From: Candidatus Nanopelagicales bacterium
Lineage (GTDB): Bacteria; Actinomycetota; Actinomycetes; S36-B12
Length of the DNA stretch: 64,000 bases
Direction: 5' to 3'
Assembly (NCBI GenBank): GCA_017857175.1
Contig: JAFMDS010000002.1
Coordinates: forward strand, 58,704-122,703
Positions 1 to 64,000 of the stretch are shown here, in pieces. A program made the position numbers and the translations under genes. Numbering within the stretch: position 1 is the stretch's first letter; every line of letters begins with the position of its first letter. The notes beneath the pieces were generated by a model. That model searched no databases, had not been told where the DNA came from, and saw nothing but the letters and a program-made list of their open reading frames with translations.

Positions 1-2376
1 ATAGTGCGGGAACGCAAAGGGGAATACCTCGACGTATTCAAACAGTTACAAATCGATGGTTACTCGCGCGTCCGAGTTGATGGTTCTACTTACACACTTG
101 ATGCAATTCCGAAACTCAAAAAACAGGATAAGCACACCATTGAGGTGGTGGTTGATCGATTGACGGTGAATCCTGAATCCCGACAACGCATGACCGACTC
201 CGTTGAGACTGCATTGGGACTTGGTCACGGAAATGTAGTTCTCGATTTTGTTGATCGGCAATCAGATGCTCCTGACAGGGAACTTGTTCTCAGTGAGCAT
301 TTGGCATGTGCCAGAGATGGACTTTCATTCGACGAACTAGAACCGCGTTCATTCTCGTTTAACTCGCCATTTGGAGCGTGCGTGGCTTGTTCCGGTCTGG
401 GAGTGATGCGCGAAGTTGACGAGGAACTGGTGATTCCTGATCCCAGTCTGAGTTTGAGTGAGGGAGTTATTGCGCCATGGTCTCGCGGGACGGTCAGTGA
501 ATATTTCTCGCGACTTCTCACGTCGGTATCCGAGGAATCCGGTATCGATATGGATACGCCGTGGTCTGCATTAAGTGCCAAGGCTCGCAAAGCGATTCTC
601 TATGGCACAGACACGGAACTCCATGTCCGATACAAAAATCGTTATGGACGCCAACGTTCTTATTACACAACCTACGAAGGTGTGATCAATTTTATCAAGC
701 GCAGACATGCCGAGGCGGATTCCGATTCTTCTCGCGAGCGCTTTGAAGGTTTCATGCGGGAGGTTCCTTGTACATCATGTAGCGGTACCCGACTTAAGCC
801 GTTAACCCTTGCTGTGACGATTTCCGATCACTCGATCGCTGAGATTGCTGCGCTGCCCATTAGTGCCGCCAGAGAGCTCTTGGCCGAGTTGAAACTTTCT
901 GAGCGCGACGCCGCAATCGCATCCCGCGTATTAAAAGAGGTCAATGAAAGGCTTCAGTTTCTCGTAGACGTCGGGTTACATTATTTGTCCTTGGATCGTG
1001 CGGCAGGAACATTGGCAGGGGGAGAGGCCCAGCGGATCCGATTAGCCACACAAATTGGATCTGGATTAACTGGAGTCCTCTATGTTTTGGATGAGCCGAG
1101 CATCGGCCTCCACCAAAGGGACAACGAGAGGCTCATAGAGACGCTATTGCGCTTGAGGGATCTTGGAAACACGCTCATTGTTGTGGAACACGATGAAGAC
1201 ACAATCCGCACAGCTGACTGGATCGTTGATATCGGCCCTGGGGCTGGTGAACACGGGGGCGAAGTTCTAGTCAGTGGCACGTTGAAAGAGCTCTTGAAGA
1301 ATAAGCAGTCCATTACCGGCGGATATATTTCAGGTCGCCTAAAAATCACCATCCCTGAAAATCGGCGTGACCAAGAACGTGGCTGGATTGGTGTTCGTGG
1401 CGCCCGTGAACATAATTTGCAAAATGTTGATGTGGATTTCCCGCTTGGAAATTTCGTCGTTGTTTCGGGCGTGAGTGGTTCAGGTAAGTCAACTTTGGTC
1501 AATGATGTCTTGCTCTCTGTGTTGTCCCGAGAATTAAATGGCGCATCGGTGGTGCCTGGAAAGCACACTCGAGTCATAGGTCTGGATCAAGTTGACAAAG
1601 TTGTTCATGTTGATCAAAGCCCGATTGGGCGCACTCCGCGTAGCAACCCCGCAACATACACGGGAGTCTTTGACAATATTCGTAAACTTTTTGCTGAAAC
1701 ACCTGAGGCGAAAATCAGGGGATATCTTCCGGGTCGATTCAGTTTCAATGTCAAGGGCGGCCGGTGTGAATCATGTAGTGGCGATGGCACACTCAAAATC
1801 GAGATGAATTTCTTGCCAGACGTCTATGTTCCCTGTGAGGTGTGCCACGGTTCAAGGTACAACAGGGAAACACTCGAGGTGCACTACAAAGGAAAAACCA
1901 TTGCTGAGGTTCTCGACATGCCCATAGAAGAAGCCAGCGAATTCTTTGCGGCGATCCCGCCAATCGCGCGGCACCTGAAGACTCTGGTTGAGGTGGGGTT
2001 GGGCTACGTACGCATGGGACAGTCAGCCCCCACACTTTCGGGAGGCGAGGCGCAGCGAGTGAAGCTTTCAGCCGAATTGCAAAAGCGTTCCACGGGCCGC
2101 ACTATTTACGTTCTCGATGAGCCCACGACTGGACTACATTTTGAGGACATCCGCAAACTTTTGTTGGTCCTTCAAAGTTTGGTGGACAAAGGAAACACTG
2201 TGGTCGTTATCGAACATAATCTTGATGTGATCAAGTCCGCAGACTGGATCATCGACATGGGGCCAGAGGGCGGCTCCGGTGGTGGCAAAGTTGTCGCACA
2301 AGGCCCGCCACTTCTTGTGGCACAGAATGAGGCAAGTCACACGGCACGATTTTTGCGAAAGTTAGAGTTAGTGTGA
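1..2376 (+). CDS. uvrA: excinuclease ABC subunit A (UvrA), 5' end truncated by the window edge
   Basis: The frame is open from base 1, and 790 aa are visible. Zinc-finger CxxC pairs are present ([33 protein letters not shown]). There are two ABC signatures ([23 protein letters not shown]), a Walker A (GVSGSGKST) and Walker B motifs ([16 protein letters not shown]). Confidence 0.97.
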
Positions 2377-2401
2377 GTGCGCAATCCGAGCTACGGGAAG
2401 G

Positions 2402-2830
2402 GTGGTTATGTCCAATTACTTGAATCAGGGAATTGAGCGTCGAGATTTTCTTAGGGCCGGTGTCATTGCTGGCGGTGTCGTTGCCGCGGGTACTACCTTG
2501 GCTGGTTGCGCCGCCGCAGAAGAAGGAGTCAAAGACGCAACCACAACAGCTTCTGTTCCACTGAGCGAGGTCGCCGTAGGAGGCGGTGTGGTTGTTGCGG
2601 ATCCTCCCGTTGTGGTGACTCAGCCATCATCGGGAGAAGTAAAGGCCTTCACGGCGATTTGCCCTCATGCAGGTTGTTTGGTTTCTGAAGTCGCAGACAA
2701 TGTGATTATCTGTCCTTGCCACGGTTCGAAATTTTCCGCTGAAGACGGTTCTGTCATCGCAGGTCCTGCGCCATCTGGGCTTGCTAGCGCCGCATACAAA
2801 GTAGAAGGCGACACTGTGACATTCGGCTAA
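2402..2830 (+). CDS. small exported Rieske [2Fe-2S] protein with a Tat signal and lipobox
   Basis: It has a twin-arginine motif (RRDFLRAG), a hydrophobic stretch, and the lipobox LAGC. The Rieske ligand boxes CPHAGC and CPCHGS are both present. The ATG at 2408 is an alternative start. Confidence 0.85.
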   Translation: MVMSNYLNQGIERRDFLRAGVIAGGVVAAGTTLAGCAAAEEGVKDATTTASVPLSEVAVGGGVVVADPPVVVTQPSSGEVKAFTAICPHAGCLVSEVADNVIICPCHGSKFSAEDGSVIAGPAPSGLASAAYKVEGDTVTFG

Positions 2831-2859
2831 AGGCTGAGAAACACAGGTCCAGAGGATGT

Positions 2860-4731
2860 ATGCGCATGAGTGATCCAAGTTCATACAGGCCCGCTGCTGG
2901 GAGCATCCCAACTCAGCCTGGTGTGTATCGATTCCGAGATTCCGATGGGCGCGTGGTCTATGTTGGCAAGGCTAAGAACCTTCGATCTCGCCTGAATTCG
3001 TATTTTCAAGATTTTGCTGGCCTGCATTCAAGAACACAGCGAATGGTCACTACCGCTAATTCTGTCGATTGGATGGTGGTTGGAAGCGAAGTGGAGGCAT
3101 TAGTTCTCGAATACTCGTGGATTAAAGAGTATTCACCTCGCTTCAATGTCCGGTTCCGTGACGATAAGTCATATCCATATTTGGCTATCACGGTGGACGA
3201 GGAGTTCCCACGGGTATCAGTAGTCCGCGAAGCCAAGCGCAAGGGAACTCGATATTTTGGCCCATATGCACATGCGTGGGCCGTGAAATCGACGCTCGAT
3301 GAATTGATCAAAGTCTTCCCCATTCGCTCCTGCCGAGATGGAGTGTTCAAGCAGGCCAAACGTACACAGAGAGCTTGCTTGCTCGGCTACATTGAGAAAT
3401 GCAGTGCACCATGTGTGGGAAAAATCGATGCCGAGGACTATTCCCAGCTTGTACAGGACATGATCAAGTTTCTCAACGGCAATTCCAAGAGCTTTTTAAC
3501 AGCAGTCCAAAAAAAGATGGCAGAGGCTGCCGACGCTCAAGACTATGAGGCTGCGGCCAAGTGGAGAGACCGTGCACTGGCAATGGAGAAAGTACTTGAG
3601 CGCAATGCGGTAGTCCTCGAGGATGACACGGACGCGGACCTATTTGCAATGGTCATGAGGGAGCTTGATATCGGTGTACAAGTGTTTCACGTGCGGAAAG
3701 GTCGCATCAGTGGAGAAAGGTTCTTCGCCCTTGAGCGGGGCGAAGATCTTCAGGATGCCGGCTATGTCGAACGAATTTTAACTCGCTTCTACACCGATGT
3801 GGCCGAAAATGGGGTGCCTCGTGAAGTTTTGGTTTCACTTGCACCGGAGAATATCGAGGTATCCGCGAAATGGCTCAGTCAGATACGAGGGTCAAACGTT
3901 GACATTAGGGTTCCGCAGCGGGGTGACAAACGGACGTTGATGCAGACAGCGTCAGACAACGCTGAACGTGCACTGAACAAGTACCTCATCGAACAATCCG
4001 CTGACATCACCGTGCGGACTCAGGCCCTGAACTCGTTGCAAGGGCTCCTGCTGCTCCCAGAGCCGCCACTGCGAATTGAATGCATCGATATTTCAACTCT
4101 TCAAGGGACAGACACGGTTGGTTCATTGGTGGTTTTTGAAGATGCAATTCCAAAAAAGAAGGACTATCGAACCTTCATCATTAAGGGTGAGAACAAGGAT
4201 GATTTATCGGCTGTCTATGAAGTGGTATCGCGTCGATTCAAGATACGCGCCGATTTGGCGGAGGACAAACGATTTGCCTATCAACCAAGTCTGCTCGTGA
4301 TCGATGGCGCGAAAGGGCAAGTCGATTCTGCCCAACGTGCATTGAATGAATTAGGCGTCGATGTTCCTGTCGTGGGTCTGGCAAAACGAATGGAGGAGGT
4401 GTGGAAGTCAGGAGAGATGGAACCTTTGATTCTTCCGAGGAATAGCCCCGCCCTTCACCTCTTGCAGAGAGTGCGCGACGAGTCTCACCGAGTTGCCATT
4501 TCCTTCCATCGATCAAAGCGCGGAAAGAGGGCGATTCTGAGCGAGCTTGATTCCATCCCTGGGCTTGGTCCCGCCCGGAAACAAGCCCTGATTCAAGAGT
4601 TTGGGTCCGTTAAAAATCTAACACAAGCGTCGGTAGAGCAAATCCAGGCTGTACCGGGAATCGGGCCCAATCTCGCTGAAGTTATATCGACGACCTTACA
4701 GACATCGAATTCCTCCGGGTCGGATGCTTGA
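2860..4731 (+). CDS. uvrC: excinuclease ABC subunit C (UvrC)
   Basis: The N-terminal GIY-YIG motif is present (GVYRFRD..GRVVYVGKAKNLRSRLNSYF). A UVR-like segment (DYEAAAKWRDR) and a C-terminal helix-hairpin-helix (IPGLGPARKQAL..VPGIGPNLAE) follow. The length of 623 aa is typical. Confidence 0.97.
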   Translation: MRMSDPSSYRPAAGSIPTQPGVYRFRDSDGRVVYVGKAKNLRSRLNSYFQDFAGLHSRTQRMVTTANSVDWMVVGSEVEALVLEYSWIKEYSPRFNVRFRDDKSYPYLAITVDEEFPRVSVVREAKRKGTRYFGPYAHAWAVKSTLDELIKVFPIRSCRDGVFKQAKRTQRACLLGYIEKCSAPCVGKIDAEDYSQLVQDMIKFLNGNSKSFLTAVQKKMAEAADAQDYEAAAKWRDRALAMEKVLERNAVVLEDDTDADLFAMVMRELDIGVQVFHVRKGRISGERFFALERGEDLQDAGYVERILTRFYTDVAENGVPREVLVSLAPENIEVSAKWLSQIRGSNVDIRVPQRGDKRTLMQTASDNAERALNKYLIEQSADITVRTQALNSLQGLLLLPEPPLRIECIDISTLQGTDTVGSLVVFEDAIPKKKDYRTFIIKGENKDDLSAVYEVVSRRFKIRADLAEDKRFAYQPSLLVIDGAKGQVDSAQRALNELGVDVPVVGLAKRMEEVWKSGEMEPLILPRNSPALHLLQRVRDESHRVAISFHRSKRGKRAILSELDSIPGLGPARKQALIQEFGSVKNLTQASVEQIQAVPGIGPNLAEVISTTLQTSNSSGSDA

Positions 4732-4789
4732 CGTATCGGGTATTTTATAAACAAGATTTTGCGATGAGTATGTGAATAATCCGGCATGA

Positions 4790-5677
4790 ATGATCAAGGG
4801 AATTTGCTCAATGGATGATTCCGTTTTTGAACTGACAGTCCTAACAGGAATGAGCGGTGCTGGTCGAACGACTGCTGCGCGCGCGTTGGAGGACTTGGGC
4901 TGGTTCGTCATTGATAACCTGCCTCCAACTTTGATGTCCGATGCCATCGATCTTGCGCGGCGAAGTGCTGACGTCAAACGAATGGCCGTTGTTGTTGATA
5001 CTCGCGGTAGGTCGTTTTTTGCGCAACTGAGTCAATCATTGGCTGAAGTTGCATCGGGTAATACTCGAATCAACATTATTTTCCTTGAGGCGACTGACGA
5101 GAGCCTGGTCCGTAGGTTTGAGTCTTCGAGGCGTCCCCACCCGTTACAAGGCGAGCAAAGAATAATCGATGGACTCGCTCGCGAGCGAGAGCTATTACAA
5201 GACATACGTGGCGTGGCTGATCAAGTCATTGATACAACGTCGCTGAATGTTCATGACTTGCGCAGACGTATCGAAGCTGCGTTCAGCTTAGATTCTAATC
5301 CCGAATTCCACATCACAGTGTTGTCCTTTGGCTTCAAATATGGCATCCCGGTTGATGCCGACATGGTGGCGGATGTTCGTTTCTTGCCAAACCCCTATTG
5401 GGATGAACAACTCAGACCGTTGACAGGTCAGGATCAGGCGGTTTCGGAGAGCGTCCTAGAGCGACCGGGGGCATCATCGTTTCTCGATCATTTTGAGGAT
5501 CTGCTGGCCACAATGCGCGAAGGATATTTACGGGAGGGGAAAAGGCTCGTGACCGTTGCCATCGGATGTACCGGTGGGAAACATCGCAGTGTGGCCATGA
5601 CCGAGGCACTTGCTGAGCGGTTTCGAGGGGTAGGGATCGATACGGTGGTCTTTCACCGAGACCTCGGGCGCGAATGA
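4790..5677 (+). CDS. rapZ: RNase adapter / nucleotide-binding protein RapZ (YvcJ family)
   Basis: It has the P-loop GMSGAGRTT and the C-terminal motif GCTGGKHRSV. It sits in the conserved rapZ-yvcK-whiA order. The true start may be the ATG at 4811. Confidence 0.92.
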   Translation: MIKGICSMDDSVFELTVLTGMSGAGRTTAARALEDLGWFVIDNLPPTLMSDAIDLARRSADVKRMAVVVDTRGRSFFAQLSQSLAEVASGNTRINIIFLEATDESLVRRFESSRRPHPLQGEQRIIDGLARERELLQDIRGVADQVIDTTSLNVHDLRRRIEAAFSLDSNPEFHITVLSFGFKYGIPVDADMVADVRFLPNPYWDEQLRPLTGQDQAVSESVLERPGASSFLDHFEDLLATMREGYLREGKRLVTVAIGCTGGKHRSVAMTEALAERFRGVGIDTVVFHRDLGRE

Positions 5678-6699
5678 AGGCAGTAAAAAGTGCAACTCGA
5701 ATCGTTGCATTTGGAGGAGGGCATGGACTCTCTGCAACTTTGCGGGCACTGAGCATTTGCAAGGGCAGCCACCCGGAAAACCAAATTGAGATAACGGCCG
5801 TTGTTGGAGTGTCAGATGATGGTGGCTCGAGCGGCAGATTGCGCAATGAGTTCCCCATAGTGCCACCGGGCGACCTTCGTATGGCGCTTGCAGCATTGTC
5901 ACCTGAGGTCGATAGCGAACTGGGATATGAAGTTGAACCAGATCCGATCAGTTCATGGAGACAGCTGCTTCAGTACCGCTTTCCCAATACAAGTGAATCG
6001 GGATTGGCTGGACATGTAACGGGGAATATTCTCCTGACAGCCTTATGGAATAGCGGCTATTCCCCTGTGCAAGGACTGCAAATTTTGGGTCTTTTATTAG
6101 GCATTGATGGCACGGTCTTGCCGTGCAGTGAAGAGCCAATAGAAATTGAAGCGGAAATAGGCTGGAACTCCAATTCTGCGGATAGCTTCGTTGAGACTGT
6201 CACAGGGCAAGTGTCCATCGCAGGCACGAGTGGGACGGTGAACTCCGTGGCAATCATCCCGCCTAACCCACGTGAGTGTCCAGAGGCAATCGAAGCGGTC
6301 AGGGCAGCCGATGTTCTCATTTTCGGTCCGGGTTCATGGTTTACATCGGTTGTTCCTCACCTATTGGTCCCGAGTATTTTCCGAGCCGTAAACGACAGTG
6401 CGGCGATGAAGGTCCTGCTGATCAATTTAGGGCCGCAATTAGGTGAGACGACGGGCTTTGAAGCCAAGGACTATTTAGTCTCGTGGGCTGATTTATTTCC
6501 TGAAATAGAACTGGATCTCGTTATTGCCGACCCAAAAAGTATTTCGAACGGTAGCGAATTTGAAACTACAGCGCGAGGACTGGGAATCAGTGTGCTCTGG
6601 AAAGAGGTTGCTGGCTCGGGTGAAACACACGACCCACGGTTGCTTGCGCGGGCCTTCGATACAGTAATGACTATGAAACGAGGCACTACATGGCAATGA
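5674..6699 (+). CDS. yvcK: gluconeogenesis factor YvcK/CuvA (UPF0052, CofD-like)
   Basis: The N-terminal motif VAFGGGHGL is present and the length is 341 aa. A 4-bp ATGA overlap joins it to rapZ. It lies directly upstream of whiA, as is usual in Gram-positive bacteria. Confidence 0.9.
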
Positions 6700-7670
6700 C
6701 CGCCGCTGTAAAGGACGAACTCAGTCGCGTTGAAGTCACCAAAGCTTGTTGCCGAAAGGCTGAGGTGTCGACAATATTGCGCTTTGCCAGTGGGCTGCAC
6801 CTCGTCAACCGTCAAATTGTGGTGGAAGCCGATCTTGATACTGGAGCGGCCGCTCGAAGGCTGCGCAAAGACATTTTCGATATCTACGGTCATGAGAGCG
6901 ATATTGCGCTGGTTCAAGGCACGGGTATCAAAAAGGGAACTCGTTATTTAGTGCGGGTTGTTAACGGAGGAGAGCAGCTCGCTCGCCAGACCGGTGTAGT
7001 CGATGCGAGCGGACGTCCTGTTCGAGGTTTACCACCGGCAATTGTTGCGGGTGCATTGTGTGATTGCGTGTCTGCGTGGCGCGCTGCGTTTCTCGCACAT
7101 GGCTCTTTAACGGAGCCAGGGCGCTCGTCGTCGCTGGAAATAACCTGCCCTGGACCGGAAGCCGCTTTGGCTCTCGTTGGTGCGGCGCGCAGATTAGGAC
7201 TAGCAGCGAAATCTCGTGAAGTTCGAGGTGTGGATCGGGTCGTCATCCGAGACGGAGATGCCATTGGGGCCATGCTGACTAAGTTGGGCGCTCACGAGGC
7301 AATGATGGCGTGGGAAGAGCGTCGCATGCGCCGTGAAGTTCGGGCCACAGCAAATAGATTGGCGAACTTCGACGATGCCAATCTGCGCAGATCCGCTCGA
7401 GCTGCGGTTGCCGCAGGAGCCAGGGTTCAGCGGGCGCTGGAGATTTTGGGTCCTGAGGTGCCAGACCACCTTGTTGTTGCGGGAAGGTTGAGAATGGAGC
7501 ACCAGCAAGCGAGTTTGGAGGAGCTTGGGGCGCTCAGCGACCCACCCATGACTAAAGACGCCATTGCCGGTCGCATTCGTCGCCTTTTGGCATTGGCGGA
7601 TAAGCGTGCGGGTGAGCTCGGTATCCCCGATACCGAGTCGGCGGTATCTGACTCTGAATCCGGTGAGTAG
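6690..7670 (+). CDS. whiA: DNA-binding sporulation/cell-division regulator WhiA
   Basis: The N-terminus reads [19 protein letters not shown], and a C-terminal HTH region follows ([23 protein letters not shown]). The 326 aa length and the position after yvcK both fit WhiA. Confidence 0.92.
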
Positions 7671-7719
7671 CGTCAATTCCCATCGGACGGGCGGAGCAAG
7701 CCCCGTAACATATTGGTAA

Positions 7720-8808
<1,089 letters not shown>

Positions 8809-8810
8809 TC

Positions 8811-10007
8811 GTGAGATCTCTTTCTGACCTACCATTGGGTAATTCAACGGTCGCACTTCGATGCGATTTCAATGTTCCACTGGATTCAAGGGGAGTCATC
8901 ACCGATGACCTGCGGATCCGTGCAGCGTTGCCCACTATCGAATATCTACTCGCGCAGTCTGCGAAGGTGGTAATACTTTCGCACCTTGGCAGGCCTAAGG
9001 GCCAAACTGTTGACGCACTGTCACTGGCTCCCGTCGCTAAGAGACTTGCAGAGTTACTCAACCGGCCGGTGAATTTTTTAGCTTCGCGTGATCCTGCAGA
9101 GGTTTCTCGGGCTGTGTCAGAAGCACCTGCTAATTCAGTAACGCTGCTAGAAAATGTTCGGTTCGATCCAAGGGAGACGAGCAAGGACCCTTCGGAACGC
9201 GAGGCTCTCGCGCGAGAGTGGGCTCAGTGGGCTGAATTCTTCGTGTCAGATGGATTTGGCGTTGTACATCGCTCTCAGGCATCAGTCACTGAGATTGCGG
9301 CCCTGGTGCCCTCAGCTGCGGGACTCCTGGTTGAGAGAGAGTCGGGCGTATTCGCCGCGATCCTCGATGCACCAGCTCGTCCTTCAACTGTGATCTTGGG
9401 CGGCAGTAAGGTCGGAGACAAACTCGGAGTCATTGAATCATTACTTCCGCGGGTCGATAATCTCCTGATCGGTGGAGGCATGGCCTACACCTTCCTGCTT
9501 GCCCAGGGCAAAGAGGTGGGGCAGTCACTACAACAGCCAGATTTCGTTGAGGACGTCCGGGCATTCATGGCGCAGGCAACTGAGTTAGGAGTGCGGCTCC
9601 TGCTTCCTGTCGATTTCGTCGTGGCAGATAGCTTTGACGCGAAAGCGAAGACTCAGATTGTCTCTGCGGATTCCATTCCGGCTGATTGGATGGGGCTTGA
9701 TATTGGTCCGCTCACTCGTCAGGAATACGCTGATGTAATCGCGCAATCCGCCACGGTCGTGTGGAACGGACCCATGGGAGTTTTCGAAATGGAGCCGTTT
9801 GCAGGGGGCACGCTTGCCATTGCTCAAGCAATGGCAGAAAGTGGTGCCTACACGGTGATCGGTGGGGGTGATTCCGCGGCTGCGGTTCGAGTGCTTGAAG
9901 TCGATGAGACTAAGTTTGACCACATTAGTACCGGCGGCGGAGCCAGCCTTGAATTCCTTGAAGGTAAGTCATTGCCAGGTTTAGCAGTCTTGAAAGGACA
10001 AAAATGA
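8811..10007 (+). CDS. pgk: phosphoglycerate kinase
   Basis: Motifs [28 protein letters not shown] and GGGDSAAA are present. The length is 398 aa, in gap-pgk-tpiA order. Confidence 0.97.
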
Positions 10008-10834
10008 GTGGTTCGGCGTCAAATGTCATGCCGTCAAAGCCCAAGAAGCCGGCTCGCATGCCGCTGATGGCAGGCAATTGGAAAATGAACATAAATCATT
10101 TTGAGGCGATAGCACTGGTTCAGAAGTTGGCATTTGCCCTCAATGAAGCAGATTTTGAAGCCGTTGACGTCGCTGTCATCCCTCCGTTTACCGACCTGCG
10201 TTCTGTTCAGACGCTGATTGAAGGAGACAAATACGATATTCGCTATGGCGCCCAAGATCTTTCTCCTTTTGATAGAGGTGCCCATACGGGCGACATTTCA
10301 GCCAGTATGTTGGCCAAACTTGGTTGCACATTTGTATTGACAGGGCACAGCGAGCGCAGGGAAAACCATTCCGAGTCTGATGCGGTGGTCAATGCCAAGA
10401 CGAAGATTGCTATCGCCAACGAATTGACTCCAATCGTGTGTGTTGGAGAAGGGCTGGCAATACGCGAGTCAGGTGAGGCTGTATCCCATGTACTGTCCCA
10501 GGTCGATGGATCATTGGCTGGCCTCAGTGAATCCCAGGTCGCCAGCTTGGTAATCGCCTATGAACCCATATGGGCAATCGGTACGGGATTGGTTGCCACG
10601 CCAGAGGATGCGCAGGAGGTATGCCATGCGATAAGGGAACACGTGGCGTCTTCGTGGGGTGCTGATGCAGCTAAGAGTGTACGAATCCTTTATGGGGGAT
10701 CGGTTAAAGCTGACAATGTGGCTGGAATTATGGCGAAAACGGACATTGACGGCGCCCTGGTGGGTGGCGCGAGCCTGGATGCAGACGAATTTGTCGGCAT
10801 TGTGCGTTATCGCCTGCACCCTGTTGAAGGGTAA
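10004..10834 (+). CDS. tpiA: triose-phosphate isomerase
   Basis: Motifs AGNWKMN, GHSERR and [11 protein letters not shown] are present. A 4-bp overlap joins it to pgk. Confidence 0.96.
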
Positions 10835-10917
10835 AAGGGACTTTCACATATCCTGTCCTATGGCTCAACTCGTCGGGCACCGCGCGGCGAACATATCTGA
10901 AAGGTCTGCACACCAGC

Positions 10918-11166
10918 ATGATTAATGCCATCACAATCGCACTTGCAGTGATTCTGATTATCACGAGTGTGCTGCTTATCGTTTTGATTCTCCTGCACCG
11001 AGGCAAAGGTGGGGGGTTGTCAGATCTATTCGGCGGCGGTGTCAGTTCCTCCGTCGGTGGCTCTTCCGTTGCAGAGAAGAACCTAGACCGACTTACGGTG
11101 GCATTGGGCCTGATCTGGGCTGCCTGCATTGTGGGCGTTGGACTTCTGGTACGTACGGGCTCCTAG
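10918..11166 (+). CDS. secG: preprotein translocase subunit SecG
   Basis: The 82-aa protein has two hydrophobic helices flanking the Gly-rich loop HRGKGGGLSDLFGGG. It sits after tpiA, as in other actinobacteria. Confidence 0.9.
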   Translation: MINAITIALAVILIITSVLLIVLILLHRGKGGGLSDLFGGGVSSSVGGSSVAEKNLDRLTVALGLIWAACIVGVGLLVRTGS

Positions 11167-11220
11167 TTGTAGTTGCATCATCTGATCCTTTAAACCTCAC
11201 ACGACGTTAGGAACAATCAC

Positions 11221-11553
11221 ATGGCTGGTGGAAGTGCAATTCGGGGTAGTCGGGTCGGCGCAGGTCCCATGGGCGAAGCAGAGCGTGGCGAAGCCGCTCC
11301 GCGCTTCTTTGTCTCCTTTTGGTGTAGCCGCAAACACGAGTCCAAGCCGAGTTTTGCTCTTGAAGCAGAAATCCCTGAAGAATGGGACTGTCCTCGATGT
11401 GGTTTGCCTGCTGGGACGGACAAGGATAACCCGCCGCAACCACCGAAAATTGAGCCTTATAAAACCCATTTGGCCTATGTCAAAGAACGTCGCTCAGACA
11501 AAGACGGTGCAGCAATACTCCAAGAGGCAATTGACAAATTACACGGAAAATAA
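11221..11553 (+). CDS. rbpA: RNA polymerase-binding protein RbpA
   Basis: The 110-aa protein contains IRGSRVGAGPMGEAERGE..FWC..H..CPRCG and the C-terminal sigma-interaction-like segment KTHLAYVKERRS..LLEEA-like. This matches the remembered RbpA architecture. Confidence 0.88.
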   Translation: MAGGSAIRGSRVGAGPMGEAERGEAAPRFFVSFWCSRKHESKPSFALEAEIPEEWDCPRCGLPAGTDKDNPPQPPKIEPYKTHLAYVKERRSDKDGAAILQEAIDKLHGK

Positions 11554-11567
11554 TGGTCGTTTGATTG

Positions 11568-12278
11568 TCAGCCGAGGATTAAGATTTCGCGAGCACTGAT
11601 GCCGCGTGCAGGCGTCTCTTGAATCGAACCAATCCGTGCTGCTAGCCGCTGCCTAGCCTGATCTTTTGCCGGGCCCGATGCCAATATGACAGTGATTGAC
11701 GAGCAATTGAGTGTTGACAATGACATTGTGATTCGTTGCGGCGGTGGTTTTGGAGAGTTTTCCAAACCAAAGCAAATGCCGGTATCGGTGAGCAAAGACG
11801 AATGGGGAAATAGCGAGGCTACGTGCCCATCGGGTCCTAGTCCCAGCAGTACAACGTCGAATTGGGGTGTGGACAAGGTTCCAGAGGCAAATCGCGCGAG
11901 GTCGTTCGCGTAAATTTGAGCAGCTTCATAGACGTTGTTGCAGTTTTCTGTTGAGGGGGCGCGATGCACATTTTCAGCGATGTAGAAATCTCCGAGCAGT
12001 TTCTCGACGTCATGATCATTACGCAATTCTGAGTTGACCGATACAAAGCGCTCATCGCCCCACCAAATATGAACGTGCGCCCATAATCGTGGCGGCAAGG
12101 CATTGGCGACTTCCTTCAGACGACTCGTAACCATCATTCCCACACCGCCCCCAGTGAGAACGATGTGGTGCAACGCATCCGGCTCAGGTGCATCTCGATC
12201 AGCAGACGTGAGATGGGTAATGAGTATTGCAAGAGCTTGTTCCACGCATTGCTCAGCGGTCAGATGGCTAATAATCAT
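11568..12278 (-). CDS. pgl: 6-phosphogluconolactonase (DevB/Pgl)
   Basis: The 236-aa protein has LTGGG, WWGDERFV and LLGLGPDGHVASLFP motifs of the SOL/DevB family. It is the last gene of the tkt-tal-zwf-opcA-pgl operon. Confidence 0.88.
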   Translation of the reverse strand: MIISHLTAEQCVEQALAILITHLTSADRDAPEPDALHHIVLTGGGVGMMVTSRLKEVANALPPRLWAHVHIWWGDERFVSVNSELRNDHDVEKLLGDFYIAENVHRAPSTENCNNVYEAAQIYANDLARFASGTLSTPQFDVVLLGLGPDGHVASLFPHSSLLTDTGICFGLENSPKPPPQRITMSLSTLNCSSITVILASGPAKDQARQRLAARIGSIQETPARGISAREILILG

Positions 12279-12288
12279 TGGTTATTGG

Positions 12289-13203
12289 TCACTGGCCTTG
12301 GCCATAACCTTTGATCACGGTTCCGTACATTTCGTCAGGATCGAGCCGCTTGAGCTCCTCACTCAATAGGGTTGCAAGGTCGCGGCGCGGTAAATAAATA
12401 GAAGCGTCAGGTGTATCGGGACGCTTGAGAATTGCATTGATCCGGTCCGTTCGAGTGATGGAGAGTTCACCATCCGCGGTATCAAATGCAACGGACGATA
12501 TTCCTGGATTGCTGTCCCAGTCAATAGAAATGTCAACTGATAGTCGTTGCCTGAGCCACACTCGCAGTAGTGCAGCACTTGGATTTCCTGCCTCTGCAAT
12601 TATTCTTGCCTTCTTCACATCATTGACAGGTCGGTCAAAAGCGGATGCGATAATCGAACGCCACGGTGTTAGCCGAGACCACGCAAGATCCGTGTCTCCT
12701 GGTCGATAACTTCGAGACCTTTCGGTAAGTGCCGCTAGTGGGTCTTCACAGGTGACGGAGTCAGTGATTCGACGCTGGGCATGCTTGCCTATCGGGTCGT
12801 CGGCGGGTACGTGTGGAGCATTGGACGGCCAAAAGGCAACCACGGGTGTATCTGGCAAAAGCAGGGGAACCGCAACAGAATTGGCGTGAAGCGACAGCTC
12901 TCCGCGTAATCGCAGTACGGCCACCTCGCCCGGACCATCGTCGCCACCCACTGCTATTTCTGCATCCAATGTCGGGGCGGTACGTCCTGGTCGAGGTATC
13001 AGAGTCACGATCCGCATGGGATGTTCACGTGCGGCAGCAACAGCGGCTGATGTCGCATCAGATTGCAGTTCTTCGTCGGAGAGGATCAACATGGTGAGCA
13101 CCATTCCTGTGGTGGGTGATCCCTGGCGATGCCGTTCAGCGGCGATAGCTGCCACAACCGCGCTGCCGCTGGTGTCCTCAAGGCGAATCATGGTCTCCTC
13201 CAT
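12289..13203 (-). CDS. opcA: glucose-6-phosphate dehydrogenase assembly protein OpcA
   Basis: The 304-aa ORF lies immediately downstream of zwf with a 16-bp overlap. This is the conserved actinobacterial and cyanobacterial position, and the size is typical of OpcA. Confidence 0.82.
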   Translation of the reverse strand: MEETMIRLEDTSGSAVVAAIAAERHRQGSPTTGMVLTMLILSDEELQSDATSAAVAAAREHPMRIVTLIPRPGRTAPTLDAEIAVGGDDGPGEVAVLRLRGELSLHANSVAVPLLLPDTPVVAFWPSNAPHVPADDPIGKHAQRRITDSVTCEDPLAALTERSRSYRPGDTDLAWSRLTPWRSIIASAFDRPVNDVKKARIIAEAGNPSAALLRVWLRQRLSVDISIDWDSNPGISSVAFDTADGELSITRTDRINAILKRPDTPDASIYLPRRDLATLLSEELKRLDPDEMYGTVIKGYGQGQ

Positions 13204-14717
13204 GTTCTACCATCGATAGCGATCATGTCATAAGAACTGGAGGGACCCCAGCCTCCGGATGCGTACTGTTCAGGTACGCCATGGGAGCTCCAAAAGTCCA
13301 GAATGGGATCAAGTATTTTCCATCCAAGTTCCACTTCTTCATGGCGGGGAAAAAGTGGGGGATCACCGAGTAGAACGTCGAGTATCAGACGTTCGTAAGC
13401 CTCAGGGCTGGTATCCACGAATGAATCTCCATATTGAAAATCCATGGTGACATCGCGCACCTGTATAGGGCTCGTGTCAGGCACTTTGGAACTAAAGCGC
13501 ACTGTAATCCCCTCGTCGGGCTGTATTCTAAAGACGAGTACGTTGTTACTTAGTTCTTCAGTTGGCACCGCGGTGAACGGTAAATGAGGGGCCCTCTTGA
13601 AAATGACCGCAACCTCTGTGACTCTTCTGCCCAGTCGCTTGCCTGTTCGCAGGTAGAAGGGTACGCCTGCCCAACGCCGCGTCTCAACATTGAGGCGCAT
13701 GGCCGCAAAGGTTTCCGTTGGTGAATCTGCTGGTATTCCGGTCTCTTCGAGGAAACCAATGACGGGAATACCACCCTGCCAGCCCGCCGCGTATTGACCG
13801 CGTGATGTGTGTGCTCCAATATCCAGCGGAACTCTAACGGCCCTGAGCACCTTTTCTTTTTCGGCTCGGACATCATCCGCACTGAATGAGAGGGGCTCTT
13901 CCATGGCTGTTAATGCCAACAGTTGCAGCAGATGATTTTGAATTACATCGCGTGCTGCTCCAATTCCATCGTAGTAGCCAGCTCTCCCGCCGATACCTAT
14001 GTCTTCGGCCATAGTAATTTGCACATTGTCCACATAGTTGCTATTCCACAATGGTTCAAACATGGAGTTGGCGAAGCGGACAGCAAGGATGTTTTGTACC
14101 GTCTCTTTGCCCAGATAATGGTCAATGCGAAAGACGCTCCCAGGGGGGAACACGCGGTCGACGATTGTGTTGAGTTCTTGAGCGCTGCGAAGGTCATGGC
14201 CAAAAGGTTTTTCGATGACAACCCGCCGCCATGAGTTTTCGTTTCCACTGTAGGCAAGGCCAGAGGTTTGAAGGTTTTCCAAAACGGTGGGAAAGAGTCC
14301 TGGGGGAATGGACAGGTAAAATGCGTGATTGCCCTCTGTGCCCATCGTTGCATCTAGCTCTTTGACAACGGATGTGAGCCTGTCGTAGGCAGCAGGATCA
14401 GCGAGATCACCATCCACAAATCGAATGCCTGCTGCGAGTTGTTTCCAGGTATCCTCATTAAAAGGTGTTCGGGCATGTTCACGCACCGAATCGTGGACCT
14501 CTGCCGCAAAATCCTGATTCTCCCAATCTCGGCGGGCAAACCCAACTAACGCGAATCCGGGGGGAAGTAGGCCTCGATTGGCAAGGTCGTAAATTGCAGG
14601 CATGACCTTTTTGCGAGAAAGATCGCCGGTAACTCCAAAAAGAACTACGGCACACGGACCTGCGATGCGGGGTAGCCTTTGATCATCCTCAGATCTGAGT
14701 AGATTTACATACGGCAT
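13188..14717 (-). CDS. zwf: glucose-6-phosphate 1-dehydrogenase
   Basis: The NADP-binding motif FGVTGDLSRKK and the active-site motif RIDHYLGKE are present. The length is 509 aa. Confidence 0.96.
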   Translation of the reverse strand: MPYVNLLRSEDDQRLPRIAGPCAVVLFGVTGDLSRKKVMPAIYDLANRGLLPPGFALVGFARRDWENQDFAAEVHDSVREHARTPFNEDTWKQLAAGIRFVDGDLADPAAYDRLTSVVKELDATMGTEGNHAFYLSIPPGLFPTVLENLQTSGLAYSGNENSWRRVVIEKPFGHDLRSAQELNTIVDRVFPPGSVFRIDHYLGKETVQNILAVRFANSMFEPLWNSNYVDNVQITMAEDIGIGGRAGYYDGIGAARDVIQNHLLQLLALTAMEEPLSFSADDVRAEKEKVLRAVRVPLDIGAHTSRGQYAAGWQGGIPVIGFLEETGIPADSPTETFAAMRLNVETRRWAGVPFYLRTGKRLGRRVTEVAVIFKRAPHLPFTAVPTEELSNNVLVFRIQPDEGITVRFSSKVPDTSPIQVRDVTMDFQYGDSFVDTSPEAYERLILDVLLGDPPLFPRHEEVELGWKILDPILDFWSSHGVPEQYASGGWGPSSSYDMIAIDGRTWRRP

Positions 14718-15874
14718 TAAGTGGTACTTTCCGTTTCAATCCAGGCGGCCAACGCAAGGTTCACGGTTTCCAACAATTCGGACCAAGCTACGGCAAATTT
14801 GTCGACCCCTTCGGCTTCGAGGTTGTCGCAGACCTGTTTTTGATCAATACCGTGACCTGCAAGTTCTGCCCACACATTCGCAGAAGCAGCGGCCGTTCCT
14901 GAGACAGTGTCCCCGATAAACAGTCCGTGGTCGGCTACGGCGAGAAGTGTGCCTTCGGGCATGGTGTTCACGCAACCAGGTGCAACGAGATCGAGAACGT
15001 ATCGAGTGTCGGGATATGCAGGATCTTTGACACCTGTGGATGCCCAGAGTGGACGTTGGATCTTGGCCCCCGTCAGGGATTGCCATCTGGGTGATGCAAG
15101 ATGATCTAGATGCGCCTGCCAAGCAAGTCGAGCATTTGCGATCGCAGCCTGCCCGCGCAGTGTGAGTGCTGAAGGTGTGCCAATGCTGGTTAATTTGGCA
15201 TCTATATCGGTATCCACTCGGCTAACGAAGAACGAAGCAACGGACTCAATGGAAGAGATATCAATTCCATTCGTTACTGCTAACTCGAGACCTGACGTGT
15301 AGGCATCCATCACCTCTTTGTATCGATCCACGGAAAAAATCAATGTGACATTCACGCTGATTCCCAGCGCAATAACTTGAGTAATAGCGGGAAGTCCAGC
15401 CTTGGTGGCGGGAATTTTAATGAACAAATTTGGTCGGCCGACCAGTGCCCACAAATCCTCAGCCGCGGCGATAGTCCCTGCAGTATCGTGAGCAAGACGG
15501 GGATCAACTTCTATGGAAACTCTGCCGTCCACTCCCTTTGAAGATTGGTAAACGGGAGCGAGAATATCGCAGGCTGAACGCACGTCATCTGTGGTGATGA
15601 GTCGAATGGTCTCATCAGCACTAAGACCCTTCTCGGCGCATTGCTTTATTTGATTGGCATAGTCGCTGGATCCCTTTGCGATGGCACTGTGAAAGATTGA
15701 GGGGTTCGTCGTGACGCCTCGAACGAAGTACTTATTCATGTAATCAGCCAGATTGCCACTGATGATTCGGTGCCGACTGAGATCGTCTAACCAAATGCTG
15801 ACGCCCGATTCTGTGAGTTTCTCAAGTACATTGTCCATGATCATCTTTCGTGTGCTGTTAGGTGTTGCGGGCAA
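14717..15874 (-). CDS. tal: transaldolase (long actinobacterial type)
   Basis: The N-terminus [19 protein letters not shown] and the active-site region FIKIPAT are present. The functional start may be an internal ATG near 15844 or 15838, which would remove the overlap with tkt. Confidence 0.94.
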
Positions 15875-17930
15875 TCGTTTCTAAAGCAGCGTGAACTACG
15901 GCATCAGGCGTTAACTCGAATTGGTCAAAAAGTTCAGGCGCTGAGGCGCTAGCGCCGAAGTGATCGAGACCAACGACGCTGCCTTGTCGGCCGACAAAGG
16001 AGTACCAGCCGAAAGTTGCCCCAGCTTCGACGGCAACACGTGCTCCTATTGCCTCTGGTAGCACGGATTCTTTGTATCCAGCGCTCTGTTTATTAAACCA
16101 TTCGAGGCATGGCATTGACACCACGCGGCTGTCAACGCCCTGTGCTAGGAGCAATTCTCGAGCTGCGAGAGCTATTTGAACTTCCGATCCTGTAGCCATA
16201 AGAATGACTTTGGGCTGAGCATCGGAGACAAGAATATAAGCCCCCTTGGCAACGCCATTAAAGATTTCTGAGCGCGAAGGATGGTCCATGACTGGTAAAT
16301 CCTGTCGAGAAAGTATGAGTCCCGTTGGTTCCTTCTTAGCCAGAACATGTGACCATGCCGCTGCCGTTTCGTGAGCATCTGCTGGGCGAACCACATTGAG
16401 TCCTGGAATGGCTCGAAGGGACCACAGGTGTTCGACCGGCTGATGAGTAGGGCCATCTTCGCCTAAGCCGATTGAGTCATGTGTCCAGACATAAGTCACA
16501 GCTGTTTTCATTAGAGCGGAAAGGCGAACGGCGCCTCGCATGTAATCACTAAAGACCATGAAGGTTCCACCAAATGGTCGTGTCAAACCATCGAGTGCGA
16601 TGCCATTGAGGGCTGCGCCCATGGCGTGCTCTCTGATTCCGAAATGAATATTGCGGCCATAGGGTGATGATGTGTCAGAGAAATAGGGTAGAAAACTTGG
16701 AGAGTTATCAATCCAGGTGTTATTCGATTCGGCCAAATCAGCGGAGCCACCCCAGAGTTCGGGCATATGTTGTGCCAATGCGTTAATGCACAATCCGGAA
16801 GCTTTTCTCGTGGCCATTTTTGAATCATGGGCAAAATTAGGAAGGTGTGCCTCTAAGTTTTCTGGAAGTTCACCAGAAAGGAGCCTCGATAGAAGTGCCG
16901 CAGCATTAGGGTCGCCATCACGCCATTGCGAAAACTCACGGTCCCATTGGGAGCGCATTTTCTGTACTTGATGGTCAAGGTTTGAGCGCACGTTTTGTAG
17001 TAACTCGTCATCGAAATCGAAATCCTTGGCAGGATCGAGTCCCAACTCCCGCTTGGTTGCAGCAACCTCCTCTGCACCGAGTGCCGAGCCGTGGGACTTG
17101 GCGGTGCCGCGTGCATTGGGTGCAGGCCAAGCGATGACGGTGCGCAAACGAATAAAACTCGGCTTTTCCAGCGTATTGGCACTGGCAATGAGGGCGGCAA
17201 ACAACGCAGGGATGTCAGTGTCACCATTGGGCGACACGTCAACTTCATGTACATCCCAGCCGTATGCCCGATACCGTGCCACAACATCCTCTGTGAAGGC
17301 CACGGATGTATCACCTTCGATGGAGATTCTGTTGTCGTCCCAGATCACATTCAGGTGCCCCAAGGCCTGAGTACCGGCCAGAGAAGACGCTTCTGAGGAA
17401 ATACCCTCTTCTAGATCACCATCTGAGGCGATTACCCACACTCGATGTTCGAATGGCGCGCCAGGAAATAGCCCTTGTTCAAACCGCTCTGACATGGCCA
17501 TTCCAACCGCAGTCGCAATTCCCTGACCCAAAGGACCGGTAGTTGTCTCTACTCCTGCGGTGTGACCATATTCAGGGTGTCCCGGAGTAAGACTTCCCAG
17601 CGTTCGAAAGGACTTGAGGTCATCAAGTGATAGACCATAACCGCTGAGGAATAGTTGCGTGTAGAGCGTCATGCTTGAGTGACCGGCAGAGAGCACAAAT
17701 CGATCTCTGCCCAACCACCTAGGTTCGGATGGATCATGGCGCATGACCTTGTGAAAGAGCAGATATGCCAATGGAGCAAGGCTCATTGCGGTACCAGGGT
17801 GTCCATTGCCCACTTTCTGGACAGCATCCATGGCAAGAGCTCGGGCGTGAGTCAACGCCCTGTGGTCAGTCTCGGTCCAAACGAGGTCTGCGGACAGTGG
17901 GGCAGGGTGCTTCACAACCATCTCTGACAT
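15858..17930 (-). CDS. tkt: transketolase
   Basis: The 690-aa protein has GHPG and the ThDP motif GDGDLEEG. HQPVEHL is also present, and the domain order is typical. Confidence 0.97.
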
Positions 17931-18003
17931 TGCTCCAGTCTATTGCTGGGACCGTGGGCACGTGCCTGAGGCGCGAAAGGTTACAGCACGGTAAGTTGGC
18001 TTA

Positions 18004-18918
18004 ATGGGCACAGCGACTTTTCAGACGTTGAAGGAGCGTGCTGCAGTACATTTTTGGATTACCAAACCAAGAATTGTTGAACTCCTACTTGCAACAGCTG
18101 TCCCAACCTTGTTTCTTGCCTCAGGAGGCATGCCGCCCTTAATGCCAACCATTGCTGTTTTGGTTGGTGGTACGGCTGCAGCTGCCAGTGCAAATACTTT
18201 TAATAGTGTTTATGACAGAGATATTGATGCCCAGATGCACAGAACTGGATCGCGCCCAGTTGCTGCGGGAATGGTAAGCGTTCGGGCCGGCCTAATTCAA
18301 GCGTTCATTCTGGGAATAGTCAGTGTTCTGACATTAGGTTTACTTACAAATTGGTTAGCCGCTTTCCTCGGGTTCTTAGCAATTGTGATGTACGCGGTTG
18401 GTTACACCATCCTGCTAAAGCGCAACACTCCACAAAATATTGTCTGGGGTGGTGCTGCAGGATGCATGCCAGTTCTCATTGCCTGGGGTGCGGTCACAGG
18501 TTCGCTTAACGCAACGGCAGGAGTACTCTTCCTGGTGGTTTTTTTCTGGACGCCAGCGCATTATTGGCCTCTCGCTATTCGTTATCGTGAGGATTACGCA
18601 AGGGTTGGAGTCCCCATGCTGCCTGTTGTGGCTCCACCCATCCGGGTTACCAGAAATATTGTGATTTATGCGGTTGCCATGGTCGTGTTCTCCCTAATCC
18701 TCATTCCAGTTGCACCGATGGGCTGGCTCTACGCCATCGCGGCTGTCCTTCTTGGCGCCTGGTTCACTGGCTCCGCGATGAAGTTATGGCTACTGGTTCG
18801 ACGGGGCACCGATGATTACGTCGACTTGGAAAAGCCAGCAATGAGAGTTTTCCACGGATCCATCACGTACCTTGCCCTGCTGTTCTTGTTTATTGGGCTC
18901 AGCCCGTTCATTGGATAA
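18004..18918 (+). CDS. ctaB: protoheme IX farnesyltransferase (heme O synthase)
   Basis: This is a polytopic UbiA-family membrane protein with the Asp-rich motif NSVYDRDIDAQMHRT. It is divergent from tkt, the same arrangement I recall in M. tuberculosis. Confidence 0.92.
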   Translation: MGTATFQTLKERAAVHFWITKPRIVELLLATAVPTLFLASGGMPPLMPTIAVLVGGTAAAASANTFNSVYDRDIDAQMHRTGSRPVAAGMVSVRAGLIQAFILGIVSVLTLGLLTNWLAAFLGFLAIVMYAVGYTILLKRNTPQNIVWGGAAGCMPVLIAWGAVTGSLNATAGVLFLVVFFWTPAHYWPLAIRYREDYARVGVPMLPVVAPPIRVTRNIVIYAVAMVVFSLILIPVAPMGWLYAIAAVLLGAWFTGSAMKLWLLVRRGTDDYVDLEKPAMRVFHGSITYLALLFLFIGLSPFIG

Positions 18919-18930
18919 CAGGCTTCAGAA

Positions 18931-19860
18931 TTAGTTTGATGTAACACTCTCGCGCAAAATCCCACGAGTGCGCATGGAAAATGGGATAAACAACACGGCT
19001 ATCCAGGTAAGAACCGCACCCAATACATGCACGGCAACGAGTGCCTCCGGCAAGCCCAGGAAGTACTGCGTGTAACCAACGCTTGCCTGCACGAGCGCGA
19101 CGGCGAGAAGCACCAGCGTTCGCCTGCGCATCCGCCCCGTGCTTTTGAAAAGAAATAAGGCTATGAGAAGCCCGATGAGTAGACCGACGAACAGGAAAAC
19201 CGCGTCGGCGTGAATCCAAGAAACGGTGCGCGGGTCAAAACTGAAGCGTGACTCAGTCTCAGCATCTCCACTGTGTGGGCCACTGCCAGTAACGATAACT
19301 CCGAGGATCACAACTACACCCGTAACGACGACAAGTATCCAGGTGAGAATCCGAACAGCAGCTGGTGCCAGGTACAGGATGGGCGAGTCGTCAGGATCGG
19401 CACTTTTGGCAACGAGGGCGACGGCGGCGGCCACGAGCGCCATGGACACCAGGAAGTGCGCCGACACGATGGCAGGGTGTAACCCAGTTAAGACCGTTAT
19501 TCCCCCCAATACAGCTTGCGCCGCGGTTCCGAGGAGTGGAACAACCGCTAGTAATAGCAATAACTTTCTTTGGGGCAGTCCTTGGCTTTTGCGCCTTAAC
19601 GCATAATTGATCATCGCAATTAACGTAGCGATCGCGACGATGGCCACTACAAACGTGAGGAGGCGATTACCAAACTCAATGTACTTGTGAAACGCTTCTT
19701 CTTGGCGCTGCGTCGGCGTATAGGAACCTTCAACGCACTGAGGCCAGGTAGGACAACCGAGGCCGGAACCCGTGAGACGTACAACAGAGCCTGTGACAAT
19801 AATTCCAGATTGCACCACAAGGTTGGCGATATAGATCATCCGCGCCTTAGTCATCGCCAT
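18931..19860 (-). CDS. ctaA: heme A synthase (COX15/CtaA family)
   Basis: The 309-aa protein is polytopic. The extracytoplasmic loop carries a Cys pair (GLGCPTWPQC), and conserved His residues lie in helices (HKYIEFGNR, HFLVSM, HVLGAV). It is convergent with ctaB. Confidence 0.85.
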   Translation of the reverse strand: MAMTKARMIYIANLVVQSGIIVTGSVVRLTGSGLGCPTWPQCVEGSYTPTQRQEEAFHKYIEFGNRLLTFVVAIVAIATLIAMINYALRRKSQGLPQRKLLLLLAVVPLLGTAAQAVLGGITVLTGLHPAIVSAHFLVSMALVAAAVALVAKSADPDDSPILYLAPAAVRILTWILVVVTGVVVILGVIVTGSGPHSGDAETESRFSFDPRTVSWIHADAVFLFVGLLIGLLIALFLFKSTGRMRRRTLVLLAVALVQASVGYTQYFLGLPEALVAVHVLGAVLTWIAVLFIPFSMRTRGILRESVTSN

Positions 19861-19869
19861 AAAAACACC

Positions 19870-20607
19870 TTATCGCCACTTGAAAAATTTGCTCGCGAGG
19901 AGAATTCCCAGAATGCCCCATGAAATCAGAACCATTGCACTGAGCCACACGGGAGAGTCGGTCGGACTAGCAACATCCACCGCCCACTCATTGAGAATTA
20001 GCAATGCTCGCGGTGGGAACAGTGAGGCAAGCGTTGCACCAAATCCATCGTATTGAAATATGACTCCGCCAAACATGAGTACCACCACAAAAATACCGTT
20101 TGCCAATGCCAAGACGGCTTCCGCACGAAGGGTGCCAGCCATGAGGAAGGCGTACCCCGAGACGCTGAGCGTGCCCACTAGTAGAACTCCAATGAGTAGG
20201 AGTGCCTTGCTGGTCGGCTGCCAGCCGGTGATTAGCGCTACAACACAAAGCGCGAAGGAAGACACCAAGGCTAGAAGGAATGTAGAGAGACTTTTTCCAA
20301 GGACAAGTTCGAATCGGGTAACGGGTGTCGTGCCCATGTACAAGAGTGTGCCGCTGCGTCGTTCAAATGCAGTTGCGATCGCAAGTGACGTAAACCCCGC
20401 AGCAAGCGTTGCGATCGTGACCGCCACAGACAATGCGTTTTGGGCATTCCATGAAGCACCGCCTATAAAACTTGTTCGTGTTAGCGCAAAGTAGACGATG
20501 ACAGGAATTATTACGAGAAGCAAAATCTGCTCGCCATTGCGCGCGTTGAGCTTGAATTCCCACAGTGCATGTTTCAATGCAAAGCTGGTTGAAGTTTTCA
20601 CATTCAT
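19870..20607 (-). CDS. ABC-2 type transporter permease
   Basis: The 245-aa protein has about six hydrophobic helices. A 4-bp overlap couples it to the upstream ATPase gene. Confidence 0.75.
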   Translation of the reverse strand: MNVKTSTSFALKHALWEFKLNARNGEQILLLVIIPVIVYFALTRTSFIGGASWNAQNALSVAVTIATLAAGFTSLAIATAFERRSGTLLYMGTTPVTRFELVLGKSLSTFLLALVSSFALCVVALITGWQPTSKALLLIGVLLVGTLSVSGYAFLMAGTLRAEAVLALANGIFVVVLMFGGVIFQYDGFGATLASLFPPRALLILNEWAVDVASPTDSPVWLSAMVLISWGILGILLASKFFKWR

Positions 20608-21548
20608 GAAATCTGGCTCGAATCCTTGCTGAGCTTTGACAGCACCACACTTGAGAGTGTTTCGACTCCAACACTTAGATTCTCAGGTTGAGTGCCATTT
20701 TGAGCGCACCACGCTTCGACCGTGGCTATTACTTCCGAGCCAATGTGCGACTGTGCCGTGATCAAGTAATGGCCTTTGACAGTTTCACGTGCCGTTGATT
20801 CGAGGGGGAGTGCGGAGAGCAATTGTGCAGTTGGCAGATTAGTGCGGCACTTAAAGGTAAGCGCTTCCGTTGAGGCCAGAGATTTCTTAGAAACATCCGC
20901 GGTGAGATTTCCTTGAGTGAGGACAAGGGCTCTGTCCGCCAATTGGTCAATGTCTTCGGTCAAATGTGTGGTGATGAGCATGACGACTCCGTGGAGTGCC
21001 TGCTCTCTCAGGATGCCATAGAGATCCGCTCGTCCACCGGGATCTAGACCTGCCGTGGGTTCATCAAGAAAAACTACTTTCGGGGCGCCAACAAGGGCCG
21101 CAGCGCAATTGAGCCGCTGAACTTCACCGCCTGAAAGGGTTTTGATCGACTTGGTATCGGGGATCTGGAAGATATCCATCAGCTCGTTTGCTCCGCGTGC
21201 AGTGGGATAGAGCCTGCCCAGGTAGGCGAGGAACTCGCGCGGCTTCGCCGTCGGGTAGGGCGTCACACCTTGCAGAACAGACCCTGTTTGTAACGCCAAT
21301 TGTGCCCGGTGACGAAAGGTATCCAGTCCGAGAATCCGGACCGAGCCTGATTGCGGGTTTCGAAGACCCTGTAAGGACTCCATGAGCGTGGTCTTACCTG
21401 CCCCATTGTTCCCTGCCAGCACTGTAACGCCAGATCCAAGGGAAAAGGAGATGTCAAAAATTCCCTGTCCTGAGCCGTAATCCAGGGTGATTGCACAAGC
21501 CTCAACGATCCGATCGTCTCGATCTTCGTGTGAGGTCGGGGTGAGCAC
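20604..21548 (-). CDS. ABC transporter ATP-binding protein, partner of the ABC-2 permease
   Basis: Walker A (GNNGAGKTT), the ABC signature (LSGGEVQRL) and Walker B (VVFLDEPTAGLD) are all present. Confidence 0.9.
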   Translation of the reverse strand: MLTPTSHEDRDDRIVEACAITLDYGSGQGIFDISFSLGSGVTVLAGNNGAGKTTLMESLQGLRNPQSGSVRILGLDTFRHRAQLALQTGSVLQGVTPYPTAKPREFLAYLGRLYPTARGANELMDIFQIPDTKSIKTLSGGEVQRLNCAAALVGAPKVVFLDEPTAGLDPGGRADLYGILREQALHGVVMLITTHLTEDIDQLADRALVLTQGNLTADVSKKSLASTEALTFKCRTNLPTAQLLSALPLESTARETVKGHYLITAQSHIGSEVIATVEAWCAQNGTQPENLSVGVETLSSVVLSKLSKDSSQIS

Positions 21549-21641
21549 ATGGAGATCCTATGTGTACCGGAAACTTGGTGTGTCCTCACCATTTTTACCC
21601 CCCCAGGTTGCATCCCACATGAATTACGCAACAATGGGGTT

Positions 21642-22333
21642 GTGAAATTCCCGGGTGAGGCTGCTGAGCGTGTAGCGCGAGTGCTACTCGAGCGCGGTGC
21701 TGCGACTGTTGCGGAATTGGCTGAGCACCTTGGTCTGAGCGCTCAAGCTGTGCGCCGAACACTGGGAACGCTCGAAAGCGTCGGGTTCGTGGCAGCACAC
21801 GAGCGTGCGCCTTTTGGACCCAGCCCAACCAAACGTAGAGGGCGCCCAAGCTTGACCTATGCCTTAACGCCATCAGGTCGAAGCGCCTGTGACCAGGCAT
21901 ATGACGACTTGGCGCTTGAGACACTAAATTTTATTGAGTCAAATTTTGGCCGAGAAGCGATCCGGACATTTGCAGAGGAACGAGCGCGGCGCATGTTTAG
22001 CGGAAAAAGTATTCCCGCGCTGGTTGCAGAGTTGAATATTGCTGGTTATGCCGCAACATTCGAGGCAGCGGGTAATTCGGGGCAACTGTGCCAACATCAC
22101 TGTCCGGTGGTGGATGCTGCAAAGGCATACCCAGAATTGTGTGAAGAAGAAGCGAATGCACTCGGTGAGTCACTCGGTGCCCACGTAACGCGGTTGGCAA
22201 CACTCGCGCAGGGGGATGGAATTTGCACAACTTTGATCCCCACTTTAAACATTCAGTTTGACCATGACACGCAAAGGCAAGTTCGGGCAAGTAACCAAAG
22301 AGATGCAACCTACAAAGAAAAAGAGGTATCGGC

Positions 22334-22337
<4 letters not shown>
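21642..22337 (+). CDS. sufR: ArsR-type HTH transcriptional regulator, SufR-like
   Basis: A winged-helix N-terminus ([19 protein letters not shown]) precedes a C-terminal Cys cluster ([15 protein letters not shown]). It lies directly upstream of sufBDCSU. The ORF track starts at 21549, abutting the divergent ABC gene. The in-frame GTG at 21642 is more plausible. Confidence 0.8.
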
Positions 22338-23763
<1,426 letters not shown>

Positions 23764-23767
<4 letters not shown>

Positions 23768-24885
23768 GTTCAGTCGCAGCTCCGCCGGCAACAGATCTTG
23801 CTCCGCGGATTTATTCACGCAATGTTGATGACTTTGCAATTCCGTTAGGTCGTGAAGAAGAGTGGCGATTCACACCTATTTCTAAGATCAAAGATTTTTT
23901 TGATGTTCAGGACTGGGCCTCTATTGGATGTGAAACGGGCTCTCCGTTTGTCGAGATAGTGTCGATCGATGATCCTCGTTTGAATGATTCGTGGCTACCC
24001 ACCGACCGAGCTAGTGCCGTCGCACGTGAGGGTGCGAGTCAAGCGGTGTTGGTATCGATCCCGACCGAAACCGAAGTGGCAGAACCTATAGTCCTTCAAC
24101 TGACATCAACAATGCTTAACAACTATGCACACATTGAGGTCCAGACAGGTGCTTTCGCGCGTGCGCAGGTTGTTATTGTCCACGACTCCAACGTGAATGT
24201 GAGCGGTTCGATCGTTGCACAGTTGGGCGATCAATCGCAGTTGACTCTGTTATCGGTCATTGATGCAGAGGAGCCTGTCCGTCAGCACTGGCATTGGGCT
24301 TCTCAATTGGGACGGGACGCCGAATTTTTAGGACTGTCAGTGTCACTCGGAGGTGGGATCATTCGAACGGTTCCTCACATCACTTACACCGCTCCGGGGG
24401 GTTCGGCACAGATGCTGGGAGCGTTCCTCCTTACCGGCCAGCAGTTTCAAGAGCACCGAATTCTGGTAGACCACTCTGAACCTAATTGCACGAGCAATGT
24501 TGTGTACAAGGGAGCTCTCAGCGGTGAAGGTGCGCATTCGGTGTGGGTTGGTGACGTCCTCGTTCGTAGAGAGGCCACCGGAATTGAAACCTATGAGCTC
24601 AATCGCAACCTTCTCTTGGATGAAGGCCCTCGTGCCGATTCGGTTCCAAACCTTGAACTTGAGACGGGCGACGTCTTGAGTGCTGGTCACGCAAGTGCCA
24701 CGGGTAGGTTCGATGACGAGCAACTGTTCTATTTGCAATCTCGGGGTATTCCTGAGTCGGTGGCACGCCATCTCGTGGTGCGGGGTTTCTTCGTGGATGT
24801 TTTGGCCAAGGTCAACGATGAAGTACTTCGAAACAATCTTATGAAGCGGATCGAGGCGCGTTTGGGCATGGTCGATCATGCCTAA
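23764..24885 (+). CDS. sufD: Fe-S cluster assembly protein SufD
   Basis: This is a paralogue of SufB with the C-terminal motif [22 protein letters not shown] 4-bp overlap joins it to sufB. Confidence 0.9.
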
Positions 24886-25228
24886 TCTGCTGACCGTCGG
24901 GCAGGTGTCTGATATTCCTCTCGAGACAGTGCGCCATTACGACATTGAAGGGGAACCAGTTGTAATTGCGCACACGTCTGAAGGATTTTTTGCCCTCGAA
25001 GACCGTTGCTCCCATGCGGATGTGGCCTTATCGGAGGGGGAGTTGGACGGATGCATGCTGGAATGTTGGCTCCATGGGGCTGTTTTCGACGTGCGAACTG
25101 GCGTGCCAGCAACGCTTCCAGCGTTAGTGCCCGTTAAGACCTATGACGTATTTGCTGATCCCAGTAACCCTGAAGGCCCGATAGAAGTTAATCCCACCCC
25201 TAATCCGATTCAATCGAAAGGCAAGTAG
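24878..25228 (+). CDS. Rieske-type [2Fe-2S] ferredoxin encoded inside the suf operon
   Basis: The 116-aa protein has the Rieske ligand boxes CSH (DRCSHADV) and CWLH (LECWLHGAVF). There is no signal peptide. An 8-bp overlap joins it to sufD. Confidence 0.85.
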   Translation: MPNLLTVGQVSDIPLETVRHYDIEGEPVVIAHTSEGFFALEDRCSHADVALSEGELDGCMLECWLHGAVFDVRTGVPATLPALVPVKTYDVFADPSNPEGPIEVNPTPNPIQSKGK

Positions 25229-25234
25229 AAGATC

Positions 25235-25993
25235 ATGAGTTCACTAGTCATCACAGACCTTCATGCAAGTGTGATCACCGATGCAGGCGAAAGTGAGATC
25301 CTGCGTGGGGTCTCGCTCACGGTTGAATCCGGCACCACAAATGCAATTATGGGTCCCAACGGATCGGGCAAAAGCACTTTGGCCTATGTCATTGCGGGGC
25401 ATCCCAAGTACACGGTGACGTCAGGCAGCATCACCCTTGATGGCGCAGACGTGTTGGCCATGTCCGTCGATGAACGTGCCCGTGCAGGACTCTTCCTGGC
25501 TATGCAGTACCCCGTGGAGATTCCCGGAGTCTCTGTCTCCAACTTCCTGCGAACCTCTGTTACTGCTCTCCGAGGCGAGGCACCCAAACTTCGCACCTGG
25601 ACCAAGGAGATGAAGGATTCCATGGCAGATCTGCAGATGGATCCTTCCTTCGCTGCTCGAAATGTGAATGAAGGCTTCTCTGGCGGTGAGAAGAAGCGGC
25701 ATGAAATTCTGCAGCTTGGTCTCATGCAGCCAAAGATCGCAGTTCTTGATGAGACAGATTCAGGACTTGATGTTGATGCCCTGAAAGTAGTTTCTGAGGG
25801 AGTCAATCGCTTCAAGGAGGCGACGGACGCTGGCGTTCTCCTGATTACCCATTACACCCGAATTTTGCGTTACATCAAGCCCGATGTCGTTCACGTTTTC
25901 GTCGACGGACGTATCGTGGAAACAGGGGGTCCTGAATTGGCGGATTCCCTCGAATCTGAAGGCTATGAGCGTTTCGCAGCTGCGAAGGCGTAA
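25235..25993 (+). CDS. sufC: Fe-S cluster assembly ATPase SufC
   Basis: Walker A (GPNGSGKST), the signature FSGGEKKR and Walker B (AVLDETDSGLD) are present. The length is 252 aa. Confidence 0.96.
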   Translation: MSSLVITDLHASVITDAGESEILRGVSLTVESGTTNAIMGPNGSGKSTLAYVIAGHPKYTVTSGSITLDGADVLAMSVDERARAGLFLAMQYPVEIPGVSVSNFLRTSVTALRGEAPKLRTWTKEMKDSMADLQMDPSFAARNVNEGFSGGEKKRHEILQLGLMQPKIAVLDETDSGLDVDALKVVSEGVNRFKEATDAGVLLITHYTRILRYIKPDVVHVFVDGRIVETGGPELADSLESEGYERFAAAKA

Positions 25994-26002
25994 ACCAACA
26001 TC

Positions 26003-27292
26003 ATGGCTCTCAACGTAGACGAGATTCGATCGGACTTTCCAATTCTTAAGAGGGATGTACGAGGAGTGCCGCTTGTTTATTTGGACAGCGGTGCGACTTC
26101 TCAAAAGCCCTCGGTGGTCCTGGATGCCGAACGTGCTTTCTATGAAACATCCAATGCCGCGGTGCACCGCGGCGCACACGCTTTAGCAGAGGAGGCAACA
26201 GATGCCTATGAGTCTGCGAGAGAGGTTATTGCTGGTTTTGTAGGAGCATCATCCGATGAAATCGTGTTTACAAAAAATGCCACAGAGGCTATAAATCTTG
26301 TTGCTTATGCCTTTTCAAATGCTACCGACAAGCATCGTCAAGGAATAGAGGTCGATCCAAGGTTCGTGTTGCGCCCCGGTGACAACATTGTTGTCACCGA
26401 AATGGAGCACCATGCGAATTTAATCCCGTGGCAGGAGGTCTGTGCGAAAACGGGCGCCACGCTTAAATGGTTTGGGATCACCGCGGATGGTCGCCTCGAT
26501 ATGGAATCTAATCCGATTGATCAGAACACCAAAATAGTGTCCGTGGTACATCAGTCGAACATTCTCGGGACAATCAACCCAATCGAGGACATCATGCGTA
26601 TGGCGCATAGCGCGGGGGCGCTTGGGTTCGTTGACATGTGTCAGTCGGTTCCTCACATGCCCGTCGACGTTCACGCGACAGGTGCGGATTTTGCGGCTTG
26701 GAGTGGCCACAAGATGCTTGGACCCACGGGTATTGGACTCTTATGGGGAAAGAGTGAATTGCTCAACGCGATGCCACCATTTCTTTCGGGTGGTTCCATG
26801 ATCGAGATGGTGAACATGGATCACAGCACCTATGCACCGGCCCCACAAAGATTTGAAGCTGGGGTGCCCATGGTGGCGCAGGCGGTTGCATTGGCAACCG
26901 CCGTTGGTTACCTTGAACAAATCGGTATGGATAACGTTGCCGAACACGAGCATGAATTAACCGAGTATCTCCTCAACCGTCTGCAGGAGCTTCCAGGCGT
27001 TCACATCATCGGGCCTCCCAATGCAATTGATAGGGGATCAGCCGTCTCCTTTGTCGTCGATGGTATGCATCCACATGATGTCGGACACATAATGGATTCC
27101 CGTGGCGTGGCGGTAAGAGTGGGACATCACTGTGCTTGGCCAACGTGTCGCAGGTTTGATGTGCCCGCGACCACTCGAATAACGCCTTATCTTTACAACT
27201 CCCGCGCAGATATGGATGCTGCGGTCGAAGCGATTGTTGCGGCTCAAGAATTCTTTGGAGTTTTGCCCGAGTCAGAGAAGGTTGGATTGTGA
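26003..27292 (+). CDS. sufS: cysteine desulfurase SufS (class V aminotransferase)
   Basis: The PLP-lysine region (WSGHKMLGPTGIG) and the catalytic Cys loop (RVGHHCAWP) are present. The length is 429 aa. Confidence 0.95.
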   Translation: MALNVDEIRSDFPILKRDVRGVPLVYLDSGATSQKPSVVLDAERAFYETSNAAVHRGAHALAEEATDAYESAREVIAGFVGASSDEIVFTKNATEAINLVAYAFSNATDKHRQGIEVDPRFVLRPGDNIVVTEMEHHANLIPWQEVCAKTGATLKWFGITADGRLDMESNPIDQNTKIVSVVHQSNILGTINPIEDIMRMAHSAGALGFVDMCQSVPHMPVDVHATGADFAAWSGHKMLGPTGIGLLWGKSELLNAMPPFLSGGSMIEMVNMDHSTYAPAPQRFEAGVPMVAQAVALATAVGYLEQIGMDNVAEHEHELTEYLLNRLQELPGVHIIGPPNAIDRGSAVSFVVDGMHPHDVGHIMDSRGVAVRVGHHCAWPTCRRFDVPATTRITPYLYNSRADMDAAVEAIVAAQEFFGVLPESEKVGL

Positions 27293-27753
27293 GCGACGAC
27301 CTTTACCAAGAAATTATTCTGGATCATTACAAGAATCCACGGGGTGTCCACTCACTGGATCACGCATTGGCAGAAAGCCATCAAGTAAATCCCACTTGCG
27401 GTGATGAAGTCACCGTCTGGGTCGGTGAAGGTGATAACGGCTCCTTGGATGTTGCCTATGTCGGACAAGGATGTTCCATCTCGCAAGCCAGCGCTAGTGT
27501 CATGAGCGAACTGGTCGCAGGCAAAGACGCAGCGACCGTGAGCAAATTGGAAGATGCGTTCATGGAACTCATGCAATCGAAGGGAAATCTTCAGCCTGAT
27601 GAGGATGTTCTCGAGGATGCCATCGCTTTTGCTGGTGTCTCAAAATATCCTGCGCGAATCAAATGCGCATTAATCTCATGGATGGCTCTCAAGGATGCAC
27701 GTATAAAAGCGGGATTGACCGATCACGCATCAGATATAGATGAGGAGAACTAA
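27289..27753 (+). CDS. sufU: Fe-S assembly sulfur-transfer protein SufU (IscU-like)
   Basis: Conserved Cys motifs are present (NPTCGDE, GQGCSISQASAS, RIKCALI). A 4-bp overlap joins it to sufS. Confidence 0.9.
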   Translation: MSDDLYQEIILDHYKNPRGVHSLDHALAESHQVNPTCGDEVTVWVGEGDNGSLDVAYVGQGCSISQASASVMSELVAGKDAATVSKLEDAFMELMQSKGNLQPDEDVLEDAIAFAGVSKYPARIKCALISWMALKDARIKAGLTDHASDIDEEN

Positions 27754-28064
27754 TGGCTGCGACCGATGAAGAAGTATTGGAGGCCATGAAGGACGTTATT
27801 GATCCCGAGCTCGGGATCAATGTCGTTGATCTGGGATTGGTCTATGGAGTAACCGTCGATGACAACAATTCAGCGACAGTTGACATGACATTGACTTCTG
27901 CGGCGTGCCCACTCACTGATGTCATCGAGGATCAAACAAGGAGCGCACTAGATAGTGTTGTGACCGATTTCCGCATCAACTGGGTCTGGATGCCACCCTG
28001 GGGACCCGACAAAATTACCGACGACGGTCGGGACATGCTTCGTTCCTTGGGTTTCAACGTTTAG
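27753..28064 (+). CDS. sufT: DUF59 / SufT-like Fe-S assembly protein
   Basis: The 103-aa protein has the motifs DPELGINVVDLGLVY and TLTSAACPL. It is the terminal gene of the suf operon. Confidence 0.82.
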   Translation: MAATDEEVLEAMKDVIDPELGINVVDLGLVYGVTVDDNNSATVDMTLTSAACPLTDVIEDQTRSALDSVVTDFRINWVWMPPWGPDKITDDGRDMLRSLGFNV

Positions 28065-28129
28065 TTCTGCGGAACTGCGTTTGTCGGTGGTGTTTGCGCA
28101 GTGGGACAGGCGGGTAGACTGAGCCAACC

Positions 28130-29734
28130 ATGATTCAAGCCACAGACATCGAATTGCGGGCGGGATCTGAGTTGCTACTCACCACGCCGCTGCTGCGCGT
28201 CGATTCGGGAGACCGAATTGGGCTGGTAGGGCGAAATGGTGCAGGTAAAACCACATTGACCAAGGTGTTAGCGGGTGAGGGTCAACCTGCCGCTGGATCA
28301 ATCAAGACCACGGGCACGGTGGGGTACCTGCCCCAAGACCCTCGGGTTGCAGATCCCGAGCAGAAGGCAAAAGATCGGATTCTCAGTGCTCGTGGTCTCG
28401 ACAATGTCCTAGTGAGAATGCATCAAGCGTCAGCATCCATGGCGGAACCAAATATTGCACCCGATGAGTTTGACAGGTTGGGCTCTAAATACAACAGGGC
28501 CCTCACCGAATTCGAGGCGCTTGGGGGATACGCAGTTGAATCCGAAGCGGCGACAATTTCAGCGTCAATCGGATTACCCGAACGAATCCTTGAGCAAAAA
28601 TTGGGCACCCTTTCAGGCGGGCAAAGACGCCGAGTGGAGCTAGCCCGAATCTTGTTCAGTGGTTCAGATGTCTTGTTGCTCGACGAACCGACAAACCACT
28701 TGGACGCCGATTCCATTCGATGGCTGCGCAAATACCTGAGTAATTATGAAGGTGGATTCATCGTCATCAGCCATGACACCGAGCTTCTAGCCGATACCGT
28801 GAATAAGGTTTGGCATCTGGATGCCAATCGGCAAGAGATCGATCAATACACAATGTCGTGGGACAAATATATTCTCGCGCGCGAAGTCGATGAGCGCAGG
28901 CGCAAGAGAGAACGCAGAAATGCCGAGCAACAGGCTGACACTCTTCGCAAACAAGCCGAAAAAATGCGCGCCAAAGCCACCAAGGCAAAGGCAGCTCAAA
29001 ATATGTTCAAGAGGGCAGACAAGCTGCTGTCCGAGACTTCAGTTGCACAGCGCAAAGATGCAGTGGCCAAATTGCGTTTCCCCACTCCCAAACCCTGTGG
29101 TCGGGTACCCCTAACGGCCCATCAACTTTCGCGAACTTACGGCAGCTTAGAAGTTTTCACCGATGTTAATCTCGCCATTGATCGTGGGAGCAAAGTTGTC
29201 ATCCTTGGACTCAACGGGGCGGGAAAAACGACGATGCTTCGAATTCTCGCGGGCATTGACACGCCTGATACCGGTACGCGCGAGTTAGGTCACGGGGCGG
29301 TGATCGGGTATTACGCGCAGGAGCATGAGACCCTTGACCCAAGCGCGACAGTATGGGAGACCATGGCTGCCGCAGGATCGCACTTGAACGATACTGCGCA
29401 GAGGACGGTCCTAGGTTCATTTCTATTCCAAGGTGATGCTGTTCACAAATTGACTGGCGTGCTTTCAGGCGGCGAGAAAACCCGACTAGCCCTCGCATGC
29501 CTTGTTGTGTCCGGTGCCAATGTCCTACTGCTCGATGAACCAACAAACAACCTTGACCCAGCCAGTCGCGCCGAGGTGCTTAATGCATTGTCCCTCTATG
29601 AAGGGGCGGTAATCTTGGTGACGCATGATCCAGGGGCTGTGTTCGCACTGAATCCGGAGAGGGTGTTGATTTTGCCCGACGGTGATGAAGATCTCTGGAG
29701 TGATAGCTATGCAGAATTAGTGGAACTTGCTTGA
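28130..29734 (+). CDS. ABC-F family ATPase with two nucleotide-binding domains and no transmembrane domain
   Basis: There are two full motif sets: GRNGAGKTT / LSGGQRRR / LLLDEPTNHLD, and GLNGAGKTT / LSGGEKTR / LLLDEPTNNLD. A charged, coiled linker (RRRKRERRNAEQQADTLRKQAEKMRAKATKAKAAQ) separates them. Confidence 0.92.
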   Translation: MIQATDIELRAGSELLLTTPLLRVDSGDRIGLVGRNGAGKTTLTKVLAGEGQPAAGSIKTTGTVGYLPQDPRVADPEQKAKDRILSARGLDNVLVRMHQASASMAEPNIAPDEFDRLGSKYNRALTEFEALGGYAVESEAATISASIGLPERILEQKLGTLSGGQRRRVELARILFSGSDVLLLDEPTNHLDADSIRWLRKYLSNYEGGFIVISHDTELLADTVNKVWHLDANRQEIDQYTMSWDKYILAREVDERRRKRERRNAEQQADTLRKQAEKMRAKATKAKAAQNMFKRADKLLSETSVAQRKDAVAKLRFPTPKPCGRVPLTAHQLSRTYGSLEVFTDVNLAIDRGSKVVILGLNGAGKTTMLRILAGIDTPDTGTRELGHGAVIGYYAQEHETLDPSATVWETMAAAGSHLNDTAQRTVLGSFLFQGDAVHKLTGVLSGGEKTRLALACLVVSGANVLLLDEPTNNLDPASRAEVLNALSLYEGAVILVTHDPGAVFALNPERVLILPDGDEDLWSDSYAELVELA

Positions 29735-29785
29735 ACCAATAATCGATATAAGTTTAAGGGATACAACGACAAGGGGAGTGCAGCA

Positions 29786-30550
29786 ATGAATATCGTTACG
29801 CAACTATCGGGAGACGCCTTCAACATCACGCTCGATAGCCCCAAGAACCTCAATGCTCAGTCACCCGGGATGTGGGAGCAACTGACCGAGATATTTCACG
29901 CGGTACCGACCGCTGCCCGGTTTATTATCCTGAGGGGAAATGGAAAAGCATTCTCGGCTGGGTTAGATCGCGAAATGTTCACCCCACAGGGTATTGAGGG
30001 GCAACCATCTTTTCTTGACCTCGCAGCACTCCCAGAGGACGAAATCGACGGCATCATTTCGCATTATCAAGAAGCATTTCGAACGTTGAGGGATCTACCT
30101 CAACTGAGTTTTGCCCTTGTTCAGGGGTATGCAATCGGCGCGGGATTTCAATTGGCGTTGGCATGCGACATGATTGTCACAGAGCCGGATGCACAATTTG
30201 CGTTGAAGGAGACTTCCCTAGGCTTGATACCAGATCTTGGCGGATCGGGGCACATTTACCGGCTGCTGGGTTATTCACGGGCACTTGAATTCTGTGCAAC
30301 TGGGAGATTCATGTCAGGCGTCGAAGCGCATGCACTTGGAGTTGCAGTCTCATGTACTGCGGATCTCGAAGCCGGTCTCGACAGCATCCTCGAACCAATG
30401 CGCGCCGCGACGCCTAATGCAGTTGTTGAGACAAAGCAAGTTCTGAGAAATATCGCATATGGAGAAGAACCATGGCTTGCTGAGCGACGTGCACAGACGC
30501 GCAGGCTCAAGGATCTCAGGTCAGTCTTCATGCAATCGCAAGGGTCATAA
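29786..30550 (+). CDS. enoyl-CoA hydratase/isomerase (crotonase) family protein
   Basis: The crotonase-fold oxyanion region GNGKAFSAGLD is present, and GYAIGAGFQLALACD follows. The length is 254 aa. Confidence 0.85.
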   Translation: MNIVTQLSGDAFNITLDSPKNLNAQSPGMWEQLTEIFHAVPTAARFIILRGNGKAFSAGLDREMFTPQGIEGQPSFLDLAALPEDEIDGIISHYQEAFRTLRDLPQLSFALVQGYAIGAGFQLALACDMIVTEPDAQFALKETSLGLIPDLGGSGHIYRLLGYSRALEFCATGRFMSGVEAHALGVAVSCTADLEAGLDSILEPMRAATPNAVVETKQVLRNIAYGEEPWLAERRAQTRRLKDLRSVFMQSQGS

Positions 30551-30560
30551 TTCCGTGTCC

Positions 30561-32423
30561 ATGGAAAATGCATGGCAGATGTACAGATCCCTTACTAGGG
30601 ACAGTTCTGTCAAAGAGAATAAAATTTCTCGCGCATTGGTCAAGCGTATTTTGACTTACGCCAGGCCATACAAAATTCTCATTACGTTTTTCCTAATATC
30701 ACTTGTCTTTGCCTCGCTATTGAGCGTGGCGCAGCCTCTACTTTTTCGTCGAATTGTTGATCAAGGGATTACGCCGGGGAACGCATCCCTCGTTACATGG
30801 ACGGCAATATTGATTGCGGTTCTTGCGGTCGCCGATGCGGGTCTAGGTCTAGTCAGTCGATATTTTTCTGCACGAATAGGTGAGGGACTCATTTTTGATC
30901 TTCGAACACAGGTTTATGACCATGTACAGGCTCAAAGTGTTGCATTTTTTACCCGAGCGCAGACGGGTGCCTTAATTTCTCGCCTCAATAATGATGTGAT
31001 CGGTGCGCAACAAGCTTTCACCTCAACGCTCGGTGGTGTGTTAGGCAACCTAATTTCACTCGTCATCGTTCTTGTCACCATGTTCGTACTGTCGTGGCAA
31101 ATAACATTGGTGTCTCTAGTTTTGGTGCCATTGTTTCTTTTCCCTGCCCGGTTCATGGGTCGGAGGCTCCAGGCGATGACCCGTGAGGCGATGACCGTCA
31201 ATGCTGATATGAGTACTCAGATGACCGAAAGGTTCAATGTCGCTGGCGCCCTTCTGGTGAAACTTTTTGGCCGCCCACAGCAAGAATCTGAGTCCTTCGG
31301 TTCTAAAGCAGCCGTAGTTCGTGACGTTGGAGTCCGCATCGCCATGGCTAACAGATGGTTCTTCACCGCACTAACTTTGGTTGCCGCTTTGGCGACCGCT
31401 ATTACCTACGGATTAGGTGGCAATTTAGTCATTCAGGGTGCGATATCACTGGGAACTCTGCTGGCTCTGGTGGGGCTTCTCGCTCAACTTTATGGTCCCT
31501 TAACAGCGCTATCGAATGTCCGAGTTGACGTCATGACGGCACTGGTTTCCTTCGACAGAGTGTTTGAGGTTCTTGATCTCCAACCATTGGTCAAAGAGCC
31601 TGAAAATGCAAGGGAAATTCCTTCGGGCCCCCTCGACATCAATTTCTCTGGTGTCAGTTTCACCTACCCACGTGCCAGTGATGTAAGCCTCAGTTCACTG
31701 TCTTCGTCACCGGAAGCAGAAGTGGAAGATGCCGAGGAGCCCGTCCTGTCGGATGTCTCCTTCGAAGTCCCATCCGGAACATTGACCGCCTTGGTGGGTC
31801 CATCCGGGGCGGGCAAAACCACAATCACCGCACTGCTTGCACGGCTCTACGATCCAACATCGGGCAAGATTCTGGTTGGAGGCGTTGATATCCGTGACGT
31901 TAGCTCCCAGGATTTGCGTGACTCCATGGGAGTGGTCACACAAGATGCGCACCTTTTCCACGACACGATAAGGGCTAACCTTCTCTATGCTCGACCGGAT
32001 GCTAGTGACACTGACATCAATGCTGCCTGTGCCGACGCTCAAATACTCCCAATGATTCAAGCGCTGCCCAACGGCCTTGACACAGTTGTTGGTGACCGTG
32101 GCTACCGGTTGTCTGGTGGCGAGAAACAGCGAATTGCCCTCGCTAGGCTTTTGCTTAAGTCACCGAGAGTCGTGATTCTCGATGAAGCTACCGCGCATCT
32201 GGATAGTGAGAGCGAACGTGCGGTTCACCAAGCCCTTGATAATGCTCTGGAAGGTCGCACATCAGTTGTCATTGCCCACAGGCTCTCCACGATCAGAAGT
32301 GCCAATCAGATTCTCGTCGTTGTTGCGGGGCAGATCCTCGAGCGAGGTACGCATGATGAACTGATGGATCGTGGATCAACGTACTCAGAGTTGTATCGCA
32401 CACAATTTGCTGAGTCAGAATGA
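30561..32423 (+). CDS. ABC exporter with fused permease and ATPase (MsbA-like half transporter)
   Basis: An N-terminal six-helix transmembrane domain is followed by an NBD with GPSGAGKTT, LSGGEKQR and ILDEATAHLD. The ATG at 30561 lies just after the stop of the upstream gene. The ORF-track start at 30459 would overlap that gene by 92 bp. Confidence 0.92.
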   Translation: MENAWQMYRSLTRDSSVKENKISRALVKRILTYARPYKILITFFLISLVFASLLSVAQPLLFRRIVDQGITPGNASLVTWTAILIAVLAVADAGLGLVSRYFSARIGEGLIFDLRTQVYDHVQAQSVAFFTRAQTGALISRLNNDVIGAQQAFTSTLGGVLGNLISLVIVLVTMFVLSWQITLVSLVLVPLFLFPARFMGRRLQAMTREAMTVNADMSTQMTERFNVAGALLVKLFGRPQQESESFGSKAAVVRDVGVRIAMANRWFFTALTLVAALATAITYGLGGNLVIQGAISLGTLLALVGLLAQLYGPLTALSNVRVDVMTALVSFDRVFEVLDLQPLVKEPENAREIPSGPLDINFSGVSFTYPRASDVSLSSLSSSPEAEVEDAEEPVLSDVSFEVPSGTLTALVGPSGAGKTTITALLARLYDPTSGKILVGGVDIRDVSSQDLRDSMGVVTQDAHLFHDTIRANLLYARPDASDTDINAACADAQILPMIQALPNGLDTVVGDRGYRLSGGEKQRIALARLLLKSPRVVILDEATAHLDSESERAVHQALDNALEGRTSVVIAHRLSTIRSANQILVVVAGQILERGTHDELMDRGSTYSELYRTQFAESE

Positions 32424-33161
32424 AACGCTGGACTGATCTTCTCGCGCCGCTTCGTCTGCAGCTTCGCGCCGCAAGAAGATAAACCATCCGATAATTGCAA
32501 CGAGTGCAAAAAGAATCCACTGCACTGCATAGGAAATATTTTGCCCTTCATCGACCGAAGGAACGGGGACAACTGTGAGTTCCTCGGTGGGATCAGAGGC
32601 GGTAATTTGAACAACACGGTCCTGAAAAGTCGAACCGGGGATTTGTGTACTTCGCTCGAGATCTAAAGTAGACATTGCTGAGATCACATTTGAAGGAAGT
32701 CCCTCGCCCGAATCCTTTGCGACCTCGAATAGCCTGATAACGCCTTTTAATTGAATGGTTCCCGTTGGGATGGCTGGAATTTCGGGTGCTGTATTGGCCT
32801 GAGTTGATGCGCCTAACCAACCTCGTAGAACCCAGACGAGATTGGATGGCGGAGCTTCTTGAGGCTGGAATGCTGACATCACCCAGTACCCATTACCTCC
32901 GTCCAGCGGCCGTTGCCGAATCAACTGAGTCGATTCGGGGATAAAATTGCCATTCATGGACACTCGTGAGAACTCGTCGAGACCGGTTACATAGCTTGTT
33001 GAACCGGGGACCACGTAGCCCTGTTCAATGGAGATTCGTTCGATTCGATGCTCTTCGGCACGTGCCCATTGCCAGCGACTCAAAAGTCCAAAACCGATGA
33101 TGGACACGATGACCAGACACGTGAAGCCGATCCAACGGGGAGTACGTAGGAGGGCCAGCAT
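32415..33161 (-). CDS. SURF1 family cytochrome oxidase assembly protein
   Basis: An N-terminal helix plus a WQWxR motif (LSRWQWARAEEH) is present. The C-terminal helix begins with YAVQWILFA. The 248 aa length is typical of bacterial SURF1. Confidence 0.8.
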   Translation of the reverse strand: MLALLRTPRWIGFTCLVIVSIIGFGLLSRWQWARAEEHRIERISIEQGYVVPGSTSYVTGLDEFSRVSMNGNFIPESTQLIRQRPLDGGNGYWVMSAFQPQEAPPSNLVWVLRGWLGASTQANTAPEIPAIPTGTIQLKGVIRLFEVAKDSGEGLPSNVISAMSTLDLERSTQIPGSTFQDRVVQITASDPTEELTVVPVPSVDEGQNISYAVQWILFALVAIIGWFIFLRREAADEAAREDQSSVSF

Positions 33162-33183
33162 GATTCAACTCTAAATGACTGCT

Positions 33184-33552
33184 CTAAGGCGTTTGTCGAG
33201 AGCCAATCTCGCGGGGCATGACAATGATGTCATTCTGTGACGGACCGGGTGTTTGATGGCCAGCACGGGTTTGCGCTTGCGCTTGAGCCTGGGAGGGAAG
33301 CGAAACAGCAGTGACCCCCATGCTGCCAGGTTCATCGTTTTCTCGTCCCGCGTTTGCCATGACTACGGCGAGATAAGGCAGAATGACCGCCCCTGCAATA
33401 AAAAGCCATTTGGGCCAGCCGGGGACGACTATGGCCGCCAATACGCAACCGGTTCTGATTCCCATGGAGATGAGATATTTCTTGGTGCGGCCGACCTGCT
33501 CATTGCTCAAGGCGCGGTTGGTTTGTGTGATGGTGTAAACCTCAGGCGCCAT
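33184..33552 (-). CDS. small two-helix membrane protein, DUF3099-like
   Basis: The 122-aa protein has two adjacent hydrophobic helices after KKYLISMGIR. The family assignment is from memory only. Confidence 0.55.
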   Translation of the reverse strand: MAPEVYTITQTNRALSNEQVGRTKKYLISMGIRTGCVLAAIVVPGWPKWLFIAGAVILPYLAVVMANAGRENDEPGSMGVTAVSLPSQAQAQAQTRAGHQTPGPSQNDIIVMPREIGSRQTP

Positions 33553-33619
33553 GCCGATAGCCTACGCCTTGATGGGCATTCCTGCCCATTGACAGAAAGA
33601 ACTACTGTGAGGTGTTGTT

Positions 33620-33832
33620 GTGACTGATCGTGCTTATGGCATGGCTCAAATTGTTGGCACATCCGAGGAATCGGTGGACCAAGCAATTAAGAACGCAGTG
33701 GCTCGTGCAGGCGAGCTGCATAAGCACGTTGACTGGTTTGAAGTAGATCAAGTTCGTGGTTATGTACGCGATAACAATGTTGACCATTTTCAGGTGACCG
33801 TACGTGTTGGATATCGGTTAGAGGATAAATAA
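33620..33832 (+). CDS. dodecin family flavin-binding protein
   Basis: The 70-aa protein aligns by eye along its whole length with remembered mycobacterial dodecin (IVGTS..VD.AI...ARA......DWFEV...RG......V.HFQVT..VG.RLED). Confidence 0.9.
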   Translation: MTDRAYGMAQIVGTSEESVDQAIKNAVARAGELHKHVDWFEVDQVRGYVRDNNVDHFQVTVRVGYRLEDK

Positions 33833-33835
33833 CCA

Positions 33836-34564
33836 GTGGACGGCACATCAATTGCATTCGTGACAGGTGGCAACAGGGGTATTGGATTGGAAACCGCCAA
33901 GGCCCTGTCGGCGGCTGGACACACGGTCGTGATCGGATCTCGCAGCGGGTCAGTTGAAGAATCTGCGGGCTTGCCTGATGGTATTCACAGTGTCCGAGTG
34001 GATGTGAGTGACTCTGAGTCAATCGATCAGGCAATCTCAGAGATCGAGCAATCATGGGGGCCGGTCAACGTCCTGGTGGCAAATGCCGGCATCACACGCG
34101 ACACTTTGCTCATGCGCATGTCTGACGAGGACATCGAGGCAACGATTTCAACGAATCTCACTGGATCTATCCGACTAGCGCGCAGGGTGTTGCGAGGGAT
34201 GTTGAAGGCCAAGGGCGGTCGAATCATCTTCATGTCTTCGGTTGTTGGGCTTCTTGGAAGTGCTGGTCAAGTGAATTACTCAGCTTCCAAAGCTGGGCTC
34301 GTTGGTGCAGCTCGGTCCTTGACCCGTGAAGTGGGTTCTAGGGGCATCACCGTTAATGTGGTTGCACCTGGGTTTATTGACACCGATATGACGGCAGGCC
34401 TCGCAGACGAGACGAAGGCCGGAATCCTCGCGTCCATTCCAACAGGTCGCTACGGAAGTGTTCAAGAGGTAGCCGAAACGGTGGTTTTTCTGGCCTCCGA
34501 CGGGGCGTCGTATATTTCCGGTGCAGTTATCCCGGTTGACGGTGGGCTTGGAATGGGACATTAG
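33836..34564 (+). CDS. fabG: 3-oxoacyl-[ACP] reductase (FabG1/MabA-like SDR)
   Basis: Motifs VTGGNRGIG, NAG, YSASKAG and the C-terminus SYISGAVIPVDGGLGMGH are present. These closely resemble the remembered M. tuberculosis MabA. It lies directly upstream of an InhA-like gene. Confidence 0.92.
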   Translation: MDGTSIAFVTGGNRGIGLETAKALSAAGHTVVIGSRSGSVEESAGLPDGIHSVRVDVSDSESIDQAISEIEQSWGPVNVLVANAGITRDTLLMRMSDEDIEATISTNLTGSIRLARRVLRGMLKAKGGRIIFMSSVVGLLGSAGQVNYSASKAGLVGAARSLTREVGSRGITVNVVAPGFIDTDMTAGLADETKAGILASIPTGRYGSVQEVAETVVFLASDGASYISGAVIPVDGGLGMGH

Positions 34565-34621
34565 GCAAATGCGCATACAGGAAATTCTTGGCAACCGATC
34601 GCTTACTGGAAAGGCACTCCC

Positions 34622-35389
34622 ATGACATTGCTTAGTGGAAAGTCAATACTCATAACAGGGGTTCTCACGGATCAGTCCATCGCATTTCACGTTGCCAAAC
34701 TGGCACAGGAGCAAGGCGCTCAGGTAATCCTGACGTCCTTTGGACGCACCATGTCGCTTACAAAGCGCACGGCATCCCGTCTCCCAATCGAACCTCCAAT
34801 TGTGCAGCTCGACGTGACCTCGCCTGAAGATCTAGAACTACTCAGTTCAAGAGTGCAGGAACATACATCTCAACTAGACGGTGTGTTGCACTCCATCGGT
34901 TTCGCTCCAGAAAGCGCTTTAGGCGGAAACTTTCTCAAGACTGAGTGGGTTGACGTCGCAATGGCTCTCGAGATCTCAACATTCTCGCTTAAATCGCTGG
35001 CGGTTGCGACCGCACCACTTATGCGCCCGGGGGGCTCCTTAGTGGGACTGGATTTTGATGCCACTGTTGCGTGGCCAACCTACGATTGGATGGGTGTTGC
35101 CAAGGCTGCTCTGGAGAGCACATCCCGATACCTTGCCCGCGATCTTGGAGCACAAGGAATTCGAGTCAATCTGATTGCAGCAGGCCCAATCCGAACAATG
35201 GCGGCAAAGAGCATCCCGGGTTTTGAGGAATTTGAAAATCTATGGGCTCAGCGGGCACCTTTGGGTTGGGATGTCACCGATCCGACTCCTGCGGCCAAGG
35301 CATGTGTGGCTTTGATGTCAGATTGGTTCCCTGCTACTTCAGGATCGATTATTCACGTTGACGGCGGAATGCATTCCCAAGGAGCGTAA
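34622..35389 (+). CDS. inhA: NADH-dependent enoyl-[ACP] reductase (InhA/FabI)
   Basis: Matches to remembered InhA include SIAFHVAKLAQEQGAQVILT, LDGVLHSIGF, WMGVAKAALES and AAGPIRT. Confidence 0.93.
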   Translation: MTLLSGKSILITGVLTDQSIAFHVAKLAQEQGAQVILTSFGRTMSLTKRTASRLPIEPPIVQLDVTSPEDLELLSSRVQEHTSQLDGVLHSIGFAPESALGGNFLKTEWVDVAMALEISTFSLKSLAVATAPLMRPGGSLVGLDFDATVAWPTYDWMGVAKAALESTSRYLARDLGAQGIRVNLIAAGPIRTMAAKSIPGFEEFENLWAQRAPLGWDVTDPTPAAKACVALMSDWFPATSGSIIHVDGGMHSQGA

Positions 35390-35399
35390 GCAATTTTTT

Positions 35400-36632
35400 T
35401 TATGCCTTTGATTCGTGCATCCCGTGCCGAGCATCCGATGCTTCAATTTCGTCTCTGGTGATTCCGAGTAGGTATAAAACAGAGTCCAAATAAGGGACAT
35501 TGACCGAGGTGTCAGCGTGATCTTTGAGTACCTTCTTGGCATTGAAGGCCACACCCAGCCCGGCCGCCTCAAGCATGTCGATGTCGTTTGCGCCATCCCC
35601 GATCGCGATGATGCGGCGCCTAGGTATCGCGTGACGTTTGGCGATTTCTTCGAGCGCTAGTCTCTTGCCCTTCCCGTCAATCAGGGGCCCGATCAGTTTT
35701 CCAGTGAGTTTTCCATTCCGGATCTCAAGAGTATTGGCTCTCACCTCGCTGACACCTAGTTGATCTGCTAACGGCGCGATTACATTAATAAACCCACCTG
35801 AAACAAGGACAATTCGATAACCAAGTCGGTTAAGCGTTCGACATAAAGTTCTTGCTCCTGGAGTTAAACGAATTGCCTCACGTACTGAAGTAAGGACATC
35901 TTCATCTAGGCCCGCTAGTAGTTCTACTCGCGCCACGAGCGATTGCGCAAAATCTATTTCACCGGCCATGGCACGCTCCGTGATTGCTGCCACTTCTGGG
36001 CCCACTCCAGCGTTGTTGGCCAGCAAGTCAACTACTTCGTCCTCGATGAGAGTGGAATCCACGTCCATGACAACCAGGTACTGGCCACGTGCCTCGAGGT
36101 CAACATCTTGCACAGAGATGTCAACGCCACAGTCGACGGAGACCTGGGCAAGGGATCGCCTCATGGCGTCAGGGTGCGCGCCTGAACCCTCGAGACGGAT
36201 CGCCGTGACCGGATAAGCGGCGATGCGATGTATCCGGTCAATATTGCCCCCAACCTTTGCAATCGTGGCGCTGACCTGGGTCACCGCCTCGGGGCTTAAT
36301 GGCGAGCCCATCAGGATCACCTGGAACCTGTCTGATGCGCTAATGAGTGACTCCGCCACCCCCGGAACCGTTGAAACTTCGAGATCCATCTGGCTTGCGA
36401 TCATGCGAACGGCCGTGCGAGCTTCATGGAGGACATCATCTGCTTGCTCGGTAGAAAGATTTGAGTCTTCATTGACGGCAATGAGAAACACGAGGATTAA
36501 TCGACCTCGCACAACTAACTGCTCCATGTCGATAACATGAACCGGGTACCGAGAAAACGATTCAAATAATGACCGTGTAACCCCCGGGCGATCAGCACCA
36601 TTGATCGTGACGAGCAAGGTCTTGTTTCCCAT
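35400..36632 (-). CDS. serB: phosphoserine phosphatase SerB with N-terminal ACT domains
   Basis: The 410-aa protein has two ACT-like N-terminal repeats (LLVTINGADRPGVT..). A HAD domain follows, with DVDSTLI, SGGF and GDGANDIDML. Confidence 0.9.
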   Translation of the reverse strand: MGNKTLLVTINGADRPGVTRSLFESFSRYPVHVIDMEQLVVRGRLILVFLIAVNEDSNLSTEQADDVLHEARTAVRMIASQMDLEVSTVPGVAESLISASDRFQVILMGSPLSPEAVTQVSATIAKVGGNIDRIHRIAAYPVTAIRLEGSGAHPDAMRRSLAQVSVDCGVDISVQDVDLEARGQYLVVMDVDSTLIEDEVVDLLANNAGVGPEVAAITERAMAGEIDFAQSLVARVELLAGLDEDVLTSVREAIRLTPGARTLCRTLNRLGYRIVLVSGGFINVIAPLADQLGVSEVRANTLEIRNGKLTGKLIGPLIDGKGKRLALEEIAKRHAIPRRRIIAIGDGANDIDMLEAAGLGVAFNAKKVLKDHADTSVNVPYLDSVLYLLGITRDEIEASDARHGMHESKA

Positions 36633-36667
36633 GGTGTAACCCTAGGGAATCTCAGGGAAGGAGTGAC

Positions 36668-37351
36668 ATGAGGCTTGCGCTCAGATGGATCGTCGGTTCG
36701 ATTTTGCTCATCCTGGCTGGGGCATTCGCCGCAGTATCTATCGCGATTTATGCAACTTTTGGCTTCTCCAACTCGCTGTCAGCGGATGGATTCCAGATCC
36801 CTTCAACTGATTTGGAAAACTGTGGCAGCCTGCTCATTGACGTCAATTCACTATCGATTGAGTCTGCGCCTTTGACCGAAATTGTGGGGGAGCCCGAGGC
36901 ATATCTCACAGTGGCATTGAGTTCTGGGAACACATTTACCAGTTCCCTTGTCGAGACATCATCAGTAGACGAGGTGCTGCTAGGCCGTAGCACCTGCACC
37001 GTCCAAGTTAATGAGGGTGTGACCCTGAATCCAATCTCACCTGATTTGCCGTCCCTGAAGCAAGGGGATCTGACAAGCACAATCCAAACAATGACGGGTG
37101 TATTGACTGCGATTTCATTGCCGCAATCTCAAGGTGTAAGCATTTTCATTGAGCTGCCTGCGCTGCCCGAAGGTTCCTCAGCATTGTCACTTGAAGGTTT
37201 GATTGTCTACCCAAATTCCCAATTGATCTTGCAGGTCAGTGCGGTTGTAGCAGTGTTTTTCCTCCTAGGGTCCGTGCTGACGTGGATTGTCACCCGCAAG
37301 AAGCCAAGGGCACGCGATACAAGCGAAGGCGCAATCCATGAACCAAAGTGA
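36668..37351 (+). CDS. hypothetical membrane protein anchored at both ends
   Basis: The 227-aa ORF has an N-terminal helix (IVGSILLILAGAFAAVSIAIYATF) and a C-terminal helix (VSAVVAVFFLLGSVLTWIV) followed by a basic tail (TRKKPRAR). I recognise no family motif. Coding status rests on ORF length, position and hydrophobic pattern only. Confidence 0.5.
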   Translation: MRLALRWIVGSILLILAGAFAAVSIAIYATFGFSNSLSADGFQIPSTDLENCGSLLIDVNSLSIESAPLTEIVGEPEAYLTVALSSGNTFTSSLVETSSVDEVLLGRSTCTVQVNEGVTLNPISPDLPSLKQGDLTSTIQTMTGVLTAISLPQSQGVSIFIELPALPEGSSALSLEGLIVYPNSQLILQVSAVVAVFFLLGSVLTWIVTRKKPRARDTSEGAIHEPK

Positions 37352-37931
37352 TCATTCTGAGCAGAAGTGGCGGATCTGGACACTCCCAAATGCAATTAGT
37401 ATTCTGCGGCTGCTGGGTATCCCACTGTTTTTGTGGCTCCTGCTGAGTCAAAGAAATGACACAGCGGCCTTCTTTGTGTTGGTAATTGCTGGAGCCACAG
37501 ACTGGATTGATGGATATTTGGCACGGCGCTTGAACCAGCAAAGTCGTTTGGGTGAGTTGCTAGACCCATTGGCAGATCGTCTTTATATTGCGGCAACCAT
37601 AATTGGTTTGGCTATCCGCGATGTCATTCCCTGGTGGCTCGTTGTCCTCATTGCAGTCCGAGATGTCTTACTTCTCGCCATAATCCCGATGCTTAAAAGG
37701 CTTCAGATAAAGGCCTTGCCAGTGACGTATGTTGGCAAGAGTGGAACTTTTGCCCTGCTGTGGGGTTTCCCACTTTTCCTACTAGGCACCTCTGGTGGGC
37801 TCTGGGGCACTGTTGTAACGGCTCTCGCGTGGGCCTTTTCAATGTGGGGTACGTACCTCTACTGGTGGGCTGGGATTCGCTATTTCGCCACGGCGAGAAT
37901 GCTGCTGCGTGTTGAGGAGCAAGGTCGGTAG
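37338..37931 (+). CDS. pgsA: CDP-alcohol phosphatidyltransferase (PgsA / cardiolipin-synthase type)
   Basis: The signature D-x2-DG-x2-AR-x8-G-x3-D-x3-D is present (DWIDGYLARRLNQQSRLGELLDPLADR). The ATG at 37338 is preferred over the ORF-track start at 37287. Confidence 0.85.
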   Translation: MNQSDHSEQKWRIWTLPNAISILRLLGIPLFLWLLLSQRNDTAAFFVLVIAGATDWIDGYLARRLNQQSRLGELLDPLADRLYIAATIIGLAIRDVIPWWLVVLIAVRDVLLLAIIPMLKRLQIKALPVTYVGKSGTFALLWGFPLFLLGTSGGLWGTVVTALAWAFSMWGTYLYWWAGIRYFATARMLLRVEEQGR

Positions 37932-37940
37932 GCTTAAGAC

Positions 37941-38324
37941 ATGACTCCTGACGAACTGTCTTACACCTCAGATCATGAATGGGTACGTCTGACTGAATCT
38001 GGCAACGCTCTGTTCGGGATAACCCATTACGCTCAAGAGGCTTTGGGGGATATTGTCTACGTCTCCCTACCCGCTGTTGGCGAATCGATTACTGCTGGGC
38101 AGGCGTGTGGCGAGATTGAGTCAACCAAGAGTGTGAGCGATATTTTTGCCCCGGTCGACGGTGAAGTCGTCGCGGTCAACCCGACATTGGATTCGACACC
38201 TGAAATAGTTAATTCTGCTCCCTATACGGACGGCTGGTTGGTGGAGGTTGAATTGGCTAATCCAGTTCAGATCGATTCACTTTTGAGTTCGGGTGAATAC
38301 CTGGCTCTGATCGAGAAGGCTTAG
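37941..38324 (+). CDS. gcvH: glycine cleavage system protein H
   Basis: The 127-aa protein has the motifs YTSDHEWV and GITHYAQEALGDIVYV. The lipoyl-lysine motif ESTKSVSD is present. Confidence 0.95.
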   Translation: MTPDELSYTSDHEWVRLTESGNALFGITHYAQEALGDIVYVSLPAVGESITAGQACGEIESTKSVSDIFAPVDGEVVAVNPTLDSTPEIVNSAPYTDGWLVEVELANPVQIDSLLSSGEYLALIEKA

Positions 38325-38333
38325 GCTCGAAAC

Positions 38334-38831
38334 ATGAAATGCGATGTGTGCTCGACTGTTGTTGATGATGGAGCCCGGTTTTGTTCCTCTTGTGGGGCGC
38401 CGATCTCGATGGGTGACGGTGGCCGGGAATCTTTGGAGCACACAGGAGTTATCACGTCGATCATTGCCACGACAGGTACTGGACCGGTAGGGCTCGGGTC
38501 AGGTGTCCACCGAGACCTGCCGAGTGGCTCGGCCATGCTCATCGTGCACCGAGGCCCCGGCGAGGGCGCTGAATACCCTTTGAACAAAAGCGACGGCGTC
38601 ATAGTGGTTGGGCGAGCTCAAGAAGCAGATGTTTTTCTTGACGATGTAACCGTCAGTCGCCATCACGCAGAGTTTCGGCATGGAGCATCCGGATGGAGCG
38701 TGCGCGACGTAGGTTCACTCAATGGCACGTATGTGAACCGTGTTCGTGTCGACGACCAGCAATTGCGCGGTGGTGATGAAGTACAGATCGGAAAATTTCG
38801 GTTTATTTTCCTGGTCGGTGTCGATAACTAA
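38334..38831 (+). CDS. garA: FHA-domain protein homologous to GarA/OdhI, with an N-terminal zinc ribbon
   Basis: The C-terminal 100 aa align closely with remembered GarA (GR....D.FLDDVTVSR.HAEFR......V.DVGSLNGTYVNR......L..GDEVQIGKFR..FL). The N-terminus carries C-x2-C-x11-C-x2-C (CDVCSTVVDDGARFCSSCG). It sits next to gcvH, as garA does in mycobacteria. Confidence 0.85.
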   Translation: MKCDVCSTVVDDGARFCSSCGAPISMGDGGRESLEHTGVITSIIATTGTGPVGLGSGVHRDLPSGSAMLIVHRGPGEGAEYPLNKSDGVIVVGRAQEADVFLDDVTVSRHHAEFRHGASGWSVRDVGSLNGTYVNRVRVDDQQLRGGDEVQIGKFRFIFLVGVDN

Positions 38832-39529
38832 TGTCGTCCGCCGCTGAGAACACTCTGAGTATCGGAGAAGTTCTCTCCATGTTGAAAAAAGAATTCCCTG
38901 ACGTCTCAATCAGCAAGATTAGATTCTTGGAAACAGAAGGACTTGTAACTCCGGCCCGTTCGGCCTCGGGGTACCGCAGATTTGACACCCACGATGTAGC
39001 ACGTTTGCGAGTGGTCCTCACCATGCAGCGAGACCAGTACCTGCCGTTGAAAGTTATCAAGGACCAATTGGCGTCGGATGCTGATCAGGCCGGTATCAGT
39101 GCTCCCGTTGCTTCCGCTGGAGGAGTTCGACCTGACGATTTTCGCCCAGGTGCGGGCCGCATCAGACTCACCCGTTCCGAGTTGGCCGCAGAAACTGGAT
39201 TGCCCGAAGAAATCATCATTGCCCTAGAGAAAGACGGTCTTGTGTGGGCCAACGCGGCAGGGCACTTTGATGAGGACTCGGTGCAAATCTGCGAGATCAC
39301 GGCAAAACTTTCCCAATTTGGCGTGGAGCCACGGCATTTGAGGTCCTTCCGAGTTGTTGCCAACAGAGAATCGGGGCTGGTTGAGCAAATAGCGACTCCG
39401 TATTCGCATCCACGTGATCGCGATGCTAAAGCACGGGCGCAACAAACAGTCCGAGAATTGGCCTCCCTGTTCGTGCAACTGCATGCTGCTCTGCTGAGAG
39501 CAGAATTGATCCGCTCAGGAAGCGGCTAA
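38831..39529 (+). CDS. MerR-family transcriptional regulator (FtsR / Rv1828-like)
   Basis: A MerR HTH is present (LSIGEVLSMLKKEFPDVSISKIRFLETEGLVTPARSASGYRRF). It sits immediately after the garA-like gene with a 1-bp overlap. Confidence 0.8.
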   Translation: MSSAAENTLSIGEVLSMLKKEFPDVSISKIRFLETEGLVTPARSASGYRRFDTHDVARLRVVLTMQRDQYLPLKVIKDQLASDADQAGISAPVASAGGVRPDDFRPGAGRIRLTRSELAAETGLPEEIIIALEKDGLVWANAAGHFDEDSVQICEITAKLSQFGVEPRHLRSFRVVANRESGLVEQIATPYSHPRDRDAKARAQQTVRELASLFVQLHAALLRAELIRSGSG

Positions 39530-39556
39530 CATCGGTACCAGAGGTAAACTGGGATC

Positions 39557-40051
39557 ATGATTGAGGTAACCGTCGCTGGAGTCCGCATGGAAATGCCATC
39601 GAATACGCCCATTGTTTTGCTGCAGGAGGTTCAAGGCCTTCGCTACCTTCCCATATGGATTGGGGCAGTTGAAGCCACATCAATTGCCTATGCTCAACAG
39701 GGGGTAGAACCTCCTCGGCCCATGACCCACGATTTATACGTTGCCACGTTAGCCGAAATTGGAGCTACTGTGACGTCGGTGCGAATCACCGACCTCAATG
39801 ACGGTGTGTTTTATTCTGTAATCGACTTGACGGGAGCTGATGGAAGTGTCCACAGCATTTCTGCTCGTCCGTCGGACGCCCTAGCGATTGCCCTCAGGGT
39901 CGGCGTCCCGATACTGGCAACCGAAGCCGTTTTTGACGCCGCAGGCGTTGAACTCCCTGAAGACGACGAGGGTGCGCCCGAGGACCAAGTGGAGGCTTTT
40001 CGGGAGTTTCTTGAGGGAGTTTCACCCGAGGATTTTGAGGAGTTGTCTTAA
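39557..40051 (+). CDS. bifunctional nuclease domain (DUF151/BFN) protein
   Basis: The 164-aa protein has the motifs LPIWIG..EA and RPMTHDL, followed by an acidic C-terminal tail. Its position corresponds to the gene between the two MerR regulators in the mycobacterial locus, as I recall it. Confidence 0.72.
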   Translation: MIEVTVAGVRMEMPSNTPIVLLQEVQGLRYLPIWIGAVEATSIAYAQQGVEPPRPMTHDLYVATLAEIGATVTSVRITDLNDGVFYSVIDLTGADGSVHSISARPSDALAIALRVGVPILATEAVFDAAGVELPEDDEGAPEDQVEAFREFLEGVSPEDFEELS

Positions 40052-40179
40052 ACCACCGTGGCATCAGCGTCATCTAGAGGTTGAGACTTCGGTGTAACAC
40101 TCTTTGGCGTGTCGGTTGGCATCCCGCGGTAGCCTTTCGTAGGTTCGGAGCCTACCCAAAAGGGCTACAAGGAGGCGCG

Positions 40180-40725
40180 GTGTTCAGCGAGCAGGATTCG
40201 CTTTTTGGCGAACAGGAAGTACCCCACATGCCATCAGACCTGGGGTACCGAGGACCGACTGCGTGCGCTGCGGCCGGCATCACCTACCGCCAATTGGACT
40301 ACTGGGCTCGCACCGGCCTCGTAACGCCAACCGTCAAGGGTGCCCACGGATCAGGCTCACATCGCCTCTACGGTTTTCGCGATATTTTGTTACTACGCAT
40401 TGTCAAACGACTCATTGACACTGGAGTTTCGCTGAACAACATCCGAATTGCCATTGAGCACTTGGGCACTCGGGAGGCGCGATTCCTGTCATCACTGACA
40501 ATCATGAGCGATGGCGCCAGCATCTATGAGTGCACCAGCGAAGATGAAGTCATTGACCTTGTACGCGGTGGCCAAGGAGTATTTGGAATTGCCATAGGCA
40601 GCGTTTGGAAAGAAGTTGAGGGCAATTTGGCCAGCTTGCCGGGTGAACAGCCTGAGAGCGGAATGGTCACCCTTAATGCGATGGATGAACTTTCCCAAAG
40701 ACGCGCCGCCCGCGCTGCCGTGTAA
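40180..40725 (+). CDS. MerR-family transcriptional regulator (Rv1830-like)
   Basis: A MerR HTH is present (AAAGITYRQLDYWARTGLVTP..GSGSHRLYGFRDILLLRIVKRL). The GTG at 40180 follows AAGGAGG. The ORF-track start at 40081 lies inside a structured leader. Confidence 0.8.
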   Translation: MFSEQDSLFGEQEVPHMPSDLGYRGPTACAAAGITYRQLDYWARTGLVTPTVKGAHGSGSHRLYGFRDILLLRIVKRLIDTGVSLNNIRIAIEHLGTREARFLSSLTIMSDGASIYECTSEDEVIDLVRGGQGVFGIAIGSVWKEVEGNLASLPGEQPESGMVTLNAMDELSQRRAARAAV

Positions 40726-40775
40726 TTCAGCATTTGCGCAGAACTGGGCTAGGATTGGGGCGCTGACTAATTCAG

Positions 40776-40968
40776 TGCGGGAGATACCGCGGGAGAAACT
40801 TCCTGTGGAGCCGAAGGAGCAACGCCCCAGCAAACTCTCAGGCACCCGGACCGTACTGAAAAGGCAACTCTGGAAAGCAGTCGTGACTGCACCGAAGGTG
40901 AAAATCGTGCTATTCCCCGAGCACGGTGAAGCTCTCAGGTCGGGTTATCCCGGATGACAGTGGGGGCG
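40776..40968 (+). promoter_or_regulatory. tandem glycine riboswitch (two aptamers) in the gcvP leader
   Basis: Aptamer 1 contains GGGAGA..GCCGAAGGAGCAA..CTCTCAGGCA..GGAC. Aptamer 2 contains CTCTGGAAAG..CACCGAAGGTGAAAA..CTCTCAGGT..GGATGACAG. These match the conserved glycine-riboswitch cores (GGAGA, ACCGAAGGxGCAA, CUCAGG..GGAC). It lies directly upstream of glycine dehydrogenase. Confidence 0.85.
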
Positions 40969-41001
40969 TGTTTGTTCGCGCCGCTACTGACTGGAGAACC
41001 A

Positions 41002-43869
41002 ATGCCTAACCCTGTTGATGTAACTGATTTCAGCCGTCGCCATATCGGTCCTAGCCCGCGCGAAATCGACCTAATGCTCGACCAACTTGGATATTCAAAT
41101 CTTGATTCATTTATCGATTCGGTGGTGCCGAATGTAATCAGGCTGCAAGAACGGTTGGAATTGCCGCCTGCACTCACGGAGCCAGAAAGCATTGCGCGCA
41201 TGTCTGAAATTGCATCGGGCAACAGAATTGTGACATCAATGATCGGCTTGGGTTACTACGGCACGCACACGCCCTCCGTGATCAAGAGAAATATTTTGGA
41301 AAATCCGGCTTGGTACACGGCCTACACGCCATATCAGCCTGAAATCTCACAGGGGCGACTTGAAGCACTGTTAAATTTCCAAACCGTCATCGAGGATCTG
41401 ACGGCATTGCCGGTTGCCGGCGCATCATTATTGGATGAACCAACAGCTGTGGCAGAAGCCATGACTTTGGCCTTGCGTCATGGGAAGAAGGGGGCTCAGA
41501 GCATCCTGATCGATGTCGATGTTCACCCACAAGTTCTAGCGGTCCTGAAAACGCGGGCAAAGCCGCTTGGAGTAAGCGTCACAACATGGAATTTTGGTGA
41601 GCCACTACCCAGTGAGGATTTCGCCGGACTGATTCTCGCCTACCCTGGATCAGAGGGTGAGGTTCGAGACATCCGTTCAACAATCGCTCAGGTGAAGGAA
41701 CGGGGTGCCCTTGCGATCGTGTCCTCGGATCTCCTCGCGCTCACGATGCTCGTGCCACCAGGGGAGATGGGCGCCGATTGTGTTGTCGGCTCCGCGCAAA
41801 GATTCGGTGTCCCATATGGTTTTGGTGGTCCTCATGCCGGCTTCATGGCTGTTCGAGCTGGCCTCGAGCGTAGTTTGCCAGGACGCCTAGTTGGGGTCAG
41901 TGTCGATGTTGAGGGAAATCCTGCATATCGCTTGGCGCTTCAAACGCGTGAGCAGCATATTCGTCGAGAAAAGGCCACAAGCAATATCTGCACGGCACAA
42001 GTACTTCTTGCCGTGATTGCTGGAATGTACGCTGTCTATCACGGACCGGACGGTCTGCGAGGAATAGCCCAATCCGTCAACATCCGGGCTAAAAAACTCG
42101 CCCAAAATCTCTCAGTTGCCGGATTTCAACTTTTGTCAGAGTCATTTTTCGACACGGTCACCTTGGTAAATGTGGATGCACAAGTTTTGGTGGAGAACGC
42201 TCTGGCACATGGCATTAATATTCGCCAGACTTCGCCCAGCAGAGTGAGTATCACAGTCGACGAAACAACGACTGACCTGGATATCAAACGTTTACTCGCA
42301 GCGGTGGCACCTGGTACCTCAAAGGATGAGGTAGTGAATGGGGTAGCAGGCATGCCTTGTGAACTCAGTCGCACGAGCCCATTCCTTCAACATCCAGTGT
42401 TCAATTCGCATCACAGTGAGACGGCCCTTTTGCGGTATATGCGAAATTTGGCAGATAAGGACATAGCGCTTGATCGATCCATGATTCCGTTGGGTAGTTG
42501 CACCATGAAATTGAATGCGACAACGGAGATGGAACCGATCACTTGGAACGAGTTCGCAGGGATCCATCCATTTGCGCCACTGGATCAAGCCAAGGGTTAC
42601 CTGACAATGATTCGAGAGCTTGAATCCGATCTAGTCGCAATAACGGGTTATGACGCCGTTTCGCTGCAACCTAATGCTGGATCACAAGGTGAATTTGCTG
42701 GGCTGCTTGCCATCAAGTCGTATCACGAGTCGAGAGGGGATGTTCAACGCGAGATCTGTCTCATCCCGAGTAGCGCACACGGGACCAACGCCGCGAGCGC
42801 GGTCATGGCGGGAATGAAAGTGGTTGTCGTGGGTTGTGACGTTGAAGGTAACGTGGATGTTGCAGATTTGAAAACGAAAATTGACACTTTCGGAGATCAG
42901 CTCGCTGGATTGATGATCACTTACCCATCAACTCATGGAGTTTTTGAAACGGCTGTCTCCGATATATGTGCGATGGTCCATGATGCTGGGGGACAGGTGT
43001 ACGTGGATGGCGCCAACCTCAATGCGCTGGTCGGTTTGGCTCAGCCAGGTCGCTTTGGTGCGGATGTTTCACATTTGAACCTGCATAAAACGTTTTGTAT
43101 TCCCCACGGTGGAGGTGGCCCGGGCGTTGGTCCAGTGGGTGTGCGATCACATCTCGCGCCATTTCTGCCGTCGCATCCTCTGCGACCTGAATGTGGACCA
43201 ACGGGAATGGGATTCGACGACGGTGGAGTCGGTCCTGTGAGTGGAGCCCCATGGGGGAGCGCGGGAATTCTTCCCATTCCCTGGAGTTACATCCGACTCA
43301 TGGGTGCAGAAGGTTTGCTGCATGCAACGAAGGTTGCGATCCTGAGCGCCAACTACATCGCCAGTAGGCTCAGCGCCCACTATCCTGTTTTGTATTCAGG
43401 GTCCAATGGCCTGGTTGCTCATGAGTGCATCATCGATCTTCGTCCCATCAGCGCGTTGACTGGAGTGTCGGTCGACGACGTGGCTAAACGCCTCATTGAC
43501 TATGGATTCCACGCGCCCACCATGAGTTTCCCTGTGGCTGGGACCCTCATGATTGAGCCTACCGAGAGCGAAAATCTTGCGGAGCTCGATCGGTTCTGTG
43601 AAGCCATGATTGCCATCAAGTCAGAGATTGATCGTGTGGGAGCGGGGGAGTGGCCCTCAGACAACAACCCGTTATCAAACTCGCCGCACACAGCCAACAT
43701 GTTGATTGACAATCAAGATTTGCCATATCCCGCATCTCTGGCTGCCTATCCAGTGGCATCACTAACCGCGGGCAAGTACTGGCCGCCCGTTCGTCGGATT
43801 GATGGAGCCTATGGTGACCGAAACCTTGTGTGCAGTTGCCCGAGCATCGAGGAACTTGCAAGTAGTTGA
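41002..43869 (+). CDS. gcvP: glycine dehydrogenase (decarboxylating), single-chain P protein
   Basis: The roughly 955-aa protein has the N-terminus FSRRHIGPS and the motif [14 protein letters not shown]. The PLP-lysine region reads [19 protein letters not shown]. The ATG at 41002 follows GGAGA. The ORF-track start at 40954 lies inside the riboswitch. Confidence 0.97.
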
Positions 43870-43873
43870 GGCG

Positions 43874-44752
43874 CTAGCGCGTTTGATGGAGGCAATGCTC
43901 TGACGACTTCTCTTGAACGCATGTGTCGCACATTAGGGTGAGTGTGCGACACACGAGGTCGTTGCAGTTATAAAAATTCTTTGTCGGCGCCGAGCAATAT
44001 TCGCACTCACCAATTGCAGCAATATTTTCTTCGAAGTCGATCGTCATTCGGCGATCAAAGACGTACAGGCTGCCTTCCCATAAGCCTTTATTGCCAAATG
44101 CCTCACCGTATTTCACGATTCCACCCTCAAGTTGATAAACCTCAGCAAAACCGCGATTCTTCATGGCACTGCTCAGGATTTCACAGCGAATGCCACCTGT
44201 GCAGTAGGTGACGACAGGCTTCTCTTTCAGGTGATCGTATTTGCCACTCTCAATTTCCCGAATAAAGTCATGTGTAGTTGCCGTATCTGGGACTATCGCA
44301 TTCTTGAACTTTCCAATTTTCGATTCGAAAGCGTTTCGACCATCGAGGAAAACAAGTTCATCACCGCGTGCTTCAACCAGTTCATGTAAGGCGGCAGGGG
44401 AGAGGTGTTCACCGCCACCAACTACGCCGTCTTCATTCACCTCTAGTTCGTGTGGGATTCCAAACGCCACAACTTCCTGGCGTACTTTAACTTTCAAACC
44501 AGGGAAGTCATCACGATGTCCATCAGACCACTTGAACTCAATGCCCTTAAACGGTGGGTACGCCTTGGTGGCTTTGATGTAGGTGAGCAGTGATTCTACC
44601 TCGCCGCCTACGGTCCCATTGATGCCATGCTGAGAGACCAAGATCCTTCCCCGCAAATTGAGACGATCGCAGAGTTCACGCTGCCACAAACGAATTGCCT
44701 GGGGGTCAGCAAGTGGTCGAAAGATGTAGTAGAGCAGAATCTTGTGAGGCAC
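43874..44752 (-). CDS. trhO: rhodanese-domain protein of the UPF0176 family (TrhO/YceA-like, tRNA U34 hydroxylase)
   Basis: The 292-aa protein starts with KILLYYIF and has INGTVGG. The rhodanese active-site loop YCTGGIRCE is present, and a C-terminal Cys-rich tail follows (CEYC..C.C..C). Confidence 0.82.
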
Positions 44753-45237
44753 CCAACCACTTTAATGTGAGCCATCGACCGCTATCGGCTGGAGATCAAA
44801 AAGCACACTTTCAAGGCCTAGACGGTTGAGGTCTAGAGGGTTGAGGACACCGAGCGCAGCTGCGTTCATCACAATTTATCCAACTAAGGTGAAAGTGACG
44901 CACCCCCCAACTTGGAGTGCATGCCCATCGACTAGGGCAAGTGTCTGCGGCTCACTCCTGAGACTTCAGCCCTCAGAGTTTATGGACAAGGGCTGATAAT
45001 TAAGTGCTTCTCATCAGCCCGAAGCCTCACACTACCTTGCGATTCACGAAATCAAGAAGTTACTAAATCGATATACTAAATTTCAGAAAAGGCACACGAT
45101 CTCGCAGAAATTCCCATAATCTTTGCGACGCACGTCAGTTTTGTGAGTAAAACGGTACGTTGAAATGAAGAAATAAACATTTCGGGCATTACTTAATCAA
45201 TTTAGTGCCTGACATCCAATAAGGCTATGGAGGTCTA
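44753..45237. other. 485-bp non-coding, AT-rich divergent intergenic region at the core/accessory junction
   Basis: No ORF of 60 aa or more occurs on either strand. All other intergenic gaps in the window are under 140 bp, apart from the riboswitch leader. The region contains hairpins (44818-44836, 45000-45030), the 10-bp palindrome CGCAGCTGCG (44855-44864), and a repeated ACTAAAT motif (45062, 45075, and inverted at 45200). Confidence 0.7.
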
Positions 45238-46593
45238 GTGGAAATCAATAAGTTAGGAAAAAGGGCTGCGGCCCTTGCAATCGCGCTGAGCCTGACGGGT
45301 CTCGCGGCTTGTAGTTCGAGTTCTGACACGACGTCAGAGGAATCCGCAGCGGAGACATCGGCCGCGGAAACTGCTTCGGAGGCTGCCTCAGAGGATACGG
45401 CCACTGAGGCTGGTGGCACCTGTATCAACGAGATTTTCGGACCCGGTGGCGAAGCTGCTGGTGAGGGTGTGACCCTGAATGGTGGCATGTTGCTCGCTAT
45501 GACGGGAGCAGGCTCATTCTTCGGAGACGTTATGAGCAAGGGTGCCCAATTGGCAGCTGATCAAATTCGTGAAGCCGGTGGAATGGATTACCAAATCACG
45601 ATCGCGGATCACAACAATGGTGATGTGCCCACTGCTCTAACGGAAGTTAAGCGAATGATCTCACAGGATGACATTCGTGTTCTTCAGACTTCCTATGGTG
45701 CACCTTCAGAGGCAATTGCGCCGTTGATCGCTGAAGCGCCCGTATTGACCCTAAATGGTGGCGGATCGAGCCCCGGCCAGTTGAGTAAGGATTTCTTGTG
45801 GCAAAACCGTATGGTCTTTGCTGAAGATCCTGCGGCAGGTGCGCTCGCATGGATTCATCAGCAATACCCGGACGCAAAGACCTTGGCATTGATCGGTACC
45901 CAAGAGAACGGCGTCGGAGTATTCCAAGAGACTGCGCCAAATGCATGGGCAAAGTTGACCGGTGGAGAAGTAGTTGTTGCCGAACAGCACAATGTTGGCG
46001 ACACCGACTTTAAGGGTATCGCTTCCAAGATCAAGTCAGCTGGAGCAGATGCGATTCTTTCTGTTAGCTTCGGCGATGACCTGGGTTACCAGGTGAAGGC
46101 GGTACGTGAAGCTGGGATTGAAGTTCCTTTCATGGGAATCGAGTTCACAGGTCAAGCAGCAAGCATTGCAGGCTCAACCTACGACACATTCAATTTCGCA
46201 ACTGACTTCTACAATACCGAGAATCCGAATCCTTGGAACCAGTGCTTCGTCGAGGCCTACCAGGCTAAATACGGCGAGGATCCTGAATACTACGGCTCCA
46301 ATTACTACGAGCAAGTATTCATCTTCTGGGATTTGGTTAAGCGTGTTATTGCGGCAGGTGGAGATCCCACAGATCCCACACAGTTGCAGGATGCGTTGAT
46401 CGCAGACCCGAACTTCAAGTCTGTCTATGGCGGAAGTGACACGGTTGTTGGTGAAGTGACCTTGGACACCAATGACCACTCAATTTCAAAGCCAATGGGT
46501 GTGTTCTCGGTATCCAATGGAACACCAGTGCTGGAGCAGGAGATCCGAAAGGTATCACCAGCTGATGATCCCAATTCAGCTCTAGTCCAGTAA
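45238..46593 (+). CDS. ABC transporter substrate-binding lipoprotein, type I PBP (LivK / amide-binding family)
   Basis: The signal peptide ends in the lipobox LAAC. A Ser/Glu/Thr/Ala-rich linker follows, then a roughly 390-aa domain with the Liv-type pattern (GMLLAMTGAGSFFG..GAQLAADQIREAGG). It precedes livH-, livM-, livG- and livF-like genes. GGAGG lies 5 bp upstream of the GTG start. Confidence 0.85.
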   Translation: MEINKLGKRAAALAIALSLTGLAACSSSSDTTSEESAAETSAAETASEAASEDTATEAGGTCINEIFGPGGEAAGEGVTLNGGMLLAMTGAGSFFGDVMSKGAQLAADQIREAGGMDYQITIADHNNGDVPTALTEVKRMISQDDIRVLQTSYGAPSEAIAPLIAEAPVLTLNGGGSSPGQLSKDFLWQNRMVFAEDPAAGALAWIHQQYPDAKTLALIGTQENGVGVFQETAPNAWAKLTGGEVVVAEQHNVGDTDFKGIASKIKSAGADAILSVSFGDDLGYQVKAVREAGIEVPFMGIEFTGQAASIAGSTYDTFNFATDFYNTENPNPWNQCFVEAYQAKYGEDPEYYGSNYYEQVFIFWDLVKRVIAAGGDPTDPTQLQDALIADPNFKSVYGGSDTVVGEVTLDTNDHSISKPMGVFSVSNGTPVLEQEIRKVSPADDPNSALVQ

Positions 46594-46627
46594 TCCATTA
46601 AGTCGACGACGAAGGGGATAGTGAAGC

Positions 46628-47533
46628 GTGAATTTTGAACTATTGGCCCAATTGACAATTGCAGGTATTGTCCTTGGTTCCTTTTACGCATTGCTCGGTG
46701 TGAGTTTCGGTCTGGTTTACCAGACATCGAAAATCTTTCACCTTGCTAACGCTATCCCCTTCGCTGCCGGCGGATATGGAGCAGTTTGGTCGGCAGAGGT
46801 TCTCCATCTGCCGTTGTTTGTGGCGCTGGCCTTCGGGCTCTTGATGGCCGTTGTATTCGGTCTGCTTATTCTCTTTCTGGGTTACTTTCCAGTGATGCGC
46901 AGAAATGGAGCCCTGCTCTCACTCTTCCTCGTTTCATTAGGCATTACGGTGGCATTTCCAAACTTGTTACAGATTGTGTTTGGAACCGAAAATATTCCAT
47001 TACGAACTTATAATTCCGAAGGTGAATTGAGTAGTGCTTTTGACAACAGAGTTTTCAGTTCTGGGTTTCTCACAATTACGCTAATCGATGTCCTAAAAAT
47101 TATCGTCTCATGGGTGTTGATTATTGCTGTCGTTGTCTTTGTTAAAAGAACTAGATCCGGTCGCTCGATAACGGCACTTCGAACAAACCCGACGATGGCA
47201 ACAGCGGTAGGAATCGACAGGAAACGCGTTTACATATTGGTTTTTGCTCTTGGGTCATTTCTCGCAGGCGTTGCAGGACTCTTTGTGACCGCTGAATTTG
47301 TCGCCTCGCCCGTGATGGCTCTCCAATGGACAATCGTTGGCTTCATTGCAGTCTTTTTTGGGGGCATCGGTTCGCTCGTAGGTACCGCGTTCGGTGGTTT
47401 AGTGCTCGGCTTGCTGAGTAGTTTGAGTTCCCTTTATCTACCGGTCAATTACTCACCGATTGTCGTATTTGCATCATTATTCATAATTCTGCTGATCCGC
47501 CCGCAGGGTCTATTTGGGAAGGCATCGGTCTAG
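46628..47533 (+). CDS. branched-chain amino acid-type ABC permease (LivH family)
   Basis: The 301-aa protein is polytopic. It has the conserved LivH-type segment (RSGRSITALRTNPTMATAVGI) and a hydrophobic Gly-rich C-terminus. Confidence 0.88.
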   Translation: MNFELLAQLTIAGIVLGSFYALLGVSFGLVYQTSKIFHLANAIPFAAGGYGAVWSAEVLHLPLFVALAFGLLMAVVFGLLILFLGYFPVMRRNGALLSLFLVSLGITVAFPNLLQIVFGTENIPLRTYNSEGELSSAFDNRVFSSGFLTITLIDVLKIIVSWVLIIAVVVFVKRTRSGRSITALRTNPTMATAVGIDRKRVYILVFALGSFLAGVAGLFVTAEFVASPVMALQWTIVGFIAVFFGGIGSLVGTAFGGLVLGLLSSLSSLYLPVNYSPIVVFASLFIILLIRPQGLFGKASV

Positions 47534-47535
47534 TC

Positions 47536-49332
47536 ATGGGTTACTACGCGCAAATTGCAATCAATATCTTGATCCTCATGTCTCTCGCAGTCTCATTGAA
47601 CCTGCTGCTCGGGTATGCAGGAAGAGTTTCGATGGCGCAGGCGGTGCTTTTCGGAATCGGGGCTTTCACGGCCGCGCGCTTAGTTCTGCCCAAGGCAGAC
47701 GCTTCGAGTGCAGTGGCTGCATCTGGTATCAACTATGGTTTGGGATGGCACTGGCTTCCTGCGACTGTTGTGGCCATCGGTGTCACCTTTGTGGCCGCGC
47801 TCATAATTTCTCTGCCAGCGATTCGCCTCATTAAAGGTGAATACCTGATCCTGTTGACGTTGGCTTTCCAACTTGGTGGTGAGCAGATTCTTAGTGTGTG
47901 GGAGGGCTTCACAGGTGGCCCCTTTGGTGTAGCAGGCATTCCACCGCTGAAAATTGGTGACACGTCATTCTCCACCCTTCGTGAATCTGGAACGATCCTG
48001 TACGCAGGCCTAATGCTGGTTATCACGATTATTGTTATCTTGATTTCCTGGGGCCTTGGCGAATCGCCATTTGGTCGACTCTTGAAAACGATTCGTGGTA
48101 ACGAGACGCTTCTTCCGAGTCTAGGCAAGAATCCAATCCGACCGGAATTGCTCACCTTTGGAATCACAGCTGCAATTGCTGGAGGGATTGGAGCCTTTTT
48201 TGCCTATTCGCAGGGAGCGATGGTTCCTGGCAATTTCAGTTTGGACCTGTCAATTCTTGTCATTTCAGTTGTCGTACTCGGTGGGACAGGCAACATCGCG
48301 GGAACAATTGTTGGAGCGATCATTCTCGGGGGACTCGAACCAATTTTGCGGCAGGTCTTGGGTGATGAAGGGATTCCTTGGCAGCGAGTCATTTACGGTG
48401 CGGCACTAGTCCTCATGATGATCATTCGACCTGCTGGTCTCATTCCTGAAGGTGCATTAACTCGGATCCGAAAGCCCAAGGTTGCAAAGTCATTCGACCA
48501 GAATTTAAATGGAGCTCAAGGAATTCAGTTCGGTGACTTCACAAATAAGAGATCTAGTTCGCCGGAGGAGAATCTGAGTGAAGTCTTAGTCATCGAAGAC
48601 ATCAAAAAGTCTTTCGGGGGGTTGAGCGCCGTAGGTGGGGCGAGTTTCAGTTTGCGCAAGGGTCAAATCACTGCGCTCATTGGACCTAATGGCGCCGGTA
48701 AGACCACCATATTCAACATGATCACTGGAACTTTGAGTTGTGATTCAGGTTCCATCAAACTTCGTGGTCGAGAATTGACAGGCATGCCCACGTACGAAAT
48801 TGAACGACTTGGAATCGCGAGATCATTTCAAGATGTGCGACTCAACGAAAGCATGACAGTGCTGGACAATGTCGCGGTAGCTGTCCCGAATCAGCCGGGT
48901 GAGAAAATATTCAATCTAATTCTTCACCCTCTGAAGAGCCGCAAGGCCGAGAAAAGTGTTAATCAGATTGCTCTTGATTGTCTGGCCGTGTTGGGAGTCG
49001 CGCAGACTGCACATGAACTGGTCAGAAATTTGTCCTATGGGGATCAAAAGTTGGTGGCAATTGCGAGGCTATTGGCAACGGACTGTGACGTATTGTTGCT
49101 CGACGAACCGACGAGCGGTGTTGATCCAGGGAGTGTGAATCTCGTAATCGAGGGAGTATCGAAGTTGCGAGACCTAGGAAAGACCGTCTGTCTAGTTGAG
49201 CATTCAGTTCACTTTGTGGAACGCCTTGCCGATCACGCCATATTTCTCGACCAGGGCGTAGTTATTGCTGAAGGTACGGTGGCTGAACTCGTCTCGTCAG
49301 CCGAACTAACAGAACTCTATTTCGGGAATTAG
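47536..49332 (+). CDS. fused LivM-type permease and LivG-type ATPase
   Basis: Residues 1 to about 305 form a polytopic LivM-like permease (GYAGRVSMAQAVLFGIGAF, RLLKTIRGNE). A roughly 45-aa polar linker follows. The C-terminal ABC domain has GPNGAGKTT, LSYGDQKLVAIAR and LLLDEPTSGVD, all in one uninterrupted 598-codon frame. Confidence 0.88.
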   Translation: MGYYAQIAINILILMSLAVSLNLLLGYAGRVSMAQAVLFGIGAFTAARLVLPKADASSAVAASGINYGLGWHWLPATVVAIGVTFVAALIISLPAIRLIKGEYLILLTLAFQLGGEQILSVWEGFTGGPFGVAGIPPLKIGDTSFSTLRESGTILYAGLMLVITIIVILISWGLGESPFGRLLKTIRGNETLLPSLGKNPIRPELLTFGITAAIAGGIGAFFAYSQGAMVPGNFSLDLSILVISVVVLGGTGNIAGTIVGAIILGGLEPILRQVLGDEGIPWQRVIYGAALVLMMIIRPAGLIPEGALTRIRKPKVAKSFDQNLNGAQGIQFGDFTNKRSSSPEENLSEVLVIEDIKKSFGGLSAVGGASFSLRKGQITALIGPNGAGKTTIFNMITGTLSCDSGSIKLRGRELTGMPTYEIERLGIARSFQDVRLNESMTVLDNVAVAVPNQPGEKIFNLILHPLKSRKAEKSVNQIALDCLAVLGVAQTAHELVRNLSYGDQKLVAIARLLATDCDVLLLDEPTSGVDPGSVNLVIEGVSKLRDLGKTVCLVEHSVHFVERLADHAIFLDQGVVIAEGTVAELVSSAELTELYFGN

Positions 49333-49340
49333 GCGGCATC

Positions 49341-50063
49341 ATGACAATTGATACTCAAAGAAACGGCCTGGTAGTTCAAAATCTTTACGCGGGCTACGGT
49401 AAGCGCGACGTCATTTTCGACGTCAATATAAATGTATTGCCCGGAGAAATTGTTGGAGTCGTGGGTCATAATGGAGCGGGTAAATCGACTTTACTAAAGA
49501 GCATCTTTCGGTCCATGCCCATAGCGCGGGGTAATATCAATTTCGGGCAGCTCGATTTGACCAAAAAGACAAGTCCTTATGTGGTCGCGCAGGGCATTAG
49601 CTTCACGCCAGCCGAACTGCCTATTTTCCGCGACTTAACGGTGCAAGAGAATTTAGAGCTCGGAGCATTCTCAATAAAAAAACGTGCAACTTATTGGGAG
49701 CGTCTACACGAGGTGACCGAAATATTTCCCGTACTGGGAGAACGACTTAAGGAGACTGCGGGACGATTTTCAGGTGGTCAACAGCGACAACTTTCAATCG
49801 GAATGGCACTGATGACAAATCCAAAATTGATGATGTTGGATGAACCCTCACTGGGAATTTCACCCTCGGTTGTGCAAAAGACATTTCAGGTGATCCGCGA
49901 TCTCGCTAAAGAGCGTGATTCAAGCGTGCTGATCGTCGAACAAAATGTGAAAGCAATGACTCAAATTGCAGATCGGATCTACGTACTAAGAAACGGTGAA
50001 GTTGTCCTGGAGGAGACTCGCGAGGAAGCTTTATCTCGAGACGACTGGTGGGACCTGTTTTAA
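49341..50063 (+). CDS. LivF-type ABC transporter ATP-binding protein
   Basis: Walker A (GHNGAGKST), the signature FSGGQQRQLSIG and Walker B (MMLDEPSLGISP) are present. The length is 240 aa. Confidence 0.9.
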   Translation: MTIDTQRNGLVVQNLYAGYGKRDVIFDVNINVLPGEIVGVVGHNGAGKSTLLKSIFRSMPIARGNINFGQLDLTKKTSPYVVAQGISFTPAELPIFRDLTVQENLELGAFSIKKRATYWERLHEVTEIFPVLGERLKETAGRFSGGQQRQLSIGMALMTNPKLMMLDEPSLGISPSVVQKTFQVIRDLAKERDSSVLIVEQNVKAMTQIADRIYVLRNGEVVLEETREEALSRDDWWDLF

Positions 50064-50064
50064 A

Positions 50065-50877
50065 ATGTCAAAACAGAAAAATATGTCGTGTCACGAAAGT
50101 GGAGTGAGTACCAATCCTGCGTTGGTTCTCCTACATTCTCTTTGGCTTAATCACCACCAGTTCGATTCCTTAATATTGATGTATTCTCAAAGTTTTCATA
50201 TTTTTGCCTTCGACATTTATGGCCATGGCGATTCGCCGCCAAATAGTCCCGAGATTGAAGACTTGGGGAAAATCGCAACTCAAGTTCTTGATCAACTTGC
50301 CGTTGCGGGCATTGAGACTTTCCACATTCTGGGGCAATCGATGGGTGCAGATATCGGAGTCAGAATGGCAATTCAAGCTCCTAATCGGGTTCAGTCCATG
50401 GTATTAATTGGCAGCAGTTGCACACCTGCAAACCCAAGTCGATTGGATGTCTCTTTTGAATGGATCAACGAATTGGCCATCCAGGGTTTTACTGCAGAAG
50501 ATCTCACACGAGCATCAACCATTCTCCTCGGCGAGACTACTCGAACGAGTCCTGAAAGTAACTCTCAAGCAGTATTCGTAGATCAATTGCTTGCCAGCGT
50601 GACGCGTGATGTCATTCCAACCATGCGTGGCGTCTTTGCTCGTGCCGGGGTGTGTGAAGAATTGGATTCAGTTCATGTGCCATCACTTGTTATATCGGGT
50701 AGTGAGGACCTCGCACGACCTGTAGATCAAGGCCGAGCACTGTCCGAATGTCTCAGAAATTCACGTTTCGTCGAGTTCGACAAATGCGGCCACACACCTA
50801 TAATTGAGGCCTTTGATAGGTGCATCACCGAGATAGATAGCTTTTGGGATCAGTACCAGGTGGTCTGTCATGACTGA
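50065..50877 (+). CDS. alpha/beta-fold hydrolase (enol-lactonase-like)
   Basis: The oxyanion region LLHSLWLN, the nucleophile elbow GQSMGA, the acid region ISGSEDLARP and the histidine CGHTP are present. The ATG at 50065 lies 2 bp after the livF stop. Confidence 0.8.
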   Translation: MSKQKNMSCHESGVSTNPALVLLHSLWLNHHQFDSLILMYSQSFHIFAFDIYGHGDSPPNSPEIEDLGKIATQVLDQLAVAGIETFHILGQSMGADIGVRMAIQAPNRVQSMVLIGSSCTPANPSRLDVSFEWINELAIQGFTAEDLTRASTILLGETTRTSPESNSQAVFVDQLLASVTRDVIPTMRGVFARAGVCEELDSVHVPSLVISGSEDLARPVDQGRALSECLRNSRFVEFDKCGHTPIIEAFDRCITEIDSFWDQYQVVCHD

Positions 50878-52567
50878 CGCTGCCACGGGCTCGTCACGCG
50901 GACTTACTAGTTACGGCGATGCGGGTTTCAGTAAATTCCTCCGCGGAGTCTTTCTCGCAAGCGCTGGGTGGGATGCCCAGGATCTTGAACGGCCAATAAT
51001 AGGAATTGCGAATACGGAATCAGATTTCAACCCATGTCACCGATTGTCCCCGGCAATTATTGAGAATATAAAAAGAGGGGTCCTCGAGGCAGGTGGTGTT
51101 CCTTTTGTATTTCCAACGATAAGTCTGGGTGAAACGCTTCTCAATCCAACATCAATGTATTTGCGAAACCTCATGGCGATCGAAACTGAGGAAATGATTA
51201 AGGCGCAACCGATGGATGCAGTGGTTCTAGTCGGTGGTTGCGATAAGACTGTTCCTGCTCAAGCAATGGCTGCGATTTCCGCAGATATTCCAGCGCTTCT
51301 CGAAGTCGTTGGTCCGATGGTGACCAGTACATGGCGCGGCAATCGCTTGGGTGCCTGCACAGATTGCCGAAGGATGTGGGCAAGTCATCGCGCTGGAGAT
51401 TTAGATCAAGATGAAATTGCTGAAGTTGGAAATGCATTAGCCACCACAGGTGGAACATGCATGGTCATGGGAACTGCCTCCACAATGGCAAGTCTGATGG
51501 AGACAATAGGTTTAATGCTTCCTGGAGGGGCAACACCACCATCTCCAACTGGTGATCGGTTGCGACATGCAACGAAAACAGGGCGGGCCGCAGTGGCCCT
51601 AGCGCTCGAGGGGCGCGGACCATCGACTTTCCTATCGCGGGATTCTTTCATGAATGCTGTGACCGTGTTGGCTGCGATCGGTGGATCAACCAATGCAATC
51701 GTCCACCTACTTGCAATTGCATCGCGCGCTCAGATTGAACTGACATTAGATGACATGGAACAGACCTTCAAGAAGACACCTCTGCTCCTCGACCTTAAGC
51801 CATCGGGGGTTGGTTACATGGAGGATTTCGACCGCGCAGGCGGGGTACCTCAATTGTTGCTGCGATTGAAACCGTTACTAAAGCTTGACGCAATGGGTCC
51901 TTTGGGTCTAACGCTGGGTGAGCAATTGGAGACTGTGACATTAAAGGAGCACGACACAACTATTCGCGCGCTGGACAACCCATTACTTCCTGCACCAACA
52001 CTCGCCGTCGTTCGCGGATCATTGGCTCCCGAAGGTGCGGTGATCAAGGTCTCGGCAGCATCACCTGATCTGCTTCGCCATAAAGGACCTGCCAGAGTAT
52101 TTGACAGTGCCCAAGAGGCTTCGCTTGTGTTGAGCGATCCGGAAATCGCATTTTCGCCAGATGACGTTTTAGTCTTGAGAAACTCTGGTCCAGTCGCCGC
52201 CGGGATGCCAGAAGCAGGATCCATGGCCATTCCTAAGTCTTTGGCCATAAAGGGTGTGAAAGACATCCTCCGAGTCTCAGACGCAAGGATGAGCGGCACC
52301 TCATATGGAACGGTGGTGCTTCATTGCTCGCCTGAGAGCGTGGTTGGTGGACCGATCGGTTTAGTTCAAGATGGAGACATTATTGAGCTGGATATTGATA
52401 ATAGGTCTCTGAATTTACTGGTGAGCGAAGAAGAACTTGCCGTTCGAAGCAGTCAATTAGATGTGACACCCATGGATGACATTCGTATGAGCATTTGGCG
52501 ACGCATTTTTACCAAGCATGTTACTCAGGCTCACCTTGGAGTTGACATTGATATGGGGCAACCATGA
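50870..52567 (+). CDS. IlvD/Edd family dehydratase (sugar-acid / dihydroxy-acid dehydratase type)
   Basis: The three Fe-S cluster Cys contexts are present (DFNPCH, GGCDKTVPA, GGTCMVMGTASTM). So is the catalytic Ser region SDARMSGTSYG. The length is 565 aa, with an 8-bp overlap on the hydrolase gene. Confidence 0.9.
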   Translation: MTDAATGSSRGLTSYGDAGFSKFLRGVFLASAGWDAQDLERPIIGIANTESDFNPCHRLSPAIIENIKRGVLEAGGVPFVFPTISLGETLLNPTSMYLRNLMAIETEEMIKAQPMDAVVLVGGCDKTVPAQAMAAISADIPALLEVVGPMVTSTWRGNRLGACTDCRRMWASHRAGDLDQDEIAEVGNALATTGGTCMVMGTASTMASLMETIGLMLPGGATPPSPTGDRLRHATKTGRAAVALALEGRGPSTFLSRDSFMNAVTVLAAIGGSTNAIVHLLAIASRAQIELTLDDMEQTFKKTPLLLDLKPSGVGYMEDFDRAGGVPQLLLRLKPLLKLDAMGPLGLTLGEQLETVTLKEHDTTIRALDNPLLPAPTLAVVRGSLAPEGAVIKVSAASPDLLRHKGPARVFDSAQEASLVLSDPEIAFSPDDVLVLRNSGPVAAGMPEAGSMAIPKSLAIKGVKDILRVSDARMSGTSYGTVVLHCSPESVVGGPIGLVQDGDIIELDIDNRSLNLLVSEEELAVRSSQLDVTPMDDIRMSIWRRIFTKHVTQAHLGVDIDMGQP

Positions 52568-53703
52568 TTTCAATCGCCGCAGTAGGAATTGAACTTCCTT
52601 TGGAGCGAGTGACGGGGATTTCAACTCGACTAATCCGAGGGCGCCACTTCTTGCTCGTTAGGTTGCACGACAATTCGACGGGTGTGGAAGGCGTTGGCTA
52701 CACATATGTGGGCAGTCATGGTTCACGTACGGCGGTCACGATGTTCGAGGAGGTATTTGCCCCTCTATTAAATGACATGATCTCGGAAAGCATTACTAAT
52801 ATCTGGGAAAAACTCTACCTTGAAACGCTGTTGATAGGTCGAGGTGGTCTTGCCATGCGTGTGCTGTCTGCAATAGATATCGCCTTGTGGGATCTACGGA
52901 CACGCGAAATGAATGTGTCACTTTCCGTCGCTCTAGGGGGGCGAGCCCAAGGTGTGCCCGCCTACGCTTCTGGTGGGTATTTTTATAGCGGAGTTGACCC
53001 AATCGAATCGATAACGACCGAGATGAATCAGAATGTAAAAAGTGGCTTTACCAAGCATAAAATCAAAGTTGGCGGATATGGCGTTCTCCAGGATGCTGAG
53101 CGGGTTGCAGCGGCACTTGAAGTATTGCCATTGCATCATGAACTTGCGCTCGATGCTAACAATGCATACGGGAACAGCTATGTCGCGGCAAAAGCTTTGG
53201 AGAAGTTTGAGTTGGCTGCGGGGGACAGGGGGCTCTGGTGGTTTGAAGAGCCACTAGGGCCCAGCGATGTCGAGGGGCATTCATTCCTCAAATCTAGGTT
53301 TGCTACACCCATTGCATCAGGCGAGATTCTGCAGACTCGCCATGAGGTTCGACCCTACATTGATGCTCGGGCTGTTGACTTTCTCCAAATTGATGCTGGT
53401 GTAATTGGAGGAATTACTGAGTTTGTCAAAGTAGCTCAAGCAGCCAGCGTTGCCCAGATGGCGATTGCACCTCACTGGCATGCGAATATCCATGGTCATC
53501 TGGCAACGGCGCTCGAAAATTGCGTGATCGTCGAGCATTTTATGTTGGAAAAGGATATATATAACTTTGAAATCTTGCTCACGCCAGACAGTCGAATGAA
53601 ATTTTCAAACGGAGAGGTTTTAGTCGAAAACACTACGGGTCTCGGGCTTACCTTCGATGAAGATAAAATCAATATGTTCAAGGTAGCTGACTTCAAATGG
53701 TGA
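52564..53703 (+). CDS. enolase-superfamily enzyme (mandelate racemase / acid-sugar dehydratase subgroup)
   Basis: The KxK motif (HKIKVGG) is present. The metal-ligand contexts are ALDANNAY, WFEEP and IASGE. The strand 6/7 pair reads FLQIDAG and APHWH. The length is 379 aa, with a 4-bp ATGA overlap on the upstream gene. Confidence 0.88.
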   Translation: MISIAAVGIELPLERVTGISTRLIRGRHFLLVRLHDNSTGVEGVGYTYVGSHGSRTAVTMFEEVFAPLLNDMISESITNIWEKLYLETLLIGRGGLAMRVLSAIDIALWDLRTREMNVSLSVALGGRAQGVPAYASGGYFYSGVDPIESITTEMNQNVKSGFTKHKIKVGGYGVLQDAERVAAALEVLPLHHELALDANNAYGNSYVAAKALEKFELAAGDRGLWWFEEPLGPSDVEGHSFLKSRFATPIASGEILQTRHEVRPYIDARAVDFLQIDAGVIGGITEFVKVAQAASVAQMAIAPHWHANIHGHLATALENCVIVEHFMLEKDIYNFEILLTPDSRMKFSNGEVLVENTTGLGLTFDEDKINMFKVADFKW

Positions 53704-54626
53704 ATATTGTGAACGGTCAGCCCAGGATTTTTGCCGGACCAAGCCCGTGGCCCGATTTAATCGAGCTGGTCAAGTCTCATGGTGTGCTCGTAACAAGCCC
53801 GCATGAAGCGGATATAATTCTGTGGTTTGGACGAGATCCCAATGAGATTGTTGGACAGTGGTCAGACAATCTAAAGTGGTTACAACTGCCCGATGCTGGT
53901 ATTGAAAAATGGCTAGTACCGCAGATCCTCGATGGTGAATTTCAAACCACAAGCGCCGCGGGCGCCTACGGTTCGCAAGTTGCCGAACATGCGTTGGCCA
54001 TGATCTTGGCCGGCCACCACGAAATCGTAAGTTCTGCCCGCTCAATGTCATGGGATCCGAAGTCCCTAAATGTTCGGACCTTAAGGGGATCAACCGTTCT
54101 AATAGTCGGAGCGGGAGGTATTGGTAGACATTTAGCGACACTCTTAATGGCCCTAGGTTGCGAGATCGTGTTTGGAACTCGTGAAACAGGACGGCTTGCA
54201 GGCGACTGGTCAGAGATCTCCTTTGATCAGCTTCAAGATCAACTTCATCGTTTCGACGTGGTCGTCCTCGCTTGCCCATCCACAGACAAGACAAGAGGCA
54301 TGGTGGATGCTGATTTTCTCGATCATATGGACAGGGATGCAAGCCTTATCAATATTTCAAGGGGCGATCTTGTAGTAACGGATGATTTGGTCTCCGCATT
54401 AACAGAACGATCCATTCGTTTCGCTGCTCTAGATGTAACGGATCCTGAACCATTACCACCTTCTCATGTGCTTTTTGGCTTGCCCAATTGTCTCGTTACA
54501 CCACACGTGGCAAATCCACCTACGGCGAAGATGGAAGGGTTTGTAAATTTTGCCAGCGAGAATCTTGAACTATTCATGCAGGGAAAAAACTTAAACGGAT
54601 TGATAAGCAGCAGTAAAGGTTATTGA
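53697..54626 (+). CDS. D-isomer-specific 2-hydroxyacid dehydrogenase family protein
   Basis: The NAD-binding motif is VLIVGAGGIGRHLA. The catalytic contexts NISRGDLV, ALDVTDPEP and TPHVAN supply the Arg/Glu/His triad. The length is 309 aa. Confidence 0.85.
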   Translation: MVNIVNGQPRIFAGPSPWPDLIELVKSHGVLVTSPHEADIILWFGRDPNEIVGQWSDNLKWLQLPDAGIEKWLVPQILDGEFQTTSAAGAYGSQVAEHALAMILAGHHEIVSSARSMSWDPKSLNVRTLRGSTVLIVGAGGIGRHLATLLMALGCEIVFGTRETGRLAGDWSEISFDQLQDQLHRFDVVVLACPSTDKTRGMVDADFLDHMDRDASLINISRGDLVVTDDLVSALTERSIRFAALDVTDPEPLPPSHVLFGLPNCLVTPHVANPPTAKMEGFVNFASENLELFMQGKNLNGLISSSKGY

Positions 54627-54668
54627 AGGTTAAGTCAGTAGTTACGTCGATGAAATAGAGGAGTAAAT

Positions 54669-56312
54669 ATGTCAAATGCGCACCTGATACAGAAGCCTCG
54701 TCCCGAGACAGCAGACGTATTGGTTATTGGTGCTGGCGCTTCGGGCTCCGTGGCCGTTCGCGAGCTCGTGCAGCAAGGCTTCAGCGTCGTCTGTCTAGAG
54801 CAAGGTGACTGGACCCCTGCGACCGAATTTACTGGTGATAAGCCTGAATGGGAACTAAGTCGACAAAAGCAATGGCACCCCAATCCAAACGTCCGACAAA
54901 ATCCATCAGACTACAGCGTGAATACGGACGATTCGGATGTCAATCCATTGATGTTCAATGCCGTTGGGGGCAGCACCATTCTGTACGCTGCACATTGGTG
55001 TAGGGCGCTGCCGTCTGACTTTCAGGTACGTACCCAAGATGGGGTGGCAGATGACTGGCCCTTCTCCTATGAGGATCTACTACCTTTCTACCAAGAGATT
55101 GAGCGAGACATGGCGGTCTCAGGTCTTGCTGGAAACACTGCCTACCCTGATGGGGGAGGCTATCCGCTACCCCCGCTCCCAATCGGTAAATATGGTCACA
55201 AAGCTGCCTCAGGCATGGACAAGCTCGGCTGGCATTGGTGGCCTGGCAACAACTCCATTGCTTCGAAGGCCGTAGGTCATCGAGCTCAGTGTCTGCGATA
55301 CGGCGCTTGTTTGACGGGCTGTCCTGCAGGTGCAAAGGCGAGCACTGACCTCACACACTGGCCATATGCGTTGGAACTTGGTGCCCATCTTGTTACTGGA
55401 GCGCGTGTTAGCGAAGTCACCGTCAATGCAGAAGGTCTTGCAACGGGAGCTAACTATGTCGATCGGGAGGGTAATGAGCAGCATCAGAAGGCAAAAGTCG
55501 TAGTGCTAGCAGGTAACGGAATCGGCACCCCTCGTCTTTTGTTACTTTCGAAGTCCAGTGCCCATCCCGATGGCTTGGCGAACTCGTCAGGGCTTGTTGG
55601 AAAGCGTCTCATGATGCATCCATATGCGGCAGTTGTTGGCACGTACGAAGACGAACTTGAAAGTTGGCTTGGCCCAGCTGGGCAGTCGATTGAGTCGATG
55701 GAGTTTTACGAGACTGATGCGAGCAGGGGGTTTGTTCGTGGGGCGAAATGGAATGTTATGCCAACAGGTGGACCACTGGGAATGCGCGCTGGATACGGTG
55801 GGAGACCTATCGAGGAGTCTTTCGGAGTCAATTTTCATCGTAATGTAAAGACCGTTCTTGGCAAGTCCTTCGAGTGGGGCATCATTGCGGAGGATCTGCC
55901 TGACGAAAACAATCAAATTGTTTTGGACAGTATTAATGTGGATTCAGACGGCATTCCTATCCCCGAACTGCACTACAAGAGTTCTGAAAACACTTCTAGG
56001 CTCATCGACTTCCACGTGGATCGAGCAGTTGAAGCGCACGAGGCTGCCGGGGCCACAACAATTTCCGTTACGAAGTTGATGCGCGATTGTGGTTGGCACC
56101 TTCTTGGAACAGCCCGAATGGGAGATGATAGTTCCACTTCGGTAGTTGATCAATTCGGTCGTGCCCACGATTGCCCCAATCTTTATGTGATCGATGGAAG
56201 CGTTTTTGTTACTTCATCTGGAGTTAATCCAACTGCCACCATTATGGCGAATGCTCTCAGGTCCATGCGACATCTCGCAGAGACACATACAGATCAGAAG
56301 ACCGCAAACTAG
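54669..56312 (+). CDS. GMC-family FAD oxidoreductase, Fe-S-type catalytic subunit (paralogue 1)
   Basis: The FAD motif is DVLVIGAGASGSVAVREL..CLEQG. The GMC C-terminus reads HLLGTARMG..VVDQFGRAH..NLYVIDGSVFVTSSGVNPTATIMA. The Cys motif C-x5-C-x3-CP (CLRYGACLTGCP) lies at nt 55290-55322. Confidence 0.88.
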   Translation: MSNAHLIQKPRPETADVLVIGAGASGSVAVRELVQQGFSVVCLEQGDWTPATEFTGDKPEWELSRQKQWHPNPNVRQNPSDYSVNTDDSDVNPLMFNAVGGSTILYAAHWCRALPSDFQVRTQDGVADDWPFSYEDLLPFYQEIERDMAVSGLAGNTAYPDGGGYPLPPLPIGKYGHKAASGMDKLGWHWWPGNNSIASKAVGHRAQCLRYGACLTGCPAGAKASTDLTHWPYALELGAHLVTGARVSEVTVNAEGLATGANYVDREGNEQHQKAKVVVLAGNGIGTPRLLLLSKSSAHPDGLANSSGLVGKRLMMHPYAAVVGTYEDELESWLGPAGQSIESMEFYETDASRGFVRGAKWNVMPTGGPLGMRAGYGGRPIEESFGVNFHRNVKTVLGKSFEWGIIAEDLPDENNQIVLDSINVDSDGIPIPELHYKSSENTSRLIDFHVDRAVEAHEAAGATTISVTKLMRDCGWHLLGTARMGDDSSTSVVDQFGRAHDCPNLYVIDGSVFVTSSGVNPTATIMANALRSMRHLAETHTDQKTAN

Positions 56313-56318
56313 GAAGGA

Positions 56319-56735
56319 ATGCTGATGCTTAATCCAGTACAAATAGAAACCTACAGCGCACTGGCAAATGAACTTATTCCTGCAGCAGAAGGAATGCCAA
56401 GCGCGTCTGAAGCTGATGTTCCAACCACCTGGATAAACACCGCCTTGGGGTATAGGCCGGATCTCGTCGAAGCATTTCTCAGATCGATTGACTCGTGCCG
56501 AGGAGAGGTTCCTGCTCGCGCACTCGAGAACCTGAATGCCAATGACACTGAAGCATTCGACGCGCTTGGCGTTTTAACTTCAGGTGCATACTTTCTCAAC
56601 CCTGGTGTCAAGGAATTGCTTGGTTATCCAGGACAGTTGCCGGTGCCGGCCCATGATGACACCGAAACCTATTTGGAGATTTTGGAACGCGTCGTCGATC
56701 GGGGTCCCATTTACCGGGCCTCAGTGAGCACCTGA
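56319..56735 (+). CDS. small protein resembling the gluconate 2-dehydrogenase subunit 3 family (gamma-like), no signal peptide
   Basis: The 138-aa protein has an N-terminal LANELIPAAEGMPSASEA segment. This matches the typical 'IP..g.PgAse' start of that family as I remember it. It has no RR motif and no hydrophobic signal. It lies 6 bp after GMC paralogue 1. Confidence 0.6.
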   Translation: MLMLNPVQIETYSALANELIPAAEGMPSASEADVPTTWINTALGYRPDLVEAFLRSIDSCRGEVPARALENLNANDTEAFDALGVLTSGAYFLNPGVKELLGYPGQLPVPAHDDTETYLEILERVVDRGPIYRASVST

Positions 56736-56742
56736 GGTCATC

Positions 56743-57207
56743 ATGGAGTTTCCACATCCATCCCGACCGGGTTATTACGGACTGGAATTCAGCAACGAAT
56801 TGTCATCAGCTATTGCGTTGGCGGCTGATGTACTCATTCCAGGTAACGAACATTACCCAAGCGCCTCATCTGCTCGCGTTGTCAATTTCATCGAAGAACG
56901 AAGCAGCGATCAGGATCGAGAAAACCTGAAACGAGTCATCGAGCTCCTTGGACCTGATTTAAGTTCAGAGGAGGCAATGCACGCACTCGAAATGGAGCAT
57001 GCGGAACTCTTTATTTGGTTTCGGGACTTTATCTACCATGCATATTATGCTTCCAATTTGGTTCTTGATGCGCTTTCCAAGAGGGGATACGCCTATCACG
57101 GTGCACCTCAACCGCTCGGGTATAGAACCGAGGTTAATCAGGCACAACCTAGGACGACGCGAGGATTTCATTTCAGTAGTGCGGAGGTAACTAAAAATCA
57201 TGGCTAA
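56743..57207 (+). CDS. second small gamma-like protein (gluconate 2-dehydrogenase subunit 3-like), no signal peptide
   Basis: The 154-aa protein has the segment LAADVLIPGNEHYPSASSA, analogous to its upstream neighbour. An 8-bp overlap joins it to the following GMC gene. It contains no Cys and no twin-arginine motif. Confidence 0.55.
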   Translation: MEFPHPSRPGYYGLEFSNELSSAIALAADVLIPGNEHYPSASSARVVNFIEERSSDQDRENLKRVIELLGPDLSSEEAMHALEMEHAELFIWFRDFIYHAYYASNLVLDALSKRGYAYHGAPQPLGYRTEVNQAQPRTTRGFHFSSAEVTKNHG

Positions 57208-58843
57208 TTCCGAAGAAGTCGATGTAATAGTTGTTGGAGCCGGAATGGCTGGGCTGAAGATCTCCCAGGTTCTTACAAATGCAGGTGCACGAGTCGTTTG
57301 TCTCGAACAAGGTCCAACTGTTGCTGCCGTGGATCATCCAACATTCACATCCGATTGGGAATTCTCAATTGGAAGAGAATGGGCTTTCAACCCCAATATT
57401 CGCGGTCTGGAGTACGACTTCCCAGTCGAAACAAACGGGACGTTTCAGCCTTACCTGTACAACGCGGTGGGGGGCAGCACTAATCATTACTCGGCTTTCT
57501 GGCACAGGCTTAAGCCAGTCGACTTTCTTAAAGGCACTGAGCACGGACTTGAGGGCGCTATCGATTGGCCCATCACCTATGAAGATCTTGCACAGTACTA
57601 CGACCTTACAGATAACGAGATAGGAATATCAGGCCTCAAAGGAGATAGAGCCTATCCCGATCGCAGCGATGCTCATCGTATGCCGTTAGTCGGCCATGGA
57701 AAATACGCCGCGATTATTGCCGAGGGCCTTGAAAAATTGAATGTGCATTGGTGGCCTGCAGATAACGCGATTCTTACTCAGCGTGTAGGGGATCGGCTGC
57801 CCTGTAATTCATGCGGCATGTGCAACCTGGGATGTCCAAGGGGTTCACTTGGTACAGCTCAGGATGTCTACCTGTCATCTGCGCTCGCCCGTGGTCTGGA
57901 CTTGAGGCCAGGGTCCCGAGTCTCTTCGGTTACAACGGACACGCAAGGACGTGCATCCGGTGTAATTTATACGGATATTGATACAGGCACAGAGCACAAG
58001 ATAACTGCACAAGTCGTTGTTGTATCTGCAAATGGCATTGGCACGCCACGTTTGCTTCTGATGTCTGAGGGATCGAAGCATCCCCAGGGTCTGGGTAACA
58101 ATAATGATCAGGTGGGCAGGTACTTCATGACACATGGCTACCGCTTAGCTGATATGTGGTTTGATCACTCCACAGAACACTACAAAGGGCCTTTTGGTGC
58201 AGGACCTTACGTGCAAGAGTGGTATGACACGGACCCGAATCATGATTTTGTAAATGGTGTGACGATCACATTTGGCGGCGCCTGGGGTCCTGCAGTCAGC
58301 GCATTGGGTGCAACCACGCGCACGCGGCCCGCGGCGTGGGGTAGCAAACATCATAACGAATTCGAGGAAAGATTTGACCGTCATATTTTTTGCGCCATTC
58401 AGGCGGACGATCTGCCAGTTGCCACGAATCGGGTGACTCTCGACCCCATTGTGAAAGATGCTGGTGGTCTGCCCGCGGCTAATGTGCATTACGACCTGCA
58501 TGAAAACACTAGGAAACTACTTGAATTTGGTAGTGACCGTCTACAGGAGATCGCAAATGCTGCAGGTGCAATCGGACTTGATCTTCAGCCAATGGACGAG
58601 CGATTCTCCCAGCCTGGATGGCATCTAATGGGGACGGCGCGAATGAGTGCAGATCCAGAAAATGGTGTGACGGACAAATGGAATCGTGTATGGGACACCC
58701 CTGGTTTGGTGGTTTGCGATGGTAGCTCCATGACCAGCGGGGGCGCGGGCAATCCAACATCGACAATTGTCACCTTAGCGGCTCGATGCGCGGACAATCT
58801 TGTCAAGAACATGGGGCAACCAGTTGAGGCCGCAGGTGAGTAA
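57200..58843 (+). CDS. GMC-family FAD oxidoreductase, Fe-S-type catalytic subunit (paralogue 2)
   Basis: The FAD motif is DVIVVGAGMAGLKISQVL..CLEQG. The GMC C-terminus reads HLMGTARM..NRVWDTPGLVVCDGSSMTSGGAGNPTSTIV. The Cys motif C-x2-C-x2-C-x3-CP (CNSCGMCNLGCP) lies at nt 57803-57835. At 547 aa it is exactly the same length as paralogue 1. Confidence 0.88.
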   Translation: MANSEEVDVIVVGAGMAGLKISQVLTNAGARVVCLEQGPTVAAVDHPTFTSDWEFSIGREWAFNPNIRGLEYDFPVETNGTFQPYLYNAVGGSTNHYSAFWHRLKPVDFLKGTEHGLEGAIDWPITYEDLAQYYDLTDNEIGISGLKGDRAYPDRSDAHRMPLVGHGKYAAIIAEGLEKLNVHWWPADNAILTQRVGDRLPCNSCGMCNLGCPRGSLGTAQDVYLSSALARGLDLRPGSRVSSVTTDTQGRASGVIYTDIDTGTEHKITAQVVVVSANGIGTPRLLLMSEGSKHPQGLGNNNDQVGRYFMTHGYRLADMWFDHSTEHYKGPFGAGPYVQEWYDTDPNHDFVNGVTITFGGAWGPAVSALGATTRTRPAAWGSKHHNEFEERFDRHIFCAIQADDLPVATNRVTLDPIVKDAGGLPAANVHYDLHENTRKLLEFGSDRLQEIANAAGAIGLDLQPMDERFSQPGWHLMGTARMSADPENGVTDKWNRVWDTPGLVVCDGSSMTSGGAGNPTSTIVTLAARCADNLVKNMGQPVEAAGE

Positions 58844-58868
58844 TTTTTCATCCCAGAACAACTCAAGT

Positions 58869-60071
58869 ATGTGGGACTTAGCCATCGTAGGGGGTGGCGT
58901 TGTCGGGCTTGGCATTGCAAAAGCATGGAAAGCGCGGAACCCTTCGGACAAAATCATTGTCCTCGATAAAGAGACCCACGTGGGCGCACATGCTTCGGGT
59001 CGCAACAGCGGCGTGCTCCATGCTGGCTTCTACTATGCGCCAGACTCACTCAAGGCGCGATTGACCAAAGATGGGAACGCGATGTTGCGGGCCTTTTGCT
59101 ATGAGCACGGAGTTCCGATTCGTGAAACAGGAAAAGTTGTTGTTACACAGTCTCATGCAGAGATACCGGCCTTGGAAGAGTTGTACCGCCGAGGTCTTCT
59201 CAATGACTGTGAGCTCGAGATTGTCGATGAAAATCAACTTCGGGAGCTCGAACCGCTGGCACGCACCGCAGGTAAAGCAATTTGGTCGCCTTTGACTGCC
59301 GTGTCAAGCCCCGTAGGTGTAACGAAAAAGTTGGCCGAGGTTGTTGTCGATCAAGGCTGCGAATTGCGATTAGGTGTATCAGTCGTTACTGGACGAGCAG
59401 GGGAACTAACTCTTAGTACAGGTGAGGTCATTCGCGCAGGTCATATTGTCAATGCAGCGGGACTCTATGCCGACAAAGTAGCTCACTGGTTCGATGTTGG
59501 CCTAGATTACAAAATGTTACCGTTCAAAGGGCTATACCTTTATAGCGATTGGCCAGACGGACGCCTGACTAGGCAAGTTTATCCGGTTCCAAATCCAAAG
59601 AATCCATTTTTGGGTGTACACGTGACCATTACCGTTGAAGGCAGAGTGAAAATCGGCCCAACGGCAATCCCAGCGTTAAAGCGCGAGGACTACGGCAAAC
59701 CTTATGCTTTGTTACCGAAAGAGTTGCTCGAGATTTCACGACTCTATCCCAGATTCCTGACCAGTCCACACCACAATGTCGCCGAATTAATCGCATCGGA
59801 GCTTCCAAAGTACAACAAAACATACTTGGTCAATCAAGCCAAGCCACTTGTTCCCTCGATAAATAAAAAGCATTTTAAGGAGCGAGGGAAGCCTGGGGTC
59901 CGTGCTCAATTGCTACATGTTCCGTCGAAGCAATTAGTAATGGACTTTCTCGTCATATCGGGGGAGAGTTCAACACACATGATGAACGCCGTTTCCCCTG
60001 CTTGGACAAGTTCCCTTGCCGTCGGTGAGTACACAGTTCAGAAAATACATGATGGCGGTTTCCCCGCATGA
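58869..60071 (+). CDS. lhgO: FAD-dependent L-2-hydroxyglutarate oxidase/dehydrogenase family protein (LhgO-like)
   Basis: The FAD motif is DLAIVGGGVVGLGIA. Matches to remembered E. coli LhgO include SGRNSGVLHAGFYYAPDSLKA, PFKGLYL, YPVPNPKNPFLGVHVT..G.VKIGPTAIPALKREDY, GVRAQ and NAVSPAWTSS. The ATG at 58869 is preferred over the ORF-track start at 58800. Confidence 0.82.
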   Translation: MWDLAIVGGGVVGLGIAKAWKARNPSDKIIVLDKETHVGAHASGRNSGVLHAGFYYAPDSLKARLTKDGNAMLRAFCYEHGVPIRETGKVVVTQSHAEIPALEELYRRGLLNDCELEIVDENQLRELEPLARTAGKAIWSPLTAVSSPVGVTKKLAEVVVDQGCELRLGVSVVTGRAGELTLSTGEVIRAGHIVNAAGLYADKVAHWFDVGLDYKMLPFKGLYLYSDWPDGRLTRQVYPVPNPKNPFLGVHVTITVEGRVKIGPTAIPALKREDYGKPYALLPKELLEISRLYPRFLTSPHHNVAELIASELPKYNKTYLVNQAKPLVPSINKKHFKERGKPGVRAQLLHVPSKQLVMDFLVISGESSTHMMNAVSPAWTSSLAVGEYTVQKIHDGGFPA

Positions 60072-60092
60072 AATCTAGAGAGGTAGTAGTCC

Positions 60093-60905
60093 ATGACTGA
60101 ATCAATAAACGCATTGAGCGAGGCGTTAAAGAATGCTTCAGTGTTTGATCTTGAACAACAGAGATTTATTGGGGCACCAATTTATCCCCACCATTGGCCC
60201 GGATTTGTCTACACGCTGCATCGCCATCACGTTGATGTGCCGGGACAGGCTCGAACGAGCGCATCAGGAACGGTAACTATGCAGGAACACAGCGGAACGC
60301 ACATTGATGCGCTGTGTCATCAAGCACTTGAAATGGAGATGTACGGGGGAATCAAGGTCAATTCTTCAAACCAGACGCCAAGAGGGTTTCTTGATCTCGG
60401 TGTGGAGACAATTGAACCTATTATTCGCCCAGCAGTTCTCCTCGATGTCGCTAGGAGCAAGGGCGTTGCACGGTTGCCCAAGGGCTACTTGATCACTCGG
60501 CAAGATCTTGAAGATGCAGCCGAATCCCAGGGTATAGCAATCATGAAGGGTTCCTGTGTCTTGATTCGAACTGGTTGGGGGGCAACTTTCAGCGATACAG
60601 ATGATTATCTGTCGGCTGCTGGGATATCGGCTGACGGTGCACTTTGGCTAGCTGAGCAAGGACCATTTCTCTGTGGCGCAGATAACGTGGCATTTGACTA
60701 TCCTGACAATGTCGACATCGAGTTGGGCTCTTTGCCATGCCACGTGGTTTTGATCATTCAAAATGGAATCTACATTGTTGAAAACCTGCTGCTGGAGGAA
60801 CTAGCTGCAGCGGAGTGCTGGGAGTTCACCTTTGTCTGCCTGCCACTCAAAATGCAAGGTGTGACGGGTTCTCCCGTGCGACCTTTAGCGATTAAAACAA
60901 ATTAA
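60093..60905 (+). CDS. cyclase-family metal-dependent hydrolase (kynurenine formamidase / isatin hydrolase fold)
   Basis: The signature HxGTHxDxxxH is present (HSGTHIDALCH). The length is 270 aa, and LIRTGWG is typical of the family. Confidence 0.8.
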   Translation: MTESINALSEALKNASVFDLEQQRFIGAPIYPHHWPGFVYTLHRHHVDVPGQARTSASGTVTMQEHSGTHIDALCHQALEMEMYGGIKVNSSNQTPRGFLDLGVETIEPIIRPAVLLDVARSKGVARLPKGYLITRQDLEDAAESQGIAIMKGSCVLIRTGWGATFSDTDDYLSAAGISADGALWLAEQGPFLCGADNVAFDYPDNVDIELGSLPCHVVLIIQNGIYIVENLLLEELAAAECWEFTFVCLPLKMQGVTGSPVRPLAIKTN

Positions 60906-60966
60906 TAGATCTGAAGCAATACAAAACAACCACAAGGCAGTACACAACTATCAAAAGGAGAAGATC

Positions 60967-61386
60967 ATGGAAGCAATCACTCTGGCAGCGGTAAAGCGCG
61001 CACTTGAAAGTGCCGAGAATAAAGCAAATGAAATTGGATCCCCTTCATCCATCGCGATTATGGATTCAGGTCGCGAACTACTTGGATTCGTTCGCATGGA
61101 TGGGGCGCTTCTTGCAAGCGCCGAGATCTCACAGGCCAAGGCCTATACCTCGCGATCCATGAACGCACCGACTTCCGCACTTGGAGAGTATGTGCAACCG
61201 GGCGCACCGTTGTTTGGCCTAGAGTCGGCACATTTCAAGGCTGGTCGTGCGCTGATCACGTTCGGCGGCGGTGTTCCAGTGACGATAAACGGCGAAGTTG
61301 TCGGAGCTGTCGGGGTAGCCGGCGGAAGCCCTGATCAAGATGAACAAATCGCATTGGCTGCAGCCGTAGTTCTTGAGGGCGCATGA
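60967..61386 (+). CDS. GlcG/HbpS-like (DUF336) heme-binding/degrading-domain protein
   Basis: The 139-aa protein has the family pattern ..AIMDSGRELLGFVRMDGA...S...S..KAYT.....T......GGVP...NGEVVGAVGVAGGSPDQDEQIA. AAGGAG lies upstream of the ATG. Confidence 0.72.
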   Translation: MEAITLAAVKRALESAENKANEIGSPSSIAIMDSGRELLGFVRMDGALLASAEISQAKAYTSRSMNAPTSALGEYVQPGAPLFGLESAHFKAGRALITFGGGVPVTINGEVVGAVGVAGGSPDQDEQIALAAAVVLEGA

Positions 61387-62156
61387 TGAAGGATTTGGCA
61401 ACACTTGAAGGCAAGAAGATCTTGATGACCGGTGGAGCGGGCAATATTGGCCGGGCATCTGCGCTGTTGTTAGCCGAAAAAGGAGCTACCATCGCAATTG
61501 GTGATCTCGATCTCGCAGGAACACAAGAAACTGTCGAGATGATTGAAAGTGCTGGTGGTAAAGCGAAGGCATTCCAGCTTGATGTCCGCAGCGAGGCAGA
61601 AGTAGCAAACTTTGTCACTCAGGCAGCGAGTTACCTCGGCGGCGTTGTTGACGGTGTGTTCTTAAACGCTGGGCTTCAGAGGTCTGGTCGGGTAGATGAG
61701 TTCGACAGCGACGATTGGGATGCGCTCTTTGATGTCAATCCGCGTCACTGCTTCTACGTGACTAAACACGTTGTTCCGATACTTAAGGCCCAAAATGGGG
61801 GAGCGATCGTGATGACTGCCTCCCTCGCTGGGGTTAAGGGGGGCCCAGGAATGACCGCATACTCCGCTTCAAAAGGGGCAATTATTGGATTTGGCAAATC
61901 GCTTGCTGCAGAAATGGCACCGTTCGATGTTCGCGTGAATGTACTGTGTCCAGGATGGATTGATACGGCATTTAATGAACCCGCAATTAATTTCATGGGG
62001 GGAGTCGATGCCCATGCCGAGGCCATTAAGGCAATTGTGCCATTGCGCAGGCAAGGATCTAATGAGGAAATTGCTCAAGCTGTGTTGTTCTTGATATCAG
62101 ATGCTTCCTCATATATGACAGGACAGTCAATGATTATTGATGGTGGTGTCTATTAG
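61383..62156 (+). CDS. short-chain dehydrogenase/reductase (classical SDR)
   Basis: Motifs TGGAGNIGRA, NAG, S..YSASKGA (the catalytic YxxxK) and PGWIDT are present. A 4-bp overlap joins it to the glcG-like gene. Confidence 0.9.
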   Translation: MMKDLATLEGKKILMTGGAGNIGRASALLLAEKGATIAIGDLDLAGTQETVEMIESAGGKAKAFQLDVRSEAEVANFVTQAASYLGGVVDGVFLNAGLQRSGRVDEFDSDDWDALFDVNPRHCFYVTKHVVPILKAQNGGAIVMTASLAGVKGGPGMTAYSASKGAIIGFGKSLAAEMAPFDVRVNVLCPGWIDTAFNEPAINFMGGVDAHAEAIKAIVPLRRQGSNEEIAQAVLFLISDASSYMTGQSMIIDGGVY

Positions 62157-62231
62157 TTCTCGAACCAGATTCATATCTCGAAGAGAGCAGGATTAGGCTT
62201 CCCAACTCATGGTCTATGCGGGGAGGGCACA

Positions 62232-63272
62232 GTGACATCGGAGTTAGGTTCTACATCAAGGGTTACTATGGCGACTGTCGCAGAAGTGGCAGGTGTTTCC
62301 GTTGCTTCTGTATCGAATGCCCTGAATGAAAGAGTTGGCCTGAGCCCTGAGGTTCGGTCCCGCATTTTAGCCGTCGCTGACGGACTGGGTTATCGAAGGA
62401 ACACTTTGGCGCAGGAGCTGCGAATCGGTCGTTCGCGCACAGTTGGGCTTAGTGTGGTGGATCTGGCGAATCCCTTTTACGCTGATCTGTCACAAGGCGT
62501 AGTAAAGACGGCTGGAGAACATGACTATGACGTCTTTCTTTCTAGTGTAGGGCCCGAGAGTGAGTCACTGAAGGAGGTAGTGGACGGCTTCCTAGATCGA
62601 AGACTTGGCGGTTTGCTGTTTACGTCATTGACGAATGCGGACGCAGAATTGCTCCGGAGATTGCAGAAGCACGCCATCCCTTTTGTCAAACTCGTGCGCG
62701 ATGTTCAAGGCGTGGTAGCTGACTGGGTTGGCATAGACGACTACTCAGGTGGAGTAGCTCTGGGCGATCACATTGCAGCAACTGGAAGAAAAACGGTGGC
62801 CTGCTTGGGTGGACCCTCTGACTCCAATGCTTCAGCGGCCCGCGTAAATGGTATTCGGATGGGCTTGGCAAGAAAGGGCATCAATTTGATTAATGAAGCT
62901 CAGCCAAATTTACATGGAACACCAACTCGCATGTCAGGGTACAACCGGGCATTGAGTCTGCTGCAGGAGAACAAGCGTATCGAGTGCATTATTGGGGGGA
63001 ATGACGTAATTGCCATTGGCATTCTTGACGCCTGCAGAGATAATGGATTCTCAGTACCTGAAGATATCGCTGTCGCCGGGTTCGATAACATGACGTTTTC
63101 GTCCGCAGGCCCATTGGAATTGACCACGGTTGATGTTCCCCGCGAACAAATTGGAGCAATTGGCATGAAATTCCTCATCGAGAGAATGGATGGCTTCACT
63201 GGACCCCCACGACGCAAATTTTTGCCGTTTGACCTTGCCATTCGTTCCTCAACTAGCCCAAAAAGTGACTGA
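62232..63272 (+). CDS. LacI-family transcriptional regulator
   Basis: The N-terminal HTH reads TMATVAEVAGVSVASVSNALN. A periplasmic-binding-protein-like effector domain follows (VGLSVVDLANPFY.., IIGGNDVIAIGIL, VAGFDN). Confidence 0.9.
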   Translation: MTSELGSTSRVTMATVAEVAGVSVASVSNALNERVGLSPEVRSRILAVADGLGYRRNTLAQELRIGRSRTVGLSVVDLANPFYADLSQGVVKTAGEHDYDVFLSSVGPESESLKEVVDGFLDRRLGGLLFTSLTNADAELLRRLQKHAIPFVKLVRDVQGVVADWVGIDDYSGGVALGDHIAATGRKTVACLGGPSDSNASAARVNGIRMGLARKGINLINEAQPNLHGTPTRMSGYNRALSLLQENKRIECIIGGNDVIAIGILDACRDNGFSVPEDIAVAGFDNMTFSSAGPLELTTVDVPREQIGAIGMKFLIERMDGFTGPPRRKFLPFDLAIRSSTSPKSD

Positions 63273-63307
63273 ATTGTGTGTTTAATACTCCATAGGGAGG
63301 TAAAACA

Positions 63308-64000
63308 ATGAATTCAGAAGTGATCCCCATTCCTGGTTGTGACATGTATACCCGCACATTTGGGACGCCAACGAGTAAAGCCGTATTGTGTTTACATTCC
63401 CTTTTTCTCAATGGTGGGATGTTTTATGAGTGGGCAGAGTCTGTGTCCGACGAACTATTTGTAGTGGTACCCGACTTTAGGGGGCAAGGGCGTAGCGCAA
63501 ACCTTGAACACCAGTCCATTCTGGACATGGACCTATACGCAGCAGATATCCAGTCTTTCATAGATGTCTTTTCCCGCCGTCATAGCGTTGACACTTATGG
63601 CCTTCTAGCGCAATCGATGGGTGGTGATGTGGGACTGCGGGTCGCTTACAACAATCCAGAGAGAATCAATTCGGTAGCCCTTCTCGGGTCTTCCGCCTGC
63701 GATGAGCCACCCAATCAACTGCAAGATTTCCACAAATGGGTCAAGGGGGTGGAGGCTTCAGGCTTTACAGGTGATGCCTTGGAATACACATACAAGGTGA
63801 TGCTTGGGGAGACCTGTCGAAATGATCCTCAGCGATCTTCCATTTCAGAGGGGCTCCGCGCACAACTGGCACAACTTGATTTAGATCTCTTGCCTGCAAT
63901 GCGTGGAGTCGTTGAACGAACGAGTGTGATGCATCATTTGCATAACATTACGATACCCACACTAATAATTTCAGGACAGGAAGATTGGGTTCGTCCACCG
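63308..64000 (+). CDS. alpha/beta-fold hydrolase, paralogue of 50065-50877; 3' end truncated by the window edge
   Basis: My own translation gives MNSEVIPIPGCDMYTRTFG..LCLHSLFLNGG..PDFRGQGRS..AQSMGGDVGLRVA..LLGSS..MLGETCRNDP..LPAMRGV..IPTLIISGQEDWVRPP, open to base 64000. GGGAGG lies upstream of the ATG. It is absent from the ORF track because no stop codon falls within the window. Confidence 0.78.
   Translation, partial: MNSEVIPIPGCDMYTRTFGTPTSKAVLCLHSLFLNGGMFYEWAESVSDELFVVVPDFRGQGRSANLEHQSILDMDLYAADIQSFIDVFSRRHSVDTYGLLAQSMGGDVGLRVAYNNPERINSVALLGSSACDEPPNQLQDFHKWVKGVEASGFTGDALEYTYKVMLGETCRNDPQRSSISEGLRAQLAQLDLDLLPAMRGVVERTSVMHHLHNITIPTLIISGQEDWVRPP

Follow-up and report, generated by a model that had tools for sequence, protein, structure and literature searches.

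A probable hydroxy-acid catabolic island with two predicted cytoplasmic Fe-S GMC dehydrogenases in an estuarine Candidatus Nanopelagicales MAG

From position 45238 to the end of the window (the whole stretch of 64,000 nucleotides that was analysed), the list of open reading frames contains 18 ORFs, all on the plus strand. A preliminary description had counted 19 co-directional genes; the common direction stands, and the count is reached only when the fused LivM-LivG gene is taken as two. With the internal ATG codons at 50065 (alpha/beta hydrolase 1) and 58869 (LhgO-like gene) used as starts, the successive gaps measure 34, 2, 8, 1, -8, -4, -7, 42, 6, 7, -8, 25, 21, 61, -4, 75 and 35 bp, in exact agreement with the range of -8 to 75 bp given earlier. 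Because 34 of the 45 upstream genes in the window likewise lie on the plus strand, co-directionality alone is weak evidence, and the real signal is the tight spacing together with conserved synteny. The family assignments proposed earlier were all upheld by Pfam and NCBIfam, the small proteins being gamma-like at the profile level.

The left border (44753..45237, no strand) is a non-coding stretch of 485 bp between the divergent trhO gene and the first island gene, and is the presumed promoter/operator region. Described earlier as the only long non-coding stretch of the window, it is the longest that contains no ORF. It has no Rfam match, and two imperfect palindromes within it (44852-44867 and 45191-45206) are candidate operators only. 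At the opposite end, the suggestion that the block may continue past hydrolase 2 does not hold: on the contig, this gene ends 162 bp beyond the window and is followed only by a convergent 319-aa HSL-type esterase, a 55-nt junction to contig C64 and the contig end. The unit thus delimited, in an estuarine Candidatus Nanopelagicales MAG, comprises about 20.5 kb with 18 co-directional genes and the convergent esterase.

The first four genes encode a Liv/HAAT-type ABC importer: a substrate-binding lipoprotein (45238..46593, plus strand as for all genes below; Peripla_BP_6, E=1.6e-44) with an LAAC lipobox followed by a linker rich in Ser/Thr/Glu/Ala, a LivH-type permease (46628..47533; BPD_transp_2, E=5.5e-34), a fused LivM-type permease and LivG-type ATPase (47536..49332; BPD_transp_2 in residues 5-295, ABC_tran in 368-527), and a LivF-type ATPase (49341..50063; ABC_tran, E=3.6e-27). 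The LivM-LivG fusion (593-644 aa) is also present in loci L003-L007, and orthologues of the binding protein with 59-72% identity occur in L003, L006 and L007; no ligand-informative relative of it was found in the PDB. Importers of the Liv/HAAT family are chiefly known to carry amino acids, urea and amides, which speaks against a sugar-acid ligand. Alpha/beta hydrolase 1 (50065..50877; Abhydrolase_1) is a PcaD-like candidate lactonase or esterase, which in NCBIfam comes closest to 3-oxoadipate enol-lactonases but stays far under their cutoffs. It shares 32% identity with alpha/beta hydrolase 2 (63308..64000 within the window; Abhydrolase_1), which is 284 aa long when the full gene is read on the contig. 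The LacI-family protein (62232..63272; LacI HTH and Peripla_BP_1/3) has RbsR and GntR as its nearest models. Among the fetched loci, its orthologue is found only in L002, a near-identical sister MAG, and the regulator, both hydrolases and the esterase are confined to this lineage's version of the block, a restriction that counts against the single-pathway reading given below.

Two dehydratases follow hydrolase 1. The IlvD/Edd-family protein of the sugar-acid type (50870..52567; ILVD_EDD_N and _C) scores 704 bits with the subfamily model NF004784 and 591 with the L-arabinonate dehydratase equivalog, below the cutoff of 882; its closest PDB entries are 8ej0 and 5j83, the latter an L-arabinonate dehydratase. 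The same genome has a further ilvD-like gene, of the housekeeping kind, on contig C20. The enolase-superfamily protein (52564..53703; MR_MLE_C/N), an acid-sugar dehydratase of the mandelate racemase subgroup, reaches 226 bits against the cutoff of 500 of the L-talarate/galactarate dehydratase equivalog, and its KxK motif, metal ligands and His align with those of 2pp0, 2og9 and 3ozm. Next to it is a D-isomer-specific 2-hydroxyacid dehydrogenase or 2-ketoacid reductase (53697..54626; 2-Hacid_dh_C, E=6.6e-45). Every NCBIfam equivalog cutoff is missed by this enzyme, by both dehydratases and by the short-chain dehydrogenase/reductase (SDR) described below; for the dehydratases and the SDR this weighs against the reading proposed further on.

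Downstream of the GMC genes lies an FAD-dependent L-2-hydroxy-(di)carboxylate dehydrogenase of the LhgO family (58869..60071), which exceeds the NF008726 cutoff (317 bits vs 299). A stand-alone paralogue with 60% identity is found on contig C24 of the same genome, and related clusters hold different, stronger LhgO paralogues (480-505 bits). The Cyclase-family (PF04199) metal-dependent hydrolase (60093..60905; E=1e-28) has as PDB relatives only the uncharacterised 5ibz and the distant kynurenine formamidase and isatin hydrolase; its gene is co-conserved in L003, L022, L027, L035 and L036. Members of this family with known function hydrolyse amides, which likewise fits a sugar-acid substrate poorly. 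The GlcG/HbpS-like (DUF336) gene (60967..61386; PF03928, E=6e-37) overlaps by 4 nt with that of the SDR (61383..62156; adh_short_C2, E=4e-57), whose PDB relatives are generic. The former accompanies GMC1 in 19 of 49 loci, and SDR orthologues with 44-62% identity are likewise present in 19 of the 49 GMC1 loci.

The center of the block is occupied by two GMC dehydrogenases, each with a small subunit. GMC1 (54669..56312; GMC_oxred_N/C) is closest in the PDB to the FAD-GDH alpha subunit (6a2u_B) and the FDH large subunit (7w2j_A), and its residues C208/C214/C218 align with the 3Fe-4S ligands C212/C218/C222 (Cys-x5-Cys-x3-Cys) (PMC6719666). It retains the catalytic His and Asn, and orthologues with 53-77% identity were found in 78 loci. 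GMC2 (57200..58843; GMC_oxred_N/C) has 37% identity to GMC1, keeps the C202-x5-C208-x3-C212 spacing and is closest to the fructose dehydrogenase large subunit. The small protein sm1 (56319..56735), assigned by adjacency and profile evidence, adjoins GMC1 in 47 of 49 loci, and sm2 (56743..57207), the small subunit of GMC2 and likewise without a signal sequence, adjoins GMC2 in L004-L008, L022 and L036. Neither has a significant Pfam match alone (PF13618 for sm2, E=0.0015, below cutoff). PF13618 is matched by 10 of 41 sm1-family members, hhalign matches the sm1 family to sm2 at 92% probability, and the AF2 model of sm1 is all-helical (pLDDT 92) with no significant Foldseek match in the PDB, so that sm1 is designated gamma-like on its profile similarity.

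No signal peptide was detected in GMC1, no Tat motif in any of 49 sm1-family small-subunit orthologues, and no CxxCH motif of cytochrome c in any frame of the island. By sequence, both enzymes are of the Fe-S FAD-GDH/fructose dehydrogenase type but cytoplasmic, as judged from the missing Tat signal and cytochrome c. A precedent for alcohol oxidation is given by IbcH and IbcI of Mycolicibacterium sp. ELW1, which have 51% and 38% identity to the GMC/small-subunit pair, IbcH being a predicted 2-methyl-1,2-propanediol dehydrogenase (PMC13188929). In 20-21 of 49 loci (about 40%), GMC1-sm1 has genes for EtfA, EtfB and an EtfD-like protein as neighbours, and in an Agrobacterium pAt plasmid they form one operon with the GMC pair. 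In the present genome, two EtfAB pairs and one EtfD-like fragment are encoded outside the island, a point against the reading proposed below.

The block is best read as a single acquired catabolic island. In three genomes of the same genus, gcvP-trhO is present without it, and the genes upstream there have their counterparts on contig C64 of the present genome; contig C23 terminates in 55 nt identical to the reverse-complemented end of C64. In the sister MAG L002, the esterase is followed by the same 224-aa neighbour. At 50.1%, against 53.4% genome-wide, the GC content of the island ranks among the lowest 2% of 20-kb windows. Of 21 other same-genus genomes, one has a close GMC1 orthologue (99% identity), which makes 2 of 22 including this one; a third has only a relative at 33% identity. 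When 400 genomes of the class were sampled, one had an IlvD orthologue. Insertion between conserved genes, low GC and rarity among relatives bear out the accessory, niche-specific character proposed in the preliminary description, as does the absence of the block from sisters that keep gcvP-trhO.

Adjacency by chance, which had been named as a possible refutation, is countered by co-conservation. In L003, a Nanopelagicaceae MAG, 13 genes (SBP-LivH-LivMG-LivF-IlvD-enolase-2HADH-GMC1-sm1-LhgO-cyclase-GlcG-SDR) keep their order at 43-75% identity; L004-L008 keep the Liv ABC, LhgO, IlvD, enolase, GMC1-sm1 and sm2-GMC2, and this core, with its two GMC/small-subunit pairs, is shared by Nocardioides, Aeromicrobium and Frankiales. 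The Nocardioides aquiterrae cluster stops at GMC2, and therefore the core requires no further enzymes encoded nearby. Clusters of the Nocardioides type contain a nickel-pincer (LarA-like) isomerase (PMC11770544), which the window cluster lacks, having a D-2-hydroxyacid dehydrogenase instead.

The block is also a mosaic of modules that are found apart from one another, and because they occur separately it may represent two or three pathways. In Alphaproteobacteria, GMC1-sm1, SDR and GlcG lie beside CUT2 sugar transporters without IlvD, enolase or LhgO. It is conceivable, though we regard it as unlikely, that two or three independent operons for different substrates share only a variable chromosomal hotspot: (a) importer, hydrolase, IlvD, enolase and 2HADH; (b) the two GMC/small-subunit pairs; and (c) LhgO, cyclase, GlcG and SDR with LacI. 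About 19 loci combine GMC1-sm1 with SDR and GlcG but have no IlvD or enolase, just 4 of 49 have IlvD, enolase and Liv ABC, module borders coincide with the larger gaps (42, 61 and 75 bp), and the site adjoining trhO carries different genes in different sister genomes. Against this, the 13 ordered genes of L003 span all three modules in a different family-level lineage, the core of modules a and b travels with an LhgO in Nocardioides, Aeromicrobium and Frankiales, the entire block has a single regulator gene (LacI family), and its intergenic gaps contain no predicted intrinsic terminator.

Considered as one unit, the block probably serves to take up a hydroxylated organic acid and degrade it to central metabolites. 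No characterised equivalent was found in the literature, and the Weimberg/Dahms routes differ, the island having no ALDH, KDP dehydratase or aldolase; together with the missed dehydratase equivalog cutoffs, this agrees with the earlier view that no characterised pathway matches. Of the first reading overall, the accessory nature, the co-conservation and the lack of a matching pathway have thus held, and the continuation past hydrolase 2 has not. A non-phosphorylative oxidation of a polyhydroxy-carboxylate to 2-oxo-dicarboxylates has, in our judgement, an even chance of being correct; we infer the substrate class, the step order, the electron acceptor in this organism and the end product. The lipoprotein-anchored importer would take up a sugar acid, deoxy-sugar acid or its lactone. 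The GMC pairs would oxidise hydroxyls, most likely a terminal CH2OH to the carboxylate, and lactone or ester forms could be opened by the PcaD-like and cyclase-family hydrolases. From 2,3-dihydroxy-acid ends, the IlvD-type and enolase-type dehydratases may produce 2-oxo-3-deoxy acids, and the LhgO-family and D-2-hydroxyacid dehydrogenases would oxidise or invert 2-hydroxy-(di)carboxylate intermediates. The carbon would end up in 2-oxo-dicarboxylates of the 2-oxoglutarate or oxaloacetate type without the action of a kinase, an aldolase, an aldehyde dehydrogenase or a decarboxylase, and repression would presumably be exerted by the LacI-family protein. Related clusters also contain an LhgO-family enzyme, though a different paralogue, and this lends some weight to the proposed end point of 2-oxoglutarate.

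A nitrogenous substrate (an amide, lactam or amino-acid derivative, e.g. a hydroxy-amino acid or N-substituted sugar acid), imported by the Liv system and stripped of its nitrogen group by the cyclase-family or alpha/beta hydrolases before degradation of the hydroxy acid, seems distinctly unlikely. It would suit an importer of the amino-acid/amide/urea HAAT family and the characterised cyclase-family relatives, formamidases and isatin hydrolase. Moreover, an Agrobacterium plasmid GMC/small-subunit pair (52-53% identity) lies behind a Liv-type transporter near oxoprolinase-like, serine/threonine dehydratase and RidA genes, and a Sinorhizobium plasmid pair accompanies aminotransferase and hydantoinase/oxoprolinase genes. 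However, the island and Agrobacterium binding proteins share 23% identity and are not orthologues, the two dehydratases belong to the acid-sugar type, the LacI-type regulator is nearest to RbsR and GntR, and the island lacks genes for an aminotransferase, a deaminase, an ammonia-lyase or an amine oxidase. A small neutral diol or polyol, oxidised from alcohol to hydroxy-aldehyde to hydroxy-acid as in the ELW1 isobutylene pathway, with the dehydratases and LhgO/2HADH enzymes handling the resulting short hydroxy acids, is improbable: IbcH/IbcI homology from a diol-oxidation context, urea (a small neutral molecule) among the ligands of HAAT-type binding proteins, which also bind amides, and the alphaproteobacterial pairing with CUT2 transporters, typical carriers of monosaccharides and polyols, would favour it, but about 51% identity to IbcH need not mean a shared substrate, short diols need no two acid-sugar dehydratases, and the island has no aldehyde dehydrogenase vs two in the ELW1 cluster.

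In the oxidation of a polyhydroxy-carboxylate, electrons from the two GMC enzymes would reach the respiratory chain likely via ETF and an EtfD-like protein, and not via a cytochrome c subunit. Predicted cytoplasmic GMC pairs that are ETF-linked in related loci alter how the oxidation steps should be pictured.

All open reading frames (ORFs) from position 45238 onwards lie on the plus strand, as the preliminary description had it, in the order: Liv-type binding protein, LivH, a LivM-LivG fusion, LivF, hydrolase 1, an IlvD-type dehydratase, an enolase-type enzyme, a D-2-hydroxyacid dehydrogenase (2HADH), the GMC-type protein GMC1, the small proteins sm1 and sm2, GMC2, an LhgO-like protein, a cyclase-family protein, a GlcG protein, an SDR, a LacI regulator and hydrolase 2. 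They number 18 and not 19, the latter count being reached only when the fusion is counted twice. The spacing of -8 to 75 bp was reproduced exactly with internal ATG starts at 50065 and 58869, and each family name was confirmed with Pfam and NCBIfam, although the IlvD protein, the enolase-superfamily protein, the 2HADH and the SDR reach no NCBIfam equivalog cutoff. The suggestion that the block may continue past the window holds only as far as hydrolase 2, which stops 162 bp beyond it and is followed by a convergent HSL-type esterase and the end of the contig. Because 34 of the 45 upstream genes are also on the plus strand, co-directionality alone has little weight, and the weight is carried by packing and synteny instead.

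The non-coding stretch preceding the block measures 485 bp and is indeed the longest of the window; a region of 724 bp that looked like a gap (29735-30458) is occupied by a 254-aa ORF. The operator search returned just two palindromes in the 485-bp region, both imperfect and neither common to the internal gaps. One, ACTTAATCAATTTAGT (45191-45206), lies 32 nt 5' of the binding-protein start codon and could serve as an operator; the other is GAGCGCAGCTGCGTTC (44852-44867). Promoter and terminator scans gave sites no more numerous than in shuffled sequence, with none inside the intergenic gaps, and Rfam and tRNA scans found no match in or beside the island. Further to the left, a glycine riboswitch aptamer (RF00504, 62 bits; 40768-40863) occupies the 228-bp gap upstream of gcvP, an arrangement that is as expected.

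The proposal that the block is accessory is upheld by its absence at the corresponding site of close relatives, where the flanking synteny is conserved, its deviant GC content and its rarity in the genus. In three same-genus genomes gcvP and trhO, the genes left of the island, are kept and the block is absent, and what lies upstream of trhO in them has its counterparts at the end of C64, a second contig of this 2.0-Mb, 83-contig genome, in which the window sits on contig C23. The last 55 nt of C23 (about 65,177-65,231 if the window numbering is extended) equal the reverse-complemented end of C64; given these identical ends, the two contigs join directly after the island. In a near-identical sister MAG the esterase is followed by the same 224-aa neighbour. 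The block is thus some 20.5 kb of DNA inserted between genes that are conserved, as indicated by its absence from the three genomes that keep the flanks, the join to C64 and the sister MAG. The assembly break falls on the island border, and strain variation at this site may be the reason.

The GC content of the island is 50.1% compared with 53.4% for the genome, among the lowest 2% of 20-kb windows, and its GC3 is 0.476 versus 0.518. A close GMC1 orthologue (99% identity) was found in one of 21 other same-genus genomes, that is, in two of 22 including this one, and a third genome has only a relative of 33% identity. An IlvD orthologue occurs in a single genome of the 400 sampled from the class, on a 4.7-kb contig that is too short for context. 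The block is nearly intact in about twenty metagenomes of aquatic, estuary, salt-marsh and seawater origin. The window contains no tRNA, the 18 scanned ORFs include no integrase or transposase family, and a search of the left border region revealed no repeats marking the island. Between trhO and the conserved 224-aa gene, two of the genomes that lack the block (L091 and L092) carry one to three unrelated small genes and the third (L090) carries none; the site beside trhO looks like a variable hotspot. Expression evidence from two runs labelled as metatranscriptomes and as DNase-treated (X6 and X7) was dropped because their depth is flat: in window positions 24001-64000 it is about 20x alike over the island, intergenic DNA, 20 kb of core genes and trhO on the opposite strand. 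Both runs contain the block, and one of their contigs spans 45130-62567. Since the runs behave like genomic DNA, they support no conclusion on operons.

A GMC1 scan yielded 78 loci, onto which every island protein was mapped by tblastn. Thirteen genes are found in the same order, at 43-75% identity, in a Nanopelagicaceae MAG (L003): those for the binding protein, LivH, LivM-LivG, LivF, IlvD, the enolase, 2HADH, GMC1, sm1, LhgO, the cyclase, GlcG and the SDR. The loci L004-L008, from Nocardioides aquiterrae and from MAGs of Aeromicrobium, Frankiales and Actinomycetales, keep the Liv ABC transporter, an LhgO, IlvD, the enolase-type enzyme, an IclR regulator and the GMC1-sm1 and sm2-GMC2 pairs; L004 and L005 also have a nickel-pincer (LarA-like) isomerase of NCBIfam group 22, in place of the window's 2HADH. 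In N. aquiterrae the genes past GMC2 form an unrelated aromatic cluster, which indicates that a core of this type is self-contained. GMC1-sm1, LhgO, the cyclase, GlcG and the SDR are kept in Streptosporangiaceae, Geodermatophilus and two other MAGs (one titled Bacillota), the first two of which additionally carry sm2-GMC2. The LacI regulator, both PcaD-like hydrolases and the esterase are confined to this lineage among the fetched loci.

The conserved order and core across L003, L004-L008 and further loci exclude adjacency by chance, in line with the preliminary view of the genes as a unit. The block is modular all the same, and its modules are found apart elsewhere, as would be expected of a mosaic of independent operons; with the order conserved across lineages, we consider such a mosaic unlikely. 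In sum, the catabolic island is real: its genes are co-conserved, belong to known families and were acquired horizontally.

The closest relatives of GMC1 and GMC2 are catalytic subunits, those of Burkholderia FAD-glucose dehydrogenase (FAD-GDH) and Gluconobacter fructose dehydrogenase (FDH). The island pairs share with the gamma-alpha-beta FAD-GDH of Burkholderia cepacia (BcGDH; 6a2u, PMC6719666) and with FDH (7w2j) the fold, the His/Asn pair, the Cys-x5-Cys-x3-Cys motif and a small-subunit gene adjoining that of the catalytic subunit. Residues C208, C214 and C218 of GMC1 align with the 3Fe-4S ligands C212, C218 and C222 of 6a2u_B (PMC6719666); the Cys spacing of GMC2 is the same. The catalytic His and Asn are conserved. 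BcGDH His105, the proposed covalent link to FAD (PMC6719666), has an aligned His in GMC2, whereas residue 105 of GMC1 is a Leu, also present in the L004-L008 orthologues, with a His four residues on. The small protein sm1 has no significant Pfam match and sm2 matches PF13618 at E=0.0015, below the cutoff; however, 10 of 41 members of the sm1 family match PF13618, and hhalign of this family against sm2 gives a probability of 92%. Both may therefore be grouped, at the profile level, with gluconate 2-dehydrogenase subunit 3. Foldseek with the AlphaFold model of sm1 (pLDDT 92, all-helical) found no significant match in the PDB, the gamma subunit of FAD-GDH included.

In the known complexes the small subunit bears a 47-residue Tat signal and electrons pass to a cytochrome c subunit (PMC6719666). 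By contrast, neither a Tat motif nor an N-terminal extension is present in sm1 or sm2, the Tat signal is absent in 49 of 49 orthologues, and the CxxCH motif of multihaem cytochrome c is absent from every island open frame of at least 80 aa; related loci have an EtfAB and EtfD-like partner. Lacking both a small-subunit signal and CxxCH, the GMC enzymes must act in the cytoplasm. This location fits the ABC importer of the island, a Liv/HAAT system that consists of a binding protein of the Peripla_BP_6 family, a pair of BPD_transp_2 permeases and two ABC ATPases, one of them fused to a permease.

Neighbours of GMC1 were counted in the 49 loci with at least 6 kb on either side of it. The most frequent is sm1 (47 loci), followed by EtfA, EtfB and an EtfD-like membrane Fe-S protein (20-21 loci), identified by Pfam assignment, a CUT2 sugar transporter (19-21), the SDR and GlcG (19 each) and an Amidohydrolase_2 lactonase-like protein (13). 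In most cases the genes for ETF and the EtfD-like protein directly adjoin GMC1 and diverge from it, and on an Agrobacterium plasmid they belong to the same operon as the GMC pair, after a Liv-type transporter. Mycobacterial EtfD joins ETF to the respiratory chain (PMC13083937); the "GMC" matches in that paper are strain names and not GMC enzymes. This genome encodes two EtfAB pairs and an EtfD-like fragment outside the island, and, together with the neighbour link in the other loci, these genes make ETF the most likely acceptor.

The nearest system with a functional study is that of Mycolicibacterium sp. ELW1, in which IbcH is 51% identical to GMC1 and IbcI 38% identical to sm1 over 123 aa. 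IbcH is abundant and inducible and is predicted to oxidise 2-methyl-1,2-propanediol, its vicinal-diol dehydrogenase activity thus being a prediction, and IbcI was published as a 16-kDa hypothetical protein (PMC13188929). The ibcI gene lies on a plasmid (L095, 13647-14099) and encodes a homologue of the signal-less sm1; IbcI probably forms a complex with the alcohol dehydrogenase IbcH as its partner subunit. In ELW1 as in the island, a GMC enzyme is followed by a small protein, of 16 kDa in ELW1, and both are without a signal peptide. The ELW1 pair belongs to an inducible catabolic cluster whose other genes, unlike those of the island, encode an alkene monooxygenase, an epoxide hydrolase and two aldehyde dehydrogenases (PMC13188929). 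The GMC/small pairs of the island are similar to an alcohol dehydrogenase that acts on vicinal diols. No description of a class of cytoplasmic Fe-S flavoprotein dehydrogenases was found in the literature searched.

The KxK motif, metal ligands and His that characterise L-talarate/galactarate dehydratases and related enzymes that bind aldarates are retained in the enolase-type enzyme, and the nearest relative of the IlvD-type enzyme is L-arabinonate dehydratase. Both dehydratase types would work on the 2,3-dihydroxy-carboxylate end of the substrate. The LhgO-like protein passes the NF008726 cutoff marginally (317.4 versus 299 bits), and an enzyme of this family is expected to convert an L-2-hydroxy-dicarboxylate to the 2-oxo-dicarboxylate. 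It shares with LhgO of the E. coli CsiD-LhgO system an FAD-dependent DAO fold and a score above this cutoff, but the island has no CsiD-type glutarate hydroxylase, the score is marginal and a 60%-identical paralogue occurs elsewhere in the genome. This stand-alone paralogue (L097 on contig C24, 11239-12504, minus strand) sits between two two-component systems and a thioredoxin gene and looks like the housekeeping copy of the lineage. The Nocardioides-type and Bacillota-type clusters contain a different, much stronger LhgO (480-505 bits), and this use of different paralogues in related clusters indicates that LhgO-family activity was recruited repeatedly.

An isomerase of the LarA superfamily is encoded in the Nocardioides-type clusters and absent from the window. 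The group 22 protein, of 446 aa (L005, 6431-7771, with a match in L004), is encoded between the IlvD and enolase genes and scores 418 bits in NCBIfam, with DUF362 only in Pfam. Members of the nickel-pincer superfamily racemise or epimerise malate, 2-hydroxyglutarate, gluconate and arabinarate (PMC7583248, PMC11770544), and the LarA-superfamily literature searched contains no description of the function of group 22. The presence of this NPN-dependent isomerase points to stereo-inversion of a 2-hydroxy acid in the pathway. By analogy, either the 2HADH or the isomerase would allow C2 inversion of a 2-hydroxy acid, and the window's 2HADH together with LhgO could do the same job by redox. EfgA, a member of the GlcG/DUF336 family, senses formaldehyde (PMC8153426), which raises the possibility that the GlcG protein binds a reactive carbonyl. 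For the binding protein, the cyclase-family protein and the SDR, sequence searches of the PDB yielded no hint of a ligand or substrate.

The Weimberg, Dahms and Route III pathways (Herbaspirillum huttiense, PMC6336799) share with the island the IlvD/Edd- and enolase-type dehydratases, lactone-opening hydrolases, an SDR, the lack of a kinase and, as predicted for the island, central 2-oxo acids as products. Both pentonate dehydratase types of Weimberg/Dahms are present, both below equivalog cutoffs. Unlike these pathways, the island has no assigned NAD(P)-dependent sugar 1-dehydrogenase and is devoid of a DHDPS-/FAH-type KDP dehydratase, an alpha-ketoglutarate semialdehyde dehydrogenase, an aldolase and an FAH hydrolase; it has instead two Fe-S flavoprotein dehydrogenases, an LhgO-family enzyme, a cyclase-family hydrolase, GlcG and a Liv-type importer. 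The DHDPS, FAH, ALDH and aldolase families are absent among the 18 scanned ORFs, a set to which the convergent esterase does not belong. The Weimberg and Dahms pathways were rejected because these ORFs lack the KDP dehydratase and semialdehyde dehydrogenase of the one and the KDP aldolase of the other. Route III employs a KDP 4-dehydrogenase (SDR) and then an FAH-family 2,4-diketo-3-deoxy-acid hydrolase (PMC6336799). It was set aside tentatively: an SDR is present, though a generic one, no FAH protein occurs among the scanned ORFs, and other hydrolase families are found there. The glucarate/galactarate route (no KdgD or ALDH), the sulfoquinovose/DHPS route (no desulfonating enzyme) and the L-ascorbate/L-lyxonate, pyridoxine, hydroxyproline and betaine routes also appear to lack key enzymes here and were set aside. 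The literature searched describes no pathway with this gene set, in agreement with the earlier statement that it fits none. The island is putatively of the sugar-acid type with an oxidative, non-phosphorylative route, and no characterised pathway that could be found has its arrangement of genes.

We hold with evenly balanced confidence that the island performs the non-phosphorylative oxidation of a polyhydroxy-carboxylate to 2-oxo-dicarboxylates. A specific scheme, which we regard as possible though rather doubtful, is the simplest one confined to the activities listed; neither the island nor its minimal core has an aldehyde dehydrogenase, an aldolase, a kinase or a decarboxylase. The importer would take in an omega-hydroxy sugar acid or deoxy-sugar acid or the lactone of such an acid, the two flavoprotein dehydrogenases would convert the terminal alcohol to a carboxylate, and the IlvD or enolase enzyme would dehydrate the product to a 2-oxo-dicarboxylate of the 2-oxoglutarate/oxaloacetate type. 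LhgO, with the 2HADH or the nickel-pincer isomerase, would deal with stereoisomers of the 2-hydroxy-dicarboxylate; in this island, the opening of lactones or esters would fall to the three or four hydrolases, and one further oxidoreduction to the SDR. A nitrogenous substrate, to which the transporter family, the relatives of the cyclase-family protein and the gene settings in Agrobacterium and Sinorhizobium would point, appears distinctly unlikely beside dehydratases of sugar-acid type. A small neutral diol or polyol, for which ELW1 is the precedent, is improbable for an island with no aldehyde dehydrogenase, against two in the ELW1 cluster.

Joined to the sugar-acid reading, these observations allow a wider and tentative proposal, namely that the GMC pairs represent a widespread cytoplasmic class that passes electrons via ETF and EtfD-like proteins and anchors an actinobacterial pathway for omega-hydroxy sugar acids. 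The class may span Actinomycetota, Alpha-, Beta- and Gammaproteobacteria and Bacillota. The small subunit, the Tat "hitch-hiker", may be a structural or maturation partner and not an export device, and ETF with the EtfD-like membrane protein may replace the cytochrome c subunit. The pathway may lead from omega-hydroxy sugar acids to aldarate-type dicarboxylates and directly to 2-oxoglutarate or oxaloacetate, and may do so without an aldehyde dehydrogenase, aldolase, kinase or decarboxylase. New biology is most likely to lie in the pair of Fe-S flavoprotein dehydrogenases, cytoplasmic and linked to ETF.

Since cultured carriers exist (among them Nocardioides aquiterrae JCM 11813, Aeromicrobium sp. 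Root472D3, Mesorhizobium sp. B2-1-3A and Ramlibacter sp. WS9), a direct test can be made. If true, the signal-less GMC/small pair and its ETF/EtfD link would change the accepted view of what the small subunit does in an enzyme class used in biosensors. The minimal core, consisting of the transporter, two dehydratases, an epimerase or 2HADH, LhgO and two Fe-S flavoprotein dehydrogenases, suggests a compact route from hydroxy acids to the 2-oxo acids of the TCA cycle that lies outside current pathway databases. Streamlined aquatic Actinobacteria are abundant and their substrate range is poorly known, and a rare, acquired pathway of 18 genes marks a specific resource niche among them.

Follow-up and report, generated by a model that had tools for sequence, protein, structure and literature searches.

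Periplasmic FAD/iron-sulfur sugar dehydrogenases are used in glucose sensors, and the systems compared here are the gamma-alpha-beta FADGDH of Burkholderia cepacia (6a2u, 8grj; BcGDH below) and the fructose dehydrogenase of Gluconobacter (7w2j). Two further enzymes are known from actinobacteria: MpdB acts in MTBE catabolism in Mycolicibacterium austroafricanum and Actinomycetospora chiangmaiensis, and IbcH/IbcI of Mycolicibacterium sp. ELW1 is the proposed 2-methyl-1,2-propanediol dehydrogenase of isobutylene degradation. Both IbcH and IbcI are induced on isobutylene, and a "small subunit of MPD dehydrogenase" was co-induced with MpdB. The accounts of MpdB and IbcH/IbcI consulted here do not address an Fe-S cluster, the gamma-like character of the small protein or the acceptor.

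The window (the whole 64-kb stretch of DNA analysed) comes from a freshwater Nanopelagicales actinobacterium and encodes two large GMC proteins, GMC1 and GMC2, and two small proteins, small1 and small2 (Table 1). Like FADGDH and fructose dehydrogenase, to which identity is only about 30-35%, this pair has a GMC flavoprotein of about 545 aa as the catalytic subunit, a C-x5-C-x3-C-P loop on the 3Fe-4S ligands and, apparently, a small all-helical Gluconate_2-dh3 partner. Unlike them, it has neither a Tat signal on the small subunit nor a three-haem cytochrome c subunit, and it is predicted to be cytoplasmic in a monoderm host. We consider it fairly probable that the gene products assemble into two separate heterodimeric alcohol dehydrogenases of the cytoplasm, GMC1·small1 and small2·GMC2, each without a cytochrome and with an Fe-S cluster and a gamma-like small subunit. 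The cytoplasmic version of the family suggested by the initial annotation already has precedents: the mycobacterial MpdB and IbcH/IbcI diol dehydrogenases fall in the same branch, and they too pair a GMC large subunit that lacks a signal with a small protein encoded next to it. IbcH (pELW1-1) has the same Cys triad as GMC1 and shares 51% identity with it, and IbcI shares 38% with small1; the branch is not wholly new.

Gene layout and the two modules

Sizes of 547, 138, 154 and 547 aa and their order were reproduced exactly as first described. GMC1 and small1 are separated by 6 nt and small1 and small2 by 7 nt, and small2 and GMC2 overlap by 8 nt. The block had been read as a single large-small-small-large unit; it is instead two independent modules, GMC1→small1 and small2→GMC2. 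The nearest Nanopelagicales relatives have otherwise the same clusters without the small2→GMC2 module, and in one locus (L039) small2 and GMC2 have moved together to the opposite strand. Across about 70 loci from several phyla, the gene immediately before small1 is always of the GMC1 type; in 7/7 loci the gene immediately after small2 is of the GMC2 type. The same gene arrangement was found in Geodermatophilus.

Table 1. Features of the GMC gene block and its surroundings, in window positions.
Feature	Position	Strand	Basis
LivK-type ABC importer	45238..50063	+	Pfam families of identical contigs; translations
alpha/beta hydrolase, first of upstream catabolic genes	50065..54626 (block)	+	Pfam, NCBIfam
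IlvD/EDD-family dehydratase	50870-52567	+	Pfam, NCBIfam
MR/MLE acid-sugar dehydratase	52564-53703	+	Pfam, NCBIfam
D-2-hydroxyacid dehydrogenase	53697-54626	+	Pfam, NCBIfam
GMC1, large catalytic subunit, three-Cys type, 547 aa	54669..56312	+	Pfam GMC_oxred_N/C; 6a2u_B match
Predicted Fe-S motif of GMC1, CLRYGACLTGCP, Cys208/Cys214/Cys218	55290..55325	+	translation; alignment to 6a2u_B
small1, gamma-like small subunit, 138 aa	56319..56735	+	alignment A1; partner GMC1
small2, gamma-like small subunit, 154 aa	56743..57207	+	alignment A3; partner GMC2
GMC2, large catalytic subunit, four-Cys type, 547 aa	57200..58843	+	Pfam; fructose dehydrogenase large subunit match
Predicted Fe-S motif of GMC2, CNSCGMCNLGCP, Cys202/205/208/212	57803..57838	+	translation; four-Cys survey
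LhgO-like FAD dehydrogenase, first of downstream genes	58836..63272 (block)	+	Pfam, NCBIfam
PF04199 cyclase-family hydrolase	60093-60905	+	Pfam, NCBIfam
GlcG/HbpS-like protein	60967-61386	+	Pfam, NCBIfam
SDR	61383-62156	+	Pfam, NCBIfam
LacI regulator	62232-63272	+	Pfam, NCBIfam

Large subunits and the predicted iron-sulfur cluster

Both large proteins contain GMC_oxred_N and GMC_oxred_C (Pfam) and are 38% identical to each other. Their best PDB matches were 6a2u_B and 7w2j_A (E 1e-42 to 1e-56; GMC1 against 6a2u_B, E 3.9e-56; GMC2 against the fructose dehydrogenase large subunit, E 9e-46), which places the FAD-glucose dehydrogenase of Burkholderia and the fructose dehydrogenase of Gluconobacter as their closest catalytic subunits by sequence. 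In the HMMER alignment Cys208/214/218 of GMC1 fall on Cys212/218/222 of 6a2u_B, which are the 3Fe-4S ligands of that enzyme (PMC6719666), and the Cys residues of GMC2 align likewise to the fructose dehydrogenase large subunit. The assignment of both proteins to the Fe-S-type GMC branch was thus borne out, as was the correspondence of the Cys residues to known ligands. GMC homologues from related loci keep the catalytic GWH.xGT motif. The covalent-FAD histidine (His105 of BcGDH) is replaced by Leu in GMC1 and has a counterpart in GMC2 (His96, GGSTNHY), and BcGDH Cys213, which forms the alpha-gamma disulfide, corresponds to Leu in GMC1 and to Asn in GMC2; Cys is entirely absent from small2.

The Cys triad was present in 90/90 GMC homologues from related loci, and the four-Cys version, first seen as an extra Cys in GMC2, in 115/120 of the best GMC2 homologues, so the motif is not a chance occurrence. 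This fourth Cys is a further difference from FADGDH and fructose dehydrogenase. Because the four-Cys motif is conserved, it suggests a [4Fe-4S] cluster in GMC2-type enzymes, with the central Cys205 as the candidate fourth ligand. The same contrast of motifs is seen in the iron-sulfur subunits SdhB/FrdB, where C-x5-C-x3-C-P goes with 3Fe-4S and C-x2-C-x2-C-x3-C-P with 4Fe-4S, and in E. coli FrdB introduction of the central Cys reportedly converts the 3Fe cluster into a 4Fe cluster. The fold of SdhB/FrdB is unrelated to that of GMC enzymes, and BcGDH differs from the ferredoxin arrangement in that one motif supplies three Cys, all to the same cluster (PMC6719666); therefore, we treat the analogy as a lead and not as a test. 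It is very improbable that GMC1 and GMC2 use oxygen as GMC oxidases or lack a cluster, with a Cys loop that is structural, redox-active or regulatory. The literature search turned up no measured cofactor for any member of the branch, and EC 1.1.1.400 reportedly lists MpdB as NAD-linked, which would both fit such proteins, but the three ligands are strictly kept even in very distant homologues and match the crystallographic positions exactly. An Fe-S cluster in GMC1 and GMC2, and its type in each, are predicted from these residues.

Small subunits and cellular location

Conserved motifs were LIPaAEGMPSAS, RPDL, GYPGQ and RGPIYR in small1 (alignment A1) and FPHPSRPG, LIPG..YPSA and YHGAPQPLGY in small2 (alignment A3), and the two families are homologous (hhalign of A3 against A1, 97.6% probability). 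PF13618 was matched by 18/35 members of the small1 family and 18/24 of the small2 family, several homologues exceeding the gathering score, whereas small1 and small2 themselves scored under the Pfam cut-off or had no match. The proposed gamma-family membership therefore stands through the homologues and not through the window proteins, and small1 and small2 are, by profile, divergent members of Gluconate_2-dh3 at family level only. A solved gamma subunit was not recovered by profile searches with either family, nor by Foldseek with the models of small1 and small2, which were good (pLDDT 88 and 82), and hhalign against one Tat-bearing gamma protein was not significant.

The missing Foldseek match to a solved gamma subunit would also fit small ORFs that only help in folding or assembly, or that are conserved but unrelated neighbours, with the large proteins active alone, as would the classification of IbcI as a hypothetical protein with no function assigned and one natural contig (L005) in which small1 is interrupted by a nonsense codon. 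We regard this as improbable in view of the strict adjacency at about 70 loci with translational coupling, the independent natural small-GMC fusions, both full-length and partial (L066, P0343, P0304 and P0303), and the agreement of IbcI and the MPD dehydrogenase small subunit with their large subunits in abundance and induction. We infer that the small subunits physically bind the large ones. A single fusion of another kind joins a GlcG-like domain to a small1-like domain (P0289).

Upstream of small1 and of small2 there is a stop codon, and each starts at the earliest start codon that can follow it, so that a hidden N-terminal extension is impossible. Neither the four window proteins nor 144 and 149 small-subunit homologues (about 290) showed a Tat-like motif or a hydrophobic N-terminus, and the 120 best GMC2 homologues likewise begin without a Tat motif. 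ORFs with at least two CXXCH motifs are absent from the window and from all 78 fetched loci, and a multi-haem cytochrome c gene is absent from the window and 72 related loci. The signal-less, cytochrome-less reading proposed at first is supported, and it holds for the family as a whole. The large subunits have clear homologues among the periplasmic enzymes, and one relative on a Neorhizobium plasmid has a small subunit with a Tat signal, as expected if an ordinary exported heterotrimer had been misread and its Tat signal and cytochrome c were missed or encoded elsewhere. That misreading is already disfavoured and extremely improbable: there is no upstream coding space for a signal, signals and multi-haem ORFs are absent as above, the inter-subunit disulfide Cys is missing, and the host is a monoderm actinobacterium with typical core synteny, whiA and opcA included.

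Electron acceptor and catabolic setting

In the preferred reading of two cytoplasmic heterodimers, a C-OH group of the substrate would be oxidised at the FAD of the large subunit and electrons would pass to the cluster held by the Cys-rich loop, on which the small subunit would pack to stabilise the large subunit, with no role in export. From there they would probably reach a soluble or membrane-peripheral cytoplasmic acceptor, for which electron-transfer flavoprotein (ETF) is the best candidate. In 22/72 loci etfB-etfA was present in the sequence fetched around the GMC genes, including the locus with the fused actinobacterial gene (L066), and because etfAB adjoin the GMC genes in most of these, directly and divergently, a soluble partner in the family is indicated. 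As in ETF-dependent dehydrogenases (acyl-CoA dehydrogenases with EtfAB), the proteins are cytoplasmic flavoproteins without a cofactor-linked membrane anchor; the difference is that the window has no etf gene. A route from ETF through EtfD to menaquinone is documented in mycobacteria (PMC13083937) and would apply in actinobacteria; no report of a GMC enzyme as an ETF client was found in the literature search.

The main alternative, to which we give a minor though appreciable chance, is direct menaquinone reduction by peripheral membrane dehydrogenases without ETF, as is thought for other bacterial GMC enzymes and LhgO. LhgO-like dehydrogenases couple to quinone, and one is encoded directly downstream of GMC2; the lack of etf genes in the window and their presence near only one actinobacterial locus point the same way. 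Against it, there is no conspicuous membrane segment, hydrophobic or amphipathic (maximum 19-residue hydropathy <=1.6, located in the FAD-binding fold), and etfAB occur at the 22 relatives' loci.

The setting of the two putative heterodimers is a LacI-controlled catabolic island. Its importer combines a binding protein of the lipoprotein type with two permeases, one of them ATPase-fused, and a second ATPase. It would take up a compound resembling a polyol, sugar or hydroxy acid, which the GMC enzymes would oxidise; the product would then be handled by the hydrolases, the two acid-sugar dehydratases and other dehydrogenases. The substrate class is uncertain because the island lacks the aldehyde dehydrogenase that adjoins MpdB and IbcH and because the transporter is LivK-type and not sugar-type. 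The genes of MpdB and IbcH/IbcI adjoin aldehyde dehydrogenases and alkene monooxygenase or 2-HIBA genes, whereas acid-sugar dehydratases are the neighbours here; GMC1 and IbcH, at their 51% identity, are not orthologues, so the substrate probably differs from that of MpdB and IbcH. Relatives at two loci (L083 and L086) adjoin aldehyde dehydrogenase, lactonase, MR/MLE dehydratase, KDG kinase and aldolase genes, in line with the proposed class of substrate; GlcG-like genes co-occur in 19/71 loci. The suggested analogy with successive oxidation of gluconate to 2-ketogluconate and 2,5-diketogluconate found no support.

No biochemical study of the cytoplasmic branch was found in the literature search. 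The signal-less, cytochrome-free cytoplasmic branch of the Fe-S sugar dehydrogenase family is widespread, and etfAB beside GMC genes, the small-GMC and small-GlcG-like fusions and the four-Cys motif are leads newly raised for it.

Two modules of a large and a small subunit

The large GMC flavoproteins GMC1 and GMC2 and the gamma-like small proteins small1 and small2 are encoded by four closely spaced ORFs, with an overlap of 8 nt between small2 and GMC2, and the ORFs of the window confirmed the sizes and order described in the initial annotation (see the table). The 6-nt gap 5' of small1 holds the ribosome-binding site GGAAGGA. We also observed that small1 is in frame with GMC1 (54669-56735), only TAG GAA GGA lying between them, and that read-through of the GMC1 stop codon would result in a large-small fusion.

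Features of the window, including the genes of the catabolic island around the four ORFs
Feature	Position	Strand	Description
Housekeeping region	4-44752		conserved actinobacterial synteny
Rhodanese-family gene	43874-44752		followed directly by the island
GMC1	54669-56312	+	547 aa ORF
small1	56319-56735	+	138 aa ORF
small2	56743-57207	+	154 aa ORF
GMC2	57200-58843	+	547 aa ORF
GlcG-like protein	60967-61386		island gene
LivK-type importer	45238-46593 (binding protein)		island gene
Alpha/beta hydrolase			island gene
IlvD/EDD-family dehydratase			island gene
MR/MLE dehydratase			island gene
2-hydroxyacid dehydrogenase			island gene
LhgO-like FAD enzyme			island gene
PF04199 hydrolase			island gene
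SDR			island gene
LacI	62232-63272		island gene

The arrangement large-small-small-large had been read as one block, but comparison with 72 related loci divided it instead into two modules, GMC1-small1 and small2-GMC2. Across these loci a small1-type gene lies 3' of the GMC1-type gene nearly everywhere, in Actinomycetota, Alpha- and Betaproteobacteria, Verrucomicrobiota, Planctomycetota and Chloroflexota, and small2 lies immediately 5' of a GMC2-type gene in 7/7 loci, with the pair together on the opposite strand in one of the related loci, L039. In the other Nanopelagicales loci that are most closely related (L009, L010, L012, L015), LhgO-like, cyclase, GlcG-like and SDR genes come directly after GMC1-small1, and small2-GMC2 is absent from all four. 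The complete large-small-small-large order is also present in Nocardioides (N. aquiterrae among them), Aeromicrobium, Frankiales and Geodermatophilus (including sp. DSM 44513), where IlvD/EDD and MR/MLE dehydratases adjoin the block too. Two modules occur in 25/71 loci in differing gene orders, such as large-small-large-small in Alphaproteobacteria, and in Aeromicrobium and Pseudonocardia a small2-type-GMC2-type pair stands beside a second GMC gene, which in Pseudonocardia is likewise accompanied by a small protein of PF13618 (Gluconate_2-dh3). Loci with a pair of paralogous enzymes thus recur, and the two enzymes may act in succession, on different substrates or jointly. The genome scan was run with an alignment of 12 small-protein sequences. 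A promoter and terminator scan of 44.7-64 kb returned fewer sites than shuffled sequence and was uninformative.

The Cys loop and the small subunits

Both large subunits carried the Pfam domains GMC_oxred_N and GMC_oxred_C and were 38% identical to each other. Among all solved structures, their best matches (6a2u_B, E 3.9e-56, and 7w2j_A, E 6e-55, for GMC1; 8xcm_A, E 9e-46, and 6a2u_B, E 3e-42, for GMC2) came from Burkholderia FAD-glucose dehydrogenase and from Gluconobacter fructose dehydrogenase (7w2j_A and mutants), in each case the catalytic subunit, and the remaining GMC enzymes in the PDB matched only at E > 1e-18. Translation gave the Cys motifs CLRYGACLTGCP in GMC1 and CNSCGMCNLGCP in GMC2. 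Cys208, Cys214 and Cys218 of GMC1 aligned column for column on Cys212, Cys218 and Cys222 of the Burkholderia cepacia enzyme (BcGDH, 6a2u), the three residues that coordinate the 3Fe-4S cluster in its crystal structure (PMC6719666). Indeed, PDB alignments to the published ligands bore out, for both large subunits, the earlier suggestion that these residues line up with known Fe-S ligands, and the Cys triad together with the catalytic GWH.xGT motif was present in 90/90 homologues from related loci. Two other residues of BcGDH, Cys213, the disulfide partner of gamma Cys152, and His105, the site of covalent FAD attachment (PMC6719666), are not fully shared: the former is replaced in both large subunits (Leu209 in GMC1, Asn203 in GMC2), whereas the latter is replaced in GMC1 (Leu105) and kept in GMC2 (His96). 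Small2 has no Cys, and Cys60 is the sole Cys of small1.

All 7/7 orthologues of GMC2 and 115/120 of its homologues, some with as little as 46% identity, kept the central Cys205. In succinate dehydrogenase and fumarate reductase the spacing C-x5-C-x3-C-P corresponds to a 3Fe-4S cluster and C-x2-C-x2-C-x3-C-P to a 4Fe-4S cluster, and an added central Cys converts one cluster type to the other. Because of this pairing of motif and cluster and the conservation of Cys205, we hypothesize by analogy that GMC2-type enzymes may hold a [4Fe-4S] cluster.

Compared pairwise, small1 and small2 shared a single stretch, the LIP…PSAS motif. Profiles of the two families (35 small1-type and 24 small2-type sequences) aligned in hhalign over 126 columns with 97.6% probability (E 3e-12). 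The assignment of the small ORFs to the Gluconate_2-dh3 gamma family stood for part of their homologues, several of which exceeded the PF13618 cut-off (25.6-28.2 bits), but small1 and small2 themselves fell below it, small2 scoring 19.3 bits against a cut-off of 23.4 and small1 giving no Pfam match to the model. PF13618 was matched by 18/35 members of the small1 alignment and 18/24 of the small2 alignment. Moreover, a signal-less Sulfitobacter small subunit passed the threshold across most of the model, and the same protein matched the small1 profile with 97% probability. Since family members match PF13618 and the Sulfitobacter protein bridges to the small1 profile, membership of small1 and small2 is supported, at the level of sequence, through transitive homology.

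No link to the solved gamma subunits emerged. Profiles of the two small families recovered no solved gamma subunit from the PDB, giving chance matches only (E > 0.2), and Foldseek searches of the PDB with AlphaFold2 models of both proteins (pLDDT 87.9 and 82.4) yielded no match at E < 0.8 and did not recover the 6a2u gamma subunit; hhalign of both families against one Tat-bearing Neorhizobium protein (itself only 18 bits on PF13618) was not significant. In both models the C-terminal motifs with the strongest conservation (GYPGQ…RGPIYR and YHGAPQPLGY) fall in tails of low confidence, and we infer that these tails may be segments that fold only on the partner.

Natural fusions link the two subunits. 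An uncultured Actinomycetes MAG (L066:7980-10073) encodes a 697-aa protein in which an N-terminal small1-like domain precedes a complete GMC enzyme, and the same fusion, truncated, was found in three 50%-identity cluster representatives (P0343, P0304, P0303). In addition, the 313-aa homologue P0289 combines a small1-like domain with a GlcG/HbpS-like one (PF03928, 104 bits), the latter sharing 32% identity with the GlcG-like protein of the window, and 19/71 loci have GlcG-like genes in the vicinity of the GMC-small pair; the GlcG/HbpS-like protein may therefore be a further component of the GMC-small system.

On an environmental contig with an identical GMC1 (L005:11632-12077, JGI 3300018415, corresponding to window 56300-56745), small1 has a TCG to TAG nonsense change at codon 57 and a few nearby substitutions, and in another locus, L006, the 2-hydroxyacid dehydrogenase gene is in two pieces; these may represent population-level decay or assembly errors.

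Probable cytoplasmic location and relatives with assigned roles

The FAD-glucose and fructose dehydrogenase complexes share the catalytic GMC subunit and the Cys-loop ligands with GMC1 and GMC2, but they have a Tat signal on the small subunit and a multi-haem cytochrome c, neither of which is present here. No Tat-like or hydrophobic N-terminus was detected in the four window proteins, nor among small-subunit homologues (144 from a word-indexed search and 149 representatives from an exhaustive search). Both small ORFs start at the first start codon past an in-frame stop, and therefore a longer N-terminus or an upstream signal is impossible; the 120 best GMC2 homologues all start straight with the FAD-binding fold. 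ORFs with at least two CXXCH motifs were absent from the window and from 78 loci with flanks up to 8-10 kb, so that the neighbourhood comparison proposed at the outset brought up no cytochrome subunit. A hidden periplasmic enzyme was considered and rejected, there being no signal, no upstream coding space and no multi-CXXCH ORF in the window or the 78 loci, and the initial suggestion of a cytoplasmic, cytochrome-less enzyme is supported.

A classical Tat-bearing small subunit (METTKRRLLIGSATATVMASSFAKVAMAG…) was observed on Neorhizobium plasmid pNCHU2750b (L081:3474-3995), adjoining a GMC gene whose annotation is 2-keto-gluconate dehydrogenase, and within 4 kb no gene is annotated as cytochrome c.

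The host is monoderm. The genome nearest to it, a Candidatus Nanopelagicales MAG, has the same cluster and a small1 that is 93% identical, and metagenome contigs from aquatic samples encode GMC1 proteins identical to that of the window. The housekeeping part of the window includes uvrA (cut at the window start)-uvrC-rapZ-whiA-gap-pgk-tpi, pgl-opcA-zwf-tal-tkt, ctaB/ctaA, SURF1, gcvP and the Fe-S assembly operon sufBDCSU.

Several GMC2-type homologues (P0157, P0188, P0201, P0205 and others) are labelled by JGI as 2-methyl-1,2-propanediol (MPD) dehydrogenase. The EC entry for that activity, 1.1.1.400, gives it as NAD-dependent, which is odd for a GMC flavoprotein with an Fe-S loop. In Actinomycetospora chiangmaiensis the large subunit MpdB and a protein named "small subunit of MPD dehydrogenase" are both 23-33-fold up on 2-hydroxyisobutyrate (PMC7176365). 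In Mycolicibacterium sp. ELW1, which degrades isobutylene, plasmid pELW1-1 carries the GMC gene ibcH and then ibcI, both strongly induced; IbcH, 41% identical to MpdB, is assigned to the conversion of MPD to 2-hydroxyisobutyraldehyde, and ibcI is described as "a hypothetical protein … of unknown function" (PMC13188929). We found that GMC1 is 51% identical to IbcH (515 bits), which has the same Cys triad, and that small1 is 38% identical to IbcI (E 5e-23); the large-then-small order is that of GMC1-small1, and the large subunit is signal-less in both. MpdB and IbcH loci are linked to an MpdC-type aldehyde dehydrogenase and to tert-butyl/isobutylene pathway genes, whereas the island lacks these and contains no aldehyde dehydrogenase or monooxygenase genes. 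This kinship with IbcH/IbcI and MpdB means that a physiological role has already been assigned to some members of the cytoplasmic two-subunit branch. Neither paper (PMC7176365, PMC13188929) takes up the Fe-S loop, the resemblance of the small protein to gamma subunits or the electron acceptor.

Electron acceptor, substrate and significance

Clustering of neighbouring ORFs, confirmed with Pfam, placed etfB-etfA in 22/72 loci, 21 of them proteobacterial (among L019-L058) and the other being L066. Most have etfB-etfA directly upstream of the GMC-small genes and divergent, and in L066 the pair lies downstream of the fused gene on the same strand. Because of this association, and because mycobacteria pass electrons from ETF through EtfD to menaquinone (PMC13083937), ETF is the best-supported candidate acceptor for the GMC-small family. 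In the organism of the window, ETF would be the acceptor by extension from an association that is mainly proteobacterial; direct quinone reduction instead of ETF is the main rival, and the window itself has no etf genes. Literature searches for GMC with ETF and for "gluconate 2-dehydrogenase subunit 3" returned nothing relevant, the "GMC" in the EtfD paper (PMC13083937) being an author's initials and strain names and not the enzyme family; papers on the Brucella flavoproteome and on mycobacterial starvation had no bearing on the enzymes either.

The Sulfitobacter locus combines a sugar ABC transporter, small and GMC genes, an aldehyde dehydrogenase, MR/MLE, a KDGal kinase and an aldolase, and the Pseudonocardia locus has two modules with MR/MLE, an SMP-30 lactonase, an aldolase and a PfkB kinase. 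The gene context of these relatives suggests that an alcohol or hemiacetal is oxidised first and that acid-sugar chemistry follows, and the substrate is most likely a polyol, sugar or hydroxy-acid.

As a tentative joint reading, which we rate as possible and rather doubtful in its entirety, the signal-less GMC and small proteins would form a distinct, widespread class of cytoplasmic FAD/Fe-S enzymes, in which a surface Fe-S cluster would pass electrons to ETF, not to cytochrome c, and on through ETF-QO or EtfD to quinone (a relay from flavin to Fe-S to flavin), the GMC2-type subclade would hold [4Fe-4S] and not [3Fe-4S], and the co-conserved GlcG/HbpS-like protein, which one homologue carries as a fusion with the small subunit, would be an added component. 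If this is true, GMC-small enzymes would be the first GMC clients of ETF.

Periplasmic FAD/Fe-S/cytochrome dehydrogenases underlie direct-electron-transfer glucose and fructose biosensors, and a 2026 review noted that their known diversity is still very limited. Their catalytic core also occurs in a large cytoplasmic branch without export signal and without cytochrome: the small1 family alone, in the exhaustive search, fell into some 1,400 clusters when grouped at 50% identity, and these small-subunit clusters span Actinomycetota, Proteobacteria, Verrucomicrobiota, Planctomycetota and Chloroflexota. The branch is sizeable and, within the open-access literature searched, biochemically unexplored. 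Its sole role-assigned members, MpdB and IbcH, have hitherto been regarded simply as alcohol dehydrogenases, with a partner called hypothetical, and the Fe-S loop and gamma-like partner re-annotate these pollutant-degradation enzymes. ETF as acceptor is now a testable idea, as is the natural 3Fe/4Fe contrast that GMC1 and GMC2 would offer in one operon, and the two-subunit enzymes may provide small soluble scaffolds for bioelectrocatalysis. Further, an uncharacterised catabolic island is added to the streamlined genomes of the abundant freshwater Nanopelagicales.
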